Shown: positions 1 to 64,000 of the stretch, piece by piece
How positions within the stretch are numbered: the stretch's first letter is position 1
How the letters are laid out: the number at the start of each line of letters is the position of its first letter
IMG/VR virus record: IMGVR_UViG_3300024308_000302
Coordinates: 186,001-250,000 of that record
Length of the DNA stretch: 64,000 bases
Direction: 5' to 3' (one strand)
Program-made: the position numbers and the translations under genes
Notes under the pieces: generated by a model
Database searches by the model: none
Told to the model about the DNA's origin: nothing
What the model saw: only the letters and a program-made list of their open reading frames with translations

Positions 1-8
1 GAGAGTTA

Positions 9-464
9 TTAACGGTTCCAATAATTTTCACTATCAACCCAACTGCCGGGTTCAGGTGCTACAGTAGGATATGAATTCAAGTCTTTTGAACAAATTTCAA
101 AAATATCAGTAGTTCCTTGCGTGATTACATGGTTGCCTTTTTGTATACCTGCTGGCATGTTAGTTGGAAAACCATATAAATTATAGCCAATTATAGATCC
201 ATTTAATTGAGCTATCACATTACCCTTTTTATAAGGATATGTATCAGCATTATATTCAGCATAAAAAGTAGTTGAATTAAACGTGCATGGAACAGGTTCT
301 TCTGGGATTACAGGAGTTTCAGTCTCTAAACTTGAAATAATGATTGCATTATTAGGTAAATGTCCACCACGATCAAGTTCTAATGGGATTTTCATTACAA
401 AATCGGCAAAAACAAGCGGGCTTAAAAACAATAATGTTAATGTAAATAGCGATGTCTTTTTCAT
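9..464 (-). CDS. secreted protein, PLExxxGGxLP family member 1
   Basis: Signal peptide ending VFA, then DFVMKIPLELDRGGHLPNNAII, P/E/T linker and a Cys-bounded domain homologous to the three upstream paralogs. Confidence 0.85.
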   Translation of the reverse strand: MKKTSLFTLTLLFLSPLVFADFVMKIPLELDRGGHLPNNAIIISSLETETPVIPEEPVPCTFNSTTFYAEYNADTYPYKKGNVIAQLNGSIIGYNLYGFPTNMPAGIQKGNHVITQGTTDIFEICSKDLNSYPTVAPEPGSWVDSENYWNR

Positions 465-520
465 AATCTTAAAATAGTTATCCTAATAATATTATACACT
501 ATAATATATATATAACAAAT

Positions 521-545
521 AAAAAACCATCATAAGATGGTAATT
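521..545 (-). terminator. intrinsic terminator
   Basis: ACCATC-ATAA-GATGGT hairpin with an A-tract on the left (U-tract on the minus strand). Confidence 0.65.
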
Positions 546-571
546 ATTAAGACAACATATAATTAATATAG

Positions 572-1231
572 TTACAATGCTATATTAACGCCAACAGATT
601 CAAACTCTTGAATGATACCACTATTCCAATCATCACTTGGATTATGAACATCCGCCATACAATTACCATTGCTGGACATATAATACAAATTAGTAACAGT
701 AGCTCCATAACTTGAAGCAATGCCATCAACTGTACTTCTTTTATCCAAGCAAGCAGTTTCAGCAGCATTATCATTACCACCCCATAATGGATGATTTAAT
801 ACTGGTTTAGTATTTAAATTGTCACCACATATTTGATAATAGTTTGCTTGCATAATTGAATTCATTAATTTACCACGCTTAACACCAGAAGGAATCTGTT
901 GAGGATAACCAGCTAAATTATAGCCAATGAGATCACCATTGTAATAATATTCTGTATCGCCAACAGTATAAGGAGTTTCTGGTTTTCCAAGTTTAACAAC
1001 GACAATAAAATCACCATTGTCAGGATTGAAAAGACAATTAGAATCATTATCTGGGTTGCTTTCATTACCGTTACCAATGATAATACTATTATCTGGTAAA
1101 CGACCACCATTAAGAACTTCCAAAGGAACTTTAGCAGTATAAGTAGCTGCAAAAGATAATGGTGTTATCAATACAGTGAGAAGCATTATTTGTTTTGTTA
1201 TATTCATAAAAGAAAAGATATAATTATTCAA
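572..1231 (-). CDS. secreted protein, PLExxxGGxLP family member 2 (start possibly 1207)
   Basis: Signal peptide ending SFA; TYTAKVPLEVLNGGRLPDNSIII; two Cys-pair domains. Confidence 0.88.
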   Translation of the reverse strand: MNNYIFSFMNITKQIMLLTVLITPLSFAATYTAKVPLEVLNGGRLPDNSIIIGNGNESNPDNDSNCLFNPDNGDFIVVVKLGKPETPYTVGDTEYYYNGDLIGYNLAGYPQQIPSGVKRGKLMNSIMQANYYQICGDNLNTKPVLNHPLWGGNDNAAETACLDKRSTVDGIASSYGATVTNLYYMSSNGNCMADVHNPSDDWNSGIIQEFESVGVNIAL

Positions 1232-1264
1232 TAATATTTTAATATATCACAAAGGATAGTCAAT

Positions 1265-1288
1265 AAAAAAACATCCGAAGATGTTTTT
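1265..1288. terminator. intrinsic terminator
   Basis: AAAAAAACATC-CGAA-GATGTTTTT; UUCG loop on the minus strand. Confidence 0.8.
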
Positions 1289-1296
1289 ATTTTTGA

Positions 1297-1908
1297 TTAC
1301 ATACCAATACCAATACCAATTTCATTAAAATCATGTACAATACCATCCCAACCACCTTCTGGATACCTAACATCTGCCATACAATTACCACTGATGTAAT
1401 ATAACCCAGTAACAATCGTTCCATAATTTGCAGCAATAGCATCAGCTTCTGATCTCTTATTTAGACAAGCTTGTTGTTGAGGATCTGACGGAATACTTGG
1501 AAGCCCAGGTGGTGGTACGGCAGGATAGCTACCTAAGTTATCACCACAAATCTCATAAAGTTCACCATATTCATCAGTTGACATGAATTTACCAGCAGAT
1601 AGACCTGCTGGAACATTAACACCATCTTCTGTTGAATAACCAATGAGGTTAGAATTATATGAATAATAAGTTCCACTCTCTTCTATAATGACAAAAGTAC
1701 CAGAATTTTCATCATAATTATATTCACAATTACCTAATTCTGGAGTAGTTGGTTTAGGCGATGAAACATCACCAATGATAATGCTATTGTTTGGTAATCT
1801 GCCACCATTATTGACTTCTAATGGAATTTTAGCAATATAATCAGCAAAAGAAAAGTTTAAAGAAGCTATTAATGCAGCAAATAGAAGAGGTTTTTTTATA
1901 TTTATCAT
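1297..1908 (-). CDS. secreted protein, PLExxxGGxLP family member 3
   Basis: Signal peptide ending SFA; DYIAKIPLEVNNGGRLPNNSIII; same Cys pattern as members 2 and 4. Confidence 0.88.
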   Translation of the reverse strand: MINIKKPLLFAALIASLNFSFADYIAKIPLEVNNGGRLPNNSIIIGDVSSPKPTTPELGNCEYNYDENSGTFVIIEESGTYYSYNSNLIGYSTEDGVNVPAGLSAGKFMSTDEYGELYEICGDNLGSYPAVPPPGLPSIPSDPQQQACLNKRSEADAIAANYGTIVTGLYYISGNCMADVRYPEGGWDGIVHDFNEIGIGIGM

Positions 1909-1975
1909 TATATAAGTAATTGTTTTAATTAAATAATACTATGAGTTACATACAAGTCAATATATTTACAAAAAT

Positions 1976-1999
1976 AAAAAAGCCCCGAAGGGCCATTTT
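1976..1999 (-). terminator. intrinsic terminator (short stem)
   Basis: AAAAAAGCCC-CGAA-GGGC directly after the stop of 2007..2678. Confidence 0.6.
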
Positions 2000-2006
2000 A
2001 GAAAAG

Positions 2007-2678
2007 TTACATAGGAGTTCCTACACCAATTGCATTCAATTCATTAATAACATCATCGCGTGCTTGACCAGAAGGAAGATTGTAATCCGCAGTACAATAA
2101 ACAACATCACTGTCAGTATCCAAGTAAGCACTTAAATTTCTAAGTGTTGATCCATAACTTTCAATAATGCTTCTAACTTGAGGTTCTTTGTCATAACATG
2201 CAGTAATTCGAGGGTCTTCTGGTTCAGGCTCAGGCTCACCAAGATTAGGGGGCGTTACAGTCTCAAATGATGACAAATCATTAGCACAGATTTCAGAATA
2301 ATTAGCTCCAGTTTCAACATCAGTAAACATAACTTTACCACTACTAACACCGGCTGGAACATATGCAGGATACCCAGCTATATTGTAACCAATAAATTGA
2401 CCATTATATAAATATATTGTATCACCCGGAGCAAAAGGAATAAATGGATCTGACAAAGTGAATCTCACAACACTTGTGCCATTATAACGATCATATGCAC
2501 AGTTTCCCACTGGTGTTTCTGGATTAGTAGGTGTTGATGAACCATCACCTATTACAATACTACCTGTAGGCAAACTGCCACCTTGAAGGACTTCAAGAGG
2601 TATTTTAGCTGTATAACCAGCAAAAGAGTAAATTGGGATAATTGCAAGTGCAATTAATGTGAGTTTTTTGATTGACAT
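2007..2678 (-). CDS. secreted protein, PLExxxGGxLP family member 4
   Basis: Signal peptide ending SFA; GYTAKIPLEVLQGGSLPTGSIVI; PEPEPE linker before a second Cys domain. Confidence 0.88.
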   Translation of the reverse strand: MSIKKLTLIALAIIPIYSFAGYTAKIPLEVLQGGSLPTGSIVIGDGSSTPTNPETPVGNCAYDRYNGTSVVRFTLSDPFIPFAPGDTIYLYNGQFIGYNIAGYPAYVPAGVSSGKVMFTDVETGANYSEICANDLSSFETVTPPNLGEPEPEPEDPRITACYDKEPQVRSIIESYGSTLRNLSAYLDTDSDVVYCTADYNLPSGQARDDVINELNAIGVGTPM

Positions 2679-2766
2679 ATAAATAACATTATAATATTAG
2701 TTACCTAAAATATTAATCGATATTAGATATAAGTCAATGTCATATCCATAAATAAAGTTAACTGAA

Positions 2767-2991
2767 TTATTCTGTCAAAACTTGATTTCCATTTTTTTCA
2801 ACATAAGCATCAAAGATTGTACAAAGCTCATCAGACCAGCCATAAGCATTACCGATACCTTTATAAATATCCAATGTTTTTTGCTCATAGAAAGGAATGA
2901 TTGAATCACGCTCCATCATTGATAAAACAGAGTTATAGTCATAACCTAATGTTTCAGCAAAAGAAGCCACATCAGAAATAGAATTAAGCAT
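2767..2991 (-). CDS. small acidic hypothetical protein
   Basis: GGAG RBS upstream of ATG; 74 aa. Confidence 0.75.
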   Translation of the reverse strand: MLNSISDVASFAETLGYDYNSVLSMMERDSIIPFYEQKTLDIYKGIGNAYGWSDELCTIFDAYVEKNGNQVLTE

Positions 2992-3175
2992 AAATAAGTC
3001 TCCATAAAGAAACTAAGTATATCAAAAATTTAAAAAAATAGCTATCATTTAAATGGCCATTAATGACCAATTACCAATAATAAATCGTTATAAATGGTTG
3101 TATGTGGTTTATTAAAAGATTGTTTAAAAGAGAAAAATGTGATAAAATAAAGCAAATTAGAGTCGAGGTCATTGT

Positions 3176-4018
3176 ATGAAGCATTATGAACATGTCCAAA
3201 TTTTTGAATTTGATAAGCTCAATTATGAAAGTATTGAAAACAAAATAAATGCATCAAAAATGGACATCAAGTTTGATATTGATATTTTAAAATCAATTAT
3301 GACTTCATTCAAAGAAGAATTTTTGGTATCTCAAAAAGAAGATATTTCTATATTTGTAACTATTCAAATCACTAATAAAACAAAAAAAGAAATTTATATA
3401 GAATTCGATTCAAAAGAAGTGATTGCTCCACATATATCAATAATTAAAAAGAAATATGAAATAACAAAACGTCTTGATGAATTTAAACACGAAAATCCAA
3501 AAAAAATGTTTATTGGATTCATGGATAAATTAATGGGTGAAGAAACATGTAGTTTAAGTGATAAGAATTACGAAGTTATAAGCCATGATACAAATAAAAA
3601 AATTCCTATTATTTTGAAAAATGCAAAATGGATAGAAAAACTAATAAAAAGCCCAGATAAATTATATACTTCAATTATTAAAAACGGAATTTATACACAT
3701 GAAAAAAGAGTTACTTCTGGAATGTTCCTTATTGACTATAACAAATATGTAATCAGAGTAAGGACTAAACTTAAACACGAAGTGCTAAACACAAAAGAAT
3801 CTGTATTATGTATTAAGATGGAATTATCATCACCAATATACTGTGAAATTACAATTTACGATCAAACTATTGTGATATATAAAAAGGATCTTGATAAAAT
3901 AAAGATTACTAATGTACAAAAGGCAATCTGTGCATTAATGGCAATGAAAGGTTTTGAGATAGATAGTTTTGAAGAGTTTTATGATGTATTGTTAATTGAA
4001 GAAATGAAACTTATCTAA
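3176..4018 (+). CDS. hypothetical protein, C-terminal M(-4) signature family (subgroup B)
   Basis: GAGG RBS; ends DVLLIEEMKLI; N-terminus resembles 37448..38281 and 43693..44514. Confidence 0.85.
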   Translation: MKHYEHVQIFEFDKLNYESIENKINASKMDIKFDIDILKSIMTSFKEEFLVSQKEDISIFVTIQITNKTKKEIYIEFDSKEVIAPHISIIKKKYEITKRLDEFKHENPKKMFIGFMDKLMGEETCSLSDKNYEVISHDTNKKIPIILKNAKWIEKLIKSPDKLYTSIIKNGIYTHEKRVTSGMFLIDYNKYVIRVRTKLKHEVLNTKESVLCIKMELSSPIYCEITIYDQTIVIYKKDLDKIKITNVQKAICALMAMKGFEIDSFEEFYDVLLIEEMKLI

Positions 4019-4035
4019 TTAGTTTAAACAAAAAC

Positions 4036-4064
4036 AAAAAAAAGAGCCGTGAGGCTCTTTTCTT
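4036..4064. terminator. bidirectional intrinsic terminator
   Basis: AAAAAAGAGCC-GTGA-GGCTCTTTT between convergent genes. Confidence 0.85.
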
Positions 4065-5459
4065 TTACTCTTTATCTAACAAAGTTGACATCAATCCAAT
4101 TGGTCGTCCAGTGGAACCATTATGGTCACTTGTACCAGCAATGTCTAAATGAACCCATTTTTCTTTTGGAGCAAATTCACGAAGGAAAACAGCACCATTA
4201 GTAGCACCAGCACCTTGACCTAAGCAAAGGTTATTTAAGTCTGCTACATCACTATCCAAGAAGTGTTTATAATCATCACTCAATGGAAGTCTCCATACAG
4301 TATCACCTGACTCAATGCCTGCTTCAATAAACAGTGCTGACAACTCATCATCTTCTGTAAATAAACCAGAGTGAACATGGCCAATAGCAGAAATAACAGC
4401 ACCAGTTAGCGTTGCAAAGTCAACAGTCAATGCACCATTGAATGTTTGAGCATGACAAAGAGCATCAGCAAGAACAAGACGGCCTTCTGCATCAGTATCT
4501 TCTACTTCAATAGTTTTTCCATTTTTTGCAGTAATAACATCACCCGGTTTCAAAGCACCTGCATCTGGCATATTTTCACAAGTTGCAATGATAGCAACAA
4601 CATTCTTTTTGGAATTAGTACGAATTGCATAAAGCAAAGTACCAAGAACGGTTGCAGCACCACCCATGTCACCTTTCATACGGCCCATGCCCTTCGATGG
4701 TTTGATAGAGATACCACCAGAATCAAAAGTAAGACCTTTACCAACTAAGACAATAGGATCATCACCTTCTTTGCCACCATTGTATTCAATAGTTAATAGG
4801 TGTCCTTCTTCTACTGAGCCTTTTGATACAGCATACAAAGATCCATAACCTTTTTCTTCAAGTTCTTTTCCACTTACAACAGAGACTTTAGTTTTATTAC
4901 TAAGTCCTGCAACTCGCTTGCCTTCTTCAACCAAAACAGTTGGGGTAAGATAATTTGATGGCATATCAATCAATTTCTTTTTAAGAAGAATTGCTTCTGC
5001 TAATGCAACGCCAAAAGACAGGTCTTTTTCAAAAGCTCCAATATCAGAAGAATCATTAAAAAGCAACGAAATATTTTTAGGTGTTACAGCAGTAGTGTTT
5101 GTTTTTGCTGACCAAGGAACAGAATTTTTAACAACAATAGATGATACAAGTTTTTTCATATCAATCAAATCTGAAATTACACAAATATCAGTAATATTTG
5201 ATGGTAATTTACTGATAGCGTTACCAATGGCATCTTCTACTTTTTTAGAATTTTTAGATAAGTGAACAAATGAGTAGTAAACACCAGAATAAAAAATAGA
5301 AAAATCTGATTTATCCAAATACTGGGTCAAATCTTTAGGAATATCAGGGTGAATATCAATCCCATCTTCACTAGATGAAAAAGTCGTTACAATTGCTTGT
5401 GATTTTGAAATGGCAGTAACGATTGAAACAGAAATGTTATTAAATTTATTGTCTAGCAT
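4065..5459 (-). CDS. pepA: M17 family leucyl aminopeptidase
   Basis: Motifs LVGKGLTFDSGG, MKGDMGGAA, DTDAEGRLVLAD, ATLTGA, WVHLDIAG; AGGAG RBS. Confidence 0.95.
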   Translation of the reverse strand: MLDNKFNNISVSIVTAISKSQAIVTTFSSSEDGIDIHPDIPKDLTQYLDKSDFSIFYSGVYYSFVHLSKNSKKVEDAIGNAISKLPSNITDICVISDLIDMKKLVSSIVVKNSVPWSAKTNTTAVTPKNISLLFNDSSDIGAFEKDLSFGVALAEAILLKKKLIDMPSNYLTPTVLVEEGKRVAGLSNKTKVSVVSGKELEEKGYGSLYAVSKGSVEEGHLLTIEYNGGKEGDDPIVLVGKGLTFDSGGISIKPSKGMGRMKGDMGGAATVLGTLLYAIRTNSKKNVVAIIATCENMPDAGALKPGDVITAKNGKTIEVEDTDAEGRLVLADALCHAQTFNGALTVDFATLTGAVISAIGHVHSGLFTEDDELSALFIEAGIESGDTVWRLPLSDDYKHFLDSDVADLNNLCLGQGAGATNGAVFLREFAPKEKWVHLDIAGTSDHNGSTGRPIGLMSTLLDKE

Positions 5460-5540
5460 ATAATCTCCTATAAATGCACAAGTATTCTACAGAAAAAAAA
5501 TGAAAACATCAAGAAATAAAAAACAATATAAGTGTAATTG

Positions 5541-5557
5541 GTGGTTATAATAACCAC
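5541..5557. promoter_or_regulatory. 17-bp perfect palindrome (candidate operator) overlapping a TATAAT
   Basis: GTGGTTAT-A-ATAACCAC in the divergent intergenic region upstream of pepA. Confidence 0.4.
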
Positions 5558-5755
5558 AAAAAAACATGCATTGTCTCTTTAAAATTGACAATTATGGTTA
5601 ATATAATTCGATTGGTAATCACACCATTACTATTGAGAAAAAAGGATTTTTTTAGTGTTTACATGTATAAAAAAAAGATTATAGTGTAAAAATATACTTA
5701 TACATATTAACTAATATTGTATAAGATATTAATTCATTTAAATATAAAAGGTTTT

Positions 5756-6109
5756 ATGAAAAAGTTAATAACAATTATCATAGTTATATCAATAATAAGT
5801 GTGTACTACATAGTACAGATGCCATTAAAAAAATATAAAGATGGTTCATTGGAAACTGAAAGCATAACAAACAGTTATAATACCTTAAAAATAACAACTT
5901 GTTTATATTCAAAACAAAACCATAATTGGAAAGTTAATAAAAAAACACAATCATCAAGTATAGTTTGGGATGAAATTAATGTTGTAAGTGATTTACCAAA
6001 AGGATTAAAAACTTATGTAGATGATGATGGAGTCAATTATATTAAAAATGGTTTACATAAAGACGTAGATGATACATATGAATGGTATGAAGTATGTAGA
6101 ACAAAATAA
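5756..6109 (+). CDS. divergent member of the PLExxxGGxLP secreted/membrane family (start refined to MKKLITII)
   Basis: Hydrophobic N-terminus; YYIVQMPLKKYKDGSLETESI is a degenerate motif; C-terminal YIKNGL...WYEVCRTK parallels YSKGAL...LYTICRDKI of the next gene. Confidence 0.75.
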   Translation: MKKLITIIIVISIISVYYIVQMPLKKYKDGSLETESITNSYNTLKITTCLYSKQNHNWKVNKKTQSSSIVWDEINVVSDLPKGLKTYVDDDGVNYIKNGLHKDVDDTYEWYEVCRTK

Positions 6110-6136
6110 AAATAAAAAAGATTAAAGGAGACTATT

Positions 6137-6523
6137 ATGAATAAAAAAATATTACTTACACTTATTATCTCGATAATAACTTATGCGGCAAACGCAGAAT
6201 ACTTAGCAACTTTTCCATTAGAAGCGAATAATGGTGGTACATTACCAAATGGAAGTATCAATATCGTTAAAAATGAAGCTCACGAACCAACAGAAGAACG
6301 TTGTCAATATGTATACAGCGACACATTGTCAGGAACTAGTGCATGGGCGTACAGAACCGCTGGAGCAAGAACTACATTAAGGTGGAATAAAGAAGAAGTA
6401 TTGCCACTATCAATAAATATACCTGATGAGATAACAATTAATGGATATAAATATTCAAAAGGGGCATTACAAACGCAATCAGGAGGGTATACATTATATA
6501 CAATATGCAGAGACAAAATATGA
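6137..6523 (+). CDS. secreted protein, PLExxxGGxLP family member
   Basis: AGGGAG RBS; signal peptide ending ANA; EYLATFPLEANNGGTLPNGSINI. Confidence 0.88.
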   Translation: MNKKILLTLIISIITYAANAEYLATFPLEANNGGTLPNGSINIVKNEAHEPTEERCQYVYSDTLSGTSAWAYRTAGARTTLRWNKEEVLPLSINIPDEITINGYKYSKGALQTQSGGYTLYTICRDKI

Positions 6524-6543
6524 AAATATCATTTTATTGAAAT

Positions 6544-6574
6544 AAAAATAGTGCTTTCGAAAGCACTATTTTTT
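6544..6574. terminator. bidirectional intrinsic terminator
   Basis: AAAATAGTGCTT-TCGA-AAGCACTATTTT between convergent genes. Confidence 0.85.
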
Positions 6575-6595
6575 ATTCAATAAACTAGATAATAA

Positions 6596-7063
6596 TTATT
6601 CTGTTGATTGACCATAACTAACTGCAGTGATAGAGTTCTTTGGACTGCCATCAATAAGATGATCGGAGAAAGTGAGATAAATTAGCATTTTACGCTCTTT
6701 GTCAATAAATCTAACAACATGCAATTCTTTGAAAAGAATTGAACGTTTTGCAGAAAACACTTCTTGACCATTCTTTAAACCATCATCAAAAGAGATAGGC
6801 CCAGTCTTACGGCAAGCCACACCAGCATCAGAAGAATCAGCACTCAAACCAATAGCCCCGCCTACTCCACCACGTTTAGAGCTTGAAAGATAACAAGCTA
6901 CACCTTTGACTGCTGGGTCATCAAAAGCTGTCACAACAATCTTGTCATTTGGGCCGACCATTTGAAAAGAAGTGGAGACTTCACCAATCACTTCTGAGCC
7001 AAATGCAATGGCAGAAGACAGTACAAGAGCAATAGCAACGGCAGTTTTCTTCAAGAACATCAT
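6596..7063 (-). CDS. creA: CreA family periplasmic protein
   Basis: Signal peptide; DKIVVTAFDDPAVKGVACYLS, SDAGVACRKTGPI, EVFSAKRSILFKELHVVRF, LIDGSPKNS match the CreA pattern. Confidence 0.92.
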   Translation of the reverse strand: MMFLKKTAVAIALVLSSAIAFGSEVIGEVSTSFQMVGPNDKIVVTAFDDPAVKGVACYLSSSKRGGVGGAIGLSADSSDAGVACRKTGPISFDDGLKNGQEVFSAKRSILFKELHVVRFIDKERKMLIYLTFSDHLIDGSPKNSITAVSYGQSTE

Positions 7064-7105
7064 GTATCTCCTATTGAATTAAGACAATATAATAGCAAAT
7101 AGCAA

Positions 7106-7486
7106 TTAATTAATCAAGCACATTTCTTGATTTGAGAACTGTTTAGAGAAGGTTTCCAGTGTATCACCTATAATAAAACGAACACCCAATGAAGCAGATG
7201 GAGTCATAATGATAAGTAATTGAATAAGATCTGTTTCAATATGTTTCAATTCTTGTAAAGATTCTTTAGACTCTCCAAAAGATCCATATAAGCTAATAAC
7301 ACGGTTGTCTTCTACACTCTCTATATTTATTTCATTAATAAAAGCATCTCTTTCGTAATAAGAGTTAACATTATATATATAAAAATCTGATAGCTCTAAC
7401 GTCTCCTGAATATAAGTGCAAACCTCATATAATACTGCAATTTGCTTATCTCGTAACTCTGTAAATTTTGCCTCAATGAAATTCAT
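7106..7486 (-). CDS. hypothetical protein
   Basis: AGGGG RBS; 126 aa open frame. Confidence 0.75.
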   Translation of the reverse strand: MNFIEAKFTELRDKQIAVLYEVCTYIQETLELSDFYIYNVNSYYERDAFINEINIESVEDNRVISLYGSFGESKESLQELKHIETDLIQLLIIMTPSASLGVRFIIGDTLETFSKQFSNQEMCLIN

Positions 7487-7573
7487 ATTTTATCCCCTGT
7501 AATCTAATATATAGATAATAGCAAATTTTTATTTAAAATCAACATTTTTTAGACAAAATGATTAAAAGATATA

Positions 7574-7602
7574 TTGTTAAGTTTGACAGTTTTTGGTATA
7601 AT
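7574..7602 (+). promoter_or_regulatory. sigma70-type promoter (extended -10)
   Basis: TTGTTA-17 nt-TATAAT with TG at -15/-14, upstream of 7628. Confidence 0.6.
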
Positions 7603-7627
7603 CGGAACAAATTAACTGGAGATATCG

Positions 7628-8884
7628 ATGGATAGGATATGGTATCAAAAATTCGCGTTAACTATAATGGAAAATATGTTAGATATATCAAGCATTATAA
7701 ATGACAACCGAAAGTTCGAAAAAACAACAAATACTACAAATACTACATATACAAGTGTTCAGGCATTCGAAGATAAACATGAAATAGGCCGCTATAAATA
7801 TGTAATTGAATTTGTTTTAAAAGAACAATGTAATATATATAAAACAAAAGCAAATCAAAAGGAATTAATTGTAAGCTCACATTGTTACAGTTCTGATATA
7901 ATTAAAGACCTTTCCTTATGGAAAAAAGAAGATTTAATAGATAAGGTAAGCATTTATAAAGTATCATTATTGGAAAATTTTTTTAATGATCTAAATATTA
8001 AACAATACAGTTATATAACTGATTTATTAAAAGAAGATTTAAAAAAGTATGAATTTTCAATTAAAAGTAATCTTGAAGTTATTTTCAACGGGGCTGAAAA
8101 TTTCAAAAAATCTATATCATTGGAAGATTCTGATTTTAACTATGCTAAATACAGTATAAATAATAAAACAATTGTAGCATATAATAATGGTGCAAGGGGC
8201 CAACCATTGTTAATCATTTATGAAAACGATGACAATAAAAATATCAGAGTTCTTTGTGAATATGGGGATAAGATAGACAAATTATTCAATAAAAAGGATA
8301 AATGTTACAGTAAATACAGTGATATTGTAAAATATTGCCTTGAAAATAGTCCTGTATCTATAGTCATTAAAGATGATGAAGTTAAAATATTAGATGAACC
8401 CTATCAAATATTAGAAGCATATCATGCTGCCAAAGCATTAATACGTAAATTTAAATTGGTAAAAAAAGTTCAATATAACAAAGAAAATTTAAAAGAATTG
8501 TTACAATATTCAATTTACCCATCAATAAATGCTCTACTTACACATGGTATGTGGTCAGTAAATGGTATTTGGAATATAAATGAAAACAATGAATACTATT
8601 TTGAATTTAAAGATGACGATATGAACGATATAATTAATGATATTTCATATGATCAAAAGTTGCAATTTAGATATGAAACAAATGAGAGTATTAATGCTGT
8701 AAAAAATAAATCAATTATGAAAACTTTGCCTAATGGAATTATTAAACAAGATTGGTTAAATTTAATTATTGATTCTTATGTATATTATATCAACAATAAC
8801 AATAACTTCAAAGTTAATTCTGTAAAAAGTAATGATATTAAGAGAGTAGAGAAATACTTAAAAACAAATAGATATATAAAATAA
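7628..8884 (+). CDS. hypothetical protein
   Basis: GGAG RBS; 418 aa A-rich frame. Confidence 0.8.
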   Translation: MDRIWYQKFALTIMENMLDISSIINDNRKFEKTTNTTNTTYTSVQAFEDKHEIGRYKYVIEFVLKEQCNIYKTKANQKELIVSSHCYSSDIIKDLSLWKKEDLIDKVSIYKVSLLENFFNDLNIKQYSYITDLLKEDLKKYEFSIKSNLEVIFNGAENFKKSISLEDSDFNYAKYSINNKTIVAYNNGARGQPLLIIYENDDNKNIRVLCEYGDKIDKLFNKKDKCYSKYSDIVKYCLENSPVSIVIKDDEVKILDEPYQILEAYHAAKALIRKFKLVKKVQYNKENLKELLQYSIYPSINALLTHGMWSVNGIWNINENNEYYFEFKDDDMNDIINDISYDQKLQFRYETNESINAVKNKSIMKTLPNGIIKQDWLNLIIDSYVYYINNNNNFKVNSVKSNDIKRVEKYLKTNRYIK

Positions 8885-8906
8885 AGGGAGCCGAAGCTCC
8901 CTTTTT
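8883..8906. terminator. bidirectional intrinsic terminator
   Basis: AAAGGGAGC-CGAA-GCTCCCTTT touching both convergent stop codons. Confidence 0.85.
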
Positions 8907-9882
8907 AGTACCGCATAATTTGATACAAATCAATATCTTTCATTGTCAACGATTCAACATCAGTATTGGTCTTGTCAGATATTTCATACTTCAAACGTTC
9001 AACTGTTTGATTATAAATATCATCTAAGCTTTCATAGTTTTCATGCTGCCTAAGCATGGAGTTACTTGTGAAAGAAACAGTTGTTTTAACAGCATCATCA
9101 AAAACTCTAACATGGAAATGACAAGCATTAGAGCGATAGCCATATGAAAGCTCAAATACCAAGTTGGAATCTTTTACATTGCTGATTCTGTCATTAAAAA
9201 TGATATATACGGGAGTGTCAGCATTTGGATCATCTACAATCTTAAAATAGAAATTCATCAAGCTTAGTTGTTGTTTTATTTTTGATTTCAAATCACCAGT
9301 GAATACTGTATTAACAAAATAAATCAACTCATCAAATGTATAAAAATTATGAACTGTCCGTGTAAGAACTTTAGCCATTTGAGATGGTGGAATATAATTA
9401 ATTCCAAGTTTTTTCAACTTGTCAGTAACAACTGATGTAGTTGACTGATTTAACAACATATTCAATTCTTTAAAGTTTTTTGTTTTGGGATAAATAATAT
9501 CACTCACAGTTTTCAATAGTGAAAGATAGCGAGTTTCAAGGGCAGCTTCATTTTCGATGAAAGCCTGATGTGCAATAACTGTATGTTTCCCGTTTTCCAA
9601 ATTAATCGAGCACCCCGGAAACGGTTGATAAACAATTCGGCTTGTAGAGACTTCAATATTTGATTGAAAATACTCGAAACCACTGACCTTACTATAAAGT
9701 TTAGACAATGATTCCATTTGAGACAAAGAACGCTCTGATACATCAAGAAATGGGGCCAAATAAGCATACAAATCTTTATTTGTTTTCAAAAAATATCGTT
9801 TTTCAACATTTCGATCAATGATCCCATTTTTTTTCACATAATCTTCAATGAACATGAAAACTTTAAAATATAAGTATTCCAT
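8905..9882 (-). CDS. hypothetical protein, C-terminal signature family (subgroup A; Ile at -4, Met at -3)
   Basis: GGAG RBS before the second Met; ends TDVESLTMKDIDLYQIMRY. Confidence 0.82.
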   Translation of the reverse strand: MEYLYFKVFMFIEDYVKKNGIIDRNVEKRYFLKTNKDLYAYLAPFLDVSERSLSQMESLSKLYSKVSGFEYFQSNIEVSTSRIVYQPFPGCSINLENGKHTVIAHQAFIENEAALETRYLSLLKTVSDIIYPKTKNFKELNMLLNQSTTSVVTDKLKKLGINYIPPSQMAKVLTRTVHNFYTFDELIYFVNTVFTGDLKSKIKQQLSLMNFYFKIVDDPNADTPVYIIFNDRISNVKDSNLVFELSYGYRSNACHFHVRVFDDAVKTTVSFTSNSMLRQHENYESLDDIYNQTVERLKYEISDKTNTDVESLTMKDIDLYQIMRY

Positions 9883-9894
9883 ACAATGCTCCAA

Positions 9895-10896
9895 TTAACA
9901 GGCGTACATCTGTAAAAGTAATAAGTGATTAAAGGTTAGGTCTTTAACATCTACTTCCAAGTGGTCACTAACATAACCAGAGAACTGCTCTAATATATAC
10001 AGATAAATTTCATCAAACGAGCTAACATATGGTTCACAATTGTCAAAAGAAAATTCAATATGGTCATCAGAAAAAATAATCTCAAAACCGAAATGTACTG
10101 GGCTTTCATGAATTACCATCTTAAATAAATAATTACTATTCAAATACTTATTAAAAGATAGAGACGAACAAAATTTCATATTGATTGGTATATTCAAATT
10201 CAAAATCTTTTCAATGAACTTAACAAGTTCTATGATCTGATTAAATCTGGCATAATCAGTATCCGTTAAATAATTATACAGTATATCTAAAGATTCATCT
10301 AAGGCAATAACATTGTTAGTTGTGACATGCTTTCCAACCATGTCCAACAAATGAATGCCATTATAGCACAAATACCTTTTGCGAACAACATCCCAACTGG
10401 ATAATGGCAAAATATCTGTGATACTTTTAAAGGTAAAAATTGAAGAATGTAGACTACTTTTTATTTTTGATAGCAATTCATTATATTTGTTTTCAAACAA
10501 TTTATTATTGTTGACAAGAGAAGAAATATGAAATTCAGTACCAGCTAAATAAATTGTTACATTCTTTTTAAAATAGACATATCTTACTTTTATGTAAAAA
10601 TTGGGTTCCAATAATGATATAGATGCATAATTATCAAGCCAACGAACAGAAGCTGAATCTTTTCTTTTGTTATTAATTAAGTTATAGAAATAAATAAGAG
10701 AATATAACTGCATAATTAAATGATGATTAACATTAATCAAGTTTCCAACATACATTGCCATAGAAGGATTCATATCAAATGAGAATCCATTATAAGCAGA
10801 AGTAAATTTGCATTCAGGAATTATTTCAGGAAGGCGATGGATTACATCACTATCAATGATAGGTGGATGAATAAAATTATCAGACATAGTATCCAT
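9895..10896 (-). CDS. hypothetical protein, C-terminal M(-4) family (subgroup A)
   Basis: AGGAG RBS; ends LEVDVKDLTFNHLLLLQMYAC. Confidence 0.85.
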   Translation of the reverse strand: MDTMSDNFIHPPIIDSDVIHRLPEIIPECKFTSAYNGFSFDMNPSMAMYVGNLINVNHHLIMQLYSLIYFYNLINNKRKDSASVRWLDNYASISLLEPNFYIKVRYVYFKKNVTIYLAGTEFHISSLVNNNKLFENKYNELLSKIKSSLHSSIFTFKSITDILPLSSWDVVRKRYLCYNGIHLLDMVGKHVTTNNVIALDESLDILYNYLTDTDYARFNQIIELVKFIEKILNLNIPINMKFCSSLSFNKYLNSNYLFKMVIHESPVHFGFEIIFSDDHIEFSFDNCEPYVSSFDEIYLYILEQFSGYVSDHLEVDVKDLTFNHLLLLQMYAC

Positions 10897-10917
10897 ATAA
10901 GCTCCTAAATATGGTCA

Positions 10918-10946
10918 ATTATAGCATATTTAATGATTTTTGTCTA
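10918..10946 (-). promoter_or_regulatory. sigma70-type promoter (extended -10)
   Basis: Minus strand TAGACA-17 nt-TATAAT with TGC before the -10. Similar TGCTATAAT/TGCTAAAAT/TGCTATACT boxes precede many genes (about 12440, 18415, 30655, 39025, 41045, 56850). Confidence 0.7.
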
Positions 10947-10953
10947 ACAAAAG

Positions 10954-11814
10954 CTATTTTAAGGATTCATCAAAAAGTATGAAAACATGTCCAAGAATTC
11001 TTTTCTTGTCTTCATCAGAGACAAAATTATTGATAATTTCATTATCATCAGTAAACAGTTTAAACTGAGATGAACCACCACCATCAAGATTCAACATCTC
11101 TTGAAATTTAAAAGCATTGCCAATAAGCTGCAGTTCTTCTAATGTACAACCACCAGAACCATCATCGTTGTTTTCAACAAGAATAAAGAATATGTCATCA
11201 CCAATCATTGCAACAGCAGTTCTGGGATGTACTTGTGAGCTATGTCCAAGATAACTTGGAGGATTGATAACACCATTAGGAACTGGTAGATGTGTCTTTA
11301 TAGGTACTACCAGACCATTCTGGATAAGGTGTGGAGTGCAACCTAAAATATATTTGTGTAGATTTAAATCTGCAATAGAATCATTAGCAATAGACCAGTT
11401 ATCTTTTTTCGATTTCTGTATGAAATAACCATAATCATTTACTGGCAGAGTATCTTTAAAGAAGTGCTCACGAATTTTAACAATTCCAACAGGATCGCCT
11501 ACGTTAAAATCTTGATGGTCCCATTCGTAAAAATCTTTTCTGTAATGGTTAAATCCAGCATTGATAATAAACCTAATGCCTTTTTGTTTTTCTATAATGT
11601 CATTTATAGATCCACCTTCGCCAATATGATTATTAGGCGTATCAGGAAGAAGTGCTTCTGATGCTTTTGAAATCAATAGTGTCAAATCTTGATTGACAGC
11701 TTGATTATAACGAATCAAATGAACGACATTTTTCCGTTCTCTAAGGGAGAATAAGTAGCTGGAATAGAAAAAACCAGAAGTGATCACACTTTCTGGTTTG
11801 ATGATGTCATACAT
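10954..11814 (-). CDS. phosphodiester glycosidase (NAGPA/DUF2233-like) family protein
   Basis: FIINAGF, HPRTAVA, GCTLEEL and MLNLDGGGSS motifs; refined start overlaps the upstream stop by 8 nt. Confidence 0.8.
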   Translation of the reverse strand: MYDIIKPESVITSGFFYSSYLFSLRERKNVVHLIRYNQAVNQDLTLLISKASEALLPDTPNNHIGEGGSINDIIEKQKGIRFIINAGFNHYRKDFYEWDHQDFNVGDPVGIVKIREHFFKDTLPVNDYGYFIQKSKKDNWSIANDSIADLNLHKYILGCTPHLIQNGLVVPIKTHLPVPNGVINPPSYLGHSSQVHPRTAVAMIGDDIFFILVENNDDGSGGCTLEELQLIGNAFKFQEMLNLDGGGSSQFKLFTDDNEIINNFVSDEDKKRILGHVFILFDESLK

Positions 11815-12400
11815 TAGGTTTACTCTTATGAATTTTCTTAACCAGACTCTTCGAGGCTGGGTCATCTAGTTTCTCAAGATGCTTAAGACATTCTTTCAAG
11901 AGGTTTTCAGGTTCAGATGGAACAACTTTACCAATTTTATGAGGATCAATTTGTTTATTTAAGATTTCTTCATTTACTTTTGCTTGAGCAACATCACCAT
12001 CTGCATAACTTTTCAAAATTTTAGCAGCAAGATAGTAGTAACGATCATTAAGAACTTTATCTGACCTAAATGACATATCTTTTTCATGAAGTAATTTTCC
12101 ACCAACAAACTCATAAGTGCTTGCCGGAATCATGTCACGAACACTTGTCTCCATAAACTCAGAAGCATAGTTTAGGGCAGACTTTAAATCACCAGACTTC
12201 AGTAAGCTCTGAAAACTTTTCAACTTATACAAATCTTGTTCTTGTAATTCCACAAGTGGCAAGCCTAAATCTTCATCTGACATGAAGTCACCATATGACC
12301 TCTTTTGATTTTGAAAATCTTCACGATCTGCTTTTACTTGTTTTTCGAATGTGATAATAGATGAATTCAAATCATGTAATGCTCTTGCTACATAGTGCAT
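11807..12400 (-). CDS. hypothetical protein
   Basis: AGGA RBS and a TGCTATAAT promoter upstream; basic C-terminal tail. Confidence 0.78.
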   Translation of the reverse strand: MHYVARALHDLNSSIITFEKQVKADREDFQNQKRSYGDFMSDEDLGLPLVELQEQDLYKLKSFQSLLKSGDLKSALNYASEFMETSVRDMIPASTYEFVGGKLLHEKDMSFRSDKVLNDRYYYLAAKILKSYADGDVAQAKVNEEILNKQIDPHKIGKVVPSEPENLLKECLKHLEKLDDPASKSLVKKIHKSKPNV

Positions 12401-12494
12401 GTTAAAAAATCCTAAATGTTAATTAATAATCCAATTATAGCATAAATTATCAAAAAAGACAGAGAAAGAATAAGATACCATTCCGAAAATGGCA

Positions 12495-13622
12495 TCATTT
12501 CAAATAAGTGGCAAACTTGTCTCGGTATTCTTTTTGTTGTTCAGTTGTCAATTCTTTATAGCGAGTTTTGAAACCATTAACAGTCAATTTAGCAAAGATA
12601 GCATCACCAGAATGAAGCGTCACTGTCACACCAGCATCCTTGAAGTAATCAGTAGGCACTCTTGGCAAATGAGCGGCTGTCGTTTCACCTGAAAGGGTGG
12701 AATTGAACATGTTTGTTTTAGACAAGCAGAGATAGCCATTTGCAAAGATAAGGCTGTATTTATCAGAAATATCTTCTGCATTGAAATCTACAGATTCTTG
12801 TAGACCACATTTGACCAAGCAACGAGTCATTTTTTCAATGTTAGCATCAATTTCGGCATCAGTTTGTTTCAAAATAAGCTTACCAGTAACATTGAAGTAA
12901 ATACTAAGCAAACCAGCCAAAACAAAAAGATCCTGCTTAGACATAATAAGTTTGCTATTCATAATTTTCCAGAACAAATCAACATCTTTATGAACAAGCA
13001 AGATTTTCAGAACATAATAGTAAGGAATTTCAAATCCATTTTTATGTTCAATAATTTGGTTCATACGTTTAAACATGAGTTCTTTAGGAACAGGAGACTG
13101 ATGGTTGTTCTCATGCTCATAATAGGAGTAATACATAACACCATGAAAAATGCTTTCTGACAGTTTACCTTTGATTTTAAGGTCATCTACAAAGAACATA
13201 TCCCAATAATATTCATTTCTTGAGATGTTATTCATGTCAAGAACCTTAAGACGAAGATTGTTGATTTCATTAGCAGAAAGATTTTTTTCATTGAAAGTTT
13301 TATTAATCAGCCATTCTTCTGCGAGAGTATTTTTCAAAGGAGCAGCATGGCTACGGCCATGACCACAAGCGATGGCATCCCATGCTTTACTAATAAAAGC
13401 TTTTTTAGTTAACCAGCCAAGATCCCAAAGAAGATTCAAAGCTTCAATCCAATTGCTATAAAAGAATTCTTGCAGGGCAGCAGACGCAAGATTTTTATTA
13501 GGCTCGCCATTTTCAAACCAATGCTTCACAAGATTAATATCATGCTTCTCCAACATAGCCTTCATGATTGGAATATTGAATGCCACTTGAGTGGAATATT
13601 GTGGGTCATAATTTTTGGTCAT
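12495..13622 (-). CDS. hypothetical protein (start refined to MTKNY)
   Basis: AGGAG RBS at the refined start; long open frame. Confidence 0.82.
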   Translation of the reverse strand: MTKNYDPQYSTQVAFNIPIMKAMLEKHDINLVKHWFENGEPNKNLASAALQEFFYSNWIEALNLLWDLGWLTKKAFISKAWDAIACGHGRSHAAPLKNTLAEEWLINKTFNEKNLSANEINNLRLKVLDMNNISRNEYYWDMFFVDDLKIKGKLSESIFHGVMYYSYYEHENNHQSPVPKELMFKRMNQIIEHKNGFEIPYYYVLKILLVHKDVDLFWKIMNSKLIMSKQDLFVLAGLLSIYFNVTGKLILKQTDAEIDANIEKMTRCLVKCGLQESVDFNAEDISDKYSLIFANGYLCLSKTNMFNSTLSGETTAAHLPRVPTDYFKDAGVTVTLHSGDAIFAKLTVNGFKTRYKELTTEQQKEYRDKFATYLK

Positions 13623-13682
13623 GGGATAACTCCTAAAATTTGACAAATTATACCACAACGAGCCATAAAATGAAAGTTTTTA

Positions 13683-14774
13683 TTATAAAATTAACATTTC
13701 ATGTATTTTTAAGTCTGGTAATCTGAAATCATCTCGATGCATTTGAAAAGTCTTCTCCAGTCTCAAAATAAGATTTTCTTTTAAATGGTCATAGATAGAA
13801 TCTAAATCAGTTAGAACAATTTGATTTATTGGATCATAAAATTCTATTGTTCCATCATCAAAAAGTAAAATAGATTCTCGACAATCTAAATTTAAATTAA
13901 CTCCAAAATGAAACTGATAAAACTGATTCAATTCTGCATATTTTGATGTTTTATTGAACGTTATACTAAAATGGTTAGAAACACACTCGCTCCATTTAAT
14001 ATCTCTTTTGAAAAATGTTTCTTGAAAAGACGTTAAAGCAACAATGTTTTTTAATTTTTTTGCAAATGATTCTGAGAAACTATCTTTTAAAAAGGAATTG
14101 AAAGTTTTTAAATCTACAGTAACAGTATGTTGTCCAAGATTCATGCAGTTTATAAAAATACTTGAATCGTCAACTTGGTAACGTTTAATGAAGTCTGTTA
14201 ACGATACAATTTTCAGATCGGTGTTAATTAAACGACTGTTTATAAAATTCACATTAGACATTTTATTAATTTCAAAAAAATGTTTAAAGGTCTTAACATT
14301 TGAATTAAGTGCTTTCTTTATATCTGATAAAATTTCATTATATGCGACCTCATAATCATTAGTATAAACCATAAGAGAATACGCCATTTCAAATGATAAA
14401 TTTAAATTAGAATTTTGTTTTTTACATTGACTATAAAGTGTTAAAAAGTAATAGTAATCATGATCAAAAATCTCAAATAAAGAAAATTCAAAACTTAAAC
14501 AATCACCATTATAAACCAGATTAATATAAACATCTAAGTTTTCAAGCCCTTGTATCAAAGCTAAAAAACTATTGGCAAAAATATATTGATTAATTAATGA
14601 TGAATTAGATTTTGTTAAATTAGAAATAAATTGTATTACAATAGGATTTGAATAAACAGAATAATAAAAATGTTTTCTACCACCACGTATAATTTCTTGT
14701 TCAATTAACGGTAATTCGTGTTTAGAAACTAAATCTTTGAACTGACATATAATATCATTTTCGATGCCTGTCAT
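13683..14774 (-). CDS. hypothetical protein, C-terminal M(-4) family (subgroup A)
   Basis: AAGGA RBS; ends FQMHRDDFRLPDLKIHEMLIL. Confidence 0.85.
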   Translation of the reverse strand: MTGIENDIICQFKDLVSKHELPLIEQEIIRGGRKHFYYSVYSNPIVIQFISNLTKSNSSLINQYIFANSFLALIQGLENLDVYINLVYNGDCLSFEFSLFEIFDHDYYYFLTLYSQCKKQNSNLNLSFEMAYSLMVYTNDYEVAYNEILSDIKKALNSNVKTFKHFFEINKMSNVNFINSRLINTDLKIVSLTDFIKRYQVDDSSIFINCMNLGQHTVTVDLKTFNSFLKDSFSESFAKKLKNIVALTSFQETFFKRDIKWSECVSNHFSITFNKTSKYAELNQFYQFHFGVNLNLDCRESILLFDDGTIEFYDPINQIVLTDLDSIYDHLKENLILRLEKTFQMHRDDFRLPDLKIHEMLIL

Positions 14775-14786
14775 AATTAATCCTTA

Positions 14787-15524
14787 TTATTTTTTAGAAA
14801 CAAAAATCAAACGGCTTGAATTTACATCAGGTTGAGAACGATTAGTGTCAGCAAAACATTGAATTTCTTTGAAACCAGCCTGCTCTAATAATGAAATAAT
14901 TTCATCTTTAGTATACATCTTAGTTAATCCACTACCTTCAAAAATTTTCTTTTTATTTTGATTTTTAATGACAAAATCAGAAATAAGACATCTATTTTCA
15001 ATTCGAGATTTTCGTTCACACTTGAAATGAGTGCCATCTACGTTCCGCTCAAGAACCGTAGTTTTTTCAAAATTAGAAATAACAAAGTCTGAGTTGTAAT
15101 ACTCCAAAACAAAAGTACCATTAGATCGTAAATGCTTGTTAGCATTCTGCAAGAATTTTAAATTAAGTGCATCATCTTCAAAATATCCCCAACTAGTATG
15201 CCAATTAATAACAAAATGAGTTAGGGCAACACATTTATCGTCCAATATATCGTGCTGCATAAATTTACTCGTTACCTGAGCAGCTTTTGCTTTTTTATTG
15301 GCCGTTTCAATATATTCCTCACATAAGTCAACACCAAGCGTCTTACAGCCTAATGACTGGGCCAAAGCTATAGATAGAGTTCCTTCACCACAACATTGCT
15401 CAAGAACTTGAGTAGTGTAACTTACACCCAGCGATTTAAAAAAAGCAATAAGGTCATCATTCACAGTATTGATAAGAAAAAAATTTCTTGTAATGTTGTT
15501 AAAAAAATCTGTACTCCAATTCAT
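14787..15524 (-). CDS. class I SAM-dependent methyltransferase
   Basis: Motif I VLEQCCGEGTLS, acidic GVDLCEEY, and FVINWHTSWGYF typical of small-molecule Methyltransf_25-type enzymes. Confidence 0.88.
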   Translation of the reverse strand: MNWSTDFFNNITRNFFLINTVNDDLIAFFKSLGVSYTTQVLEQCCGEGTLSIALAQSLGCKTLGVDLCEEYIETANKKAKAAQVTSKFMQHDILDDKCVALTHFVINWHTSWGYFEDDALNLKFLQNANKHLRSNGTFVLEYYNSDFVISNFEKTTVLERNVDGTHFKCERKSRIENRCLISDFVIKNQNKKKIFEGSGLTKMYTKDEIISLLEQAGFKEIQCFADTNRSQPDVNSSRLIFVSKK

Positions 15525-15560
15525 TTAAAATCTCCAATTATTATAGTATACAACAAAAAC

Positions 15561-15583
15561 AAAAAAGAGCCAGAAGGCTCTTT
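15561..15583 (-). terminator. intrinsic terminator
   Basis: AAAAAAGAGCC-AGAA-GGCTCTT abutting the stop at 15582. Confidence 0.8.
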
Positions 15584-15893
15584 AATTGACTTTGTTTTCT
15601 CTTTTTTTCATGTATTCTAAAAAGTGTGAGACATCTTTGCTAAGAATCTCATTCCTTTCAACGTTTAATTCATTTAAAATAGCCTGAATACTTGCAAGGT
15701 CGTTATCATTGATAGCTTTTTGAATTCTTTGGAAATAAGGTTCTTCCATCTGAGCAACACTTTTGGCTCCAGCAAAGACAGAAGCATTAATTGCTGTATT
15801 AATTTTATTTTTATCTACAAAAGTTGCACTTTTAAGCAATTTGTAAGTAAGAACAATACCAAGAGCAATCAAAATAAATTCAAAAAGATCCAT
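15582..15893 (-). CDS. small membrane-anchored hypothetical protein
   Basis: GAGG RBS; N-terminal hydrophobic helix. Confidence 0.78.
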   Translation of the reverse strand: MDLFEFILIALGIVLTYKLLKSATFVDKNKINTAINASVFAGAKSVAQMEEPYFQRIQKAINDNDLASIQAILNELNVERNEILSKDVSHFLEYMKKRENKVN

Positions 15894-15951
15894 AAGTCAC
15901 CTCATAAAAAAGATAAGCAATGATAACATAAATTATCTATTTAATCAACTT

Positions 15952-16311
15952 TTAATGAAATTTTACATTTTCAATATAGTTAATACGCTCTTCAAGTTTC
16001 TGAGCCATTTCTTTACGAATTGTATCACAAGTCTTGGTGACCCATTCTTGTTTTCGAGCTTCAAATTCTTCATCTGAAATATTCAGTTCAAATGATGACA
16101 TGCCATTGGAGTAACAATCATAAGAAATATATACCAATGTTGTATTACCATTATCGTCAATAATATTGATCTCAGTAGTGCTATCAATAACATGTTTCAC
16201 AACAATCCCATCATATACTTTTCCAAGCTGATAAGGAGTGTCAGGTCTTGTTGCCACATTCACTTGAAATTTTACTTTGTCACCTACTTGAGCCAAATCA
16301 GACTTTCGCAT
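15952..16311 (-). CDS. hypothetical protein with a KOW/SH3-like N-terminus
   Basis: AAGGA RBS; AQVGDKVKF...GKVYDGIVV beta-barrel-like pattern. Confidence 0.72.
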   Translation of the reverse strand: MRKSDLAQVGDKVKFQVNVATRPDTPYQLGKVYDGIVVKHVIDSTTEINIIDDNGNTTLVYISYDCYSNGMSSFELNISDEEFEARKQEWVTKTCDTIRKEMAQKLEERINYIENVKFH

Positions 16312-16375
16312 ACAAAATTCCTTCAATAAATTAATTGAGATTATGATAATTCATTTGTGCTACTAAGTCAATGAT

Positions 16376-16834
16376 TTAACTAGTAATTTTTCTATATGTT
16401 TTCTCAAATGCTGTTTTTTCAATCCTATAGACTTCTGGAATTGAAGGTTCAGTAGTTGCTAAATAATCACCAGAACACACTAACATTTCTTCGCTCCATG
16501 GAGCAATGAACTTGAAAGAGTCTCCAAGATATTTGAAAGCAATACATGTACCAGAAGGAGTGAAATCTTGGAAATCGTCAGTTAGCGGTTTATCAACAAC
16601 ATATCGTGCTTTAAATTTATCCATAGACATTGTATAAAGCTCGCCTTTAGGGCCACGTACAACAACATGATTAGAACCAGCTTTATTTTCAGTTTCAACA
16701 ACATTATCAATTATGGTAATAACAACTTCACCATCTATAGCCTTTCGGACAGAAACTAAGCCTACTTTTTTATATTTGTTAGCTTTTTCTATATTATCCT
16801 TAAAATATTCAATCATATCTTCTTGTTTAAACAT
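16376..16834 (-). CDS. PGDYG-like phage protein (tentative)
   Basis: AGGAG RBS; two repeats of the type VVRGPKGELY...FKARY and GDYLA...EVYRIEKTAFEKTY. Confidence 0.6.
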   Translation of the reverse strand: MFKQEDMIEYFKDNIEKANKYKKVGLVSVRKAIDGEVVITIIDNVVETENKAGSNHVVVRGPKGELYTMSMDKFKARYVVDKPLTDDFQDFTPSGTCIAFKYLGDSFKFIAPWSEEMLVCSGDYLATTEPSIPEVYRIEKTAFEKTYRKITS

Positions 16835-16869
16835 CAATATTTCTCCTATATTATTTTTTTTAGAAACGC

Positions 16870-16890
16870 AAAAAGAGGCCGAAGCCTCTT
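16870..16890 (-). terminator. GAGGC-family terminator (exact 20-mer)
   Basis: AAAAGAGGC-CGAA-GCCTCTT overlapping the stop at 16889. Confidence 0.88.
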
Positions 16891-17341
16891 ATTCTTTCAA
16901 ATATACATGTTTATAATGTGGTTTTAGTGGTTTTAGTTTTAAAGCTTCTTCTTTAGTGATTTCATCACAATATCGAAGGTATGACATAATAGGACAATAA
17001 CTTTTTGAATATTCTTCTTTCACATCTGAGATATTCTTACAATCCTCCTGCCATGCCAAAGCTTTAGAATATTGTTCAGCACTACATGCAGTCAAAAAAG
17101 GTGTTGCCATATTCACAATGACTAGATTGTTAACATCTTCTGGATGTGATGTTTCTGGCCTCATTACTGGTGTAAAGTAATCTTTGTTTTTAACGTTATC
17201 TGCCAAATTTTTATTACTCGAATTAGCAGCCTCTGAACCAGCAGCAATGATGGCAGTGTTATTTGCAATACTTACAGCAAGGTTCGCAGATGCAAAAGGG
17301 GCAATCATAAAGCACAGCATAAACATAATAATTTTTTTCAT
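16889..17341 (-). CDS. secreted Cys-rich protein, paralog of 17849..18379
   Basis: Signal peptide; ATPFLTAC...WQEDC...SYCPIMSYLRYCDEIT. Confidence 0.85.
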   Translation of the reverse strand: MKKIIMFMLCFMIAPFASANLAVSIANNTAIIAAGSEAANSSNKNLADNVKNKDYFTPVMRPETSHPEDVNNLVIVNMATPFLTACSAEQYSKALAWQEDCKNISDVKEEYSKSYCPIMSYLRYCDEITKEEALKLKPLKPHYKHVYLKE

Positions 17342-17356
17342 TTAAATCTCCAATAA

Positions 17357-17803
17357 TTAAGCAGTTTGTTCTTCATCTTTTGTTTTGATAACAAAAAGTC
17401 CACAAGACATTGCAATCAAAACACAGAAAAGGTTTGCAAGGTAAAGCATGATACAAACAGTACGCCAGAAGTCACCAGTAACATTACCATTCATATTGTC
17501 TTGACTAAGTTCAAGTTTCATAGTAACTGGTTGATTACCACTTGCTTCAAAATCACGATATACTTTGTCATTGATTGGCCGATAGAACTTTTGACCAGTC
17601 AAATTGTCAACAAAATAACCATTGATATTGTATTGAACATTTTTCTTATGTTCATAAGTGACTGCTTTCGTGTCAATCATGGTAACTTCACGAACCTGTT
17701 TATTTAACAGTGAACTCGAATAGTTATTCAATGACAAAGTTAGGGCCAGAACGATGCCAGAAATAAAAAGAATAATCAGAGTATTTTTAATATTCAGTTT
17801 CAT
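17357..17803 (-). CDS. membrane protein (2 TM)
   Basis: GAGG RBS; N- and C-terminal hydrophobic helices. Confidence 0.8.
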   Translation of the reverse strand: MKLNIKNTLIILFISGIVLALTLSLNNYSSSLLNKQVREVTMIDTKAVTYEHKKNVQYNINGYFVDNLTGQKFYRPINDKVYRDFEASGNQPVTMKLELSQDNMNGNVTGDFWRTVCIMLYLANLFCVLIAMSCGLFVIKTKDEEQTA

Positions 17804-17848
17804 AGATAGAGCCTCTATTAGTATTTTAGAAAGTTAGCAAAATATAAA

Positions 17849-18379
17849 TTATTGATCACGAAGAAAAACATGTTTATAGCCTTCTTTCAGTGGACGCAGT
17901 TTGATAGCTTCTTCTGGTGTGATTTCATCACAATACCTAAAATATGACAGCAATGGGCAATACGAACTATCCAAGCCCGAATCAGAATCTTGTTCAATAA
18001 TTTTCTTACAATCCGCTTGCCAATCTTCTGCTTTTGCTACTTGCTCCACAGTACAAGCTGTAAGCAATGGAGTCGCTACTTCAACAGCCGTTGCAGCAGA
18101 AGAACTGTGAGAACTTGACATGAGCATAATTGGAACAAACAATGGAAGCACACTGGAATTTGACGAAATGCCATTTTTAGATGAAACGCTTTGGCGAGCA
18201 GGTGGAGGTGTAACAGCCTTAGCAGGAGCAGAAACTGATGGTCGAACAGTAGGAGCCGGAGCAATACGTGGAGCCATAACAGGCACACGAATTGGAGTGA
18301 TGATTGTAATTGCAAGAGCTTCAAAAGAGACAGCAAGGCCCATAATCAGAGCAATGGAACTAAGCACAGTCTTTTTCAT
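17849..18379 (-). CDS. secreted Cys-rich protein with a Pro/Ala/Ser linker
   Basis: GAGG RBS; signal peptide; ATPLLTAC...WQADC...SYCPLLSYFRYCDEIT. Confidence 0.85.
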   Translation of the reverse strand: MKKTVLSSIALIMGLAVSFEALAITIITPIRVPVMAPRIAPAPTVRPSVSAPAKAVTPPPARQSVSSKNGISSNSSVLPLFVPIMLMSSSHSSSAATAVEVATPLLTACTVEQVAKAEDWQADCKKIIEQDSDSGLDSSYCPLLSYFRYCDEITPEEAIKLRPLKEGYKHVFLRDQ

Positions 18380-18441
18380 TATGAATCCTCAATAGAATAA
18401 AAAGTAGACGAATTATAGCAACCTTCAAGATGATTGTACAG

Positions 18442-18633
18442 CTATTCAGCCGATTTTTTGTAAAGGTTCAAAACGGTAACACCAGTGATATCATCAACAC
18501 AGTCATTCACCAGAACTGTATCGTTGCCATGAATATTTTTAAGAGAAATCAAATACATAATAGCTTCATCAATGGTTTTGCCATCCAGAGCAAAATCAAC
18601 AGAGTCAGGAAGGTCAATCAGAGAAAGAGACAT
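18442..18633 (-). CDS. small acidic hypothetical protein
   Basis: GAGGA RBS; 63 aa. Confidence 0.75.
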   Translation of the reverse strand: MSLSLIDLPDSVDFALDGKTIDEAIMYLISLKNIHGNDTVLVNDCVDDITGVTVLNLYKKSAE

Positions 18634-18751
18634 AGTGGTTCCTCAATATTGAAAAGTAATGAATGATACCAAAAAAAAGAGATGATGTCTACAATTTGTT
18701 GAATTAATTCAAAATTGGCGTACTGTATATATATTAACTATTGGAGAAGAA

Positions 18752-19201
18752 ATGCTAAAATCAATAATTATGACACTTCTTATGACAACAGTGACTTATG
18801 CAGAAACCACACATTCACCAATTAATGAAATTTTTGGATTTGAATTAGGAATGGATGTTACAAATTACAAAGGTGATACTGTTACTCTTTCAAATGGTGA
18901 CAAAGGAATGGTTGTCCCAGTAGATGTGAAAGGTTTTAAAAATGTATTGATAACATATGATCAGCAAACAAATAAAATAATTAGTATAGCAACAATGAAA
19001 GAACAACCTAATAATTGCCAAGAAGAAGCAAAAGTAATTATGGAGGTTTTGTCAGATAAATATGGTAAATTTGACAGAAAAGAAAGAAATGGAAAAACAG
19101 AATATTACATACAAGATAAAAATAAAAGACTGGTTGTAGCCTGCGATGAACCAGAAGTGTCTGAGGTATCAATAATATTACTTGATTATCAACCAGAATA
19201 A
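18752..19201 (+). CDS. secreted protein, paralog of 19890..20390
   Basis: GGAG RBS; signal peptide; PINEIFGFELG motif and a Cys pair. Confidence 0.82.
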   Translation: MLKSIIMTLLMTTVTYAETTHSPINEIFGFELGMDVTNYKGDTVTLSNGDKGMVVPVDVKGFKNVLITYDQQTNKIISIATMKEQPNNCQEEAKVIMEVLSDKYGKFDRKERNGKTEYYIQDKNKRLVVACDEPEVSEVSIILLDYQPE

Positions 19202-19230
19202 TTGACTACAAAACTCGAATTTGCTATAAT
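19202..19230 (+). promoter_or_regulatory. near-consensus sigma70 promoter
   Basis: TTGACT-17 nt-TATAAT with extended TG, immediately after the previous stop codon. Confidence 0.8.
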
Positions 19231-19254
19231 TAACAAATTTAGAGGACTTAAACT

Positions 19255-19779
19255 ATGCAAGTTAAATATAAAGTTAATTTTGAATTTAACAAAAAAATTG
19301 ATGAAGTCTTGCTCAATATATTAACTGGCTTTGGATGGCCAGATTTATATTCTTTGTATAGCGACAAATCAATTAAAATTTTTGAAGATATTGGTGAAAG
19401 GTTATCTCACATAAACAAGACAGATAGAAATTGGTGGGGTAATAATATTAAAACAGAAGTAGCAATATCTGATTGTGATTCTGCGGAGTATATTCAATCT
19501 GTCAAACATGATGAAACAAGAAATGTATATATTTTAACAATCAAAGTAGAAGATCGACCAACTGAGCAATATATTAAAAATACATCTCAAAGATTCAAAT
19601 ACTATATGAATGAAGTAGTCCCAGCACTATTAGAAAAATACATGGAACAAGAAAAATATATGAAATACTTTGAAGATGTAATTGGTTGTAAAATTGAAGA
19701 TATTGATGCTGTCAAAATAGTTAGTATCAATATTGAAGAAGAAATCACCATTAATGTTAAGCATACTGTAGAAATATAA
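19255..19779 (+). CDS. hypothetical protein
   Basis: GAGGA RBS, own promoter and terminator. Confidence 0.82.
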   Translation: MQVKYKVNFEFNKKIDEVLLNILTGFGWPDLYSLYSDKSIKIFEDIGERLSHINKTDRNWWGNNIKTEVAISDCDSAEYIQSVKHDETRNVYILTIKVEDRPTEQYIKNTSQRFKYYMNEVVPALLEKYMEQEKYMKYFEDVIGCKIEDIDAVKIVSINIEEEITINVKHTVEI

Positions 19780-19796
19780 TTAATGTTATCAAAAAT

Positions 19797-19820
19797 AAAA
19801 GAGGCTTCGGCCTCTTTTTT
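19797..19820 (+). terminator. GAGGC-family terminator (exact 20-mer, plus orientation)
   Basis: AAAAGAGGC-TTCG-GCCTCTTTTTT. Confidence 0.88.
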
Positions 19821-19889
19821 GTTGACTAACGGGATATTGACTTTCATAACATTGTAATTAAAATGAGATCAAAACATCCAAGGTAAACC

Positions 19890-20390
19890 ATGAAAAAGAT
19901 ATTTATTGCAGCCGCATTATTTACATTGAGCTTCGCCACAACAGTAGTGCCAATAGATAATATTTTTGGTATTAAGCTTGGGGACAAAATAGCAACAAGA
20001 AATGATAGATTTCTAAGAATTGATGACGTTAACAATACTATATATGAGAGAATAAATTTCAAAGGTTTTGACAAAATATCAATTAAGTATACACCAAAAA
20101 CAAAAACAATATATCAAGTATATACAGAGAAAGATGTATCAGAAGGCTGTATAGATGAATTAGAAATAATAAATGGTATATTAGAAAAAAAATATGGAAC
20201 AATGACAAAAAATGATAATCTTGTTAATGCAGAGCATATGATTAAACAAGGGAACAAGACTTTAATATCAGGATGCAGAGGAACAAGCTATACTAAACTA
20301 TATATCATGTTAACTGATGAAGAATTAAAATCAAATTCAAAAAAAGAAACTATTGAAATTCAAGCAGATAGAGAACTCGAAAATCTATAA
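19890..20390 (+). CDS. secreted protein, paralog of 18752..19201
   Basis: AAGG RBS; signal peptide; PIDNIFGIKLG motif and a Cys pair. Confidence 0.82.
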   Translation: MKKIFIAAALFTLSFATTVVPIDNIFGIKLGDKIATRNDRFLRIDDVNNTIYERINFKGFDKISIKYTPKTKTIYQVYTEKDVSEGCIDELEIINGILEKKYGTMTKNDNLVNAEHMIKQGNKTLISGCRGTSYTKLYIMLTDEELKSNSKKETIEIQADRELENL

Positions 20391-20409
20391 AAGAGGTCGA
20401 AACCTCTTT
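20389..20409. terminator. GAGGC-family variant terminator
   Basis: AAAAGAGGT-CGAA-ACCTCTTT (compensatory C>T/G>A change) between convergent stops. Confidence 0.85.
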
Positions 20410-21403
20410 AGTATTCAATCATTTCTTGGACTAACAACCTATCGTCCCATTTATTAACATCAAATTGTTCTGGATGGTAAGCTGATGGAATATAAAGTTC
20501 TGGTAATACTTCAGACCATTTGGCATAGTTATAGCCTACATATTTCAGAAGTTCGTATAAACCTTGTTTCAATGAGCTTTTATTATATGATTTATTAAAA
20601 GACTCTTTAGACCACCCATTAAAATTAACTAAAATAACTAAATTTTCATTTTCTAAAGTCATTTTTACAATAGTCTGATTATAACAATTAATTAAACAAA
20701 CTTTCGTATTAAGAATAGAATAGTCATCATTAAAATAAACTTCAATTTTATATGTAAGCAACATGCCTTCACCGCCATCAAAGATTGTTCTAAACAAACG
20801 TTTGTTATCATCATCAATATTAAGATTAAATGAGATTACAAAACTAGTATTATTAGCGATGAGCCGTTTGTTATTAAAAATGCCAAAACCAGCATCGAAA
20901 TCTACATTATTAAGAATTGCTGAGCAGACTTCTTCCTTATCAGATTTTGATACGTTAAAATAATCAAAGGTAATACTCAAATTATCAGAAATCAATTTTC
21001 TATTGGATTCGTTTAGCATAAAAGCTTTTTTGTGATTTTTAATTATAAGTTCATTAGTAGCAATATCAAAATCTTTATCACGCATATCATAGACTGAAAA
21101 ACCATTATTCTCATATAAAACATATACAAATCTTTTCTTTTTTTTCAAAGAATTCACAATATAATAGTTTGCCTGTATCGTTCTTTTAGATCTTTCAAAA
21201 ACTTTTTCTTGATCAATGCTATCTTTAATTTTTGAACAATCAAAAATATTTGGCAACATAACAATAATGTGTTTACCAACATACCAGTTTAATTCATCTA
21301 TTGTTTTAAAATTTTTAACAAAGGTTGCATAGTCTCTAAACATGATATGATCTCTAATAAAAATTAACATTATTATACCAATATACAAAGGGAATAACAA
21401 CAA
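20408..21403 (-). CDS. hypothetical protein, C-terminal M(-4) family (subgroup C; start may be 21343)
   Basis: Ends LPELYIPSAYHPEQFDVNKWDDRLLVQEMIEY. Confidence 0.8.
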   Translation of the reverse strand: MLLFPLYIGIIMLIFIRDHIMFRDYATFVKNFKTIDELNWYVGKHIIVMLPNIFDCSKIKDSIDQEKVFERSKRTIQANYYIVNSLKKKKRFVYVLYENNGFSVYDMRDKDFDIATNELIIKNHKKAFMLNESNRKLISDNLSITFDYFNVSKSDKEEVCSAILNNVDFDAGFGIFNNKRLIANNTSFVISFNLNIDDDNKRLFRTIFDGGEGMLLTYKIEVYFNDDYSILNTKVCLINCYNQTIVKMTLENENLVILVNFNGWSKESFNKSYNKSSLKQGLYELLKYVGYNYAKWSEVLPELYIPSAYHPEQFDVNKWDDRLLVQEMIEY

Positions 21404-21432
21404 AATTAAAAATAAATATTAATAAAAAAAAG

Positions 21433-21461
21433 TAGACTGATAATCTGATTGGATGTATAAT
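21433..21461 (+). promoter_or_regulatory. sigma70-type promoter (extended -10)
   Basis: TAGACT-17 nt-TATAAT with TG. Confidence 0.72.
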
Positions 21462-21487
21462 ACACATTCACATTATGGAGACTACTA

Positions 21488-21829
21488 ATGAATTTGAAAA
21501 ACGATCTGTATTTTTCTGTAGCACGAAATGTTTCTGATGACTATCTGATTCTTATGATGGTAAGGAAACAAACGTGGGATACTTATGAGATGAAAGATGA
21601 TCCTGATGAGCTATCTGATGTTGCATATGATTTCACTTTGGAAGGGTATGTGTTTGAAGTGACAGGACAGAACGGTGAAGATTGCATTGATAGCATCGAA
21701 CGTGAAAATGGTGAAGAAGTAGACGGTCAAAAACTGATTGAAGATCTTGAAGCTGCAGGCTATACCGTAAATCAAGATATTGCTGAGCACTTCCAATCAG
21801 AAACCGATGGGTATTTCGAACCGGCTTAA
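21488..21829 (+). CDS. small highly acidic protein
   Basis: GGAG RBS; 29 D/E versus 7 K/R in 113 aa. Confidence 0.85.
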   Translation: MNLKNDLYFSVARNVSDDYLILMMVRKQTWDTYEMKDDPDELSDVAYDFTLEGYVFEVTGQNGEDCIDSIERENGEEVDGQKLIEDLEAAGYTVNQDIAEHFQSETDGYFEPA

Positions 21830-21841
21830 TAATAACGGTTT

Positions 21842-21869
21842 AAAAAAGAGGCTTTGGCCTCTTTTTTTT
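21842..21869. terminator. GAGGC-family bidirectional terminator
   Basis: AAAAAAGAGGC-TTTG-GCCTCTTTTTTT. Confidence 0.88.
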
Positions 21870-21876
21870 GCTTAAA

Positions 21877-22932
21877 TTAATAAGTCATCATCATAAACAA
21901 ATCAACATCTTTAATAGTTATTTTAGAACTATCTATGCCAAGTTTATTACTTAATAATTCAGTAATTAATGTCAGATAATGATCATATATATCATTTAAT
22001 GTATCTAAATAAACAGGAATATATAATAGTGGATTAGAATAATAAAATGTCCCATCAGAAAATAACTCTAAACTTATATGTGGATGAGATTTATAAGTAA
22101 GAATAAATTGTCTATTATAAGATTGAAATTTTAATGGTTTAACAAAACATATATCAATAAAATCAGCTTTTTTATTATGTTCGAGATTATAATAAAATTG
22201 CATTATTGATAATACTTGATTAAATTCTTTAAAAGTTTCCTTTGGTAAGAAATTTTTAACAATACTTGAAAATTGATAGTATTGAAGACGATAAAAATGA
22301 TCATTATTGAATTCATTAACTCGTTCAAGTATTTTATACTCATCTGGAATACAAGTATGTGCCATATAAGACATGCCAGATTTCTTTATTTCTTCACTCA
22401 TCAAGTAATATGATTCATTTTTTACATAATGCATCAATGATTTCATATCTTTAATATTAGGATTTAGTTTAGATTTAATGCTATTAAATGAGTATTCATA
22501 TGCAGCATCAAAATTAAAAGAATCAGAAAATTGTTTGTGGCTATTAGTCAAAAACAGTTCATAATTAGAAACACTATTATTATTGATTGATAAGTTAACG
22601 ATATCTATTCTATTGTTTCTATACATGTTATTAGAAATAAGATAAAAAATTGAATGTTTAGAAATACCAATTCTCACTTTAATAACAGTTGGCAAATCTC
22701 GCATGAGATAAACTAGTTGATTTAAGGAGACAAACTGTTTAAGAAAGCTTTTAGGTATATTGATTATTTCGTATAAATGATTGACAACATCATCGTTAAA
22801 ATCCAAAAGGAATTCTTGATTCTCTGTTGAGGAATTAACAATGACTAATTTATCTTTAGACAACTGTAGTTCTATCAATTTCTTAGCACTATCTACAATA
22901 TCATCAAATAATGCTATTTTATAATCAGACAT
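21877..22932 (-). CDS. hypothetical protein, C-terminal M(-4) family (subgroup A)
   Basis: AGGAG RBS; ends LGIDSSKITIKDVDLFMMMTY. Confidence 0.85.
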   Translation of the reverse strand: MSDYKIALFDDIVDSAKKLIELQLSKDKLVIVNSSTENQEFLLDFNDDVVNHLYEIINIPKSFLKQFVSLNQLVYLMRDLPTVIKVRIGISKHSIFYLISNNMYRNNRIDIVNLSINNNSVSNYELFLTNSHKQFSDSFNFDAAYEYSFNSIKSKLNPNIKDMKSLMHYVKNESYYLMSEEIKKSGMSYMAHTCIPDEYKILERVNEFNNDHFYRLQYYQFSSIVKNFLPKETFKEFNQVLSIMQFYYNLEHNKKADFIDICFVKPLKFQSYNRQFILTYKSHPHISLELFSDGTFYYSNPLLYIPVYLDTLNDIYDHYLTLITELLSNKLGIDSSKITIKDVDLFMMMTY

Positions 22933-22954
22933 GTTTAACTCCTTTGAATATCTA

Positions 22955-23512
22955 TTATTCTAATATAAGTTTTTGAATGTCATAAGAATTTGGATATGTT
23001 TTAAAATCAAGTTGATGACCATGCATAAAAGTAAAATTATAAGTTTCAACCATTAATGAGGTGACATTATAATTTTTATCTCGTTGAATAATAATATCCT
23101 TATAAACTTCTTCATCATCAGCAAGATTAGGTTTTTTAGGGCCTACAGTTATTTGATGAGAAATTTGTTCTATACGACCTTTTTTATGTATAAAGTAAAC
23201 ATGCTCTTTTAACGTTGAGTCATCTGCAACATTATAATTGCTAAAAGATCCTAAATTATCGACCTTAACTTTAATGGAATCGAGACTCATTCGATAACTA
23301 CTTGCAATAACTTGTTTAGTTTTTTTGTTATAAAATTGATAACCGCCAAACAAATGAATTTTTATGGCATAGTCTTTATAATCAAAAGTATCAACATTAT
23401 AGAGTTTATTAAGCAAAAAGCAGGTTTCTTTCTTTAAACGGTCAAGAGAATACATATGACGTTTAGTCCACATCATTGGTATGAATAAAGTGTTTAAAAT
23501 AGGTATCAGCAT
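22955..23512 (-). CDS. hypothetical protein
   Basis: GGAG RBS; 185 aa. Confidence 0.75.
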   Translation of the reverse strand: MLIPILNTLFIPMMWTKRHMYSLDRLKKETCFLLNKLYNVDTFDYKDYAIKIHLFGGYQFYNKKTKQVIASSYRMSLDSIKVKVDNLGSFSNYNVADDSTLKEHVYFIHKKGRIEQISHQITVGPKKPNLADDEEVYKDIIIQRDKNYNVTSLMVETYNFTFMHGHQLDFKTYPNSYDIQKLILE

Positions 23513-23565
23513 ACAATATCTCCAAAATAATTTCCATTGTAGATTACAATGATTTGATAGTCAAC

Positions 23566-23585
23566 AAAAAAGAGGCTACTGCCTC
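23566..23585 (-). terminator. GAGGC-family terminator
   Basis: AAAAAAGAGGC-TACT-GCCTC; the TGA stop of 23584..25026 lies in the stem. Confidence 0.8.
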
Positions 23586-25026
23586 ATATTTTGTGTTTTA
23601 ATGGTTTACTTAATTCTTTTTCTTTAACTGAGTCATTTATTTTTTCATATATCTGATGAGCTTCTTTCAGAGATGTTGCTTCTGAAAGTTCCATTAGATG
23701 AACAAAATTAGTCACATTTAAGGTGTGAATTAGTTTAGGATAATCAAACTTGATTAAATCGGCCATTTCTTTTTCTTCTACATATCTAAAAATAGAACTT
23801 TCACGATTTAAGTTCATAACAATATTATTCTTTTCAAAATAATCTAAAACAGGTCTTATATGATCTTTATATTTTGAACGATCTACTTCCATTGATATAA
23901 CTGATTCAACATCACTACACAAAGTCAAAGAACCCTTTTTTTCTAACATGAGATGATGATAATAAACTTTGAAAAAAGAATTATCACCAGAAATATGAAC
24001 ATGGTTATCTTTTGTATTATTTATATAGTGCTTTGGCATGTATGAATAACCTTCTGTCAAAGCTGGTCTTGCTGAACCAATATAACCAACATCAAATAAT
24101 TCAAAATCAGTGAAACTATGTTGTAGTTCAACACCAGATGCTCGAATAGTGTTATCATCTGTCACAGTACAAGTTATATCATCAATAGATGTAAACCAAT
24201 CAGGGTAAGAATCTTTTACCAATTGAACAAACTTATTCAATTCAGGTGTGTCTAACAATTGTTGTTCTGTTTTTGAATTTAATAACATACCTAACTTCAT
24301 ACATTGTCTTCTTTTAAAAGGTTCAAAAGCTTCATCAAAAACTGTATAGTATTTATCCATCATTTCATTATGAGTACGAATTGCATCTGGTCTTGATGAC
24401 TCATAGCTAAAGTAATAATTATTATAAAGATCAAAAAGGTTATAAATTCTAAATTGTTTCAACAAATGCGTGTTAGCTTGAATAACAGAGATAACATTAT
24501 CAAGACCAGTTCTTACTGAACTTGAACGTTCTTTTTTTTCAGCAACAACTGAATCAAGATTTCTGAATTCTTCTACAAATCTAAACGCAGGTAATTTTTG
24601 TAAATCACTTTTAAGTTTAACAAGATCTAAGTCATCATGAAAAGCAAGTTCAAAATTGGTAATAAATTCTTTAAATCCTTTACTATCATTCAATGCTTTG
24701 TAAATTTTATTCAAATAATCAAAATCACTTTCTTGAATAACTGGAATATATTCTATTGAACTGGCCACATCTCTATCCATGTTTTTAAAAATATTGGAAT
24801 CATCTTCTTTATAAATCAATTTAGAATAGTTCTTTAATAATATAGGATATCCTTCGTTGTTGGTCTTAACTAAAGAAAAATCATAAAGTCCTTTCATAAA
24901 AGTTTCATTAGTGAATTTTAAAGCAGCATAATAATCAAAATTTTGGTAAGTTCCATCATTTATATTATGTTCTTCTTTAAAATCATTGAGTAGATTTAAA
25001 TAATCATTATAATTGGCTTTTTTCAT
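23584..25026 (-). CDS. hypothetical protein, gene B of duplicated operon (paralog of 44593..46089)
   Basis: ATGA-coupled to the upstream gene; shares DDNTIRASG and HISGDNSFFK with its paralog. Confidence 0.85.
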   Translation of the reverse strand: MKKANYNDYLNLLNDFKEEHNINDGTYQNFDYYAALKFTNETFMKGLYDFSLVKTNNEGYPILLKNYSKLIYKEDDSNIFKNMDRDVASSIEYIPVIQESDFDYLNKIYKALNDSKGFKEFITNFELAFHDDLDLVKLKSDLQKLPAFRFVEEFRNLDSVVAEKKERSSSVRTGLDNVISVIQANTHLLKQFRIYNLFDLYNNYYFSYESSRPDAIRTHNEMMDKYYTVFDEAFEPFKRRQCMKLGMLLNSKTEQQLLDTPELNKFVQLVKDSYPDWFTSIDDITCTVTDDNTIRASGVELQHSFTDFELFDVGYIGSARPALTEGYSYMPKHYINNTKDNHVHISGDNSFFKVYYHHLMLEKKGSLTLCSDVESVISMEVDRSKYKDHIRPVLDYFEKNNIVMNLNRESSIFRYVEEKEMADLIKFDYPKLIHTLNVTNFVHLMELSEATSLKEAHQIYEKINDSVKEKELSKPLKHKI

Positions 25027-26924
25027 GCGACTCTCTGTTTAAATTGTTTTTTATTTTGTGTACTATTTTCTTCTACTATGCCTAACATGTTTTTTAATTT
25101 TTCAACTGAATCATCATCTAGGACATGTCTATCTTTATTTGTATACAATGTTGCATTATATGCCTGCTCAAATCTTATATCTTTATCATAAACACGATCA
25201 TCATTTTTGTAATGCATGGCATAATCTTCACCATTAGGCTTAATAGTAAATCCAATCATGGAGGATATATCAGAAGACGCCTTATTAAAGTCATACATAA
25301 TATATTGACGATTAGAACATTTAACTTTTGATTCATCTTCAAGTGTATATGTTGATCCTGTGTTGGTTACATATTGTTCAAAGTAATCTAAATCACGAAC
25401 AATACACCATGAAGTAGATCCAAAAGCTTGACATTGCTCATGAGTTTTTATCTCAAATGTAACAATGTTCTTATCATCATATATCTTTTCTATACCAAAA
25501 GATTCTAATTTGGCAGTCAGGTCTTCTTGTGTAAACTGATCAAAATGATTTAAAGTTCTTGTCAACATATTAATAACATCATCATTGTCTTTTAAAGCAG
25601 CTATCTTTCTACCAACAAATGTTTGCAATTGTGATGTTGTAACATTATTGTCATATAATGATTTAAAGTGGGGTTCTGTTTCATCATTGAAATGATGTTT
25701 ATATTTAGAACTCAGAATACTATAAGCGAACTGCTTTATTTTATTACGTGCAACAATATGATTGATTTCATCATCAATTGCCTCAAAAGACTTGTCTTTG
25801 AAATTATTCAAATCAAAATTATACTGTTTTAAAACAGCATGATTCTCCAATAATGATTGCACGGCTTTAATGCCATTAGCATATTTTTTTTCTTCAAGTA
25901 TTTTTTGTTGGAAGAATGGAACACTTTTTGGTTTCTTTCTTAATAAGTAGGCAACAGCATCAAGATGAAGTTCTTTCGTGAACTTTTCTAAGGTTTCATT
26001 ATCTTTTATAGTATGATACTGATTATCTTTTCTATAAACTAAACTCTTATCATCAAAGTAATAAACCTTGTCTATCTTTTGAGAGGCAGTAAAAGTTATA
26101 TCAAATACAGAACTATCAGTTAAAAGTTTAGTGGCTAAAAATGATTCAACAGAGCTATCAGATAAATTAGAAGAAGCATCTCTAATAAAAATATCAGCTT
26201 TAGACATGAAAAAGTCAGGATCATACTTTGTTAAAATAAACTTTACTTTATCATTGAATTCTTTATTTTCTTTTTCATATTTAATCAATAGATCAGAAAA
26301 ATCTTGAGTATTTATTGAATTTTGAACATAATCATTGATATATTTAAAAAGATACTTTCTTTCATCTTCATGAATAAAAGAAATACTCAACTCATCAAGT
26401 AAATTATAATAGGTATTTATAAAAGTATTAAATTTATTATATGTATCAACAATTTTTATACCTAATTCCATTATTTCATAATGGTTGTCATCTAAATTGT
26501 GAACATCTTCAATACTGAGTTCATTATCATAGCCATCAAAATTTTGTAATTTATTTTGAACTAAAGTACGCCATTCTCTATTCAAGGCATAATTACGTTC
26601 AGTAAAAGAAGAAATAGATGAAAACTTTCTTTCTGGTTGTGGATAAACTTGTGGCATATAAACCAAAAGAGCATCAATTGATGTAATTTTTGTAATATCT
26701 GTATCTTGGATAGAAGAAACAATACCTATTTTTTCATAAACTAATTTACTCAAAGTTGCATTTTTATCAACAGGCTTAGCATTAAGTTCGCTTTGAGAAA
26801 ACTCTGGGATAAATGTCATTTCATTATAGTTTAAATGAATATCATCATCCATGTGAAGATCAGCAGTGTATATTCTTAGATCATTTAATTTTTCAATCTG
26901 TTTTAAATTCTCATTTAATTCCAT
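25023..26924 (-). CDS. gene A of duplicated operon; C-terminal FGSxSWCIVRD domain (PcfJ-like, tentative)
   Basis: Shares LKQYNFDLN, KIKQFAYSILSSKYKHHFN and AFGSTSWCIVRD with 46086..47924. Confidence 0.82.
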   Translation of the reverse strand: MELNENLKQIEKLNDLRIYTADLHMDDDIHLNYNEMTFIPEFSQSELNAKPVDKNATLSKLVYEKIGIVSSIQDTDITKITSIDALLVYMPQVYPQPERKFSSISSFTERNYALNREWRTLVQNKLQNFDGYDNELSIEDVHNLDDNHYEIMELGIKIVDTYNKFNTFINTYYNLLDELSISFIHEDERKYLFKYINDYVQNSINTQDFSDLLIKYEKENKEFNDKVKFILTKYDPDFFMSKADIFIRDASSNLSDSSVESFLATKLLTDSSVFDITFTASQKIDKVYYFDDKSLVYRKDNQYHTIKDNETLEKFTKELHLDAVAYLLRKKPKSVPFFQQKILEEKKYANGIKAVQSLLENHAVLKQYNFDLNNFKDKSFEAIDDEINHIVARNKIKQFAYSILSSKYKHHFNDETEPHFKSLYDNNVTTSQLQTFVGRKIAALKDNDDVINMLTRTLNHFDQFTQEDLTAKLESFGIEKIYDDKNIVTFEIKTHEQCQAFGSTSWCIVRDLDYFEQYVTNTGSTYTLEDESKVKCSNRQYIMYDFNKASSDISSMIGFTIKPNGEDYAMHYKNDDRVYDKDIRFEQAYNATLYTNKDRHVLDDDSVEKLKNMLGIVEENSTQNKKQFKQRVA

Positions 26925-26983
26925 ATAAACATATAATATTAGTATATCTAAAAGTATAACATAAAAATAAATATTTAAAATAG

Positions 26984-27004
26984 AAAAAGAGGCCGAAGCC
27001 TCTT
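26984..27004 (-). terminator. GAGGC-family terminator (exact 20-mer)
   Basis: AAAAAGAGGC-CGAA-GCCTCTT. Confidence 0.88.
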
Positions 27005-27023
27005 GATTTAAAGATTCAAAATA

Positions 27024-27257
27024 TTATTTATTGAAATCGCTCATAACTTTTGCAATATCAGCAGCACTGGCATTGATTTTAAGCGATGGCTTTCCTTTAG
27101 ACAATGAAGATGTTTCTGCTCGGAACGATTCTTGCTCTTCCAAGGTAACTTGACGGAAACCATTTTTAGCATTTTCTGCCTCTGCTTCTTTATCACCCAT
27201 AGTCATGGAACACATACGAGTTTTATCATTCACCCAATATTTAATGGCAGGTTTCAT
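27024..27257 (-). CDS. small hypothetical protein
   Basis: AGGAG RBS; 77 aa. Confidence 0.78.
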   Translation of the reverse strand: MKPAIKYWVNDKTRMCSMTMGDKEAEAENAKNGFRQVTLEEQESFRAETSSLSKGKPSLKINASAADIAKVMSDFNK

Positions 27258-27328
27258 ACTTTCTCTCCTAAAAATTAGATAAGCCGATTATACACGATAG
27301 CAGTCATTCAAACAAGTTTATTTTGCGA

Positions 27329-27988
27329 TCAAACTTTAGTCATCTGCAAAATAATATGATCTTTCAATCTGATGTCATTTAAATTTATGTTAAGTGGTTG
27401 GCAAGCAAATTCAATTAAAAATGTATCAATCATATGTTGTAGTGATAGATAAGTATAAATATCTTTTCCAATATAAGCAAGGAATCGATGAGACAACACA
27501 ACTTTATTATTTGAAATATCAAAAAAGAACCTGATATAAATTCCTATATGCATTTCACTGACAAAAGCATTAATGGGGTCTAATCGATTAGGCGTACCTA
27601 TTATTTTTTTTCTAATATATTTATTATAATTATTATCTGATGTATATTTTGTATTCTGAAATAAGAAACAGTTTAAAAATAGAAGCTTATTATCAATGTC
27701 ATGAATAGCAGTTTTAATATCAAGTTCGAGAGATTGTGTTAACGGAATATTAAAAATATCCTGAACAACATCAAAATCAACATCAGAAATAAAATCTATC
27801 ATGTAATCATCACCAGACTTAATGATTTCAAACCTACAGTGCTCATGTAATGAATCAAAGATCATAAAAAAGACAGGAATCTTATTTGGTGAATCATCAG
27901 TAACAATAGACATCGTATAGTCTTGACGATTATATTCAAGGTTTTTAAATTTTTCTTTTAATGCCTCTAACACCTTAAAATTTTTCAT
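27329..27988 (-). CDS. hypothetical protein, C-terminal M(-4) family (subgroup A)
   Basis: Overlaps the upstream stop; ends LNINLNDIRLKDHIILQMTKV. Confidence 0.8.
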   Translation of the reverse strand: MKNFKVLEALKEKFKNLEYNRQDYTMSIVTDDSPNKIPVFFMIFDSLHEHCRFEIIKSGDDYMIDFISDVDFDVVQDIFNIPLTQSLELDIKTAIHDIDNKLLFLNCFLFQNTKYTSDNNYNKYIRKKIIGTPNRLDPINAFVSEMHIGIYIRFFFDISNNKVVLSHRFLAYIGKDIYTYLSLQHMIDTFLIEFACQPLNINLNDIRLKDHIILQMTKV

Positions 27989-28802
27989 AATCTAAAATAT
28001 ACTCAACGATATTATAAAACATGTCAATAATAGGGTTCTTTGCAACAGCTTTATCACCATCGACCTCAAAGATAATCATACCATCATGGAGGTATTTAAA
28101 GAAGTAGGGTTCAAAGTCAGCAGTATCCCAATCAAAATCAGGATTGTTAAGTTCTTCTAATTCTTTTCCATAATCATTGTTTTCACCATAAACAACAAAG
28201 CCAGTTGGTGTGAATTCAACCATATACATGGTAGCAGATGCATAACAAGCAATCATAAATTTATTGTCATACATGTAAATATAGAAATCGGAATCACAAT
28301 AACCTTTAAGATTGGAATGATAGTCATCTTCCATATTCTTAACTTGTTTATGGTCAACAGCAAACTGATATAATTTTGGAATCATGAGTTTTAAATCTTT
28401 TTCATACTTCTCTTTTCTGGGATCATCAATAGCATTCATGCCATTCTGAACAGCCGTTAAGACATTTTCTACTGAAAAGTTAGTATATTTAGCAATGATT
28501 GTTGCAAAATAAAATACATTATGACCAACAATATTGGCAAAAATACCATCATTTTTAAATGCAGAACCTAATGCATACATATAATTGTTACTTTCATTGG
28601 TAGACATCAATGTTTGTAAAGTAATATCAGGATCAGTAATTTGAACAATATAAAAGTCTCTATCAAAATAATACACATCAAAATAAGTGTAATGCATCAC
28701 ACGAGACTGGTTTACCTTAATGATATCTTTAATCAAATTAGACGCAATACAATTGAAAATAGTTAGAGCGTTATCGAAAAAACTTGGGTTTACAAGATAC
28801 AT
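27975..28802 (-). CDS. hypothetical protein
   Basis: GGAG RBS; 275 aa. Confidence 0.8.
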   Translation of the reverse strand: MYLVNPSFFDNALTIFNCIASNLIKDIIKVNQSRVMHYTYFDVYYFDRDFYIVQITDPDITLQTLMSTNESNNYMYALGSAFKNDGIFANIVGHNVFYFATIIAKYTNFSVENVLTAVQNGMNAIDDPRKEKYEKDLKLMIPKLYQFAVDHKQVKNMEDDYHSNLKGYCDSDFYIYMYDNKFMIACYASATMYMVEFTPTGFVVYGENNDYGKELEELNNPDFDWDTADFEPYFFKYLHDGMIIFEVDGDKAVAKNPIIDMFYNIVEYILDYEKF

Positions 28803-28863
28803 AATATCTCCAATAAAATGATAAAATAGGGACTATTTTATAATAAATGTTAAAAGGCAACCA

Positions 28864-29568
28864 TTAACTAACTAATGTTCCAACCTTTTCACCTAAAGCA
28901 ATAGAACTCAAGTTGTTCTTGCCCATAACGTCACAAACAACAATTGGAATATTGAAGTCTTTACACATTGTAAAAGCAGTCATATCCATAACTTCCAAAT
29001 TCTGATCTATAGCTTCTTTGAATGTCAAAGTATCATATTTAACAGCATCTGAATATTTATTAGGATCTTTGTTATATATACCATCTACTTTGGTAGCTTT
29101 AATAATTAAATCACAGTTTAACTCTTTAGCTTTAAGACTTGAAGCAGTATCAGTAGTTGAGAATGGATTACCAGTACCAGCAGAGAGAATAACAACACGT
29201 TTCTTATTGAGATGTTTTACAGCTTTAAGACGAATGAAAGGTTCAGCAACTTCATTAACAGCAATGGCTGTCATCACACGGTTTTCAATACCTTTGGATT
29301 TGAGCACATCTTGCAAATAGAGGCCATTCATAATAGTAGCCATCATACCCATATAGTCGGCTGTTGCAGGGTCTACACCATGCCCATTCAAGCTTTTACC
29401 ACGACAAATATTACCACCACCTACGACAATAGCAATCTCTGCACCCAATTTGTGCAAGCCAGCAATTTCGTCCACAATAGCATTAACTGTTTCTTTACTA
29501 TAACCAAATTTATCATCACCCATAAGTGACTCACCACTTAACTTCAACAGTATACGTTTATATTTCAT
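28864..29568 (-). CDS. pyrH: UMP kinase
   Basis: KYKRILLKLSGESL, VVGGGNICRG, DYMGMMATIMN, GTGNPFSTTD, KATKVDGIY, VMDMTAF. Confidence 0.96.
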   Translation of the reverse strand: MKYKRILLKLSGESLMGDDKFGYSKETVNAIVDEIAGLHKLGAEIAIVVGGGNICRGKSLNGHGVDPATADYMGMMATIMNGLYLQDVLKSKGIENRVMTAIAVNEVAEPFIRLKAVKHLNKKRVVILSAGTGNPFSTTDTASSLKAKELNCDLIIKATKVDGIYNKDPNKYSDAVKYDTLTFKEAIDQNLEVMDMTAFTMCKDFNIPIVVCDVMGKNNLSSIALGEKVGTLVS

Positions 29569-29645
29569 GTAAGATCCTCATATTCGCTTTCGATATAATA
29601 TATTATTGAATACAAACAGTCAATATTTCCATAATAATAATAAAT

Positions 29646-29669
29646 AAAAAAACCACCCGAAGGTGGTTT
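29646..29669 (-). terminator. intrinsic terminator (identical to the one at 59484)
   Basis: AAAAAACCACC-CGAA-GGTGGTTT. Confidence 0.85.
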
Positions 29670-29687
29670 ATTAAGTATTCTAACTAT

Positions 29688-30023
29688 TTAAACTTTCATA
29701 TTTTTTAAGTTTTCAATTGAATCCTCAATAGTAGCCGCATTAGAAGAGTGCTTTTTTTGCTTACGGATAAGAGATTCAATTTCTTCATCAATACGTGCAT
29801 TGAATTCCGAATCGTTTTCTTCTCTGGTCAAAACGATTTCTTCGTCAATGTTGCTATAGCCAGAATCGAATCGAATATTAGCAGCAGAACCATATTGGCT
29901 AATCAATTCAGCAACACGTTGTTGTACTTCAGCCAGTGTAGAGCATTCAGTAATCATATTTTCAACACAAATACGAGTCTCAATAACTTTCCGCTGGAAT
30001 GCTGCACTTTTAGTTTTTGACAT
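29688..30023 (-). CDS. hypothetical protein
   Basis: AGGAG RBS; 111 aa. Confidence 0.8.
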   Translation of the reverse strand: MSKTKSAAFQRKVIETRICVENMITECSTLAEVQQRVAELISQYGSAANIRFDSGYSNIDEEIVLTREENDSEFNARIDEEIESLIRKQKKHSSNAATIEDSIENLKNMKV

Positions 30024-30074
30024 TTCTATAACTCCTATTTAACAACAGTGTGATTTAAGATTTAATGTAACAAT

Positions 30075-30620
30075 TTAAAGGCTAAACAGAACTTTTTCCA
30101 TTGGACTTTGCATTTGAGGCCAGAAATAATAGCCTTTATAATCATTTGAATACATTTTGTACATGTACTCTGCAAATTCAAGATTAGACATATGGTCAAA
30201 AGGATTTTCAGAGATCATTTTGGTGCAATGTCTTTCCAAAAACTTCGCCATTTGTCCTTCAACTTGAGCAAAAAGCTCATCCCCAAAAACTCGACGCTGA
30301 ATTGAAACCGCATCAACTAAGTTTTTAAAATTGTAATAAGTAGTATGTAGAAACATAACAGTAACATTCAAAATGAAAGGTGCTTCCAAAATATCTTTTT
30401 TCTGTTGAGCGAAGACATGCTCAAGCTCAGAAGTAGTAATAAGTTTCACATAATCAAGGTCATCACTTACAACAGAACGCATAACATCCCAACGCCAAGT
30501 CGATGGATCACTGTTAGGTGCAGCGTGTTTTTTCAAAACATCAACCAAAGGAGCCACATCTTTCGTAATATTGTTTTTGATGTCATCAAAAGCAGCTTCA
30601 AAATCTCTAACAAGATCCAT
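30075..30620 (-). CDS. hypothetical protein
   Basis: AGGTG RBS and a TGCTATAAT promoter. Confidence 0.8.
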   Translation of the reverse strand: MDLVRDFEAAFDDIKNNITKDVAPLVDVLKKHAAPNSDPSTWRWDVMRSVVSDDLDYVKLITTSELEHVFAQQKKDILEAPFILNVTVMFLHTTYYNFKNLVDAVSIQRRVFGDELFAQVEGQMAKFLERHCTKMISENPFDHMSNLEFAEYMYKMYSNDYKGYYFWPQMQSPMEKVLFSL

Positions 30621-30698
30621 AAATCACCTATGAGTGTTTGTTTATGGTTGAATTATAGCACAAATATTGAAATAGGTCTAATTGTTTATTTAATTTAA

Positions 30699-31343
30699 TC
30701 AAACAAAAATCATTTCAATAAGCGAAATTGTATTTTTCAAAGAATCAACATTATCAAATGACAAATCTTCGTTCATCTTAGTTTTGAAGATGTTTTTAAT
30801 CTTACTCTTTGTAGAATCTGAGGCTGATTCGAAGTCATCAGCAAACATATTCATAAGTTTATAGAAAACAACCTTTAATTCATCAAATGATTTAAAAGGA
30901 GTCATACTTAAAGCAGGTTTATTATCTAGAAATGCTCTAACAGTTAAATTGTTTTTTTTGTACTGAGAGCATTGAAATAATATCTTTTTCCCTAAAACAG
31001 TAGCTGGCATTTGAATGAAGTGATCTGAATAATCTAAATCATCTTTAAAGAATTCTGATTGTGCAAATATATCATTAGAAATAATACGAAGTCCAGAATC
31101 ATCATACCAATACAATAAAGCATCTGACAAAACAATGTTATACAAAGATTTTTGGCTTTCCAAACTTAATATATATCGAACATCATTAGACTTCTGATGA
31201 ATGCTGAAACTAAATACTGGAATTTCATTAATGAAACAATACTCAAAAATAGTGAGATTATTTTTTAAAGAAATTATTTTGTCAGATAGCATAACTAAAT
31301 ACAGTTGACTAACAATTGAATTAAGCTGCACATTAGACTCCAC
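30699..31343 (-). CDS. hypothetical protein, C-terminal M(-4) family (subgroup B-like)
   Basis: GTG start; ends LSFDNVDSLKNTISLIEMIFV. Confidence 0.78.
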   Translation of the reverse strand: MESNVQLNSIVSQLYLVMLSDKIISLKNNLTIFEYCFINEIPVFSFSIHQKSNDVRYILSLESQKSLYNIVLSDALLYWYDDSGLRIISNDIFAQSEFFKDDLDYSDHFIQMPATVLGKKILFQCSQYKKNNLTVRAFLDNKPALSMTPFKSFDELKVVFYKLMNMFADDFESASDSTKSKIKNIFKTKMNEDLSFDNVDSLKNTISLIEMIFV

Positions 31344-31390
31344 TATATAAAATATTAAGTATTATAACAAAATCAATAAAATTTGTAAAC

Positions 31391-31413
31391 AAAAAAGAGG
31401 CCGAAGCCTCTTT
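31391..31413 (-). terminator. GAGGC-family terminator (exact 20-mer)
   Basis: AAAAAAGAGGC-CGAA-GCCTCTTT. Confidence 0.88.
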
Positions 31414-31427
31414 AGAAGTTCAAGAAA

Positions 31428-31961
31428 TTATTTACGTTTCTTAGAAGGTTCCTTGAAAGTGATATAACGCAATTCTTCCTCAGATAGTTTCGACTTTACA
31501 GATTCAATGATAGAAAGGAACTTTGCATTGTTTTTTTGTTTTAGTTCTTCCTCTGCTTTAAGATTGGCATCAATTTCATCTTTAAAGTGTTTATATTGTT
31601 TAGTCACAATATCTTCAAAATTCATCCAAACAAAGTCAAAAGGAACTTTTTCTTGATAAAGATCGAATACCTTATCTTTATATCTGGTAGGCTTTCCAGC
31701 AATAACAACAGAAACAAAATCAGTATGACGGTCAACATCAAAGAAACCATTAGTTTCAGCCTCTTCATTAAGATTGTCAAAATCCCACCAATCCAAATCA
31801 TATTCAGTAATATCAGCAATCATACGAACAACATAATTAAGTCGTTCTGAAATGGAATTACGAAGAGTTTTAAGTTCTGCAACAGTTATCTTGCCTTCGA
31901 TTACAAGACGCATTACAGCAGCATCAAGTGGTTCAACAAACACTGCATGATTTTTACTCAT
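31428..31961 (-). CDS. hypothetical protein
   Basis: GAGGA RBS; 177 aa. Confidence 0.8.
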   Translation of the reverse strand: MSKNHAVFVEPLDAAVMRLVIEGKITVAELKTLRNSISERLNYVVRMIADITEYDLDWWDFDNLNEEAETNGFFDVDRHTDFVSVVIAGKPTRYKDKVFDLYQEKVPFDFVWMNFEDIVTKQYKHFKDEIDANLKAEEELKQKNNAKFLSIIESVKSKLSEEELRYITFKEPSKKRK

Positions 31962-32027
31962 AGTTAAGTCCTCTGAATTTTAGAAATAAATTATACCATA
32001 TTTCGGATATAGTAACAAACAAAATTT

Positions 32028-32414
32028 TTAATTTTTAAGCCGATATGAATGTGCTAGCCCCTTTGAATGAAAAGTCTTTCCATCCAAAATAACTTCAACC
32101 TTGATGTTTGCACCACCTTTAATCACAAGACCAGTGTAGGTATTGCCATCAAAATCAAATTCAACAGTAGTGCCTTTCTCAATGTTCAAAAAACAATCAG
32201 AATAAGCTTTGGCCAGTGAATCTGGCATATCTCGTTTAGAGAGTAACGAATAGTTCAAAACAGATGGTGAAACATGTGAAAGAGTCTTCAAAGATTGAGA
32301 AACATTATCAAAAAGAACAAGATTGAGGTATTTGCCAGCTTTTTGAACAAAGCCAACATAAGATAAACCATTATGGTTCAAAGAAAAAATGTCACCACGC
32401 TTAAGATCGCTCAT
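32028..32414 (-). CDS. hypothetical protein with a tandem KOW/SH3-like repeat
   Basis: GGAG RBS; KRGDIFSLNHNGLSYVGFVQKAG parallels EKGTTVEFDFDGNTYTGLVIKGG. Confidence 0.75.
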   Translation of the reverse strand: MSDLKRGDIFSLNHNGLSYVGFVQKAGKYLNLVLFDNVSQSLKTLSHVSPSVLNYSLLSKRDMPDSLAKAYSDCFLNIEKGTTVEFDFDGNTYTGLVIKGGANIKVEVILDGKTFHSKGLAHSYRLKN

Positions 32415-32544
32415 AAACACGCTCCATTGAAGGTAATGGCTTATTATACCATAAAGGATCTCTTATATTCAACAAATAATGATTGATTAGGTTCTTATTT
32501 TTAGTTATAATACACATCGAAATAAAATTTTGAGGAATAGAAAA

Positions 32545-32925
32545 GTGATCGATAATCTGAAAAAAGAGATTTCAAACCTTGAACAACTTCTTACTCTGAA
32601 AAAAGAAGAGTTGGCTAAATTGATTGAAGATGAGAAATTCAAAAATAAAAATCAATTGATTGCCCTTGCTGAAATGAGAGATCAATTTGCTGGCATTACT
32701 GATCTACTTTTGGTAAATAACACCCCAGAAGATATTGAAAACGTAAGAAAGCAATTTGAAGATAACTTCATGTGTGGATATAGAGTACATTTCTACAAAA
32801 TTAAAGACATTAAAAAAGCATATAGATTTTTAAATGAAAACATGGACAACAGTTCGTACAGTCAATCAACATTGTATGAATGGATGGATAAGAACGAAAA
32901 ATATTTAATTAATAAGGAATATTAA
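32545..32925 (+). CDS. hypothetical coiled-coil protein (GTG start assumed)
   Basis: GAGGA RBS upstream of GTG; N-terminal heptad pattern. Confidence 0.72.
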   Translation: MIDNLKKEISNLEQLLTLKKEELAKLIEDEKFKNKNQLIALAEMRDQFAGITDLLLVNNTPEDIENVRKQFEDNFMCGYRVHFYKIKDIKKAYRFLNENMDNSSYSQSTLYEWMDKNEKYLINKEY

Positions 32926-32941
32926 TCAAAACAAAAGTAAT

Positions 32942-32968
32942 AAAAAAAGAGGCTAATGCCTCTTTTTT
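32942..32968. terminator. GAGGC-family bidirectional terminator
   Basis: AAAAAAAGAGGC-TAAT-GCCTCTTTTTT between convergent genes. Confidence 0.85.
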
Positions 32969-32983
32969 ATTGATATAAACTTA

Positions 32984-33562
32984 TTATGTAATCGCAAAAA
33001 CACCTTCATAATCCACACTATAACCAATCTTTTTAAGATTATTCATGGCTTCTTGCATTTGCTTATGTCGAAAATCGGAAATCTCAGCATCAGTTAGTTC
33101 TAGTCGAGTAATAACAACTGTTACACCATCTTGCAGTTTGACATAAGAAGATTCATCATCATAACAAATAATTCGATCTTCAAGGACTAGCGAATTATTC
33201 AACATTTTGTTTTCTAAAGCCCAACAAAGAGTACCAATAACATTATGTTGACCATTTTTAAGAGGTTCTGCAATAAAGAGTTCTTTAAAAGCAGAAAGAT
33301 CGTTATTTTCAGTATCGACACCAAAGCGTGCTAAACTTTCAGCAAACTTATCATTTAAAGTGGACAATTCATCATTTTGAATAATAAAAGATTCAGAATT
33401 ATCATTAAGAAGAATATTGACAATATAACGACAATTAGGCTCAACACTGGTATGCATGAAAGCATCAATGGCTTTTTCAAGTTTGAGCTTTAGAGCAATC
33501 AAAGTATTTGCTGCTTCTTGAGTATTTTTGGCTTTACCAATATCAATGCGTGCAGATGTCAT
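32984..33562 (-). CDS. hypothetical protein
   Basis: AAGGAG RBS; 192 aa. Confidence 0.8.
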   Translation of the reverse strand: MTSARIDIGKAKNTQEAANTLIALKLKLEKAIDAFMHTSVEPNCRYIVNILLNDNSESFIIQNDELSTLNDKFAESLARFGVDTENNDLSAFKELFIAEPLKNGQHNVIGTLCWALENKMLNNSLVLEDRIICYDDESSYVKLQDGVTVVITRLELTDAEISDFRHKQMQEAMNNLKKIGYSVDYEGVFAIT

Positions 33563-33679
33563 CTATGTGTTCTCCTTAAATGTTGTTAAATTATATCAAA
33601 AACAAAGGTTACGTGCAATTAATAATGTTAAATTAGAACCATCTCAATCACTGAAACAGATTGCTCAAATAAACTCTAT

Positions 33680-34711
33680 TTAAATATAAGCCATTTGATA
33701 TAATTCTAAATGTTCTTTCGTAAAGTCTTCAAGTTTGATACCAAGATCTGATAACAAGCCATCCCTGTAAAGGGCTAACAGATAATCATACAATGAATTC
33801 AAATTATTAAATTTTACAGTATTAAACTTTCCATCAGTGTCATGATAAGTTAATATGTATTTCTCAGGATCTTCAATAATACTAATAGAAATATATTTGC
33901 TATCACTCCAGACACTCGATGAATTGAAGTCATGAAAACATATTGAATATATAGAATGAGTAAAATGTTTGTTATTTGCAAATATTTTATTTAAATTATC
34001 AGTTTCAAAATCAAAGTTAAAATAAGTTCCATTAAGTGATTTATTCAAAGCTACTGCAGAAAAATTAATTAAAGAAAATATTTGATTAAATATACGACAG
34101 TCATCTGAAGGAAAAATTTTAGCAGTGATACTTGTCATTTCATTATAGTTAAGTGGATTAGAAGTATCAATTGAGAAGTCTTTCAAACACTCTTCTTTTG
34201 TGTACATATTCATATTTAAAGATTTAATACGTTCATCAAATAAAACATATCTATCCATACAACGAATTCGATTCAAATCTTTAAGGGTTTTAATTGTCGG
34301 ATGAAAAGTAATTAATTCAAGCGAAAATTGATAAATATTTTCAAATGTAGACTTCTCACTATATGAACGAACATGCCAACCATCAGCCAAAGTAAAAAGA
34401 ATACTTAATTCAAGCGTGATATCTATAAGAATGTGATTTTCAAAAATAAAAAGTTCACTTTTTTGATTGAATTTTTGAGGAATAGGGGCTTCTGATTCTA
34501 TATAATGCTTGAATTGAACCAAAGCGTGCTGTTGAAGCATAGAAGATGCTGATAACCCAGTTAAATCTTTAAGATAATAAGCAAATTCTTTATTAAAATT
34601 GAAAGAATAATAATCATACTTATCATAAATTAAAGAATGCTCAAAATCATTTTTGGATGATCCAATAAATATTTTCAATTTTTCGTAAATATCATAAATA
34701 AATTGATTCAT
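33680..34711 (-). CDS. hypothetical protein, C-terminal M(-4) family (subgroup A)
   Basis: GGAGG RBS; ends LGIKLEDFTKEHLELYQMAYI. Confidence 0.85.
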   Translation of the reverse strand: MNQFIYDIYEKLKIFIGSSKNDFEHSLIYDKYDYYSFNFNKEFAYYLKDLTGLSASSMLQQHALVQFKHYIESEAPIPQKFNQKSELFIFENHILIDITLELSILFTLADGWHVRSYSEKSTFENIYQFSLELITFHPTIKTLKDLNRIRCMDRYVLFDERIKSLNMNMYTKEECLKDFSIDTSNPLNYNEMTSITAKIFPSDDCRIFNQIFSLINFSAVALNKSLNGTYFNFDFETDNLNKIFANNKHFTHSIYSICFHDFNSSSVWSDSKYISISIIEDPEKYILTYHDTDGKFNTVKFNNLNSLYDYLLALYRDGLLSDLGIKLEDFTKEHLELYQMAYI

Positions 34712-34836
34712 AATGCCTCCAAAATATGATGCCTAAGTATATCATAGCAGTAGTACATAAGCAATTAGATAAGATAAAATGTACACAAAACAAAAATGTG
34801 ATATAATAATATTAATATCTAATTAAAGACGAATAT

Positions 34837-35430
34837 ATGAAAAAAAATAAATTATTTAAAGCTCATATAAGTGACATGATGAAAATAGATGTGAGACATT
34901 TCTATTCAATAATGCATGAAAAAGAAAAACAAAAAAAAGAGATACAAGAAGAAATATCTAAAAATAGCAAATATCATAAAGGATGTGTTATGTTAGCAGG
35001 CGGAATAGGATTGCTTACTATTGGTATGGCCATAACAAATAACTATGATGTTTATAAAATAGATAAAGACATCATACATGCCAGTTTTGTAACAACATTA
35101 TTTGCTGGAGCAATTAGTTCAAAAATTTATAAACATTTGAATGAACTTATTAATCAACATTTTAAAATGCTCAAAGATCCAATAAGTTACAAACATGAAC
35201 AATTTGAAAAAAAATTAGTTGAATACTTAAATGAACAAGGTCATCCAACAGAATACCAATATATATCAACAATAGATGATTATTTTGAGCTTAAAAACAT
35301 ATCAAAAAATTCAGAAAATTATGAAAAAGAATTACATCAGAAAACAACAAAATATGTAGAAAAAATCATTAATGCTTATATAGAACCAGACGTTGCAAGA
35401 AAAAACACAATAAAACAAAACAAGCCATAG
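34837..35430 (+). CDS. membrane protein (2 central TM)
   Basis: Hydrophobic VMLAGGIGLLTIGMAIT and ASFVTTLFAGAIS segments; basic tail. Confidence 0.75.
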   Translation: MKKNKLFKAHISDMMKIDVRHFYSIMHEKEKQKKEIQEEISKNSKYHKGCVMLAGGIGLLTIGMAITNNYDVYKIDKDIIHASFVTTLFAGAISSKIYKHLNELINQHFKMLKDPISYKHEQFEKKLVEYLNEQGHPTEYQYISTIDDYFELKNISKNSENYEKELHQKTTKYVEKIINAYIEPDVARKNTIKQNKP

Positions 35431-35510
35431 ATATATTTAATAATTTTTTCTTTATTTTGAGGTCTTAATATGATAAAATATGTTATCGAAATATTATAAA
35501 AAGGCTGATT

Positions 35511-36155
35511 ATGATAGAAATTAAAGATATTGCAAGCTTGAAAGAAGCATTAACTACAGACAGTCAATCAGGTCTGTTTGTTAAGCCTTTGAAAGAATTT
35601 ATTAAAGAAGGTATTGTAATGGATTCTGGAACTAGACCAGAGTATCGATATCCATTAGATGAAGATGCTAATGAAATATTATTATTCCAAGTGAAAAAAT
35701 CTGTTATTACATTCAAAAGTTATATGAAAAAAATAAATGAAAATTATCAATATCATAGATCAAATGACTTACCAGCTACTATCACATACAACGATAATGG
35801 GTATCCTTTTTTTTATCAATGGTTTATTGAAGGATATAAATGTAGAGACAACGTAATGAAACCAATCACTGTTGAAAACAATGGTGATGAATTCTGGCAT
35901 TTCAAATACCAATATGATATCAGTGAAACACATCTACTTGCAGTCGCAAATATTACATATATTCATTCTAAACGACAAGATAAGCTAAGAGATATAGCTA
36001 TTGAGTGTAATGGAACATATATAGATTATAATTTAGAAAAAGCAAAAAGAATGGTGCCAGAAATTGATGACATTAAATTTGAAGATTGCTTTGATTTAAG
36101 TAAAAATATATTCACCGAAGATTATATTACAGTAATTGAAATGGCAAACATATAA
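35511..36155 (+). CDS. hypothetical protein, C-terminal M(-4) family
   Basis: AAGG RBS; ends LSKNIFTEDYITVIEMANI. Confidence 0.82.
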   Translation: MIEIKDIASLKEALTTDSQSGLFVKPLKEFIKEGIVMDSGTRPEYRYPLDEDANEILLFQVKKSVITFKSYMKKINENYQYHRSNDLPATITYNDNGYPFFYQWFIEGYKCRDNVMKPITVENNGDEFWHFKYQYDISETHLLAVANITYIHSKRQDKLRDIAIECNGTYIDYNLEKAKRMVPEIDDIKFEDCFDLSKNIFTEDYITVIEMANI

Positions 36156-36166
36156 TTATTGGAAAT

Positions 36167-36190
36167 AAAAGAGGCTGAAGCCTCTTTTTT
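36167..36190. terminator. GAGGC-family bidirectional terminator
   Basis: AAAAGAGGC-TGAA-GCCTCTTTTTT. Confidence 0.85.
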
Positions 36191-36195
36191 ATTGC

Positions 36196-36567
36196 TTAGT
36201 AATTGTCTGAATATATAATTAACTCAACTTTATCAATCATATGTTCAAGTCCAACCTTGCGAAGTGCATCAAGAAACTCAGATTTCAAATTGGCAGATAT
36301 TGAACCATATTCGGCATTAATCTTACTGAATTCAGATAGAGTAACTGCTTTACCATAATGAGGCAACTCACCAAGCGATCTCAAAACAGCAGTAGACCAA
36401 TCATGTTGTGGGTAATCTTCTGTATGACTTACAAAAACAAATCCGACCTTTGAATCTATCATTTGTAGATTTCTATCATTCTCAACTATATTTTGAGCAT
36501 TATCAAACTCAAACTCTTTAATTGAAGATGATAAAAAACCATAACCATATTTAAGATAATGTTGCAT
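36196..36567 (-). CDS. hypothetical protein (start refined to MQHYL)
   Basis: AGGAG RBS at the refined start. Confidence 0.78.
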   Translation of the reverse strand: MQHYLKYGYGFLSSSIKEFEFDNAQNIVENDRNLQMIDSKVGFVFVSHTEDYPQHDWSTAVLRSLGELPHYGKAVTLSEFSKINAEYGSISANLKSEFLDALRKVGLEHMIDKVELIIYSDNY

Positions 36568-36696
36568 AATGTAACTCCTTAAAACATATAATAATATCAT
36601 TTAAATAATAAAAAGTAAAGTTTAATAATTTCTTTACATTGACTTTTTTTATAAAAAAAATATATTAAATATACGAAAAAATAAAAGGAGATAACA

Positions 36697-37419
36697 ATGA
36701 CAAATATTAAAAAGCTTGCATTAATAATAGCCACAACAGTAATAACAACAAATATAGCATTTGCAGGTACAAACAAAGAAGAAACTCGTAAAGAAAATGA
36801 AAACATGAAACAAAAGATCCTAGACAATAAAGCAATCTTGGAAAAAGAACGTGAAATGTTATTTCCCAAGCAAGAGTCTTATGATATAAGTACAATAACT
36901 GTTACTTTTTCTCCAAAAAATCAAGAAGATGATATAGTGTCAGAATTAATAGCAATGAATGAATTATTAATAAAAACAAATAACATTAACCAAACAATCA
37001 ATAATTATGGAAATATTAAAGAATATGAAAGCCAATCTCAAAGTATTCTTTCTAATACATTAAGTAGAGTATCACAAGAAAGAATAATGAATTACAAATA
37101 TAAACAAGAAGATGGTGTAATAAATTCAGTAGATATAAAGTTAAGTAACGTAAAATCATATAAACTAAGAGAAACTGACGATAATAAATATACATTATTC
37201 TTTAATATAAAAAATGAAAAATTAGGTAAAAGTAATGAACAATTGAATTCTGACGAGTATTCATTATCAAAGATACCATCAATAAAAACGGATGAACTTA
37301 ATCAAGCAGTTGTTTTAAAGAAAGGAGAATATAAAGTAGTCAACATATATCAGAACCTACCTAATGATAAAGATATCGGGAAAGAATACACTGCAACTAT
37401 TATGAAGTTGACACAATAA
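36697..37419 (+). CDS. secreted protein; C-terminus weakly resembles the end of a secretin-type domain
   Basis: AGGAG RBS; signal peptide ending AFA; KIPSIKTDELNQAVVLKKGEYKVV. Confidence 0.75.
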   Translation: MTNIKKLALIIATTVITTNIAFAGTNKEETRKENENMKQKILDNKAILEKEREMLFPKQESYDISTITVTFSPKNQEDDIVSELIAMNELLIKTNNINQTINNYGNIKEYESQSQSILSNTLSRVSQERIMNYKYKQEDGVINSVDIKLSNVKSYKLRETDDNKYTLFFNIKNEKLGKSNEQLNSDEYSLSKIPSIKTDELNQAVVLKKGEYKVVNIYQNLPNDKDIGKEYTATIMKLTQ

Positions 37420-37425
37420 TAAATT

Positions 37426-37449
37426 AAAGAGGCTAGAAAGCCTCTTTTT
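37426..37449. terminator. GAGGC-family bidirectional terminator
   Basis: AAAGAGGC-TAGAAA-GCCTCTTTTT between convergent stops. Confidence 0.82.
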
Positions 37450-38281
37450 AAATGTTTTTCATTTCTTCTATTATTAAAAAATCTTTAAGTTCTGCAATGG
37501 AATTAACATTGACATTGTTTATTTTGAACATTGAAAATATAAGATTTCGAAAAGCACAAAAATCAGATTGAATAAATTCATCATAAGGAATAGTGAGTGA
37601 TTGATTATAAACAAATATATTACACGTAATATAATATTCGTTATATTGAATATGTTCTTTAACTCTAAATGAAAGAATAGTATCTTTAGCATTATTATTC
37701 ATTTTAGCTTTGCTATCAAATCTAATTTCAGCAACAGAAAAAGTTATTTCGAATTCATCATAAGGATCTTTAAATACTTCACCATATAAGCCATAATCAT
37801 ATATTGATTTAAATATAAATCCTTCAAACTCAAAAATGTTATCTATTTGCTTTAGTGCATGCAATAATTTACCAGAATTTAAAAAACAATAATTTCTGTA
37901 ATAGTTATTAGATGATGATGCTTCTAAATAATCAACCATAAACATACGAAAAATGTCTATGGCTGATTTACCATCAATAAAAAGATCTTGTATGTATATA
38001 TTAATAGTTATGATGCTAGGAACTAACTTTAAATGACGAAATAAAGAATGCTCTTGTTCAAATGAAATATATAATCTACCATCATTAACTTCAAAAGTAA
38101 CACGAATAGAAAAATCATCCTTGTAAACAATCTTAGACTCATCTTGGACAATTTTAAAAAGGTCAATAATTTTATCAGAATTTACAATTTCTAAATTTTG
38201 AATTGAATTAATATATTTAACAACTGCATCACAATTAACAGTATGCAGTTTAAATAATGAAGTTGATTCAATATATTTCAT
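37448..38281 (-). CDS. hypothetical protein, C-terminal M(-4) family (subgroup B)
   Basis: Starts MKYIESTSLF; ends NVNSIAELKDFLIIEEMKNI. Confidence 0.85.
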   Translation of the reverse strand: MKYIESTSLFKLHTVNCDAVVKYINSIQNLEIVNSDKIIDLFKIVQDESKIVYKDDFSIRVTFEVNDGRLYISFEQEHSLFRHLKLVPSIITINIYIQDLFIDGKSAIDIFRMFMVDYLEASSSNNYYRNYCFLNSGKLLHALKQIDNIFEFEGFIFKSIYDYGLYGEVFKDPYDEFEITFSVAEIRFDSKAKMNNNAKDTILSFRVKEHIQYNEYYITCNIFVYNQSLTIPYDEFIQSDFCAFRNLIFSMFKINNVNVNSIAELKDFLIIEEMKNI

Positions 38282-38295
38282 ACAAAACCTATTAT

Positions 38296-39003
38296 TTATT
38301 TCAATTTAAGTTTTTTAAGCATACAGTATTCATCAGGGTCTGCATTTTTATCATTTTTGTAAACAAAACCAAGACCTTCCAACAATGATACAATTTCACG
38401 AATCGTAGAACTTGACACAGAATCAGTCAGAACAAAGTGTTCTTCATCACATTTATCAAAAGTATCTGGAAGAATTCCTCTTAGAATATCAGTGATATAT
38501 TCATTAGTATCTTCATTTCGTTTACGATAGTACATAAAAATACAATATGATTCACCATCGTTTTCGAACATAGATGTATCAAGACCATTGTTCACAGTAG
38601 AAATGTCATTTGCATAAATCAAATCTGGGAAATAGAAACAAAATTCATTTGCAATTTTCGTCTGATTATCTACAGGCATTGATTTAATTTGATTGATAGT
38701 GTTCTCAACAAAATCATAGTCATCATCAGCATCAAGTTTTTTTAGTGCTGATTTAACAAATTTACTACCATCGAATTCTGTTGGGTCTTTAGCAGTTGAA
38801 TTTGGATTACCATTATGAACAATCAATGAACCATCAGCTAATTCTTTGACCATATAGATATTGCCAGAAATATCAGAGAATTCTCTAATATAAAGTCCAT
38901 CTGAATCTTTATATTTAGTCAGCCTTTTCAATTTTGCAGAACTGGTCAAATTGAATTCTTTGTTAAGAAAATTTTTGCAATCATCAGTAGTAACAGTAGA
39001 CAT
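38296..39003 (-). CDS. acidic hypothetical protein
   Basis: AGGAG RBS; 235 aa. Confidence 0.82.
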   Translation of the reverse strand: MSTVTTDDCKNFLNKEFNLTSSAKLKRLTKYKDSDGLYIREFSDISGNIYMVKELADGSLIVHNGNPNSTAKDPTEFDGSKFVKSALKKLDADDDYDFVENTINQIKSMPVDNQTKIANEFCFYFPDLIYANDISTVNNGLDTSMFENDGESYCIFMYYRKRNEDTNEYITDILRGILPDTFDKCDEEHFVLTDSVSSSTIREIVSLLEGLGFVYKNDKNADPDEYCMLKKLKLK

Positions 39004-39034
39004 AATAACTCCTATAAATTATTTATTTAGCACA

Positions 39035-39493
39035 TTAAATAGAAATACGTGAAGGTGGCTGGAAATTAGACAGATCAATAACTGGGTTAGGTTCAAATAA
39101 AAGCCAGTTTCTACTAAGAAGATATTTACAGAATATAAAATTATCTTCTGAAAATTCAACATAAGGACTGGTTTTATCAACAGTATTTAGATCAATGCCT
39201 TCATAAGCAAAATATTTTGCATCTTTTTTATCAAGAATTTCATGTTCACTAATAGTCAAAGGTGTCATATCTTCTTTAAGCAGACAGCTTGCCAAGTTAA
39301 TAATCAAGAAATTAGTTGGAATTATGTATACCAACATATATTTAGCAGACATAGTGTTCATTTCTTTACCAAGATTGCTGGCATAGAACATATGATTTCG
39401 TGATTCAAAAGCATCATCAGGAATAGTGAATAGATAATGCTGACCTTGAGAAAGCGGATTATTATTTAAATCAAAAAGACCAGAATTAGCCAT
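39035..39493 (-). CDS. YopX-like protein (degenerate motif; start refined to MANSG)
   Basis: GGAG RBS; SGLFDLNNNPLSQGQ resembles the YopX TGLKDKNGKEIYEGD motif. Confidence 0.55.
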   Translation of the reverse strand: MANSGLFDLNNNPLSQGQHYLFTIPDDAFESRNHMFYASNLGKEMNTMSAKYMLVYIIPTNFLIINLASCLLKEDMTPLTISEHEILDKKDAKYFAYEGIDLNTVDKTSPYVEFSEDNFIFCKYLLSRNWLLFEPNPVIDLSNFQPPSRISI

Positions 39494-39929
39494 TGATATG
39501 CTCCCTATTAACAAGAGGGGATTGTTTAATCCACAAATTATCACTGATAATACCTTTAAACAACTGGAAATGTTTATGAGTAGGCACATTATAGACTCTA
39601 TGTGGTTGCAAGTCTTTTGGATAGCTATCTAAATAATCATCAAAAGTCATGCCTTCGTTATCTTCGGCAAAACTATATTCAACTACAGTGAGAGCTTTAT
39701 TCTGTGAATCAATAAAGATCAAATCAATTTCATAGCGAAGTTCACCAGTAGGTTTGATATAAGCCTGCATATATTGAATATCAAAAAGTTCAATCATCTT
39801 GTTGAGAGTACGAGCTTCCCGTTGTTCATCAGTCAAATCACTGAGTTTGAGGATAATATAGTCACCTTCATAAATATCTAGACCAGAAGGATCTTTGAAA
39901 CCAGTGAAACGAAGCTCTTGATTAGACAT
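39486..39929 (-). CDS. YopX-like protein (start refined to MSNQE)
   Basis: AGGA RBS; FTGFKDPSGLDIYEGDYI motif. Confidence 0.65.
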   Translation of the reverse strand: MSNQELRFTGFKDPSGLDIYEGDYIILKLSDLTDEQREARTLNKMIELFDIQYMQAYIKPTGELRYEIDLIFIDSQNKALTVVEYSFAEDNEGMTFDDYLDSYPKDLQPHRVYNVPTHKHFQLFKGIISDNLWIKQSPLVNREHING

Positions 39930-39984
39930 ATAATATTCCTGTATGAGATGAAACATTATATCAAAATTAACAAGAAATGGCAAT

Positions 39985-40008
39985 AAAAAAGTCAGCAGAT
40001 GCTGACTT
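39985..40008 (-). terminator. intrinsic terminator
   Basis: AAAAAAGTCAGC-AGAT-GCTGACTT abutting the stop at 40007. Confidence 0.82.
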
Positions 40009-40243
40009 AATGGTCTTCTACAATCAATGGGTTCGCCAAGAATTTGTGATATTCATCACCATTTTCAAAAAAAGCATCAATGTCATTATAAGTAAATTTT
40101 TGTTTATAACTAAAATACCCATAATAAAGCAATGATGATTGCTCTTTTTGTATTGAAAATTCAGTTAACATTATAGCTTCAAAAGAAGCTTTGTCTGAAA
40201 ATTTTGCATTAATCTTATACGGCTGTTCAAAAATTCCAATCAT
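40007..40243 (-). CDS. small hypothetical protein
   Basis: GGAG RBS; 78 aa. Confidence 0.75.
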   Translation of the reverse strand: MIGIFEQPYKINAKFSDKASFEAIMLTEFSIQKEQSSLLYYGYFSYKQKFTYNDIDAFFENGDEYHKFLANPLIVEDH

Positions 40244-40255
40244 AATAGTCTCCGT

Positions 40256-41017
40256 TCAAATACAAATCATTTGTAACAACTCAATTTTTTGCTCAATACT
40301 CATATCATCAAAATCACTACATTTACTACCATGTGTAGAAATAATAAGCTCATCAATAACAGATTCAATATTATAATTGAAATCTTTGTCCACGTCTACA
40401 ATTTTGTTTGCGGCCCAAAAATCTTCTTCAAATAAAGTTTCATTTTTAACTAAATAAGCCTTTTTATTTTTTAAATTAAATGCAACCTTAAATTCTTGCT
40501 CTTTTTTAGAAAAAATTGTAATAAATGGAATACAAACAATATCATTTTGTTTATTAAACTTAAAAGATATATAAATACGACAGTTCGCCTTAAAACCATC
40601 AATAAAAGAATTAATAATAAAAAAATCATAAAGAACAAATTCAGTAGTCTTATTGAAAGAATTATTATACAAAACACAATCAGAGTTGAACTTTTCAAGA
40701 GACTGAAAAGTTTGTTTAAATATATTATGTTGATTTAATGAATTTAAAAAAAGATCTATAGTTTGAAAAGAATGTTTATAATTATTCATATCAAAAAGAT
40801 TTCTTATTTCAGATTCATTATCATTAGGGCCAGACACCCCAATTATGTACCCAGAATTATGAGAAATTGTCATAGATAAATCTTCTCTACCAGAAGAATT
40901 AAAAGCCCTTAAAATACAATGCGAAGGGCCATTATTCAAAGAAAGTTCACTATCAGGGTAATGCCTTGAAAAAAATAAGTTAGCTTGTGCTAAAATAGAA
41001 GATTGATTATTTGGCAT
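40256..41017 (-). CDS. hypothetical protein, C-terminal M(-4) family
   Basis: AGGTG RBS; ends CSDFDDMSIEQKIELLQMICI. Confidence 0.82.
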   Translation of the reverse strand: MPNNQSSILAQANLFFSRHYPDSELSLNNGPSHCILRAFNSSGREDLSMTISHNSGYIIGVSGPNDNESEIRNLFDMNNYKHSFQTIDLFLNSLNQHNIFKQTFQSLEKFNSDCVLYNNSFNKTTEFVLYDFFIINSFIDGFKANCRIYISFKFNKQNDIVCIPFITIFSKKEQEFKVAFNLKNKKAYLVKNETLFEEDFWAANKIVDVDKDFNYNIESVIDELIISTHGSKCSDFDDMSIEQKIELLQMICI

Positions 41018-41077
41018 AATAACACCTATAAAATAAAGACTGTTATTTTAGCACAAACGAGTAAAAAAAGTAAAGCT

Positions 41078-41097
41078 AAAAAAGGCCAAAGCCTTTT
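41078..41097 (-). terminator. intrinsic terminator
   Basis: AAAAAAGGC-CAAA-GCCTTTT abutting the stop at 41096. Confidence 0.75.
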
Positions 41098-41623
41098 ATT
41101 TGTTTGTTAGGTATTTACCTATGAATGTAATAACAAGTTGAGTACCAACTTCTGTTTGTATTTCACCTAAACCATCATATGGAGAAACACTACCAGTAAT
41201 CTCAGTAGCTGATATCTGAACAACACATGTATAAGGCCCAGTGCCTGTACAATTTTGATATGGAATTGATATATTGCCATACACTAATCCCATACCACTT
41301 ACTTCCTCAAGAGTCACAGAATCTATAACAATTTTGTTTGTAGTAGTCAATGTATACGTCACTGTATTTTTATCAACTAATCCTGCTGGTGTTTGAGCAG
41401 TGATGATAGCATTGGTTGATGGAGTGTCACCAAAAGAACCACCTGTATCCACATAAGTAGGAGTCTCAGGGTCAGTAGGCGTCTCTGAATTACTTAATAT
41501 AAATTGTATTGAATTAACTGGAAGAGAACCACCATTAACCTGCTCAAGTGGGACTTGAACTTGATAATCGGCATAGACACAACTTGAAGCAAGCAAAGCA
41601 ATAGAAGTAATTAACTTTTTCAT
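41096..41623 (-). CDS. secreted protein, PLExxxGGxLP family member with an unrelated C-terminal domain
   Basis: AAGGA RBS; signal peptide ending VYA; DYQVQVPLEQVNGGSLPVNSIQF; ETPTDPETPT linker. Confidence 0.88.
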   Translation of the reverse strand: MKKLITSIALLASSCVYADYQVQVPLEQVNGGSLPVNSIQFILSNSETPTDPETPTYVDTGGSFGDTPSTNAIITAQTPAGLVDKNTVTYTLTTTNKIVIDSVTLEEVSGMGLVYGNISIPYQNCTGTGPYTCVVQISATEITGSVSPYDGLGEIQTEVGTQLVITFIGKYLTNK

Positions 41624-41763
41624 ATGATCCTTTTTTATTGTAATAAATATATTTTTTCATATATCATAATAATGTCAATACGATAAGTATTAAATTTAAA
41701 TTAAATAGAAATAGCGATTTGATCGCAATTTCAAAAAAATATAATATTTAATAAAAAATAAAC

Positions 41764-41788
41764 AAAAAAAGCCCTAAGAAGGGCTTTT
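41764..41788 (-). terminator. intrinsic terminator
   Basis: AAAAAAAGCCCT-AAGA-AGGGCTTTT. Confidence 0.8.
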
Positions 41789-41807
41789 GGTTGAGTGTGT
41801 AATGTAG

Positions 41808-41942
41808 TTACAGTTCTTTTCCTTTATTCTGAGTAGCTTCAGCTTGTTCCCAAGCAGCTTCTTTTTCCTTTTCATTCTGCTCTTTCAATTGAGCGTAAGC
41901 AAGTTCGATTTCTTGTTCTTTAGTCAGTGCAGCTTTAGTCAT
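41808..41942 (-). CDS. 44-aa charged helical peptide not in the ORF track
   Basis: MTKAALTKEQEIELAYAQLKEQNEKEKEAAWEQAEATQNKGKEL; GGAG RBS; TGCTCCACAT -10-like region upstream; own terminator. Confidence 0.8.
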   Translation of the reverse strand: MTKAALTKEQEIELAYAQLKEQNEKEKEAAWEQAEATQNKGKEL

Positions 41943-42107
41943 TGTGTTTCTCCGTTACTTCGTTGTTTATGTGGAGCAAGTATAGCTCAAAATGAAGATG
42001 TTGTAAACAAAAAAAATAAAAAAAATCAAAAATATGAGAAGTTTTCAAAAGTAAGATTGACTTATAATAAGTTCGATGCAAAAATGACATTTTTAAAAGG
42101 AGTTTGT

Positions 42108-42866
42108 ATGGACACAATGTCTATTTTAAGTAGTATTTTTTTTCTAATCGTTATTTTCTTATTTTACCAAGAAGCGGCTCTAGTCATTGGTATTGTATTA
42201 GGTGTATTTTTGTTTTTATACAATTTTTTATGGGACATTCCAAAATCATTGATGGAATTTATATTAGAAAATGGGCTGTCAGAACATGTAGATTATTTTT
42301 ATGATGCCAGAATACCAATAGTATCAATTAGCTTATTATTAATAGTAATTTGGTCGATACCAGTAGGGATGACGGAAAAGTTTGGCACAAAAACAGCAAA
42401 AATAATAGCTGTCATTTTTGGCGTTGTTCCATTTGTAGGATTGTTGACATATATACACAGCGATACACAAGAAGGCTATTTTAAAAATGTATTTAACAGT
42501 AAATATGAAGATCTATCGTCAGCAAATATGTATTTCAATAATTCAAAAGTTGGTAAGGAATTGAGAAATGCAATTGATACTAAAAATTATACTGTAATAA
42601 ATAAATATTATCCTAAAAATAGCAGTCTTGAAGATTATGTTAACAAAAAAGTAAATGCTTTGTCTGTCGAGGAATATATTAACAAAAAAGCATTGATTAC
42701 AAGTATAAATGTTCCAATTATAACAGAAAAGTTTAAATCAATCGCAAATGATAATTACATAACTCTTGAAGAGTATGAACAATTTAAAAAAGAAGTGCTA
42801 GAAATTGCAAACTTTAACCCATTAAAGCTTAACTCTGAACAATTAAGATTCATATACAGCATTTAA
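42108..42866 (+). CDS. membrane protein (start refined; the ORF-track N-terminus is antisense to the 44-aa gene)
   Basis: AAGGAG RBS before ATG at 42108; about 4 hydrophobic helices, then a soluble domain. Confidence 0.8.
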   Translation: MDTMSILSSIFFLIVIFLFYQEAALVIGIVLGVFLFLYNFLWDIPKSLMEFILENGLSEHVDYFYDARIPIVSISLLLIVIWSIPVGMTEKFGTKTAKIIAVIFGVVPFVGLLTYIHSDTQEGYFKNVFNSKYEDLSSANMYFNNSKVGKELRNAIDTKNYTVINKYYPKNSSLEDYVNKKVNALSVEEYINKKALITSINVPIITEKFKSIANDNYITLEEYEQFKKEVLEIANFNPLKLNSEQLRFIYSI

Positions 42867-42874
42867 ACAAAAAT

Positions 42875-42895
42875 AAACCGCTTAAGCGGTTTTTT
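42875..42895. terminator. bidirectional intrinsic terminator
   Basis: AAACCGC-TTAA-GCGGTTTTTT between convergent genes. Confidence 0.82.
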
Positions 42896-42900
42896 ATTTA

Positions 42901-43671
42901 TTAAATATACATCATTTTAAAAACAGTAATGTCATCATCTACCATATCATCAATCTTTTTGCCTAACACTGGTAAAGTATATTCAACTTCCATGAAGTCC
43001 TTCAGTTTAGAAGCAAATTTATTATCTGGTGTTTTTAACACTTTTCTTACAAAGTTGATTCGTCTATATTCTACTTTTTCATTAAAAGTAAAAGAGTAAT
43101 AGATAACATATTTAAATACATCAGAAAATATGACACTACCTCTTTTTTGTACAGAATGACGTAATGTATTGTTTACATCCAACATATCACCAAGCAATTT
43201 ATTGTAGAAGTCAACGACTTTCAAATCTACATCAGTATAGGTATTAACACTATATGACTGTTTAAATGAATCTTTCAAATAAATATCACTAATGTCTATT
43301 TCTAAGTCTCGTGGCAATCCATTATTGTAGATTGTAAATGCAGCCGTTAGTAATAAAGTCTCACCAGTAGGCTCAATTGTCGCTTCATAGACAACAGAAA
43401 GAGAGTCAAGACCTGTAGACCAAATACTGGTATTTACAAATAATTCTTTGTAAAAAATGTTATGACGATTATCAAATAGATCGTCTAGGTGTTCATATTT
43501 ATCTACTGGAACAATATTTTTGAGTTGTTCTTTATTAAGTGTTGATAGGTTTTCAATAAATATATTTTCTTTTTTCAGGCGAACAATTGCATTATCAAAT
43601 ATTTCTTTTTTCGTTTTAGAAATATATGTACCTAATGTATTAAAATTAGTAAATTTTTGATTTTTAGTCAT
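42901..43671 (-). CDS. hypothetical protein, C-terminal M(-4) family (subgroup A)
   Basis: Ends LGKKIDDMVDDDITVFKMMYI. Confidence 0.83.
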   Translation of the reverse strand: MTKNQKFTNFNTLGTYISKTKKEIFDNAIVRLKKENIFIENLSTLNKEQLKNIVPVDKYEHLDDLFDNRHNIFYKELFVNTSIWSTGLDSLSVVYEATIEPTGETLLLTAAFTIYNNGLPRDLEIDISDIYLKDSFKQSYSVNTYTDVDLKVVDFYNKLLGDMLDVNNTLRHSVQKRGSVIFSDVFKYVIYYSFTFNEKVEYRRINFVRKVLKTPDNKFASKLKDFMEVEYTLPVLGKKIDDMVDDDITVFKMMYI

Positions 43672-43692
43672 AATAACTCTCGAATATAAATA

Positions 43693-44514
43693 TTAAATGT
43701 CCATCATTTCTTGTAATGTAAATTCATTTTTCAAATCAGAAATATTTGAAATGTTCATTTTTTTAAGTTTAAGGACAGATACAATTGCAGTTTCAATTAA
43801 TTCATTATCTGCTGACATGAACTCATCATATGTCAACATAAGTTCTTGTCCATACATATAGAAATATAAAGCATATTTTTCAGGTACATGAATATCATTT
43901 GCTGGATTAAAAAGAAATTTAATAGAAAATGTATTATTACTGAGCTTAAAAATAGATGAAGAATATTCAACTTCAAATAAATCAATAATTTTTTTTGATT
44001 CTTCTGGATAAAATTTGTTACTAACAACTGTATTGAATAAACTATCATTTAAAATTAAAAGAGAATCAATTTTTTTGATTGCTGATAAAATACAATTAAA
44101 ATTTGCTTTTGAATAATGGTTTTTAATGTCGCCATAAATAAAACCAATATAATGTCTACAAAATTCATTAAAAAGATATTCTCCTGAAAGTTTTCCTTTT
44201 CGTGAGTCATAAAATGTAACATTAAAAAAATCATAATCTGTATGCTCATTATTAATTTGTGGCAATAGTTTGCCATCTGTCTCAAAAAGAATATTTAAAG
44301 ATGGGTCAAGATTGCCAGAAATTTCAAAAATAATTGTTACAGGAAAATCAACTTTGTTACTCACAAGCGATTCAGACTTAAGAAGAGTCAAAAATTCAGC
44401 TAGAATATCTAAATCAATAGTAAATTTTTTCTTAGACTCTGTATTTTTTTTACCAAGTGCTACATAATTGATTTTATCAATATTAAACAGTGTTGTTTTT
44501 TCGATATATTTCAT
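43693..44514 (-). CDS. hypothetical protein, C-terminal M(-4) family (subgroup B; start refined to MKYIEK)
   Basis: GGA RBS; ends MNISNISDLKNEFTLQEMMDI. Confidence 0.83.
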   Translation of the reverse strand: MKYIEKTTLFNIDKINYVALGKKNTESKKKFTIDLDILAEFLTLLKSESLVSNKVDFPVTIIFEISGNLDPSLNILFETDGKLLPQINNEHTDYDFFNVTFYDSRKGKLSGEYLFNEFCRHYIGFIYGDIKNHYSKANFNCILSAIKKIDSLLILNDSLFNTVVSNKFYPEESKKIIDLFEVEYSSSIFKLSNNTFSIKFLFNPANDIHVPEKYALYFYMYGQELMLTYDEFMSADNELIETAIVSVLKLKKMNISNISDLKNEFTLQEMMDI

Positions 44515-44570
44515 AAATAGTCCACAGATAATTTCTTCGTATATTACCAAAAAAGAATTAATAAATCAAT

Positions 44571-44594
44571 AAAAAAGATGCCTAAGCATCTTTT
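44571..44594 (-). terminator. intrinsic terminator
   Basis: AAAAAAGATGC-CTAA-GCATCTTTT abutting the stop at 44593. Confidence 0.82.
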
Positions 44595-46089
44595 ATATTT
44601 TATTTTTTATCTTATTTTTAATTGTCTTCCCATCGTCAGTGCTCTTATAAAGTTCAAATGCTTCATCGTAAGATTTAGCTTCTGTAATAGCAATAGCCTT
44701 TAAGAAGTCTCCATTTTGATATAGAGATAACAAATTTGGATAATTGTTTTTTATCAAGTTCGCTAACTCATCTGGTTTAATATATGTCAATAAACTACTG
44801 TTTGCAGTATGATCTAAATGAAGGACAATTTTATGTTCTTGAAGGTAATCTAAAACAGGAGCAATATAGGCAAGTTTTTCTTCTGCTGTAGCAGTATAGG
44901 ATAAAGCTGAATCAATTACAAAACAAACTTTCAAATTATCTCGTTGTTCAATACATAAATTATGGTAATACATTTTAAAGAAACTATTATCACCAGAAAT
45001 GTGAATGTAGTTATAATCACTCTCTAAATATCTTTTAGATAAAGAATGATAACCATAAGTTAGACTTGGTTCGGCTGACAAAATAGAAATCTTGGGATCT
45101 ATTAAATCAAAATCAGCAGTCGTTTCAGACAAAGGAATACCAGAAGCTCTTATAGTGTTATCATCAATAACAATTTCCATCATAGAGTCTGAAACGGATT
45201 TAAACCATTCAGGACGATTATTTTCAATAAAACTAATAAAATCATTAAGAACTGGTGTATTTAGCATATCTTCTTCACTTTTAGCATTTGCCATTACACC
45301 AAGAACTACAGATTCTTTTGCCTGAAACAAATAGAAGTAATCATCAAATTCTTTATAGTAGTCATCCATAAGCTCTATATAAGTTTGATCAGCATCTATA
45401 ACAGTAATGTTAAATTTATGCTCAAATTTATGTGGTCTTAAATTAGCATCTAAAGGAATTTCTTTGTCCAACAAATCAATAATATTCTTAACGTAGAAGC
45501 TAACAGATTGAGCACTGACATCATTACTATTCATTACATCCTTAAAGCAATTAAAAGTATGACACAATTTAACAATAGGTAAATTTTGAATAGTATATGA
45601 AAAGTCAGTAAGATGATTTTTTTCACTAAATGCTAAATTGAATTTAGATATAAAATCTTTAAAACCATCACTATCATCTAATATATCATTAATAATTTTA
45701 ACCACTTGTTTATCTGAATTATTTAAAATCGGAATTGCATTAAAATCGTCGTTACGTGTTGGCTTTATTGAATTTAAAGTATCAGCAAGAGCTAAAGAAT
45801 ATTCATAGGCTTCATTTTCGTCTTCTGTTGGTTGCTTGGAATTTAACTTGGACTCAATAAATTTACCGTGTTCATTTTCTGTTAAAATTCTTTTTGATCT
45901 GTAACTTATGGCTAAAGGATTATCTTCTAAATCAGTTTTGGATAAACTGAGATCATAAAAGTCCTTTAATAATGTTGTTTTATAGAATTTTAAAGTTGAC
46001 AATTCATTGAAATAGTTGTCATTAATAGAATTAGACAATTTAAATTCTTCACGCAATTTTATAAAATCTTCTGCTTTTGCTTTTTTCAT
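44593..46089 (-). CDS. gene B of duplicated operon (paralog of 23584..25026)
   Basis: ATGA coupling; MKKA start; DDNTIRASG, HISGDNSFFK. Confidence 0.85.
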   Translation of the reverse strand: MKKAKAEDFIKLREEFKLSNSINDNYFNELSTLKFYKTTLLKDFYDLSLSKTDLEDNPLAISYRSKRILTENEHGKFIESKLNSKQPTEDENEAYEYSLALADTLNSIKPTRNDDFNAIPILNNSDKQVVKIINDILDDSDGFKDFISKFNLAFSEKNHLTDFSYTIQNLPIVKLCHTFNCFKDVMNSNDVSAQSVSFYVKNIIDLLDKEIPLDANLRPHKFEHKFNITVIDADQTYIELMDDYYKEFDDYFYLFQAKESVVLGVMANAKSEEDMLNTPVLNDFISFIENNRPEWFKSVSDSMMEIVIDDNTIRASGIPLSETTADFDLIDPKISILSAEPSLTYGYHSLSKRYLESDYNYIHISGDNSFFKMYYHNLCIEQRDNLKVCFVIDSALSYTATAEEKLAYIAPVLDYLQEHKIVLHLDHTANSSLLTYIKPDELANLIKNNYPNLLSLYQNGDFLKAIAITEAKSYDEAFELYKSTDDGKTIKNKIKNKI

Positions 46090-47924
46090 GATAATCTCTG
46101 TTTTAATTTAACTTTGTTTTCTTTAATGACACCATTTTCTTTTAAGTAACTTTCAAGTGAATCAATGGTACTTTCTGTCATTGAGTGTTCTTCTCTGTTT
46201 GCATAAAGAGCTGCTTTTTGTGCAATTTCAATTTGTTTAGTAATATCTGAACCATATAACTCATCATCATTTTTTAAGTGTTGAGCATAAGAAGAACCAG
46301 ATTGATCAAGTGTAAAACCAATCATGGAATAAATGTCAGTAGAGCGTTTATTAAAGTCACATAGAATGTATTGTCGATTATTAACGTCCGTTACATACTG
46401 ATCAAAATAATCCTCATCACGAACTATACACCAAGATTTTGAGCCGAAAGCAACACATTGTTCATAATCTTTAACTTCAAAAACATAAATGCCATTATCA
46501 GCATATAACTTATTCAAACCAAATGATTCTAATTTTAAATCAATAACTTCTGGCGTAAATTGATCGAAATAATTCAATAATCCAGTTAGCATATTAATGA
46601 CATCTTCATTGTTTTTCATGGCTGCAATTTTCTTACCAACAAAAGTTTGAAGTTGTGATGAAGTAACTTTATTATCATACAATGATTTAAAATGTGGTTC
46701 GGTTTCTTCATTGAAGTGATGTTTATATTTTGAACTCAAAATAGTATAAGCAAATTGTTTTATTTTGTTTTTATATACAATATTATTAATTTTATCATCA
46801 ATACCTTCAAAATTTTTATCTTTCAAAGAGTTTAAATCAAAATTATATTGTTTCAAAACCGGGTAGTGCTCTAACAATGAATGAACTGTCTTGATAGCGT
46901 TTTCAACACCATCTTCATGTATCTTGTTTTTAAAGAATGGAATATGAGATGGTTTCTTTCTTAGAATAAATGAAACTGCATCACTATGAACATCACGATT
47001 AAATTGTTCTAATTCTTTGTTATTAGTGATTGTGTTATAAACTCCATTCTTTAAATAAGCAATGCTATTATCATTAAAAACTAAAACCTTATTTATTTTT
47101 TGAGAGGATGTAAGTTCAAGTGTAGCAAAGACTTCCTCAGAAATATTTTTAGTATGTATAAACTTTTCTAAAGAGTTATCACTAGGAATTTTTGATTCTT
47201 GTTCTATGAATTGAACAGCCTGAGATATCAAATATGTAGGATCTAATTTGGTGATTTCGTTTTTTACTGTCTGAATATAATTATTATTAGCAGATTCATA
47301 CTTATGATACGAATCATAAAAATCTTTAATATCTGGTATTGCATCAACTAATTTATTAATTGATTTTATAATGTACCCCTTATCTTCTTCATGTAAAAAA
47401 GATTTAGACAATTGTTCATTTAAAACATAATATGAGAATAAGAATTTATTAATCAAGACATAGTTCTTTTGAAGATCAGCAGCAAAATCTTCAACTATTT
47501 CGCGTTTAGTAATCAAATCATCAGTTATAGATTCATCAAAATGATCAAACTCTTCCATCTTTTCTAAATACAAGTTATACCATGCTTTATTTAACTCTTT
47601 ATTATTTTTAACAACATCACGTACTTGCATTTTTTTAGTGTAATCTGGAGCAACTTTGCTATAATGATCAACAGCATCAGCAGTTGATTCAAATTTGATA
47701 TGATCAGTCTCTTTTATTATATTTAAGATATTATCTAATCTATTTATGGTTTCAGATAAAGGAACTGCGTGTTCATTGACAGAGTTTACTTTATTCTCTT
47801 TGAAGAAAGGTATAAATGTTAATTCGTTATATTTTAATTTAGCAGAACTGTAACTCCAAAGAGAACCACCAACTCTTAATTCATTAAGGCTATCAATTTT
47901 ACTTAAAATTTCTTCAAGATTCAT
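46086..47924 (-). CDS. gene A of duplicated operon (paralog of 25023..26924; start refined to MNLEE)
   Basis: AFGSKSWCIVRD, KIKQFAYTILSSKYKHHFN. Confidence 0.82.
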   Translation of the reverse strand: MNLEEILSKIDSLNELRVGGSLWSYSSAKLKYNELTFIPFFKENKVNSVNEHAVPLSETINRLDNILNIIKETDHIKFESTADAVDHYSKVAPDYTKKMQVRDVVKNNKELNKAWYNLYLEKMEEFDHFDESITDDLITKREIVEDFAADLQKNYVLINKFLFSYYVLNEQLSKSFLHEEDKGYIIKSINKLVDAIPDIKDFYDSYHKYESANNNYIQTVKNEITKLDPTYLISQAVQFIEQESKIPSDNSLEKFIHTKNISEEVFATLELTSSQKINKVLVFNDNSIAYLKNGVYNTITNNKELEQFNRDVHSDAVSFILRKKPSHIPFFKNKIHEDGVENAIKTVHSLLEHYPVLKQYNFDLNSLKDKNFEGIDDKINNIVYKNKIKQFAYTILSSKYKHHFNEETEPHFKSLYDNKVTSSQLQTFVGKKIAAMKNNEDVINMLTGLLNYFDQFTPEVIDLKLESFGLNKLYADNGIYVFEVKDYEQCVAFGSKSWCIVRDEDYFDQYVTDVNNRQYILCDFNKRSTDIYSMIGFTLDQSGSSYAQHLKNDDELYGSDITKQIEIAQKAALYANREEHSMTESTIDSLESYLKENGVIKENKVKLKQRLS

Positions 47925-47998
47925 GTTTAAATTATTATTTGATTGTATTTTTATATTGTAACATATAAACAAGAAAAAAATAGACTAAAAAAAACAAT

Positions 47999-48020
47999 AA
48001 AAAAGAGGCCGAAGCCCCTT
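47999..48020 (-). terminator. GAGGC-family terminator (one mismatch)
   Basis: AAAAAAGAGGC-CGAA-GCCCCTT. Confidence 0.75.
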
Positions 48021-48039
48021 AAAAGTTAGATTAATGTTA

Positions 48040-48726
48040 TTAACTCAAAGACAAGATACTATTTTTATAGATATCAAAAGGATTTGAAGAATCTGATGAT
48101 TCTGCACAAATACCACAAGATTCCCATTTTTTACCAATCATAGAGAGGAATGTGTTGATAAATTTCACTTCTGCCAGATAAGGTAAATCTGATTCATTAA
48201 ATACATTAGGAACAATACTCCCAGAACGATTTGTTCCTAGCTTTGTTCTATAGGGTTCATCTTCAAAAGTTGGCAATCCTTTAGTTTCACTGTGAATATA
48301 CTCAACGAATCTATCCGAGAAATCATTGAAATTTAGTTTCATATTAGAAAAGCTAGAACGTGCCTTGAAGTCGCTCACAATTGAGTCATAAACATTTTGA
48401 TGACAAGCAAAGAAACTCAATACATAATCTTTATCATCATATTCTACTTCTTTTTCTGATCCACGAAGATTTAGGAAGTCACTCCAAGTAACATGACGAC
48501 CAATCAACTCAGAAATCATGCTTAGCATAAAATCTTCACGGTTTTTATCTTGTGGATCAATATAGAATAGATCTTCTTGAAATACGCCACGAACAGAAAC
48601 AGGAAATGGACGAACATTGACATTAGAAACAGAAGTATCTGTATATTTTTTGCTGATAAGAATAGGAATCAAAACCGCTTTTGGGTTTTGATAAAAAGGC
48701 ATGCCAGTAATAGAACATGTGAACAT
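48040..48726 (-). CDS. hypothetical protein
   Basis: GAGG RBS; 228 aa. Confidence 0.8.
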   Translation of the reverse strand: MFTCSITGMPFYQNPKAVLIPILISKKYTDTSVSNVNVRPFPVSVRGVFQEDLFYIDPQDKNREDFMLSMISELIGRHVTWSDFLNLRGSEKEVEYDDKDYVLSFFACHQNVYDSIVSDFKARSSFSNMKLNFNDFSDRFVEYIHSETKGLPTFEDEPYRTKLGTNRSGSIVPNVFNESDLPYLAEVKFINTFLSMIGKKWESCGICAESSDSSNPFDIYKNSILSLS

Positions 48727-48750
48727 AAATATTACCTCTTTAGTTAAGAA

Positions 48751-49440
48751 TTAATTGGCATCAGGTGTAATAACCTTGCCTACATATCGTTTACCAGTTG
48801 AATAATCAGCATAAAGCTCAAATACAACATAGGTATCGTGGTCTTTCAAATTATCCAGAATAAAACTTTTATCATTATGGTTTGGAACAAGAGGCCCAAC
48901 CATTTCTTGAAGTGTTTCATTAGGCAAAATTGGAAGTAAATGGCTGTTAAAGTTATCTCTCTTAGTACATCCATAACCTTTATAGAGATTTTTACTATCA
49001 ATAATGAATGTATTTAGATCTTCATCTGCTTTAAATTTCAGATAAACAAACTTGTCTTTGATAAGTTGATCACCATCATATAGAAAGTTTGAAGCAAAAG
49101 ATTGAGCATCTACTTTTTTGCGGAAAGTATATTCATTAAAAAGATCAACAAGTGCTTGGCTATCAAATTCCGAAAATCCTCTTTGAACCAAATACTCTAT
49201 TTTTTTTGAAAAAGAAGTATGAAAGTCAAAAGTTTCAAAATAATTATAACAAAGATCAAGATGAATTCTAAAACGATCTTTAATAATAAAGTCACTAGCA
49301 AAACACAAAATGGTAGATTCTGGTGTAGGCGAATGAAGGAATGCAACAGCAATGCTGCTATCTTGTTTACCTAAAATAACATTCAGCTTGGTAAGGAATT
49401 CGTTTTGTTTTTCATGAACTTCTGAAATATTTAGGCTCAT
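48751..49440 (-). CDS. hypothetical protein
   Basis: GGAG RBS; 229 aa. Confidence 0.8.
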   Translation of the reverse strand: MSLNISEVHEKQNEFLTKLNVILGKQDSSIAVAFLHSPTPESTILCFASDFIIKDRFRIHLDLCYNYFETFDFHTSFSKKIEYLVQRGFSEFDSQALVDLFNEYTFRKKVDAQSFASNFLYDGDQLIKDKFVYLKFKADEDLNTFIIDSKNLYKGYGCTKRDNFNSHLLPILPNETLQEMVGPLVPNHNDKSFILDNLKDHDTYVVFELYADYSTGKRYVGKVITPDAN

Positions 49441-49516
49441 TTAAAAGCTCCATCAAAATGTGTGGTGTATTGAATGACATCAGAGATTATATCAAAAATG
49501 ATGGAAAGAATCAAAC

Positions 49517-49540
49517 AAAAAAAGAAGCATACGCCTCTTT
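49517..49540 (-). terminator. degenerate GAGGC-family terminator
   Basis: AAAAAAAGAAGC-ATAC-GCCTCTTT (G-U pair on the minus strand). Confidence 0.6.
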
Positions 49541-49634
49541 CTGATTGCTATATAATGTCATTTTAAGGTTTCATATTATTGATATTTTTCTTTTGTAAGC
49601 ATAGAAGACTAAGTAAATTTAAATAAATTTTAAA

Positions 49635-50096
49635 TTAAAGTACAAATAGTTGTTTAAATTCTTCTTTAGTTAGCGTTCCATCAATATAGGCTTGTGTTAC
49701 ATTATAATAAGATCCATTTTTATATTTTTCTAATATTCTTTTACCACCAATATATTTAACAACTGTACTTATGTATAATAGTTTTTCAGGTATTTCTTCT
49801 GGTTCCTGTATATGCTCTTTTTTATGTTCATTTATAAAATAATCATACCTTTTACTGCTTTCTTCATCATCATAAAAATGAGTATGAAGGTAAAATTCTT
49901 CAATATTGTCAAACAGTTTAATAGAATCTGGATTAGAATCATGAATAAATAAATAAACGCCACTTTTTTTACTGATAATACTATTACCTGAAAGATCTCG
50001 GGCTAAAACTTCAGAATTTCCATCAAGAAGAAATAACTCTGAGTTAAATTTTATATTATCCTGATTAATATTAATAGTAAAATACTTTGATTTCAA
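49635..50096 (-). CDS. SUKH/SMI1-KNR4-like immunity protein (tentative)
   Basis: TTG start with AGGAG RBS, 1 nt after the nuclease stop; LARDLSGNSII...GVYLFIHD...KLFDNIEEF matches the SUKH core pattern. Confidence 0.6.
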   Translation of the reverse strand: MKSKYFTININQDNIKFNSELFLLDGNSEVLARDLSGNSIISKKSGVYLFIHDSNPDSIKLFDNIEEFYLHTHFYDDEESSKRYDYFINEHKKEHIQEPEEIPEKLLYISTVVKYIGGKRILEKYKNGSYYNVTQAYIDGTLTKEEFKQLFVL

Positions 50097-50097
50097 T

Positions 50098-50614
50098 TTA
50101 ATTTACTCCTGAGTTTCTTAAAAATGAAGCTCCACCTTGATGACGTACACTATCATGTACAATTCTTTTAACTAAAGACATTGATTTTCCATCAGGCTCA
50201 TGATGAAAGATAAGGTCATTTTTATTTACAAAGTCTATATTATCAATCCCTGAATAAAGACTTTGTATAAAATCGATGAAGTTTATAAATTTCAGTAGCC
50301 CTTTCTTCTGTAATTGGAATAAGATTTAATAATTTAGACTTTTCTGAGTTATGTTCAAAAACATTATAAAACCAAGAACCAACAGCAGCAGTATAGGTAT
50401 TCCCCGGAGCACATGAAACTCTTTTAAATTTTGGAATTGGATTGCCAAAACCATCAACAGTAGTAACAGTTGAAATATAAAGAGCTGAATTATCTCCTTT
50501 ATCACTATCAATATAAAACTTTGAACCCAAATAAGGATTGTCTTTATACAATTTAATAACTTCAAGTAATACAAACAATAAAAATAGAGAGCAAATAATA
50601 AGAATAATATTCAT
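50098..50614 (-). pseudogene. frameshifted WHH-type HNH/EndoVII nuclease with an N-terminal membrane anchor
   Basis: The 50243..50614 frame has a TM helix and DGFGNPIPKF. The +1 frame, open 50325..50098, encodes LIFHHEPDGKSMSLVKRIVHDSVRHQGGAS (WHH-domain pattern). Confidence 0.78.
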
Positions 50615-50682
50615 ATAGAAATCCTATAATAAAAAACAATAAATAGCAGTCTATCATTATACTACTTATAAATTTCCTTCAC

Positions 50683-50711
50683 ATTATAACAAAAAATGGT
50701 AGATTTGTAAA
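50683..50711 (-). promoter_or_regulatory. sigma70-type promoter of the nuclease-immunity pair
   Basis: Minus strand TTTACA-17 nt-TATAAT with extended TG. Confidence 0.7.
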
Positions 50712-50887
50712 CAATTATAAAGAATATCACCTGTAAAATATTTGAAGGCAACTAGAAGCTTAGCCAAAGTAATAAAAAAGATGATTATATAAAGAACACT
50801 TTTGTTAAATGTAAAATTTTAATTTAACTTATTGATTGAATATAAAAAGTAGATATGATTAAATAATTAAAGACAAAGGTAAAAGAA

Positions 50888-51199
50888 ATGGAATATATAA
50901 ACGCTAACGGAATAAATAATAACTCAAATCAACCACAACCAGAAAATGAAGAAGTAGATAAATGTATTAAATATTTAAAAAATATAATAGAAAATGATGT
51001 ATATAACAAAACCACTAGCAGCTATGCTCTTAAACATTTAATAGACAAAGAAGAGACATATGTCTCAAATGGTGCATTTATAGAAGCATTGCGTATATTA
51101 AAAATGAGTTATGAAAGATGTTCTGAAGAGTCGCCAAATGTTTGGGTAAAATTTGATATAAAAGATTTAGAAAGAGCAATAAAAGAATACAAAAGTTGA
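50888..51199 (+). CDS. small hypothetical protein (SSYALKH...YVSNG motif)
   Basis: 103 aa; followed by a terminator; the motif recurs in phage proteins, function not assigned. Confidence 0.72.
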   Translation: MEYINANGINNNSNQPQPENEEVDKCIKYLKNIIENDVYNKTTSSYALKHLIDKEETYVSNGAFIEALRILKMSYERCSEESPNVWVKFDIKDLERAIKEYKS

Positions 51200-51200
51200 T

Positions 51201-51225
51201 AAAAAAGAGGCTTCGGCCTCTTTTT
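51201..51225. terminator. GAGGC-family terminator (exact 20-mer, plus orientation)
   Basis: AAAAAAGAGGC-TTCG-GCCTCTTTTT. Confidence 0.88.
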
Positions 51226-51316
51226 ATCATCACTCTACATTATTTTTTCTTCTTGCTACGCTCATCAAACTTCTCAAATGTAGCATTTGCATATATAGAA
51301 AGATAATTTAAAAAAA

Positions 51317-51898
51317 TTATGCAATTAGATCATATTTTAATTTATGATCATTGATTTTCTGTTTAAACATTTCAGTCATTTCATCTAATGTTAAAAGATG
51401 AAGATGTTCTTCTAGCTCATACCAACATCTAAAATCTTTTAAATAAGAGATAATCATTTCTTTATCACAAGGACCAAGAAGAATATAATAAATTTTATAC
51501 TTTTCACGACATGAAAACTTCTCAGTAATATACTCAGAATATTTTTTTAATTCTACTACAAGTCTACCAATAAGTTCTTCATTTGCTTTTTTAACATTCA
51601 CCGTTTTTTCTGAAATAGATTTAACTTCAATATTTAAATAATAATCCGCAAAATCGGCAATTTTAAATGCTTCTGACGACCTGAAATTACTTTCTCTCTT
51701 GTGTAACCGCACTTGGCTGTCTAAAACAAATGGAAATCTGTTGAAATATTCAGCTTTTACAGTCTCACCTTTTTTTAAAGCCATCTGATATAATTTTACT
51801 AATTTATCACGTTGATTAATAAAACAACCAATTTCTTTAAGCCTTTTTTCAACAATCTTCTCTGCTTTCTTTCCATTTATATACGAAACTTTAGACAT
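51317..51898 (-). CDS. PD-(D/E)XK restriction-like nuclease
   Basis: N-terminal GKKAE helix; IADF...LNIEVKS catalytic D...ExK pattern. Confidence 0.65.
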   Translation of the reverse strand: MSKVSYINGKKAEKIVEKRLKEIGCFINQRDKLVKLYQMALKKGETVKAEYFNRFPFVLDSQVRLHKRESNFRSSEAFKIADFADYYLNIEVKSISEKTVNVKKANEELIGRLVVELKKYSEYITEKFSCREKYKIYYILLGPCDKEMIISYLKDFRCWYELEEHLHLLTLDEMTEMFKQKINDHKLKYDLIA

Positions 51899-52067
51899 TA
51901 GAATATAAACCTTTATATCTTGAATTTGAAAGTATTATAGCATGAAGACTGTTTTCATGCTACTATTTTTTGTTGTTGGCTGAAATAAGATAGTCCATAG
52001 ATTTAGTATTGAGTTGATTTTTTTTATTTTGATAATAAAATTTTAATAATTAATAAAAGAATAAAAG

Positions 52068-53198
52068 ATGACAGAAATTAAGAATATAAGAATATTATTA
52101 GAATACTATTTTAATAATTTTAAAGATGAATACGCAATAGCTACTTCAGTATTAATGTATGTAGATACAAGTAGCGAATTTGCAATAAAAAAAGAAATTG
52201 AGAAAAGAGTTGATCTTTTTGACAATAAAGATATAGACATTAAAGATAAATGTGAAAAAGTTTTTAATATTTTAGAAGATATAAAAGAAAATATTGGATT
52301 AAATTTTGGTAAAAACGAACAAATATTATATAATGAAAATAAATTTACATCAAGCTTCAAATTGCTTTCTGATTTTTGCAAAGGTGCTTCAATAATAAAT
52401 TCTGCATATTCCAAGGAATATATAGATATGACAGGAAAAGGATATAAAAGAATGTTGTCACAATTATTGACAAAAATCAATAACAACTTAATTGAAGTCA
52501 TTATTGAAAAAAAGAATAATAATCTTGATAGTATAGTAAAATCAGAAACTGATTATATAAGTAATATGAAAAGTAATAAAACAAATAATGGCATAAAATT
52601 GCTTAATTATCATGCTTCAATAGAAAGGGATAGAAAAGAGTATATAGAAAATGAAATAAAAAAAATAAATAATGATAATAAAATAATTGGTGAAGCAATA
52701 GGTTGTTTTTTGTTAAACTATCATAAAACATACGAATTTGAAATAGATCATTATACCGAATTAATAAAACACTTAAGAAAAAATATAGAGCCAAAAGAAA
52801 GAACTGAATTTGAAGGTGTGATACAAGCATCAGATTATGCTATTAGCTATTGGGCTACTAATTTTGACAAAATAAAAAGTGAAGAACAAAAAATAAATGA
52901 TGAATTTGAAAGTTGGAATTTAAAAAGCTTTCTTAGCTCTGTAGTTGCAGGAAAATTATTGACACAGAAAAATATTGACGAATTAACTTTTATAAGTGAG
53001 TTAAGGTTTATTAACAACAATAACGGGCAAGAAATGAACAGTATTGAAGTTAAAAAAATATTTGATAAAGCAATGGAAGAAAAACAAAAAATTAAACAAA
53101 AAGTAAAAGTAAAGGAACCAGAAATACTAAAAGAAATAGAAAAAAAAGAAGAAAAAATAGGTTTTATAAAAAGAGGCATAAATTGGTTTTATAAATAA
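52068..53198 (+). CDS. helical hypothetical protein with an amphipathic C-terminal tail
   Basis: 376 aa, very A-rich; ends KIGFIKRGINWFYK. Confidence 0.78.
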   Translation: MTEIKNIRILLEYYFNNFKDEYAIATSVLMYVDTSSEFAIKKEIEKRVDLFDNKDIDIKDKCEKVFNILEDIKENIGLNFGKNEQILYNENKFTSSFKLLSDFCKGASIINSAYSKEYIDMTGKGYKRMLSQLLTKINNNLIEVIIEKKNNNLDSIVKSETDYISNMKSNKTNNGIKLLNYHASIERDRKEYIENEIKKINNDNKIIGEAIGCFLLNYHKTYEFEIDHYTELIKHLRKNIEPKERTEFEGVIQASDYAISYWATNFDKIKSEEQKINDEFESWNLKSFLSSVVAGKLLTQKNIDELTFISELRFINNNNGQEMNSIEVKKIFDKAMEEKQKIKQKVKVKEPEILKEIEKKEEKIGFIKRGINWFYK

Positions 53199-53200
53199 AG

Positions 53201-53357
53201 AAGAGGCAGAAGCCTCTTATGTTTTTGGCAGTTTCTCCGAATATTCACGCTTCTTCTAAGAAGTGGTGACACCCAAATAACCGTCCAAGGTTACATCATT
53301 TTTTGTGCTTGTTGCGACTGTCAAACTTACCAAAGCATGGAAGCCCGAAATCCTTTC
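53201..53357. repeat. direct repeat copy 1 (terminator + hairpin + last about 20 codons of the RNA ligase gene)
   Basis: Matches 56022..56177 except two substitutions and a 1-nt insertion. Confidence 0.95.
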
Positions 53358-53628
53358 ATATGTAGAAAGATCATGTAAAGTTTTATTTATCATACTCATT
53401 AAAATATTGAATTTACTTACTGTACAGAATATCTTAAAACTAAGATGTATCTGATATACAACATATTTTTATAAATATATTTTTGAAATTAATTAATGAA
53501 GATTATAATTATAAAAAAAGGAAAATAAAATCAATGAAATGCACTATTGATTTTCAAAAAAATAAAAAGTATCATAGTAAAAACACTAATTTTTTTTAGA
53601 TAAGTATAGAAATAATTAAGGAGATATT

Positions 53629-53817
53629 ATGACAACTAAAGCAGAAATATATAACGAAAAAGATGAGTTAATAAATACTTTTGAAGGTGTTAATTTAATT
53701 CCAATAAAAGATGGAAGTTCAATATTCGCAAATAGTTCATCGCAAAGACCAGTATTATATTATAATTTAAAACCGGGCCATTATATTAAGAATATATTAA
53801 CATCAATAACTAAATAA
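53629..53817 (+). CDS. small hypothetical protein
   Basis: AAGGAG RBS; 62 aa; followed by a terminator. Confidence 0.75.
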   Translation: MTTKAEIYNEKDELINTFEGVNLIPIKDGSSIFANSSSQRPVLYYNLKPGHYIKNILTSITK

Positions 53818-53835
53818 ACAAGATAAAAATAGAAT

Positions 53836-53863
53836 AAAAAAGAGGCTACTGCCTCTTTTTTTT
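53836..53863. terminator. GAGGC-family bidirectional terminator
   Basis: AAAAAAGAGGC-TACT-GCCTCTTTTTTTT. Confidence 0.85.
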
Positions 53864-53962
53864 ACCATCATACTATATCAATTTTTCTTCTTATAACGTT
53901 CATAAAAATTGAAGAATGAAGCAAAACTAAAATCTTTAAATATGTCAAAAGTAATTAAACTT

Positions 53963-55600
53963 TTAAATAACATCAATAACAAGATTAATTGCAAAAGAAT
54001 TATTAAGAAGATCTGATTTTAAGTCAGGATAACCAGCATAAATATTATTTGTTATAGCCACTCTAATTGGTTCATATAAATTATCTTCTAAATATGTTTT
54101 TAAATTATCATCTTGTATCGAATCTATGATTTCGTCAAATAAATCATTAAAATCTTCTAAGCAATAATTTAAGATCTCGCTTTTACTAATAGTTGAAAGA
54201 AAAGGAATATTGAAATTTTTCAAATTTAAAGAATTTCCACCTTTGGACAAATAAATATAAACACAATTTTTAAAAGAATAAAATAATTTATAGTATAAAA
54301 TATAATTGACTAATTTTTTTCGATAAACAGCTTTCATTTTATTACTGATAACTTTTCTTTTGGCTGCTTTATATTTATTAGTAGAGAAAAAGAGTTCCAA
54401 GAAACTTGGGTTATCTTTCAAAGAATCAGAATAGGCATTAAATAAATCATAAATAATATCTATGTTATTTATTTTTTTGAGCATATTTTTAGGACAATAA
54501 TATATGCCAATTTTATTTGACGACAAAGAATCGCAATTATTGTTGATATTTTTAAGATGCCATTTTTTGTTTTGTTTTTTTAATTCATTAAAATAAGTAT
54601 TTTTTGCTTTAATTTCTTTATTTTTTTCTTTCATTGTTTTTAAAATGGTGCTCTCTTTATATATTGGTGGATTACACAGTATACAAACGTTATTTCTGGC
54701 ATATGATTTTCTTATGCCTTTTATTGAACAATTAACACAATTAATAGTTTTTAACTTTAAAAATTTTCTACAAATGTAACAAGAAAAAGAATCTGATGAT
54801 CTTGATAATTTTATCAGGGTTTTATAATCATGATAATGCTCTCCAAAAAAATTAACACAATTTGGACATTTAACTTTATCGATTACAACAGGTATTCTGA
54901 AAATAACATCATTATATGAAGAATGATTAAAAAGAATAATAAAGTGTTTTAAATCATCATAAAGAAAATAAGTAGGCAATTTATTTATGCTTAAATGTTT
55001 ATTTATTGTATACAAAGGCATTAAAGAAACAGCAGCTACAAAATAATTAGAACGTGCCAAATTGGTAAGATTATTAATCATATCTTTCCTAAAATATAAA
55101 AAATAATCTATTAAAAATTGTTTTTTCTTACTCAAAACAAAATAACAAACAATATAGTCATTTAAAATTTTATTTAAATCATTTTTAATATTTTCTACAT
55201 TGAAAAGGTATGAAGTGTGGCTGTCAGCATTTCGCTTTGAATTAATATCATAAAATAACAAATTGAAATCATTATAATTAATTGGATTTTTTTCGAAAAA
55301 ATCATTACCATGTAGACTCTTAACAATATCAATTAGAATCGATGCATTTACTGATCTTATGGTATTACCTGTTTCAGAAGAGATATTAGCGTTTACATCT
55401 TTTTCAACAACTAAGCCTCGTAATGTGAGTTCACAATAATCATGTAAAGATGAATAAAGCTCTGTATAAAATAAATTAATATTACGCTTCCCAATATAAC
55501 CAGAATCTATAAATGCTGAAATATTGAAAAAATTCTCAAAGAAAATGGCATTAGCTTTATTATAGAAAAGATCTGGATCTGAATTAAACATTTTACTCAT
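53963..55600 (-). CDS. HEPN-like RNase domain plus multi-CxxC zinc-finger protein (start refined to MSKMF)
   Basis: AGGAGG RBS; DYCELTLR helix and KRNADSH (RxxxxH, 55217..55237); CPNC, CYIC, CVNC, CILC. Confidence 0.65.
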   Translation of the reverse strand: MSKMFNSDPDLFYNKANAIFFENFFNISAFIDSGYIGKRNINLFYTELYSSLHDYCELTLRGLVVEKDVNANISSETGNTIRSVNASILIDIVKSLHGNDFFEKNPINYNDFNLLFYDINSKRNADSHTSYLFNVENIKNDLNKILNDYIVCYFVLSKKKQFLIDYFLYFRKDMINNLTNLARSNYFVAAVSLMPLYTINKHLSINKLPTYFLYDDLKHFIILFNHSSYNDVIFRIPVVIDKVKCPNCVNFFGEHYHDYKTLIKLSRSSDSFSCYICRKFLKLKTINCVNCSIKGIRKSYARNNVCILCNPPIYKESTILKTMKEKNKEIKAKNTYFNELKKQNKKWHLKNINNNCDSLSSNKIGIYYCPKNMLKKINNIDIIYDLFNAYSDSLKDNPSFLELFFSTNKYKAAKRKVISNKMKAVYRKKLVNYILYYKLFYSFKNCVYIYLSKGGNSLNLKNFNIPFLSTISKSEILNYCLEDFNDLFDEIIDSIQDDNLKTYLEDNLYEPIRVAITNNIYAGYPDLKSDLLNNSFAINLVIDVI

Positions 55601-56021
55601 AAAACCTCCTAAATTAAAATTTATATCCAATATTACATAATATATCATAAATAAAGTAGTCTTTAAAAAAATAGAGTCTTTTTGAACTATGAAAATAGGT
55701 AATAAAAATAAAACCAACTATTTTTATATCTTTATATCATATAAATTAATAAAAAATATACAAAAAAGACATATAACGTGTAATATATTATAAATAAAGT
55801 AAATTGTTAATACAAATATATTATTGAAAAATGAAAATATTTTTTACGTTTTTTATAAATCTAAACGAAGATTTATAAAGTTAATTTATATATAATAATG
55901 CTTATTTTATAAGCTTATTTCTTAAGTTTTTGAACAAATACATATAAAACAGCAATTTTAGAACATTTTTTATCAATATATGTAAAAATAAAAACGTGAA
56001 GTTTTTTTAATAGAAATAAAA

Positions 56022-56177
56022 AAGAGGCCGAAGCCTCTTATGTTTTTGGCAGTTTCTCCGAATATTCACGCTTCTTCTAAGAAGTGGTGACACCCAAATA
56101 ACCGTCCAAGGTACATCATTTTTTGTTCTTGTTGCGACTGTCAAACTTACCAAAGCATGGAAGCCCGAAATCCTTTC
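56022..56177. repeat. direct repeat copy 2
   Basis: Native 3' end, 3' UTR and GAGGC terminator (56018..56039) of the ligase gene. Confidence 0.95.
56046..56109 (-). ncRNA. candidate structured 3' UTR: 64-nt rod-like hairpin (second copy 53225..53288)
   Basis: UUGG-A-CGGUU/AACUG-CCAA closes UUUGGGUG/UAUUCGGA, UCAC/GUGA and CUUCU-UAGA-AGAAG; the G-U pairs form only on the sense strand. Confidence 0.4.
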
Positions 56178-56769
56178 TCCTTAATTTAGCATAACGCCCA
56201 TCAGGATGGTGGAAAACAAGTCCTTCTTCGTTTTCAAACTTGTCTTCGAAAAGTTTTTTCAAACCTTCAAAAGAGAAGTCAGTCACTTCAAACGCAACAC
56301 TACCATGTTCCCAGAGTTCGTGGCGAGTAAGGTTGTAGGGGTTGCCATTAACCTTTGGGCCAACAAGTTCGTAGGTTTTGCCATCCTTCAACTCTCCAGA
56401 ATTTGCAAGAGCCTCAAGGTGAAACTTGTCCTCTGGACCTTCACCAACAGGAACCCAGTGTGGGAAATGCAGGCTATGAGCAGCAGGCTTAGCTTCACAA
56501 GGAATAGCACCTGCTGGAACCTCATTGAACATATGGTCTTCTGGTACAAACTTATCGCCCAATTTACGAGCCAATTTCGAGAAATTCGATTTCAGCTTGC
56601 GGTCAAAGCGTTTAAACAGTTTGCCATCCTTGAAGTAGGCAGACGAACCATCAAACTTGATAGTAGCCTTGCCTTCACCACGAACAACCCATTCCGCACC
56701 CGGAGTAACAACATCGGTAGCAAGATCAGTATTACGGTCAATCACGAACAGAGTTTTGATTTTTTTCAT
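56116..56769 (-). CDS. ATP-dependent RNA ligase, RLIG1 (C12orf29)/DUF5565-like
   Basis: Motif I KFDGS, RFDRK, HFPHWVPV, motif III ELVGPKVNGNPY, motif IV EGLVFH, motif V YAKLRRKDFGL; AGGAG RBS. Confidence 0.82.
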   Translation of the reverse strand: MKKIKTLFVIDRNTDLATDVVTPGAEWVVRGEGKATIKFDGSSAYFKDGKLFKRFDRKLKSNFSKLARKLGDKFVPEDHMFNEVPAGAIPCEAKPAAHSLHFPHWVPVGEGPEDKFHLEALANSGELKDGKTYELVGPKVNGNPYNLTRHELWEHGSVAFEVTDFSFEGLKKLFEDKFENEEGLVFHHPDGRYAKLRRKDFGLPCFGKFDSRNKNKK

Positions 56770-56849
56770 GTTAAATCTCCTAAATAGATTAAAGTAGTTT
56801 TCGAATCCAACCGCCTCTATTTAAGGGTTTCCCCTCTGTTTGTGAAGCT

Positions 56850-56878
56850 AGTATAGCAAAACACGACCTATTGTGCAA
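56850..56878 (-). promoter_or_regulatory. sigma70-type promoter of the RNA ligase gene
   Basis: TTGCAC-17 nt-TATACT with extended TG; implies a leader of about 75 nt. Confidence 0.68.
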
Positions 56879-56911
56879 GATTTTTTTTAACCAATGATAT
56901 CGAAATTACTA

Positions 56912-57559
56912 TCAAATAATTAACATCCTGAGTGTAATTAGATTATTTTCAAATTCACTAGTATTAATACGATAAGCACCATCAAAGTACCATTCTGGAA
57001 ACAATTCCTTTGTAATTTCTTTATCATCATTGAGAAATACTTCAAGAAGCCTAAATTCATCATCTAATGGACAAAGCATATTACGATGCTTAGTAACGTT
57101 CAAAACAATATCTTGACTTGATTTTGATTTAAGATAATGAAGCGATTGATATTCAAAGTTGCTATCATATGAAATTGAGATTTTGTAACCTAACATGCCA
57201 GATTTAGAGCATCTTTTTACAATCGTATAAGATAAATCGACATTTGATATAATACCATTATTGTCAGTAGTAACTATACAATTACTTCCAAAAACAATAT
57301 TACTATTAAGCTGTTTTAAAAAATGAGAAATAGGCAATATCGGACTTAAACCAGTTAGCTCGATTTTTTGATTGTTGTAGGCATAAAACTTATCAAAATT
57401 TTTGATATTCTGTTGTTCGCTCATAAAAGAACTGTCAAATTTATTGAATACCAATCGTGCAATATTGCTTACAAAAGATTGAGCTTGTTTCTTTTTTTTC
57501 ATAGCTGCATCATAGTTTTCTTGATAAACACTATAATTTGATTTTAAGGTAGGCGTCAT
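56912..57559 (-). CDS. hypothetical protein, C-terminal M(-4) family (subgroup C)
   Basis: AAGG RBS; ends FPEWYFDGAYRINTSEFENNLITLRMLII. Confidence 0.82.
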   Translation of the reverse strand: MTPTLKSNYSVYQENYDAAMKKKKQAQSFVSNIARLVFNKFDSSFMSEQQNIKNFDKFYAYNNQKIELTGLSPILPISHFLKQLNSNIVFGSNCIVTTDNNGIISNVDLSYTIVKRCSKSGMLGYKISISYDSNFEYQSLHYLKSKSSQDIVLNVTKHRNMLCPLDDEFRLLEVFLNDDKEITKELFPEWYFDGAYRINTSEFENNLITLRMLII

Positions 57560-57573
57560 AATTAATTACCTTT

Positions 57574-57801
57574 TTAAATAAAAAGTCGAGTAAAATCAAC
57601 AATAACATCTCTATTATTGTTGCATTGTTTACCACAGCATTTACATTTACGATTTGACTTTTGAATGTCTTCCAAAACAGCCAAAGCTCGCTTGTTAGCA
57701 GCGATAGCTCTTGATTCAGCTTCTTTTGCTCTAGCTAAAGCATAATCAGCACGAGCAAACAAATCAGTCAGGTTGGACAATGATTTTAACTCCTTTACCA
57801 T
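57574..57801 (-). CDS. small coiled-coil protein with a C-terminal Cys cluster (start 57801, or TTG at 57780)
   Basis: Ala-rich helix then RKCKCCGKQC; AAGGAG precedes the TTG. Confidence 0.7.
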   Translation of the reverse strand: MVKELKSLSNLTDLFARADYALARAKEAESRAIAANKRALAVLEDIQKSNRKCKCCGKQCNNNRDVIVDFTRLFI

Positions 57802-58345
57802 TCGTATATTCAGGCAAGCTGCTCCAAACATAAAGGTTATCTACAAAATGTGGTGGTTCAACACGTTCAATTTCAAGAGCTTCTGCCATTTTTGTTGCAC
57901 GAGTAATAGCTTCTTCTGAAGTTAAGAAACTTGCAATGATTACTGTATTTTCGACTTCATATTTGATAATTGCACCATTATCTTCTGGATCAAAAGATGG
58001 CCTATAACCACTGACACCACGTTTAACGTTTTGAATGATAATCGAATAGGATTGATCATTACTGGGGTCATAATCAAGGTACTTAAGTTCATAACAAATA
58101 GCAAAATTACCTTTGCCAAAGTCTTCAAAATTCTTCCATCCCATAACAGAACGACCTGTAGCCCCACTGGTCCAATCTTTTTTCGTAATATAGACTAAAG
58201 TTCCTTTGGACAATCCATAAACATCCTGATTGAGAACTGTTTTAATAATGCAATCTTTTAATTGTTTAGTCTCATCCAAATTGTCTGTTTTTTTTGGGGT
58301 GCTCTCACCAAAAATTAAATCACCAAACTTTTTAAGACCATCCAT
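57764..58345 (-). CDS. hypothetical protein
   Basis: AAGGAG RBS; 193 aa. Confidence 0.8.
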   Translation of the reverse strand: MDGLKKFGDLIFGESTPKKTDNLDETKQLKDCIIKTVLNQDVYGLSKGTLVYITKKDWTSGATGRSVMGWKNFEDFGKGNFAICYELKYLDYDPSNDQSYSIIIQNVKRGVSGYRPSFDPEDNGAIIKYEVENTVIIASFLTSEEAITRATKMAEALEIERVEPPHFVDNLYVWSSLPEYTNGKGVKIIVQPD

Positions 58346-58453
58346 AATGTTCTCCTTAGATTTAGGTGTATTATATCAAATTTTTGAAAATTACTCAAGC
58401 GATAAACATCATTTCAAAAAGTCAAGGTATAATCATTCAGGATTTTGGTGTCC

Positions 58454-59404
58454 TTAACCTTTAAATTTGTTACAAACTTGAATCTTTTGTTTTTCATTTT
58501 TACGCTGGAAATTCAACTTATAGAAAACCATCTGGTTGAGCACATCAAGCGTATACGCGGCATCATTGCCAGCAACATGCAGTCTCAAATAAGGAATATC
58601 AAATGTACGAAGGGCTGTTCGAAGAGAAGCTGTCTCATTTTTAACATGATCACTGTTCAAGAAATGAAACTCATTTTTTGAAACATAAGAAGTATCAATG
58701 AAATTCATATTCTCAATAAACTCTTCTTCAAGGCCAAGCTGTTTCAGAATACTAATTTCAGTACAAAGATTATGGCCAACCAAATAATCACAATCAGAAA
58801 AATGCTCTTTGAAAATATCCAAAATAGCAGTTTTGTCGATATTGGAGGTTTCACCATAGTTAAAACGGTCTTTAGACTCATTTGAGAAAGAATAGTTGTA
58901 TGACATTCTTTGGCCATTTACTTGAATAGAAACACCCATTTCAAGCGGTTCAAAGTAATCACCAATGGTTACAAATTCAAAATCAAGAGCCATTAATTTC
59001 TTATCAGCAATATTTGTAGGCAATGGCCGATTGAATGACTCAATTAAATTTGATTTCTTTTTTTTCTTAGTAACACAAGCTTCCTGACGCAATAGCTCAA
59101 GTTCACGCAAATCATTTAAAGAGTTCACAAAAAAGCAGGCGTCTACTTCTGTAACTGTACTTTTCTCATAAGGTGCTGTTTTTTTCTTGATTCGAAAACG
59201 TTTATAAAGCTCGTTTTGAAATAATTGAAAAGATTCAACATCAATATAGAGCAATGAATTTTGAGTGTAGATTTTAGAGAAAATTTTAAGGTCAATAAGG
59301 TTTTCAGAGGTAAAAAACTTTTTAACAGCAGCAATTTTTTCAGATTCTTCCAATGGAATTCGGTTAAATGTTACGCCACGAATTTTGTCAATATTGTAGT
59401 ACAT
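58454..59404 (-). CDS. DEDDh 3'-5' exonuclease
   Basis: ExoI LMALDFEF, ExoII YLVGHNL, FIDTS, ExoIII LHVAGNDAAYT; GAGG RBS. Confidence 0.85.
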   Translation of the reverse strand: MYYNIDKIRGVTFNRIPLEESEKIAAVKKFFTSENLIDLKIFSKIYTQNSLLYIDVESFQLFQNELYKRFRIKKKTAPYEKSTVTEVDACFFVNSLNDLRELELLRQEACVTKKKKKSNLIESFNRPLPTNIADKKLMALDFEFVTIGDYFEPLEMGVSIQVNGQRMSYNYSFSNESKDRFNYGETSNIDKTAILDIFKEHFSDCDYLVGHNLCTEISILKQLGLEEEFIENMNFIDTSYVSKNEFHFLNSDHVKNETASLRTALRTFDIPYLRLHVAGNDAAYTLDVLNQMVFYKLNFQRKNEKQKIQVCNKFKG

Positions 59405-59483
59405 GACAACCTCATATTCTTTAAAAGATAGCTGATTGTATCATGATCCAAAATAAAAATGAACCCCCATACGTCGAGAAAAT

Positions 59484-59503
59484 AAAAACCACCCGAAGGT
59501 GGT
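59484..59503 (-). terminator. intrinsic terminator
   Basis: AAAAACCACC-CGAA-GGTGGT, same sequence as 29646. Confidence 0.8.
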
Positions 59504-59515
59504 ATAATATAACAT

Positions 59516-60559
59516 TTAAAATCTTGCCATTTTTAAAATTTCAAAATCTTTAATATTGATTTCTTCTGCTGCAATATCCAAATTTTTCTTAAAAATCTCA
59601 GCAATATCATCCCTAAGAGCCTTATGAATATTATCAACACCATCAAAAGAGATTGTTTTAAAATTATGTGATGATCTAATATCAATTTTTCTATAAGAAA
59701 TAAAATGATTTTCAGTAGTAACAACAAAAAATCTATGAAAATCCGATGGAGTATCTTCAATATTTATAGTATAACAATCATAATGGTCTTTAAATTTATT
59801 AGGATCAATCTCTAAAGTAATAAATCCTTTCAATGAATTAAATTCTTGTTTACTACCTGTCAAATTTATATAAAAAGCCAATGGATAAAATACTGAAACA
59901 ATATCATCTAATTTAGACTTTGAAAAAAATGGACTTAAAGCTTTTCTTATTGATTTTGGATGCAAATCAAATTTAATCGAATTTGAACCATCATTTGTTT
60001 CAATATATTTACTTTTTAATTCATCTTCACTCATGTAAACAAAAGAATTATCAGGAATTTTTGATGTAATAATATCTACATAATCCAAAGCCAATTTATC
60101 AATAAATTCTTTTAAAGTAATATTTTTTGGCATAATATCTTGTAATTTTCTTAAAAGTTCTGAATAGCACTTATCATAAGCAGAACCAGCCAACATTTCA
60201 CTAAAGGTATATCTATTATTAAAGAGATCAATATAAATATTTTCAAGGGTCTGATTTTTTCTAATAGCAAATTTAAGATCCCCAAAGAAAAAAACTAATT
60301 TATCTATATAAAACCCAACACAAACTTTATCTGCTTTTTTTTGAAGATCCCCATAAAGAACAGATGAACGAAGATCTGACAAATTTTTTAATTGATCAAA
60401 TTTTCGATAATCAATTTTAAACATTTCATCAAGAAATATAAAAGTATTTGCATCTGCTTCGAACATATAGACATCAGAATTTATACTGGAAGATTTCATT
60501 TTTGAGAAATCATAAAGTTCATGAAGACGTTCTTTTTTTTGAGTCATAAGATCTGTCAC
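59516..60559 (-). CDS. hypothetical protein, C-terminal M(-4) family (subgroup A; GTG start), tandem paralog of 60710..61801
   Basis: GGAGG RBS before GTG; RLHELYDF, IDYRKFDQLKNL; ends LDIAAEEINIKDFEILKMARF. Confidence 0.83.
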   Translation of the reverse strand: MTDLMTQKKERLHELYDFSKMKSSSINSDVYMFEADANTFIFLDEMFKIDYRKFDQLKNLSDLRSSVLYGDLQKKADKVCVGFYIDKLVFFFGDLKFAIRKNQTLENIYIDLFNNRYTFSEMLAGSAYDKCYSELLRKLQDIMPKNITLKEFIDKLALDYVDIITSKIPDNSFVYMSEDELKSKYIETNDGSNSIKFDLHPKSIRKALSPFFSKSKLDDIVSVFYPLAFYINLTGSKQEFNSLKGFITLEIDPNKFKDHYDCYTINIEDTPSDFHRFFVVTTENHFISYRKIDIRSSHNFKTISFDGVDNIHKALRDDIAEIFKKNLDIAAEEINIKDFEILKMARF

Positions 60560-60660
60560 AAGTGTACCTCCAAATATCCAAATATAAAATGAATTTAAAC
60601 TTTGAGCTATGATTATATCAATATAGGGAAAAATTTGCAATATTTATTCAGAGAATAAAA

Positions 60661-60682
60661 AATACCACTCGAAAGTGGCATC
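60661..60682 (-). terminator. intrinsic terminator
   Basis: ACCACT-CGAA-AGTGG with a left A-tract. Confidence 0.6.
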
Positions 60683-60709
60683 TTATGTAAATTATGTAAC
60701 TGAAGAACA

Positions 60710-61801
60710 TTAGAAACTAATCATAGTAATCAGTTCAATATCTTGATTACTAATATCTTGCTGTTCAATGTTTAATTTCTCCTTAAACACATTGGCAATA
60801 TCCTTTTTAAGTTCATTGTATACAGCATCAATACCTTTAATTTTAGTTACCTCATAACTTTGAGTAGCAATATTGATGCGATCTCTATGATTAGTATTAT
60901 AAGAAATAAAATAATCATCAGTAGTAATACCAATAGATCGATATTTCATAATATTGGAGAAATGCATAGTTTCAGGCATATCAATACCCATAAAGTAACA
61001 ATCATGATGTCTACTAAATTTATTTATACCATTCAAAGGTCCAATATAACCATGAAGTTCCTCAAACTTACCAGATGGATTATCAACAAGAGATAAAAAC
61101 GCAAAATGAGAAAGCACAAATACTATATGATTTAATTTGTCTGTCGGGAAAAACGGTTTCAATGCTTGTCTAATTTCTGCTGGTTTCAACCCAAATTTTC
61201 TAATAGCAGTAGCCATATTAGAATCATCATAATCATCAGAAACATTAGAATATTTTTCAATAAATTCTTCATTATCAACATATACAAAAGCATTATCAGT
61301 AATAGAAGCATTAATAATGTCTTTGGGAGAAGATTTATTTTTAAAATTAAATTCGGCTAATGTGATATCAGATGGTAATAGGGAATTCAATTCTTCCAGT
61401 TTTTTTTGATAGTATTCTTCATAAGCTGAATTATCAATAAAAGAATTAAATGAAAAGAAAGTTTCATGTATACCAATTTTTGCATTTTCAATTTTTTGGC
61501 CACGATTAATATGAAACTTAATGTTACAGTTAAATTTTAATGTACCAGAATCAATAGCAACAATACAAGAAACTGATTTATCTATATCATGATTCCTAAT
61601 ATGCATTATAAGATTATTTAAATTTTTAATTTGATCAAGTTTCCTATAATCCAACGTAAAGAACTCATTTAAAAAAATAATAGATCGCTCATCATTCTCA
61701 AAAAAATAAAAAGTTGTACTACCAATACATTTAGTTTTTGCTGAATCAAAATCATACAGTTCACGAAGACGTGTTTCCATGAGTTGCATTACATCAATCA
61801 T
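60710..61801 (-). CDS. hypothetical protein, C-terminal M(-4) family (subgroup A)
   Basis: GAGGA RBS; RLRELYDF, LDYRKLDQIKNL; ends LNIEQQDISNQDIELITMISF. Confidence 0.85.
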   Translation of the reverse strand: MIDVMQLMETRLRELYDFDSAKTKCIGSTTFYFFENDERSIIFLNEFFTLDYRKLDQIKNLNNLIMHIRNHDIDKSVSCIVAIDSGTLKFNCNIKFHINRGQKIENAKIGIHETFFSFNSFIDNSAYEEYYQKKLEELNSLLPSDITLAEFNFKNKSSPKDIINASITDNAFVYVDNEEFIEKYSNVSDDYDDSNMATAIRKFGLKPAEIRQALKPFFPTDKLNHIVFVLSHFAFLSLVDNPSGKFEELHGYIGPLNGINKFSRHHDCYFMGIDMPETMHFSNIMKYRSIGITTDDYFISYNTNHRDRINIATQSYEVTKIKGIDAVYNELKKDIANVFKEKLNIEQQDISNQDIELITMISF

Positions 61802-61869
61802 ATAAAATCCTCAAGTTGATTAATTAAAAATCAAAAATATAAAATATGTAGAAAAACATTGTATAATAT

Positions 61870-61891
61870 AAAAAAGAGGCCGAAGCCTCTT
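61870..61891 (-). terminator. GAGGC-family terminator (exact 20-mer)
   Basis: AAAAAAGAGGC-CGAA-GCCTCTT. Confidence 0.88.
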
Positions 61892-61904
61892 GAAAATTAT
61901 TTAA

Positions 61905-62390
61905 TTAACGGGTTAAGGTGTAATGATTAATAGAATCCATTACATCTTCTGAAACCAAAGTTTCCCGACAATCACCAGAACCATCCAGCACACCAGTCGC
62001 AATAATAATGTCAGATGGTGCAAGTTTAACACCAACAAGGGTTCGATATTGTACTGCTTGTTCAAAAATATCAACACCAGCAGAATTAGCAAGGTTGATT
62101 TCATCAAAAATCAAAACGATCTTTTTTTGTCCTTCAACACGAATCTGATTAAGATCCAAAATCCACTTCGGAAGTGCAGGTTCCTGCCCAAGAACTGGCA
62201 AACTCATAAAATCAATGACATCAACAATAGGAGTCCGAATAATGCAAACATGATAATCTGGGTCACTGAATTTTTCCAACAGCCTACTCTGTGTTCCATG
62301 CCCAACTTTACCCCAAACAACAAAACTTTTGGATAGGTCCAGTTCATTAACACCAACCACTTGCACTTCACGAGTTTTTTGAGTAGTCAC
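61905..62390 (-). CDS. stand-alone MoxR-like AAA domain with a degenerate Walker A
   Basis: GTG start with GAGGA RBS; VVWGKVGHGTQS (Lys absent), LIFDEINLA Walker B, IIIATG. Confidence 0.65.
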   Translation of the reverse strand: MTTQKTREVQVVGVNELDLSKSFVVWGKVGHGTQSRLLEKFSDPDYHVCIIRTPIVDVIDFMSLPVLGQEPALPKWILDLNQIRVEGQKKIVLIFDEINLANSAGVDIFEQAVQYRTLVGVKLAPSDIIIATGVLDGSGDCRETLVSEDVMDSINHYTLTR

Positions 62391-62459
62391 TTTATAAATT
62401 CCTCTGTTTTAATGATGAATTAAGTATAACATAAAATGGAAATGAGAGCAATCAACTTA

Positions 62460-62684
62460 TTAAATCAAAGAATCTGTTTCAAGAATAAATATGTTTTTTG
62501 TATCTGCTACTGGAGTATCCAAGCCTCTGCTGTCAGATAGTTGTTCTTCATTTTGTGGAATATAAAACATCGAATCATCCTCTTTAAGAGAAAAATCGAT
62601 AGGCTCAGGTTTAGGGAACACACTTCTTCGTATTTTTTCTATGTTAAACGCTAAAACTGATGTGTCTATGATAGTAGAATTCAT
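62460..62684 (-). CDS. small hypothetical protein
   Basis: GGAG RBS; 74 aa. Confidence 0.68.
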   Translation of the reverse strand: MNSTIIDTSVLAFNIEKIRRSVFPKPEPIDFSLKEDDSMFYIPQNEEQLSDSRGLDTPVADTKNIFILETDSLI

Positions 62685-62717
62685 GTCAAAACTCCGTTTT
62701 TGATATATGCCATTTTA

Positions 62718-63143
62718 TTATATCATATTATTGATAACTTCAACAAATGCACCTTTATTATTAAAAAGATACAAAGTATCAACAATTTTGTTATTGCGTG
62801 GGTCCATCACAATAGAAACCATTTTTTCCTTAGAAATGTTTGAAGCAACTTCTTCTTTAACAACAGCTAAAAATTCAGGAAAATTACCAATATCACCAGC
62901 ACAATCAGGTGTAATTCTTTTGCTCGGATGAATCATGAAAATACGTGGTTCACCAGAAGTCCAACCAACAGCAAGAACACTACCAGTGTCTTGATTTCTA
63001 AAAAATGGAATCAGATACATATAAGAATTAAAGCCATGTTTTTTATTGCCCATCGCACAAGCCAGAGCTTCAAAGTTTTGAAGACAATCTACAATATCAA
63101 CAACACTATCAAGAGAAATATTGTATTTGAACATAATCATCAT
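62718..63143 (-). CDS. hypothetical protein, paralog of 63492..>64000
   Basis: AGGA RBS; YLIPFFRNQD, MVSI, LFNNKGAFVEV. Confidence 0.8.
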   Translation of the reverse strand: MMIMFKYNISLDSVVDIVDCLQNFEALACAMGNKKHGFNSYMYLIPFFRNQDTGSVLAVGWTSGEPRIFMIHPSKRITPDCAGDIGNFPEFLAVVKEEVASNISKEKMVSIVMDPRNNKIVDTLYLFNNKGAFVEVINNMI

Positions 63144-63258
63144 CCTATAATGTAATGTCCAATTATACCATAAAACAGACCGAATATCTACTATATTATC
63201 TAAAATTTGATATTTTTTAAAAAAGGTATATCATATATAAACAAAATTATTGGAGAAT

Positions 63259-63462
63259 ATGATGGACTTCGAATTATTAATAAGCATAAATTGGATGTCA
63301 ATAGTCGGCATATTGATGGTTATGGCTTCCATCTATTTATTAGGTAGCTATATAGAAAAAGTTAGAATTAAAAACAAAGACCCAAAAGGATTATCTGAAA
63401 TATTAATATTCATATTGTTAATTGGTGGTATTGCTTTATTTTTCATACCAATAATGAATTAA
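63259..63462 (+). CDS. small 2-TM membrane protein
   Basis: GGAG RBS before ATG; two hydrophobic helices. Confidence 0.72.
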   Translation: MMDFELLISINWMSIVGILMVMASIYLLGSYIEKVRIKNKDPKGLSEILIFILLIGGIALFFIPIMN

Positions 63463-63484
63463 AAGGCTGATTAAGTCAGCCTTT
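63461..63484. terminator. bidirectional intrinsic terminator
   Basis: AAAGGCTGA-TTAAG-TCAGCCTTT between convergent genes. Confidence 0.8.
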
Positions 63485-63491
63485 CATGATT

Positions 63492-64000
63492 TCAAACTTT
63501 AGTAACATCAATAAATGGCCCATTATCATCAAACAATTTTACAACCCCCTTACGTCTATGTGTATAATAGCCATCAGTTTTACCATAATAAGAATTGTTT
63601 TTATAGTATTCCATAGCATTATGAATAGATACCATATTAGGATGAGTTAAATTTTTAATAATAATATCCTTTTTATTTTCTATGAACTCAATAAAATTCA
63701 TATCAAAATAAGAAATCTCAAAATCTTTTTCATAAGATTTTTCAGGTTTTCTCATTCTATAGAGAACAAGTTCCAATTTAAAAAAGTCATAACTTGCTAA
63801 AATGACAGATTTATCTTTTTTTCGAAAAAGTGGAATTAAAAATCGATGACAATAATCAGTACAAGGATCATAAGCAGGACGTTCACGTTTAGTGGCAAGA
63901 TAATCAATCGCATAAGCTTTTTGTGAAAGCATCTTAATGCAATTAATAATACTTGCAGTATCAGTTAATTGAATTGACTCATTAAAACTAGAATAAAGGG
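63492..64000 (-). CDS. 5'-truncated hypothetical protein, paralog of 62718..63143
   Basis: Frame stays open to the window edge; FNESIQLTDTASIINCI aligns with YNISLDSVVDIVDCL; FLIPLFRKKD, LFDDNGPFIDV. Confidence 0.75.
   Translation of the reverse strand, partial: LYSSFNESIQLTDTASIINCIKMLSQKAYAIDYLATKRERPAYDPCTDYCHRFLIPLFRKKDKSVILASYDFFKLELVLYRMRKPEKSYEKDFEISYFDMNFIEFIENKKDIIIKNLTHPNMVSIHNAMEYYKNNSYYGKTDGYYTHRRKGVVKLFDDNGPFIDVTKV

What the first reader, a model, noticed from the sequence alone, without database searches (positions are those of the whole stretch)
9..6523. Seven-member secreted family: constant N-terminal PLExxxGGxLP module plus swappable Cys-bounded domains
Seen: 9..464, 572..1231, 1297..1908, 2007..2678, 6137..6523 and 41096..41623 have a cleavable-type signal peptide followed at once by [YF]-x4-P-L-E-x3-G-G-x-L-P-x2-[SA]-I. 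A P/T/E-rich linker and variable C-terminal domains follow. 5756..6109 carries a degenerate version (YIVQMPLKKYKDGSLETESI). The cargo is modular. Member 1 has one Cys-pair domain, members 2-4 add a second, 5756 and 6137 share a different Y.KG...Y.[IV]CR domain, and 41096 has an unrelated beta-rich domain. Established: pilus subunits and tip adhesins use a constant N-terminal strand to dock onto a shared scaffold while the distal domain varies. Inference: this is a repertoire of interchangeable envelope or surface proteins (adhesins, receptor-masking or superinfection-exclusion factors) that plug into one partner.
Basis: partly seen in the sequence, partly recalled or inferred. Interest (0 to 1): 0.7.

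Follow-up and report, generated by a model that had tools for sequence, protein, structure and literature searches.

The report
Exported proteins sharing a pilus-linked N-terminal tag
A large, undescribed family of exported bacterial proteins carries one near-invariant 23-residue peptide right after the signal peptide, joined to dozens of unrelated binding domains, and its genes repeatedly sit beside the tip adhesin (PilV) of conjugative type IVb pili, so the peptide is probably a plug that docks swappable cargo onto that pilus.

Summary
All seven window ORFs have a signal peptide followed at once by [ED]-[YF]-x-[IV]-K-[IV]-P-L-E-x3-G-G-x-L-P-x-x-S-I, a Pro-rich linker and Cys-paired cargo. 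The 290-kb record holds three more full members and three or four short-motif ones.

A profile of the peptide finds 288 clusters among 1.84 billion representative proteins. Nearly all are short exported proteins with the peptide at the mature N-terminus. Their cargo falls into 66 BLAST-unrelated groups. No Pfam, NCBIfam or PHROG model covers the family.

In an AlphaFold2 model the peptide is not packed against the cargo. The cargo matches no known enzyme fold.

The main new fact is gene linkage. Full-motif members lie next to a PilV-type type IVb minor pilin (tip adhesin) at 4 of 6 loci examined, including a Pseudomonas aeruginosa island.

Best reading (about 0.4): the peptide is a docking or secretion signal for the pilus tip, like the N-terminal signals of TcpF and CofJ, here serving a large repertoire of plug-in binding modules. 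Binding is inferred; the one complex prediction gave no answer.

The host element looks like a giant tRNA-rich megaplasmid rather than a demonstrable prophage.

The parts
9..464 (-). Member 1 (151 aa): signal peptide, FVMKIPLELDRGGHLPNNAI motif, P/E linker, one Cys-bounded beta domain
   Evidence: (E=4e-54)
572..1207 (-). Member 2 (211 aa from the ATG at 1207; the ORF is open to the TTG at 1231): full motif and two cargo domains
1297..1908 (-). Member 3 (203 aa): full motif and two cargo domains
2007..2678 (-). Member 4 (223 aa): full motif. In the AlphaFold2 model residues 1-58 are unpacked (pLDDT about 50). The beta domain (59-135) and the alpha/beta domain (155-220) have pLDDT above 90.
5756..6109 (+). 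Degenerate member (117 aa): YIVQMPLKKYKDGSLETESI with the family spacing. Its C-terminal Y..YEVCR end is shared with 6137..6523.
   Evidence: E=5e-6; called as 117 aa
6137..6523 (+). Member (128 aa): full motif. Its small cargo ends in Y.LYTICR; the same cargo type follows PilV in L138 (2369-2761).
41096..41623 (-). Member (175 aa): full motif, P/T/E linker and an unrelated beta-rich cargo (its own BLAST group of 4)

Best explanation
These are Sec-exported, modular extracytoplasmic proteins. Signal peptidase I cuts after an invariant Ala. That exposes a mature N-terminus, [ED]-[YF]-x-[IV]-K-[IV]-P-L-E-x3-G-G-x-L-P-N-G-S-I, read here as two short alternating-hydrophobic strands around a GG turn. 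A Pro-rich flexible linker ties it to a disulfide-bonded cargo domain of very variable fold (small Cys-bounded beta domains, BspA/internalin-like LRRs, pentapeptide repeats, a W..P..W..G..C..W.P repeat domain).

Proposed mechanism (inferred): the free N-terminal peptide is a docking and secretion signal. It is recognised in the periplasm by the PilV-type minor pilin that caps a conjugative type IVb (thin) pilus. In the same way the N-terminal peptides of TcpF and CofJ hook onto the TcpB and CofB tip. Pilus extension would then carry the cargo to the surface or release it. Many cargo genes with one tag would give the element a repertoire of plug-in binding modules for the pilus tip. That would diversify what the mating pilus sticks to without changing PilV itself.

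Shown: the architecture, its export features, its breadth, its independence from the cargo, and its gene linkage with PilV. Inferred: binding to PilV, display at the tip, and an adhesive role.
For: 1. Conservation. P, L, E, G, G, L, P, S and I are each kept in 139 to 147 of 147 cluster representatives, with no indel. The profile finds 288 clusters, with the peptide at residues about 13-50.

2. Export. A at -1 in 143/147, A/T/S/V at -3 in 139/147, an aromatic residue at +2 in 146/147, and an even Cys count in 139/147 cargos. The linker has 13.8% Pro against 4.4% elsewhere.

3. Independent module. The cargo falls into 66 BLAST-unconnected groups. In the AlphaFold2 model the N-terminal 58 residues are unpacked while both cargo domains are confident.

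4. Linkage to PilV.
- In the window's own record, the member at 122646-123410 lies directly upstream of a 511-aa protein with a prepilin N_methyl motif and a Shufflon_N domain. That protein is 63-67% identical to proteins NCBI names 'conjugative transfer pilus tip adhesin PilV' of P. aeruginosa.
- L105 (42% GC): PilV, then a member.
- P. aeruginosa island L133: a short-motif member, PilV, then a full-motif member with LRR cargo.
- L138 (1.86-Mb contig): PilV, then three exported proteins, two with the full motif.

5. Covariation hint. The Pseudomonas megaplasmids pMPPla107 and pBASL58 (MPF_I) carry several Shufflon_N pilins, none similar enough to this PilV to be found by tblastn, and T2SSE ATPases. 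Their paralogs share a different N-peptide, ENIIRxxAP[IV], on the same cargo repeat. One of them follows the A24 prepilin peptidase gene.

6. Precedent. The TcpF and CofJ N-terminal signals bind the minor-pilin trimer, have a critical aromatic residue and differ by lineage (PMC9565799, PMC6048534). PilY1/PilC dock by adding a terminal beta strand to a minor pilin (PMC13533445).

7. Some cargos are LRR binding modules.
Against: - No physical evidence of binding.
- No type IVb machinery in the 290-kb record: T2SSE and secretin are absent, and only one prepilin is present. The rest of the 1.54-Mb contig could not be searched.
- Two PilV loci (L134 with two PilV genes, L135) have no adjacent member. 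None of the seven PilV-like genes of the Pseudomonas megaplasmids has one within 1.5 kb.
- Most members, including all seven in the window, are far from PilV.
- The peptide (about 23 aa) is longer and far more conserved across lineages than the known TcpF/CofJ signals (about 11 aa, lineage-specific). It shows no sequence similarity to them.
Confidence: 0.4

Rival explanations
1. The peptide is a sorting or anchoring signal for another envelope partner, such as a type II secretion pseudopilus tip, an outer-membrane protein, a secretin or peptidoglycan. The proximity to PilV reflects only shared residence in accessory regions of the same mobile elements.
For: - Most members are not next to PilV, and no pilus machinery lies in the 290-kb record.
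- There are at least ten members per record against one PilV.
- PilV loci without members exist.
Against: Four independent PilV-adjacent cases occur in backgrounds of 30% to 55% GC, including a small island whose only members flank PilV. That is hard to get by chance: roughly 3-6% per locus from gene counts.
Confidence: 0.3
2. The peptide is a recognition site for a processing or modifying enzyme (a propeptide, glycosylation at the N-G-S, cross-linking), or it acts within the molecule as a chaperone or plug. It is not an intermolecular docking tag.
For: - Very strong conservation of a short peptide is typical of enzyme recognition sites.
- An N-G-S triplet is common in it: N in 95/147, G in 99/147, S in 139/147.
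Against: - N and G are not invariant, and there is no acidic residue at -2 as in the PglB sequon.
- No conserved candidate enzyme was seen next to members.
- Cargo diversity argues against an intramolecular role.
Confidence: 0.12
3. They are products of a jumbo prophage: periplasmic superinfection-exclusion or receptor-masking factors, or virion-associated receptor-binding proteins.
For: - The record is filed as a provirus, 96% complete by CheckV.
- It has 35 tRNA genes, a T4-type RNA ligase, and one weak hit to a 'virion structural protein' PHROG family.
Against: - No terminase, capsid, portal or tail family among the 117 largest ORFs.
- Only one true member in 2.9 million viral contigs, and none in 50,697 phage records.
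- Members occur in a P. aeruginosa integrative island with a plasmid-type replicase.
- Tailed-phage virions assemble in the cytoplasm, so Sec-exported proteins with disulfides do not fit.
Confidence: 0.08
4. The members polymerise or dock by chaperone-usher type donor-strand exchange.
For: The hydrophobic residues alternate in both halves of the peptide.
Against: - No fimbrial, usher or chaperone Pfam hit in members or neighbours.
- The cargo domains are complete, compact and unrelated to each other, so there is no common acceptor groove.
Confidence: 0.04

Closest known systems
[quoted passage not shown]
   Same: - A Sec signal peptide, then a flexible peptide at the mature N-terminus with a key aromatic residue near the new end, then a linker and a folded domain.
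- The partner is the single large minor pilin at the tip of a type IVb pilus.
- The motif differs between lineages.
   Different: - One secreted protein per system there; ten or more per element and at least 66 cargo types here.
- The peptide here is about 23 aa and nearly invariant from 23% to 59% GC backgrounds.
- No sequence similarity to TcpF or CofJ.
- The pilus is the PilV (conjugative thin pilus) type.
- Binding is not shown.
PilV tip adhesin and shufflon of IncI1/IncI2 conjugative thin pili (PMC9045228, PMC10654706)
   Same: - A constant part joined to alternative distal binding parts that set what the mating pilus binds.
- The neighbour gene here is a true PilV relative (Shufflon_N and a prepilin motif).
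   Different: - The shufflon swaps C-terminal segments of PilV itself by DNA inversion.
- Here the variable parts are separate exported proteins with a shared tag, so any swapping would happen at protein level. No recombinase or inversion repeats were looked for.
PilY1/PilC tip adhesins docking by beta-strand addition to PilK-type minor pilins (PMC13533445)
   Same: Sec-exported adhesins with disulfides that join the pilus tip through a short terminal peptide.
   Different: There the peptide is the extreme C-terminus (6-10 aa) behind a conserved beta-propeller, in type IVa pili. Here it is N-terminal and there is no propeller.
pMPPla107 / pBASL58 megaplasmid family of Pseudomonas (PMC6482414)
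   Same: - Giant replicons (about 1 Mb) that are mostly hypothetical genes, with 44-54 partly repeated tRNA genes and a GC content below the host's.
- MPF_I transfer type and several PilV-like genes.
- Paralogous exported proteins with a shared N-peptide on the same W..P..W..G..C..W.P cargo repeat.
   Different: - Their N-peptide is ENIIRxxAP[IV], without GGxLPNGSI.
- Their PilV genes are not close enough to this one to be found by tblastn.
- 53-55% GC against 30% here.

Membership tests
T4bP-secreted proteins with an N-terminal secretion signal (TcpF/CofJ type) | Cleavable Sec signal peptide followed directly by a flexible N-terminal peptide with a critical aromatic residue | tested here: met
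   A at -1 in 143/147 and Y/F at +2 in 146/147. The N-terminal 58 residues are unpacked in the AlphaFold2 model.
T4bP-secreted proteins with an N-terminal secretion signal (TcpF/CofJ type) | Encoded with a type IVb pilus system or its minor pilin | tested here: inconclusive
   Adjacent to a PilV-type minor pilin at 4 of 6 loci. No ATPase or secretin in the 290-kb record. The rest of the contig could not be searched.
T4bP-secreted proteins with an N-terminal secretion signal (TcpF/CofJ type) | The peptide binds the minor pilin (trimer) | tested here: inconclusive
   One 1:1 complex prediction gave 'no answer'. A 3:3 model and any experiment were not possible.
T4bP-secreted proteins with an N-terminal secretion signal (TcpF/CofJ type) | Sequence homology to TcpF or CofJ | tested here: not met
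   No Pfam or NCBIfam family hits any member. The motif differs from FxxxYxSxS, SxGGAFT and YGF.
Chaperone-usher pilus subunits | Fimbrial Ig-like domain lacking a strand, with usher and chaperone genes nearby | tested here: not met
   No such Pfam hits in members or among 117 ORFs of the record. The cargo domains model as complete folds.
Type IV pilins / pseudopilins (the family itself) | Class III signal: G|[FML]TL[IL]E and a hydrophobic N-terminal helix | tested here: not met
   Members have SPase I type signals. The only prepilin motif in the record is in the PilV-like protein.
Bacterial lipoproteins | Lipobox with an invariant Cys at +1 | tested here: not met
   No Cys in the mature motif of any of the 147 representatives; +1 is E/D/G/A/N in 137 of them (E/D in 104).
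PilV shufflon-type tip adhesin (the neighbour protein P0005, not the family) | Prepilin N-methylation motif and Shufflon_N constant region | tested here: met
   N_methyl 18.6 bits and Shufflon_N 30 bits, above its cut-off. 63-67% identity to NCBI-named PilV.
PilV shufflon-type tip adhesin (the neighbour protein P0005, not the family) | Shufflon: Rci recombinase and invertible C-terminal segments | not tested
   Not looked for. Homologs vary in the C-terminal 15-25%.
Tailed prophage (the 290-kb record) | Terminase, portal, major capsid and tail genes | tested here: not met
   None among the 117 largest ORFs against PHROGs and Pfam; only RNA ligase, transposases and one weak 'virion structural protein' family.

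The most novel reading that the evidence does not exclude
The tag defines a 'trans-shufflon'. Giant conjugative elements, and small islands that ride on them, carry libraries of exported plug-in binding domains. Through one universal N-terminal peptide, all of them snap onto the PilV cap of the mating pilus. What the pilus grabs would then be reprogrammed at protein level. Small islands that carry only a replicase, their own PilV and one or two plug-ins would use this to retarget a helper element's pilus.
Probability: 0.25. Interest if true: 0.85.

Novelty: new variant of a known kind. Interest (0 to 1): 0.7.

Why it matters
Known pilus-tip secretion signals serve one protein per system and have no common sequence. 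This peptide is nearly invariant, occurs in hundreds of protein clusters from soil, water, marine and clinical-species genomes, and has no model in the three profile libraries searched (Pfam, NCBIfam, PHROGs).

If it docks on PilV, it would explain part of the 'hypothetical' load of megaplasmid-like elements. It would also add a protein-level way to vary the specificity of conjugative pili, which decide who receives plasmids. And it would give a ready sequence marker for finding such cargo.

A culturable test system exists: the P. aeruginosa island with PilV flanked by two members.

Tried and rejected
- Complex prediction of soluble PilV-like protein (residues 31-511) with the mature peptide of its neighbour (residues 23-60): 'no answer', score 0.00, controls not run. 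This counts neither for nor against binding. A 3:3 model was not possible (one job only).
- Fold searches with the member model against PDB and AlphaFold DB clusters: nothing with E below 0.01, all TM-scores below 0.4. The ESM Atlas look-up gave nothing usable.
- Pfam, PHROGs and NCBIfam on members: no family.
- tblastn of a member against phage records: none. Against plasmids: only the cargo repeat, in two Pseudomonas megaplasmids.
- Taxon placement through the M17 peptidase: best hits 33-46% identical, scattered over many phyla, so uninformative.
- Searching the whole 1.54-Mb contig for pilus genes: record not held.
Degenerate DNA patterns were used instead.
- Giant eukaryotic virus considered and rejected: clear Shine-Dalgarno signal at -11 to -8 and a prepilin gene.
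- Alternative genetic code considered because of two tRNA(CUA) genes. Not adopted: TAG is merely a rare stop (15 of 250), and members end in TAA or TGA with no open read-through.
- Papers naming the source samples: none found.
Full report
**1. The observation**

Six carry a signal peptide followed at once by [YF]-x4-P-L-E-x3-G-G-x-L-P-x2-[SA]-I. The ORF at 5756..6109 is a decayed copy with identical spacing (HMM E=5e-6).

A strict regex hits 6 times in the window, 9 times in the 290-kb record and never in 200 shuffles. Alignment A1 confirms the cargo layout. Members 1-4 share a first Cys-bounded domain, and members 2-4 add a second. The member at 6137 and the degenerate copy share a C-terminal Y..Y.[IV]CR end. 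The member at 41096 is unrelated.

The window is part of a 290,157-base record (window = positions 186001-250000). That record holds three further full members (94505-95023, 122646-123410, 178205-178972). It also holds short-motif relatives that keep only Y-x-[IV]-K-[IVF]-P-L-[DE]. Motif-region nucleotide identity among the tandem copies is 51-79%, so selection acts on the protein.

**2. How wide the family is**

A 38-column profile of the peptide was scored against 1.84 billion representative proteins. It gave 288 clusters at E<=1e-3 and 23 at E<=1e-10. Apart from a few long repeat proteins, they are 45-530 aa proteins with the match at residues about 13-50.

In 147 representatives the core has no indel:
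- P 147, L 145, E 146
- G 145, G 147, L 146
- P 141, S 139, I 142
- Y/F at +2 in 146

The residue before the tag is Ala in 143, and position -3 is A/T/S/V in 139. This is a textbook signal peptidase I site that leaves [ED]-Y as the new N-terminus.

The next 15 residues are Pro-rich (13.8% against 4.4%) and poor in hydrophobic residues. The cargo has an even number of Cys in 139 of 147. These are exported, disulfide-bonded proteins with a free, flexible N-terminal tag.

The cargo of 156 sequences falls into 66 BLAST-unconnected groups, 47 of them singletons. Some are BspA/internalin-like LRRs and one is a pentapeptide-repeat protein.

A degenerate DNA pattern found 30 loci in metagenome contigs, all true members, in contigs of 23% to 59% GC that include a marine (TARA) scaffold. 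No Pfam, NCBIfam or PHROG model matches. Where the sources give the proteins a name at all, it is 'hypothetical protein'.

**3. Structure**

An AlphaFold2 model of window:2007-2678 (16-row alignment) gives pLDDT about 50 for residues 1-58. It gives pLDDT above 90 for a beta domain (59-135) and an alpha/beta domain (155-220). The tag is therefore not part of the cargo fold. No solved or predicted fold matches with E below 0.01, so no known enzyme fold is found.

**4. The key new fact: linkage with PilV**

In the window's own record, the member at 122646-123410 lies directly upstream of a 511-aa protein (P0005). P0005 has a prepilin signal (KKTDG|LTLLETLISL), an N_methyl hit and a Shufflon_N hit above cut-off. 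It is 63-67% identical to proteins that NCBI names 'shufflon system plasmid conjugative transfer pilus tip adhesin PilV' in P. aeruginosa.

The same pairing recurs in three other backgrounds:
- A 49.9-kb element of 42% GC from an isolate genome: PilV-like gene, then a member.
- A P. aeruginosa island with a serine recombinase and a PF03090 replicase. PilV (P0175) is flanked upstream by a short-motif member (P0206) and downstream by a full-motif member with LRR cargo (P0205).
- A 1.86-Mb metagenome contig of 31% GC: PilV is followed by three exported small proteins, two with the full motif.

Two further PilV loci have no adjacent member: a 1.92-Mb contig with two PilV genes, and a P. putida island. 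That makes 4 of 6 loci. From gene counts the chance of such adjacency is a few per cent per locus.

**5. Relatives with another tag**

The cargo repeat W..P..W..G..C..W.P of several members also occurs in the Pseudomonas megaplasmids pMPPla107 and pBASL58. Paralogs there have a signal peptide, then a different shared N-peptide (A|ENIIRxxAP[IV]), then the repeat. One follows the A24 prepilin peptidase gene.

These plasmids are typed MPF_I and carry seven Shufflon_N pilin genes between them, plus T2SSE ATPases. None of those pilin genes has a member within 1.5 kb, and none is close enough to P0005 to be found by tblastn. A different tag with a different PilV type is what a cognate-pair model predicts, but this is only a hint.

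**6. Mechanism**

Two precedents exist. TcpF and CofJ are Sec-exported, and their first 11 or so mature residues, with an essential aromatic residue, hook onto the trimeric minor pilin at the type IVb pilus tip. The motif is lineage-specific (PMC9565799, PMC6048534). PilY1/PilC join the tip by adding a short terminal strand to a minor pilin (PMC13533445).

The tag here, read as two alternating-hydrophobic half-strands around GG at a free N-terminus on a flexible leash, fits either mode. I propose that PilV recognises it in the periplasm and that pilus extension displays or releases the cargo. This would give a repertoire of plug-in binding modules. This step is inference.

The single complex prediction allowed (1:1, PilV 31-511 with the peptide) returned 'no answer'. 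The PilV model itself is poor in its highly conserved region 219-366.

Weak points are the absence of pilus machinery in the 290 kb, the many members far from PilV, and the unusual length and universality of the tag.

**7. What the host element is**

Translation signals are bacterial: G enrichment at -11 to -8, and GGAG in 49 of 249 upstream regions against 0 in the control region.

The record is filed as a provirus inside a 1,539,155-base contig. None of its 117 largest ORFs hits a terminase, capsid, portal or tail family. Genes are small, mostly orphans, and almost all on one strand. There are 35 tRNA genes with many repeats of Leu-UAA, Arg-UCU and Met. The same gene style continues beyond the 'provirus' border.

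This matches the pMPPla107 megaplasmid family: about 1 Mb, mostly hypothetical genes, 44-54 partly repeated tRNA genes, GC below the host's (PMC6482414). I therefore regard 'prophage' as unproven and 'giant megaplasmid-like mobile element' as more likely. The host is unknown.

Near-identical DNA occurs in subsurface, food, soil, freshwater, silage, plant and wastewater runs.

Libraries labelled RNA-Seq cover the tandem genes in gene-sized patches with gaps between genes. This suggests transcription but does not prove it.

**8. Verdict**

The likely scaffold is the PilV tip of a type IVb conjugative pilus, not a chaperone-usher fibre or a virion. The family is undescribed. It is best filed as a new, much expanded variant of the N-terminal pilus-tip signal principle, pending a binding test.

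Noticed in passing
record positions 179840-179914 and 180849-180923 (L095:19840-19914, L096:849-923), just upstream of the window: Two tRNA genes with anticodon CUA (amber suppressor type) among 35 tRNA genes, all on the minus strand. TAG is a rare stop (15 of 250 ORFs), but nothing shows recoding.
   Followed up: partly
window 23584-26924 and 44593-47972 (minus strand): A duplicated two-gene cassette (633+480 aa and 628+498 aa). The large proteins are 48% identical and hit no Pfam or PHROG family. They are the largest ORFs in the window.
   Followed up: no
whole record, and L112 (the JGI contig beyond the record's start): The 'provirus' call looks doubtful. No capsid, terminase or portal was found, and the same orphan-gene style continues past the border. 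There a thymidine kinase, an SLT_4 lytic transglycosylase and a Tubulin/FtsZ_C protein are encoded.
   Followed up: partly
L133:1033-12492 (P. aeruginosa GCA_040628195.1 contig ABTLEY010000024): A small island with a serine recombinase, a methylase/BglII pair, a PF03090 replicase and PilV flanked by two tagged proteins, inserted next to coaBC-dut-algC-argB. It may be a mobilisable element carrying its own pilus-tip set. Islands with a similar replicase and PilV occur in L105 and L135.
   Followed up: partly
W02 (pMPPla107) 216801-219536 and 368926-370623: ORFs of 986 and 647 aa consist of about 7-10 tandem copies of the ~90-aa W..P..W..G..C..W.P domain, which is single-copy cargo in many tagged proteins. 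The domain has no Pfam model.
   Followed up: partly
window 2501 (residue ~59 of the 2007..2678 protein): In two wastewater libraries the contigs match the cargo part and then diverge exactly at the linker/cargo border. The divergent stretch encodes another P/T/S-rich linker. This may be a strain variant with a different front part.
   Followed up: no
window 6596-7063 (minus strand); also L100 and L101: A CreA-family exported protein (PF05981, E=2e-49) lies beside the family genes. CreA recurs in a distant relative of the element. In the closer relative L099 the same slot holds a WHH/colicin-DNase toxin with a likely immunity gene.
   Followed up: no
record 264692-266449 and one further ORF: Two TnpB/Cas12f1-like (OrfB_IS605) genes and IS-type transposases lie in the record.
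   Followed up: no
record 27429-28667 (minus strand): A 412-aa exported protein starts MLKKIIIPIAVLSVGCPMAATYSAKFFLDD. This looks like a further decayed form of the tag (YSAKFFLD).
   Followed up: no

Follow-up and report, generated by a model that had tools for sequence, protein, structure and literature searches.

The DNA analyzed here, hereafter the window, is a stretch of 64,000 nt (positions 186,001-250,000) from the IMG/VR record IMGVR_UViG_3300024308_000302, which lies within a 290-kb island with few recognisable genes on a contig of 1.54 Mb that is probably circular. Seventeen ORFs of the window share a C-terminal signature, and all 17 coordinates and terminal ten-residue stretches agree with those listed in the initial annotation of this DNA (Table 1). 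The comparisons draw on ~190 kb of sampled DNA in total, comprising ~90 kb of this genome (~6% of the contig), ~70 kb of a close relative, and one 21-kb locus each from two further relatives.

Table 1. Tail-bearing ORFs of the window, with a tail-less homolog and a candidate variant
Coordinates	Strand	Group	C-terminal residues	Remark
8905..9894	-	Family A	DIDLYQIMRY	Two-module, ~325 aa; Ile at -4
9895..10896	-	Family A	HLLLLQMYAC	
13683..14774	-	Family A	DLKIHEMLIL	
21877..22932	-	Family A	DVDLFMMMTY	AlphaFold model; last helix 340-350
33680..34711	-	Family A	HLELYQMAYI	
59516..60640	-	Family A	DFEILKMARF	
60710..61801	-	Family A	DIELITMISF	
3176..4018	+	Family B	VLLIEEMKLI	280 aa
37448..38281	-	Family B	FLIIEEMKNI	Second AlphaFold model; last helix 262-275
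43693..44550	-	Family B	EFTLQEMMDI	Without ortholog in the relative
20408..21403	-	Family C	RLLVQEMIEY	PExYxxxAY variant
56912..57559	-	Family C	NLITLRMLII	
30699..31343	-	Family D	TISLIEMIFV	Homolog of the relative's 209-aa ORF 35106-35735
27329..27988	-	Unplaced	DHIILQMTKV	Weak similarity to family A C-terminus only
35511..36155	+	Unplaced	YITVIEMANI	
40256..41017	-	Unplaced	KIELLQMICI	
42901..43671	-	Unplaced	DITVFKMMYI	
22955..23512	-	Tail-less homolog (18th relative)		Matches the relative's tail-bearing 240-aa ORF, E = 4e-40
7106..7486	-	Candidate +1 variant	QEMCLIN	Met at -5; placed by ending, not homology

Among the 84 non-nested ORFs of the window with at least 60 aa, 16 have Met at position -4, against 1.7 expected (binomial p = 2e-11), and at no other position among the last 12 does the Met count exceed 5. 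Fifteen C-termini carry the nine-residue pattern phi-x-[ILVT]-x-x-M-x-x-phi; its rate of internal occurrence, 16 among ~18,000 positions, predicts 0.075 (p ~ 1e-29). This comparison with internal controls had been proposed together with the signature, and it places the enrichment at the C-terminus, far beyond chance even if the members are counted as ~8 independent lineages. The DNA encoding the tails is conserved at codon positions 1 and 2 only, with the wobble positions and stops (TAA, TGA) varying, and the DNA downstream of the tail genes is unrelated among the members. Selection thus acts on the peptide, which bears out what the initial annotation had concluded from the differing codons and stops.

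The three upstream variants that had been distinguished do exist roughly as described; however, they are better read as one consensus of ~22 residues: L(-21) [DNEG] I/V(-19) [DE] x x [ED](-15) I/L T x [KDN] [DHS] L/I(-9) x L/I/V(-7) Y/L [EQK] M(-4) x x phi(-1). Position -4 is occupied by Met or Ile in 91/91 tails and by Met in 81 of these, with acidic residues (D/E) at -15 in 47/91, at -18 in 41/91, at -20 in 35/91 and at -5 in 31/91. The end of the chain is nearly fixed: 91 of the 95 collected proteins stop exactly three residues past the Met/Ile, four run one residue further and no protein extends beyond that, while every one of the ~42 full-length matches from an exhaustive search ends at the last position of the profile. 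Orthologs and 49 database clusters retain the tail, and between the window and the relative it shows 66% identity as opposed to 54% for the body (p = 0.001). The signature, as originally claimed, is tied to the C-terminus and common to lineages with no other detectable similarity.

When the last 50 residues are removed, the bodies nevertheless group, with seven ORFs forming family A, whose members are full-length paralogs, and three forming family B. Further, hhalign joined ORFs 20408 and 56912 with two of the relative's ORFs (180-196 columns; P = 9e-6 to 1e-4), and ORF 30699 with the relative's ORF of 209 aa (P = 9e-5); the profile links of these three ORFs run their whole length. Hence, the earlier statement that the bodies match only within small subgroups understated their relatedness: ten ORFs lie in two full-length paralog families and three more are linked by profiles. 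Neither a family A tail HMM, nor an enlarged family A HMM, nor between-family hhalign comparisons recovered a significant cross-family signal beyond C and D, and families B, C, D and the four unplaced ORFs went undetected from the enlarged family A in HMM and profile-profile searches (P = 0.03-0.3). Accordingly, we infer rather than observe the common descent of all the families.

The members form two classes by length (~200-280 aa and ~320-400 aa), and are acidic proteins devoid of signal peptides or membrane segments (maximum 19-residue hydropathy of 0.4-1.5). Tail genes have been gained and lost between the relatives, and the median identity of their orthologs is 53% compared to 71% for other genes (p = 0.005). 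The tail-less ORF 22955..23512 stops ~45 residues before the end of its tail-bearing counterpart in the relative and is itself conserved there with 69% identity. The conservation of such tail-less paralogs indicates that the C-terminal end-piece is separable. Terminator hairpins lie immediately 3' of eight of the 17 tail genes. Pairs of genes coding for proteins of 630 aa and 480 aa adjoin tail genes; as candidate partners they were set aside, since we found no function for them and, the tail genes being so common, the adjacency is not significant.

Members of family A consist of an alpha/beta module of ~165 residues that has been duplicated in tandem. In a comparison based on 56 family A sequences, residues 13-170 (module 1) and 192-347 (module 2) align with each other (P = 2.8e-6, probability 88%), such that the tail helix falls on the internal helix 160-170 of module 1. 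The AlphaFold model of ORF 21877 (pLDDT 80, pTM 0.69; tail pLDDT 81) shows the same order of elements twice, ending in E258-309, H312-331 and H340-350. In the model of ORF 37448, which is poor in its N-terminal half, the corresponding elements are E170-232, H241-254 and H262-275, with the tail helix being the most confident part (pLDDT 91-92). In the models of both families, a beta-meander is followed by a helical hairpin, the second helix of which is the tail helix. Family A varies hardly at all at residues Y316 and M348. Hydrophobic residues occupy six of the nine C-terminal positions and are distributed around the helix, and the pairs T(-13)...D(-10) and D(-18)...E(-15) are compatible with helix capping boxes. 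The confident prediction of the hairpin helix and its internal homolog together point to a folded end-piece of ~22-45 residues rather than a loose peptide. The initial annotation had weighed its proposal against the alternative that all members are full-length homologs with this helix as a buried core element; what we find goes half-way to that alternative, in the confidently predicted hairpin helix and its counterpart within module 1.

None of the 17 ORFs has a Pfam match at E <= 0.1, including to the F-box, PRANC and SOCS families. Likewise, there was no match for ten representatives of the tail families in PHROGs or for eight representatives in PADLOC, and NCBIfam, run on the members and their neighbors, yielded nothing for any tail protein. 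Conversely, the tail is absent from all ~26 proteins of the sampled loci that have a Pfam annotation. Foldseek searches of the PDB and BFVD with both models returned nothing significant (best E = 0.004-0.2, TM <= 0.2), with weak matches to PUR/Whirly, SpoIIAB, CapZ and prenyltransferase structures. Possible likenesses of the tail to the clamp-binding peptide of the RB69 polymerase, to acyl carrier protein in its first helix and loop, and to the C-terminal signals of ESX were considered and set aside.

The window is part of a small bacterial chromosome and not of a free phage. The 290-kb region, although entered in IMG/VR as a viral genome, contains pyrH, pepA and creA genes of the bacterial type on the 1.54-Mb contig, and is probably a mis-called chromosomal island; in a more distant relative, a tail gene lies between aminoacyl-tRNA synthetase genes on a contig of 1.9 Mb. 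The genome has a GC content of 29%. A scan of GTDB with a lineage-specific protein found no match, placing the lineage outside the species represented there, and its PyrH shows only 50-55% identity to those of many phyla; no second contig of the lineage was found in IMG/VR. An alternative genetic code was considered and rejected, since the standard code accommodates both the long intact ORFs and the tails that stop right at a TGA.

Our leading, if tentative, explanation is that the 17 ORFs constitute one large, fast-diverging and lineage-specific superfamily, in which the signature is inherited and the tail serves as a structural cap in cis. About one gene in five in the window would then belong to a large undescribed protein family of soluble acidic proteins lacking signal peptides, encoded in the 290-kb island of an uncultured low-GC bacterium with a genome of 1.5-1.9 Mb. 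The end-piece, as predicted, would comprise a long helix, a capped loop and a short, mostly hydrophobic terminal helix, which together close an alpha/beta module made up of a beta-meander and the subsequent helical hairpin. The terminal helix would be buried: the hydrophobic residues at -9, -7, -6, -4, -3 and -1 would pack on the preceding helix and the sheet, with Met -4 probably contacting the conserved aromatic residue of the long helix, and it is this packing that may have kept the signature. By this proposal, the signature has been passed on by descent, even as the remainder of the protein diverged beyond recognition, and the tail would act as a cap and not as a detachable address. Several observations run counter to this. 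The fold of module 1 tolerates a chain that continues past the equivalent helix, and a conserved paralog persists without the last ~45 residues; folding alone thus leaves unexplained both the exact stop in 91/95 proteins and the preference for Met in 81/91 at 29% GC. Moreover, conservation between the window and the relative is higher in the tail than in the body, and the failure to detect families B, C, D and the unplaced ORFs from family A profiles speaks against a single superfamily.

Alternatively, the end-piece would be recognized in trans, as a constant docking or export signal that brings many variable, fast-evolving proteins to one receptor, be it a type I ABC transporter, a type IV coupling protein or some other hub; the free end of the chain would form part of the recognized element. 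We regard this as possible, though less probable than the cap. It is favored by the fixed chain end in the collected proteins and the full-length matches alike, the predominance of Met at -4, and the tail being the sole element common to families that are otherwise undetectably similar. The separability of the end-piece, the acidic and signal-peptide-free nature of the members, the rapid divergence and turnover of their genes, and a loose likeness to known signals, such as the hydrophobic -3/-4 and E-block of the Dot/Icm substrates (PMC3052360), are also in keeping with it. On the other hand, structure prediction makes the tail helix a confident part of the fold and not a disordered peptide, and it has an internal homolog in module 1. 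Further, precomputed Pfam matches revealed no transporter, coupling protein or secretion gene in the ~190 kb sampled, GGxGxD (RTX) repeats are absent from all 103 tail proteins, no member contains a known effector-type domain, and position -5 is acidic in only about a third of the tails. Thus, the 'common address tag' of the initial annotation stands insofar as the signature is real, C-terminal and under selection, but it is not a free peptide, and the sampled DNA offers no receptor for it. In its fullest form, this reading would have a dedicated export or docking machine of this small-genome bacterial lineage recognize its cargo by a sharp C-terminal signal of the consensus type. If so, a simple pattern would suffice to list the complete cargo, possibly 4-5% of the genes, which the looseness of type IV effector signals makes impossible for them; this would be an unusually explicit targeting code and would open up the biology of a lineage that is probably associated with hosts or prey.

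A third and unlikely explanation takes the terminal helix for a latch between subunits: members with a single module would associate, either with copies of themselves or with other paralogs, and so restore the two-module arrangement that family A has within one chain, with the conserved tail lying in the interface. The internal duplication in family A, the two size classes, the tail helix being hydrophobic over most of its surface and its status as the element common to all families are consistent with such pairing. However, family B may itself hold two modules, and the latch would presuppose that each short family is one module with this fold.

That the tail directs loading into, or injection from, the virions of a giant prophage has very little probability left. 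The listing of the region in IMG/VR and the phage RNA ligase-like and methyltransferase matches might suggest one, as might a 633-aa protein with a single weak tblastn match to an uncultured 642-kb phage. Against this, five of the 50 window proteins tested match any PHROG, none of them a capsid, portal, terminase or tail family, and neither a megablast of the window nor a tblastn search with one family A member found a match in 50,697 phage records. The 'element-encoded machine' and virion loading of the initial annotation rested on the window being phage DNA, and find no support in its placement, alongside the bacterial-type genes named above, in the 1.54-Mb contig. Last, the idea that the signature arises by chance or as a gene-end signal at the DNA or RNA level, toward which the terminator hairpins might point, is refuted by the internal-rate statistic and the wobble and downstream variation, as well as being at odds with the conservation of the tail in orthologs and database clusters, and retains a negligible probability.

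Under either the structural-cap or the signal reading, the tail provides a cheap marker for both the family and the lineage in metagenomes. Should the more cautious structural-cap reading hold, these proteins would define a very large superfamily not described before, whose duplicated alpha/beta module would be new as well, filling much of a 290-kb island in a bacterium whose genome is mostly unrecognisable.

Known systems with terminal signals resemble these tails to differing degrees. Proteins sorted through LPXTG, PEP-CTERM or similar elements combine an N-terminal signal peptide with a C-terminal motif, a membrane helix and a basic tail; they differ from the tail proteins, which are without a signal peptide or a membrane-length hydrophobic segment. 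In the cargo-loading peptides of encapsulins, the helix-turn-helix of the P22 scaffolding protein and the capsid-targeting sequence of T4, a short terminal element loads diverse proteins into a shell; the T4 signal is N-terminal and cleaved off. No shell, capsid or phage structural gene was found here among the 50 window proteins compared with PHROGs. Type I substrates of the protease/lipase class (AprA, PrtG and TliA) present an uncleaved signal in their last ~50 residues, with a hydrophobic extreme terminus that has to be the free end. By position and hydrophobic end the tails would fit such a signal, and like the tail proteins these substrates are acidic and have no Sec signal. Most, though not all, possess RTX repeats, and their transporter genes are usually adjacent. 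The tails depart from them in the lack of GGxGxD, in being acidic at -5 in a minority of cases and in being predicted as a packed helix, and there is no gene for an ABC transporter, membrane-fusion or outer-membrane component in the ~190 kb sampled (~90 kb from this genome).

The signals of Dot/Icm substrates are loose, compositional and largely unstructured. The consensus here, in contrast, is sharp and helical (predicted pLDDT 81-92, as against a flexible signal), and no dot/icm gene was seen in the sampled DNA. Dot/Icm substrates feature a hydrophobic -3/-4 position together with an acidic E-block that lies some 10-17 residues before the C-terminus (PMC3052360). The tails resemble them, with Met/Ile at -4 in 91/91 and, within the last 10-20 residues, D/E often at -15, -18 and -20, though this is a resemblance only; a further likeness is the presence of many fast-evolving proteins without a Sec signal. 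Another possible parallel lies in the poxvirus ankyrin-PRANC/F-box proteins and the SOCS-box proteins, where a C-terminal helical box of ~40 residues docks variable bodies to one hub. These families are large, with turnover of paralogs, some of which are without the box, and their hubs are parts of eukaryotic ubiquitin ligases. While the proteins described here have neither a Pfam match nor a repeat-type body, they are alike in combining diverse bodies with a constant C-terminal helical element.

The 17 ORFs with a shared C-terminal signature (named here by their first coordinate) have exactly the positions and last ten residues reported in the initial annotation. The description that best suits the signature, or tail, is that of the last helix in a helical hairpin conserved at the C-termini of a new bacterial superfamily, one that has expanded greatly. 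Among the window's 84 non-nested ORFs (minimum length 60 aa), 16 have Met at position -4 (-1 being the last residue), against 1.7 expected (p = 2e-11), and none of the 11 remaining positions up to -12 has Met more than five times. The pattern phi-x-[ILVT]-x-x-M-x-x-phi forms the C-terminus of 15 ORFs (0.075 expected) and is found internally at only 16 of ~18,000 positions. Conservation of the tail-coding DNA is confined to first and second codon positions: wobble bases vary, stop codons are both TAA and TGA, and the downstream sequences are unrelated. Together, these C-terminal statistics and the codon-position pattern indicate a genuine signature on which selection acts through the protein. 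The initial annotation's core idea is supported in part; its phage framing is not, and nor is a reading of the 17 bodies as independent. The aligned signature spans ~22 residues in all members and ~45 in most, with the consensus L(-21) [DNEG] I/V [DE] x x [ED] I/L T x [KDN] [DHS] L/I(-9) x L/I/V(-7) Y/L [EQK] M(-4) x x phi.

Regarding the bodies, iterative HMM searches with the last 50 residues removed united ten of the ORFs into two families, namely A (8905, 9895, 13683, 21877, 33680, 59516 and 60710; two-module proteins of ~325 aa) and B (3176, 37448 and 43693; ~280 aa). Our assembly of a syntenic relative (Logan SRR20950787_814; 68 kb) has the tail in 14 orthologs, along with additional members. 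When its sequences were included, hhalign grouped 20408 and 56912 with two of the relative's ORFs as family C (180-196 columns; P = 9e-6 to 1e-4) and paired 30699 with a 209-aa ORF, also from the relative, as family D (P = 9e-5). Four ORFs (27329, 35511, 40256 and 42901) fall in no family, and no profile link was found among families A to D, even with family A at 56 sequences; common descent of all tail members is plausible. A 197-aa ORF containing a 32-residue piece 47% identical to 8905 may be a family A remnant. Another ORF, of 126 aa and ending in QEMCLIN (Met at -5), is without an ortholog in the relative and is possibly a tail member that is decaying or extended by one residue.

The AlphaFold model of 21877 (pLDDT 80, pTM 0.69; input alignment of 10 sequences) displays the same element order twice. 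The second copy ends with the strands of residues 258-309, after which a long helix (312-331) is connected by a short capped loop to the tail helix (340-350; pLDDT 81). The duplication was confirmed by hhalign with the enlarged family A alignment (residues 13-170 versus 192-347; P = 2.8e-6, probability 88%), which places the tail helix on the first copy's internal helix 160-170. In family B, the model of 37448 is poor in its N-terminal half and good in its C-terminal half, where a beta-meander (170-232) leads into a helix (241-254) that a loop joins to the terminal helix (262-275; pLDDT 91-92), matching the element order of family A. Foldseek searches of PDB and BFVD with both models recovered nothing significant. 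The confidence of the helix, hydrophobic residues at 6/9 positions and a capping-box pattern of conserved polar residues suggest that the tail helix is buried. An exhaustive search of 1.84 billion representatives with the family A HMM yielded 49 clusters, ~42 of them full length (316-407 aa), all ending at the profile's last position. In 91 distinct proteins collected, exactly three residues follow the Met (81) or Ile (10) before the chain ends; four other collected proteins extend one residue further, the longest extension seen.

The window (186,001-250,000 of the 290-kb IMG/VR contig UViG_3300024308_000302) is also 454,255-518,254 of a 1,539,155-bp JGI contig (3300024308 Ga0247725_1000001), from which the 290-kb 'viral genome' was cut (about 268,255-558,411). 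A second metagenome holds a contig of the same size with another start and strand, identical over the 20.8 kb compared, which suggests that the genome is circular and closed. The DNA has ~29% GC, GGAG-type Shine-Dalgarno motifs precede 51/84 starts, and hairpin-plus-T terminators are common. The window encodes a bacterial-type UMP kinase, PyrH (304 bits, cut-off 244; 97% identical to the relative's copy and 50-55% to the best of 546 GTDB matches from many phyla), a leucyl aminopeptidase and CreA. At the right edge of the 290-kb region, unrecognisable genes give way to Pfam-rich metabolic genes, with HMG-CoA reductase, UbiA, a PEP-utilising enzyme and an AMP-binding enzyme past it; in a more distant relative (1.9-Mb contig), a family member is flanked by two aminoacyl-tRNA synthetase genes. 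Only 5/50 window proteins tested match PHROGs, none of them structural, and phage records searched with the window and with family A gave no match; a 633-aa protein has one weak match, in an uncultured 642-kb phage. The lineage was not found among GTDB species representatives. We conclude that the window belongs to a small bacterial chromosome, within an island whose genes are mostly unrecognisable, and the IMG/VR 'virus' is probably a mis-called chromosomal island. A prophage of 290 kb is a formal, less likely alternative, given that ~180 kb of the island lies outside the sampled DNA.

Features of the window and its tail genes
Feature	Position	Remark
Tail-less homolog	22955-23512	E = 4e-40 to tail-bearing 240-aa ORF of relative
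Putative family A remnant	34837-35430
Possible extended or decaying tail member	7106-7486
pyrH, bacterial-type	28864-29568	alone among unrecognisable genes
Gene pair (~630 aa + ~480 aa), copy 1	25023-26924 + 23584-25026	close to tail genes
Gene pair (~630 aa + ~480 aa), copy 2	46086-47972 + 44593-46089	close to tail genes
RNA ligase (RLIG1 / phrog_14301, E = 5e-47)	56116-56769	between tail genes
DEDDh-type exonuclease	58454-59404	between tail genes
Second multigene family	9-464, 572-1231, 1297-1908, 2007-2678, 5717-6109, 6137-6523, 41096-41623
Candidate variable slot	6596-8884
Tail genes with 3' hairpin	3176-4018, 8905, 20408, 21877, 35511-36155, 37448, 42901, 59516

A GC-rich hairpin with a T run lies within a few bases 3' of 8/17 tail genes, many of which would thus terminate a transcription unit. 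The copies of the duplicated gene pair are 46% (~630 aa) and 33% (~480 aa) identical. The 630-aa family has a conserved C-terminal region rich in Cys/Ser/Trp/His, matches nothing in Pfam, PHROGs, PADLOC or PDB, and in the 1.9-Mb relative (locus L096) occurs as two tandem copies adjoining a tail gene. Members of a second multigene family start with a signal peptide, continue with a conserved YxAKIPLEVxNGGxLPxNSI and then have variable bodies, three ending in NAIGVxxxM-like tails. In the syntenic relative (L010 13638-15169), a WHH/colicin-DNase toxin gene with a small ORF downstream takes the place of the segment that carries creA and ORFs of 126 and 418 aa; this site looks like a variable slot whose content includes polymorphic toxins.

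In our estimate, the chance that the tail's role is purely structural, that of a cap working in cis, is slightly less than even. Against a pure cap, the chain continues past the equivalent helix in the first module, which the fold tolerates. Further, the tail-less homolog and its ortholog, 69% identical between the two genomes, stop ~45 residues short of the tail-bearing homolog, which implies that the end-piece is separable. The Met is kept despite a very AT-rich genome, and orthologs differ somewhat less in the tail than in the body (66% vs 54% identity; p = 0.001). The tail proteins are soluble, acidic and without signal peptides; they evolve faster than their neighbours (median identity 53% vs 71%; p = 0.005), and their genes are gained and lost between relatives. 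All of these features are consistent with a constant docking element attached to variable bodies. However, the tail proteins contain neither RTX repeats nor an effector domain of known type, and the sampled DNA (~190 kb, of which ~90 kb belongs to this genome) includes no transporter or coupling-protein gene. A signal for export or docking that is recognised in trans is in our view tentative and the less likely of the two. It is improbable that the tail latches subunits together, and a virion-loading signal is barely credible. Among known C-terminal signals, the tail loosely resembles those of Dot/Icm substrates, with their acidic block and hydrophobic residue at -3/-4 (PMC3052360). It is likewise loosely similar to those of type I proteases and lipases, in which an acidic residue precedes hydrophobic last residues and a free end is required (PMC2642768), but differs in the absence of RTX repeats from the proteins that carry it.

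What the first reader, a model, noticed from the sequence alone, without database searches (positions are those of the whole stretch)
49635..50711. Frameshift-concealed WHH/HNH nuclease toxin coupled to a SUKH-like immunity gene
Seen: the 123-aa ORF (TM helix, then TVDGFGNPIPKF) stops at 50243. The +1 frame is open from 50325 to a TAA at 50098 and reads ...FIQSLYSGIDNIDFVNKNDLIFHHEPDGKSMSLVKRIVHDSVRHQGGASFLRNSGVN. Removing one T from the CGA-TTT-TAT run (plus strand 50269..50272) gives a protein of about 171 aa. The next gene starts 1 nt after that TAA, with its RBS inside the nuclease tail, and carries LARDLSGN...GVYLFIHD...LFDNIEEF. Established: [WF]HH-x2-DG-x2-MxLV-x3-H-x4-HxGG is the WHH clade of HNH/EndoVII polymorphic-toxin nucleases, typically followed by SUKH (SMI1/KNR4) immunity genes. 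Inference: a membrane-anchored nuclease-immunity module on a phage-like element. It may be inactivated, mis-assembled, or switched on by +1 slippage or phase variation at UUUU next to a rare CGA codon.
Basis: partly seen in the sequence, partly recalled or inferred. Interest (0 to 1): 0.8.

Follow-up and report, generated by a model that had tools for sequence, protein, structure and literature searches.

The report
Toxin gene stub with orphan immunity gene
What looked like a nuclease toxin hidden behind a frameshift is the last 46 codons of a lost toxin gene, left in front of its intact antidote (immunity) gene and lying by accident just behind an unrelated, complete small membrane-protein gene; this is a common end state of bacterial toxin-immunity pairs.

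Summary
The +1 frame piece scores above Pfam's cut-off for WHH (31.2 vs 25.1 bits). The same sequence, without indels, stands in assemblies from two other studies, so it is not a sequencing error.

The frameshift reading does not hold. The 123-aa ORF is a complete stand-alone gene: a 98% relative, a 72% relative and a paralogue in the same record all end at the same place, with unrelated DNA behind them. Homology to the 98% relative stops at 50238/50239. A co-occurring strain in a food metagenome joins 50239 to 49589. So 49590..50238 is a 649-bp cassette.

Its first 46 codons match only the C-terminal end of intact toxins (137 and 257 aa, nuclease domain about 130 aa). The first ~90 residues of the domain, the signal peptide and any start codon are missing.

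Those intact toxins are each followed by a 41-45% homologue of the 153-aa protein. That protein is therefore the cognate immunity protein, and it is under purifying selection (dN/dS 0.17-0.33). It is not a SUKH protein by Pfam, hhalign or Foldseek.

Relatives form an erosion series of the toxin tail: 0, 22, 46, 50 or more codons, then intact. Verdict: an orphan immunity gene with a toxin remnant, a known kind.

The parts
50683..50711 (-). Sigma-70-like promoter match (TTTACA, 17 nt, TATAAT with TG; 11 of 12) upstream of the 123-aa gene. It is the likely start of the transcript that also carries the cassette.
   Evidence: This is a consensus scan only, and the number of matches in the region is no higher than in shuffles.
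50243..50614 (-). ORF A: a complete 123-aa gene for a small protein with an N-terminal hydrophobic helix. Function unknown. It is not part of the toxin.
   Evidence: Four family members of 120-124 aa end at the same place (alignment A3). There is no Pfam, PHROG or NCBIfam hit. There is no similarity to the intact toxins P0010 and P0012.
50269..50272 (-). The T4 run proposed as the slip site. It lies inside ORF A, 31-34 nt upstream of the cassette edge.
   Evidence: Position 50272 is C in the 98% relative L004. The contigs of run X3 break at this position. No contig shows an indel here.
49590..50238 (-). A 649-bp cassette holding the toxin remnant and the immunity gene. It is present in this strain and absent or replaced in close relatives.
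   Evidence: The alignment with L004 loses all similarity at 50238. A contig in run X3 joins 50239 to 49589 (table 5).
50098..50238 (-). The 3' remnant of a WHH (HNH/EndoVII) nuclease toxin gene: 46 codons plus TAA. The HH dyad and both helix histidines are intact. There is no ATG/GTG/TTG before the motif.
   Evidence: Pfam WHH scores 31.2 bits, positions 12-41 of 43; Colicin-DNase matches only positions 63-96 of 96 and scores below its cut-off. The tail is 82% identical to the last 44 aa of the intact 137-aa P0010.
50106..50110 (-). AGGAG ribosome-binding site of the immunity gene, inside the toxin tail and 9 nt before the TTG start.
   Evidence: The same arrangement is seen in L008, L011 and L012.
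49635..50096 (-). An intact 153-aa immunity gene with a TTG start. It belongs to an unannotated family found next to this clade of WHH toxins.
   Evidence: Homologues follow the intact toxins. The family has 38 clusters and no Pfam domain. dN/dS is 0.17-0.33 against the five closest relatives. The AF2 model has pLDDT 84.8 and no fold match.
49519..49542 (-). Terminator-like hairpin with a T run, just beyond the cassette. It is the likely end of the ORF A-immunity transcript.
   Evidence: 1 found, against 0.2 expected in shuffles.

Best explanation
The locus holds two unrelated things side by side.

1. A complete 123-aa gene for a small membrane-anchored protein of unknown function.
2. Directly behind its stop codons, a 649-bp cassette (49590..50238). 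It consists of the last 46 codons of a WHH-type HNH nuclease toxin gene and the toxin's intact cognate immunity gene.

The toxin stub has no start codon and no signal peptide. It lacks the first ~90 residues of the nuclease domain, so it makes no toxin. The 'frameshift' is only the chance that the stub's frame stays open for 29 codons back into the 3' end of the neighbouring gene.

The immunity gene keeps the original toxin-immunity junction, with its ribosome-binding site inside the toxin tail and its start one base after the toxin stop. It is most likely transcribed from the promoter of the upstream gene. It probably protects its bearer against WHH nucleases of this clade delivered by competitors.

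Shown: the cassette edges, the truncation, the pairing with intact toxins elsewhere, and selection on the immunity gene. Inferred: expression, co-transcription and the protective role.
For: - ORF A stands alone in a 98% relative (L004), a 72% relative (L003) and a paralogue in the same record (L089). They are 120-124 aa, end at the same place and have different DNA downstream.
- No fused relative of about 171 aa turned up in a search of 5.8 billion proteins that admitted lengths of 68-215 aa.
- Similarity to L004 ends at 50238. A contig of run X3 joins 50239 to 49589.
- Contigs from a soil run (X4, 49781-50744) and from 'organism A' (X5, 49757-50574) match with 0 differences and 0 gaps.
- The nearest toxins, P0010 (137 aa) and P0012 (257 aa, signal peptide), match the window only over their last 41-44 residues.
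- Each of them is followed by a 155- or 151-aa homologue of the 153-aa protein, at 41-45% identity with E 2e-38 and 3e-35.
- Relatives form an erosion series. There is no tail in L005, L007 and L009. About 22 codons without the HH dyad remain in L091, on the 1.54-Mb JGI contig from which the window's record appears to be cut. The window has 46. L090 has 50 or more behind another unrelated gene.
- Immunity-gene dN/dS is 0.17-0.33 against the five closest relatives.
- A promoter-like and a terminator-like site bracket ORF A plus the cassette.
Against: - The 46-codon tail is still an open frame with all four catalytic histidines. Its dN/dS against intact relatives is low (0.07-0.18, with dS saturated). 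That fits a recent truncation, but it would also fit a tail that is still used.
- No transcript or protein data were available. Expression of the immunity gene and silence of the tail are inferred.
- Contigs drop rare variants, so a minority length variant at the T run cannot be excluded.
- The alternative allele in X3 was seen only as a joint, with 'between: not known'.
Confidence: 0.85

Rival explanations
1. One reading: one gene for a membrane-anchored WHH nuclease, interrupted by a frameshift that is bypassed by +1 ribosomal slippage or reversed by phase variation at the T run after CGA.
For: The +1 frame is open across the junction. A UUUU run would allow tRNA-Phe to re-pair. The tail keeps its catalytic histidines and shows low dN/dS. 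In L090 the tail also lies in the +1 frame of its upstream gene.
Against: - ORF A is a complete gene in three other contexts.
- The slip site lies in ORF A sequence shared with a relative that has no toxin tail, and that relative has C at 50272.
- The codon following UUU is UAU, at 39.8 per 1000, so no slow A-site codon follows the slip site. CGA, at 4.2 per 1000, precedes it.
- An open +1 frame of this length occurs in 19% of ORFs in this record.
- The product would lack about 90 residues of the nuclease domain.
- No contig shows an indel.
- No fused homologue exists among the proteins searched.
Confidence: 0.04
2. An assembly or sequencing artefact: a one-base error in a homopolymer, or a chimeric join.
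For: Homopolymer runs are error-prone, and the record comes from a metagenome.
Against: The same sequence across 50239..50325 and across both cassette edges stands in contigs of runs from other studies and habitats (X4 soil, X5 organism A) with no gaps. It also stands in the JGI contig L010.
Confidence: 0.01
3. A retained orphan module that serves as a reservoir. In this view the tail is kept as a homology handle, so that recombination with a full-length WHH toxin gene can swap in a new toxin end plus immunity gene, as proposed for orphan cdiA-CT/cdiI and rhs modules.
For: The architecture matches orphan modules: a start-less toxin 3' piece followed by an expressible immunity gene (PMC3150448). 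The tail is not degraded. The same record holds an intact WHH toxin with a SUKH-1 partner 83 kb away.
Against: The cassette does not lie behind a full-length toxin gene. The intact toxin in the record shares only 47% protein identity over 34 aa with the tail, and blastn detected no DNA similarity. No demarcating motif comparable to VENN lies at the 5' edge. The varying tail lengths in relatives look like decay.
Confidence: 0.08

Closest known systems
Orphan toxin-CT/immunity modules of CDI and Rhs loci (Poole et al. 2011, PMC3150448)
   Same: A 3' toxin fragment without translation initiation signals is followed by an intact immunity gene that can be expressed. Both are homologous to intact toxin-immunity pairs elsewhere. 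The presumed benefit is a wider immunity repertoire.
   Different: The module here is not in an array behind a full-length cdiA or rhs gene. It sits behind an unrelated small membrane-protein gene. The fragment is much shorter than a whole toxin domain (46 of about 130 aa), so unlike the tested CDI orphans it cannot encode an active toxin. There is no VENN-like boundary motif.
WHH clade of HNH/EndoVII polymorphic-toxin nucleases (Pfam PF14414; Zhang, Iyer and Aravind 2011, PMC3113570)
   Same: The tail has the HH dyad and two helix histidines with the spacing of the family. Its Pfam score is above the cut-off.
   Different: Only the beta-beta-alpha-metal core is present. The tryptophan is replaced by phenylalanine, as in the intact relatives P0010 and P0014. 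The N-terminal two thirds of the domain and the trafficking part are absent.
SUKH (SMI1/KNR4) immunity proteins
   Same: The protein has the same genomic role, encoded immediately downstream of a nuclease toxin. It has a short motif resemblance, and a protein-language-model search lists SUKH clusters among its neighbours at 0.87-0.88. A WHH + SUKH-1 pair at Pfam's SMI1_KNR4 cut-off exists in the same record.
   Different: No SUKH profile matches any of 7 family members. hhalign against the record's own SUKH-1 family gives a probability of 1%. A confident model (pLDDT 84.8) finds no SUKH structure, or any other, in the PDB.
Programmed +1 frameshift genes (prfB type; named from established knowledge)
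   Same: There are two overlapping frames and a homopolymeric slippery run.
   Different: No slow or stop codon follows the slippery codon. No conserved fused product exists. The upstream ORF is a complete gene in relatives.

Membership tests
WHH nuclease domain (PF14414) | Profile score above Pfam's gathering cut-off | tested here: met
   31.2 bits against a cut-off of 25.1, E 1.8e-7, profile positions 12-41 of 43. Confirmed in the genome scan at 31.5 bits.
WHH nuclease domain (PF14414) | [W]HH tripeptide plus two histidines on the helix (metal ligands and general base) | tested here: met
   The tail reads FHH...H...H. The HH dyad and both helix histidines are invariant in alignment A4. W is replaced by F, as in the intact relatives P0010 and P0014. 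The features are as described in PMC3113570.
Functional WHH/Colicin-DNase toxin gene | A complete nuclease domain (about 130 aa in the nearest intact relatives; Colicin-DNase PF12639 matched end to end) | tested here: not met
   Only profile positions 63-96 of 96 of PF12639 are matched, at 22.5 bits, below the cut-off of 25. The tail aligns only with the last 41-44 residues of P0010 and P0012. ORF A does not supply the missing part.
Functional WHH/Colicin-DNase toxin gene | Its own start codon and an N-terminal export or trafficking region in the same frame | tested here: not met
   There is no ATG/GTG/TTG in the frame between the upstream stop and the HH dyad. P0012 and the record's intact toxin have signal peptides.
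Functional WHH/Colicin-DNase toxin gene | DNase activity and toxicity | not testable with these tools
   This needs a bench assay.
SUKH (SMI1/KNR4) immunity superfamily | A match to a SUKH family profile (PF09346, PF14435, PF14567, PF14568 and others) | tested here: not met
   None among 7 family members at E up to 5. None among the precomputed Pfam hits of 38 clusters.
SUKH (SMI1/KNR4) immunity superfamily | Profile-profile similarity to a SUKH family | tested here: not met
   hhalign of A5 against A7 (the record's SUKH-1-like family) gives probability 1.1% over 31 columns.
SUKH (SMI1/KNR4) immunity superfamily | The SUKH alpha+beta fold | tested here: not met
   The AF2 model has pLDDT 84.8. 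Foldseek finds nothing at E <= 0.001 in the PDB or BFVD. The language-model neighbours include SUKH clusters only at 0.87-0.88, which the tool rates as a lead only.
Cognate immunity protein of a polymorphic toxin | Conserved position immediately downstream of intact toxins of the same clade | tested here: met
   Homologues follow P0010 (4-nt overlap) and P0012 (1-nt gap, in 4 contigs).
Cognate immunity protein of a polymorphic toxin | Binds and neutralises the toxin | not testable with these tools
   This needs co-expression or pull-down experiments.
Programmed +1 ribosomal frameshift | A slippery codon followed by a slow or stop codon in the A site | tested here: not met
   The sequence is CGA UUU UAU. 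UAU occurs at 39.8 per 1000 codons. CGA (4.2 per 1000) lies upstream of the slip site.
Programmed +1 ribosomal frameshift | A shift site and two-frame layout conserved in relatives, with a fused product homologous to single-frame proteins | tested here: not met
   Relatives have ORF A alone. Position 50272 varies. No fused homologue was found.
Orphan toxin-remnant/immunity module | A start-less toxin 3' fragment plus an intact immunity gene, homologous to intact pairs elsewhere | tested here: met
   definition from PMC3150448.
Orphan toxin-remnant/immunity module | Located in an array downstream of a full-length toxin gene of the same system | tested here: not met
   The upstream gene is the unrelated ORF A. 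The nearest intact WHH toxin lies 83 kb away and is of another subclade.

The most novel reading that the evidence does not exclude
The 46-codon tail is not decaying junk but is kept by selection. On this reading it is either translated at a low level by slippage or re-initiation from the ORF A message, giving a minimal beta-beta-alpha-metal peptide that the immunity protein binds, or it is kept as a recombination handle for swapping toxin ends. Separately, the 153-aa protein would define a new immunity family and fold for WHH nucleases, with no relative in Pfam, the PDB or BFVD.
Probability: 0.08. Interest if true: 0.55.

Novelty: new member of a known kind. Interest (0 to 1): 0.2.

Why it matters
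The case is a caution for genome scans. A strong catalytic motif in an open alternative frame next to a short ORF invites a 'hidden frameshifted toxin' reading. Here, comparison with close relatives shows an ordinary toxin stub beside an orphan immunity gene.

The useful residue is modest:
- An unannotated immunity family of about 150-aa proteins (38 clusters) is now tied by conserved gene order to one clade of WHH/Colicin-DNase-like toxins. It has a confident predicted structure with no known relative.
- There is a clean natural series of toxin-gene erosion with retention of the immunity gene, in an AT-rich uncultured lineage.

Tried and rejected
- Megablast of 47000-53000 against the phage collection found no match.
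- The search for related loci with the immunity protein or its alignment found nothing in viral contigs, genome contigs or metagenome contigs.
- The search for related loci with the tail found nothing in viral contigs.
- A first structure model from a 7-sequence alignment was too poor (pLDDT 57), so its fold search is meaningless. It was redone with 36 sequences.
- PepA of the window, used to place the organism, reaches only 33-46% identity to many phyla and gives no placement.
- PHROGs, NCBIfam and Pfam on ORF A and on the neighbouring genes gave nothing usable.
- The idea that ORF A's 'DGFGNPIPKF' stretch is the missing N-terminal half of the nuclease domain was rejected. BLASTP against P0010, P0012 and the record's intact toxin gives E above 1.
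- The idea that L090 and the window share one truncation point was rejected after inspection. The L090 tail appears to reach several codons further upstream.
- Reading through by TGA=Trp was rejected, because a TAA follows the TGA directly.

Full report
**Observation.**
- A 123-aa ORF runs from 50614 to 50243. It has a hydrophobic N-terminus and ends in TGA followed directly by TAA.
- The +1 frame is open from 50325 to the TAA at 50100..50098 and reads as quoted.
- A 153-aa ORF (50096..49635) starts with TTG one base after that TAA. An AGGAG at 50110..50106 lies inside the tail.
- The T4 run is at 50272..50269, after CGA.
- Pfam places the +1 piece in WHH (PF14414): 31.2 bits against a cut-off of 25.1. 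The match to Colicin-DNase covers only its last third and is below the cut-off.
- Neither the 123-aa ORF nor the 153-aa ORF has a significant Pfam hit.

**Where the window lies.** It is bases 186001-250000 of a 290,157-bp IMG/VR record labelled provirus.
- A near-identical copy of the locus (its 153-aa protein is 99% identical) lies on a 1.54-Mb JGI metagenome contig, from which the 290-kb record appears to be cut. The composition is about 29% G+C.
- The record has bacterial-type signals: Shine-Dalgarno sites and UUCG-loop terminators.
- It carries a PepA gene and 35 tRNA genes with many duplicates.
- It gives no Pfam Terminase_6N or HK97-capsid match.
- I could not decide whether it is viral or cellular, so 'phage-like element' rests on the label alone.

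**Not an error.** Logan contigs of runs from other studies carry the same sequence.
- X4 (soil) covers 49781-50744 and X5 ('organism A') covers 49757-50574, each with 0 differences and 0 gaps.
- No contig shows an insertion or deletion. Contigs drop rare variants, so a minority length variant is not excluded.

**The 123-aa ORF is a complete gene.** A search that admitted proteins of 68-215 aa found only two relatives, of 123 aa (98% identity) and 124 aa (72% identity). No fused form of about 171 aa turned up.
- In L003 the 124-aa gene is followed by a 71-nt spacer and unrelated genes.
- In L004 the 123-aa gene is followed two bases later by a different gene with its own ATG.
- A paralogue of 120 aa in the same record (L089:1749..2111) ends at the same alignment position.

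**The cassette edges.** The DNA alignment of the window with L004 is nearly identical up to 50239 and unrelated from 50238 on.
- L004 also has C in place of the first T of the run (50272).
- In run X3 the contigs break at exactly 50272. One contig joins 50239 to 49589, skipping 649 bases.
- So 49590..50238 is a cassette that some co-occurring strains lack or have replaced.
- The first codon of the cassette in the tail frame is the isoleucine of 'IDFVNKNDL...'. Everything upstream in that frame is the alternative reading of ORF A's 3' end.
- That stretch being open for 29 codons is ordinary. It happens in 19% of ORFs in this record.

**What the tail comes from.** phmmer of the 46-aa tail against 1.84 billion representatives found 19 proteins.
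- The nearest are P0010 (137 aa, 82% identity) and P0012 (257 aa, with a signal peptide).
- The match covers only their last 41-44 residues.
- In these proteins the nuclease domain starts about 90 residues earlier, at an 'NGxWSGxxGNSxFWPN' motif (alignment A4).
- ORF A has no similarity to that missing part.
- The tail has no ATG/GTG/TTG before the HH dyad.

**The immunity gene.** P0010 is followed by a 155-aa protein (4-nt overlap). P0012 is followed, in four contigs, by a 151-aa protein (1-nt gap, as in the window). These are 41% and 45% identical to the window's 153-aa protein, with E 2e-38 and 3e-35.
- The family has 38 clusters of 112-169 aa (all but one 149-169 aa), none with a Pfam domain.
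- Against the five closest relatives its dN/dS is 0.17-0.33; against the two more distant partners of intact toxins it is 0.38-0.53.
- SUKH membership was tested three ways and failed. No SUKH profile matches any member. hhalign against the record's own SUKH-1-like family gives a probability of 1%. A confident AlphaFold model (pLDDT 84.8) has no match in the PDB or BFVD at E <= 0.001.
- A language-model search lists SUKH clusters at 0.87-0.88, which the tool itself rates as a lead only.

**An erosion series.** Relatives of the immunity gene occur with toxin tails of different lengths.
- No tail: L005/L006, L007 and L009.
- Tail present but cut off by the contig end: L008, L011 and L012.
- About 22 tail codons lacking the HH dyad: L091, elsewhere on that 1.54-Mb contig.
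- 46 codons: the window.
- 50 or more codons behind yet another unrelated gene: L090.
- A complete toxin: L084 and L085.
- This is the pattern expected when the toxin gene decays and the immunity gene is kept.

**The frameshift idea.** Canonical +1 sites place a slow or stop codon after the slippery codon (established knowledge of prfB-type sites).
- Here UUU is followed by UAU, which occurs at 39.8 per 1000 codons.
- CGA (4.2 per 1000) lies before the slip site and is not the rarest Arg codon.
- Even if slippage occurred, the product would carry a third of a nuclease domain.
- Its low dN/dS against intact relatives (0.07-0.18, with dS saturated) and its intact histidines are the only points in favour of a tail that is still used. 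A recent truncation explains them equally well.

**Likely operation (inferred).** A promoter-like site at 50711..50683 and a terminator-like hairpin at 49542..49519 bracket ORF A plus the cassette. The immunity gene would therefore be co-transcribed with ORF A and translated from its own AGGAG/TTG. It would protect against WHH nucleases of the P0010/P0012 clade.

**Comparison with what is known.** The architecture is that of orphan toxin-CT/immunity modules (PMC3150448). It differs in not lying behind a full-length toxin gene and in holding far less than a whole toxin domain. WHH toxins and their frequent, but not universal, pairing with SUKH proteins are described in PMC3113570. A WHH toxin (221 aa, 61.6 bits) with a partner scoring at Pfam's SMI1_KNR4 cut-off does exist in the same record, 83 kb away. 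It belongs to another subclade, with 47% identity over 34 aa and no DNA similarity detected by blastn.

**Verdict.** The locus is an orphan immunity gene with a start-less toxin remnant, a new member of a known kind, and of low interest.

Noticed in passing
L001 (G000:C1:150975-154091), outside the window; toxin at L001:1477..2142 (-), partner at L001:750..1517 (-): An intact WHH toxin of 221 aa with a signal peptide (WHH 61.6 bits, Colicin-DNase 57.6 bits). It overlaps a 255-aa partner that scores at Pfam's SMI1_KNR4 (SUKH-1) cut-off. This is the WHH + SUKH-type pair of this record. Its N-terminal region resembles that of P0012 (31% identity over 255 aa).
   Followed up: partly
L089:1749..2111 (-) = G000:C1:170248-170610: A 120-aa paralogue of ORF A (54% identity) sits among several tRNA-Leu and tRNA-Arg genes. 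ORF A therefore belongs to a small multi-copy family of unknown function.
   Followed up: partly
L091:3200..3968 (1.54-Mb JGI contig, near 1.357 Mb): A second orphan immunity paralogue (P0040, 155 aa) is preceded by only about 22 codons of a WHH tail. It lies next to a type I restriction HsdR gene and a Na/Ca exchanger gene.
   Followed up: partly
window 51199..51225, and at least 13 other places in the 290-kb record: A repeated 22-30-nt hairpin, AAAAAGAGGCTTCGGCCTCTTTTT, with a UUCG loop and A and T runs on its two sides. It looks like a bidirectional intrinsic terminator used many times. One copy lies just upstream of the intact WHH toxin gene.
   Followed up: partly
G000:C1, whole 290-kb record; none in the window: ARAGORN finds 35 tRNA genes with many duplicates (at least 7 tRNA-Leu-UAA and 5 tRNA-Met among the 28 printed), including one with a CUA (amber-reading) anticodon. 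There is no Pfam Terminase_6N or HK97 capsid match, and a PepA (M17) gene lies at window 4065..5459. Whether the record is a huge phage, a prophage or cellular DNA is open.
   Followed up: partly
L007:358..2692: Two members of the 153-aa immunity family (358..825 and 2243..2692) flank a homologue of the SUKH-1-like partner (1476..2225), with no toxin gene called. This looks like an immunity-gene array.
   Followed up: no
L004:1548..1829: In the 98% relative, the site behind ORF A holds a different gene (94 aa or more, own ATG, no Pfam hit). The position behind ORF A seems to be a swap point for cargo genes.
   Followed up: no
window 49057..49196 and 50888..51194: Run X3 holds minority contigs that are 6-17% divergent over these stretches. 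This indicates a second, related strain in that food metagenome.
   Followed up: no
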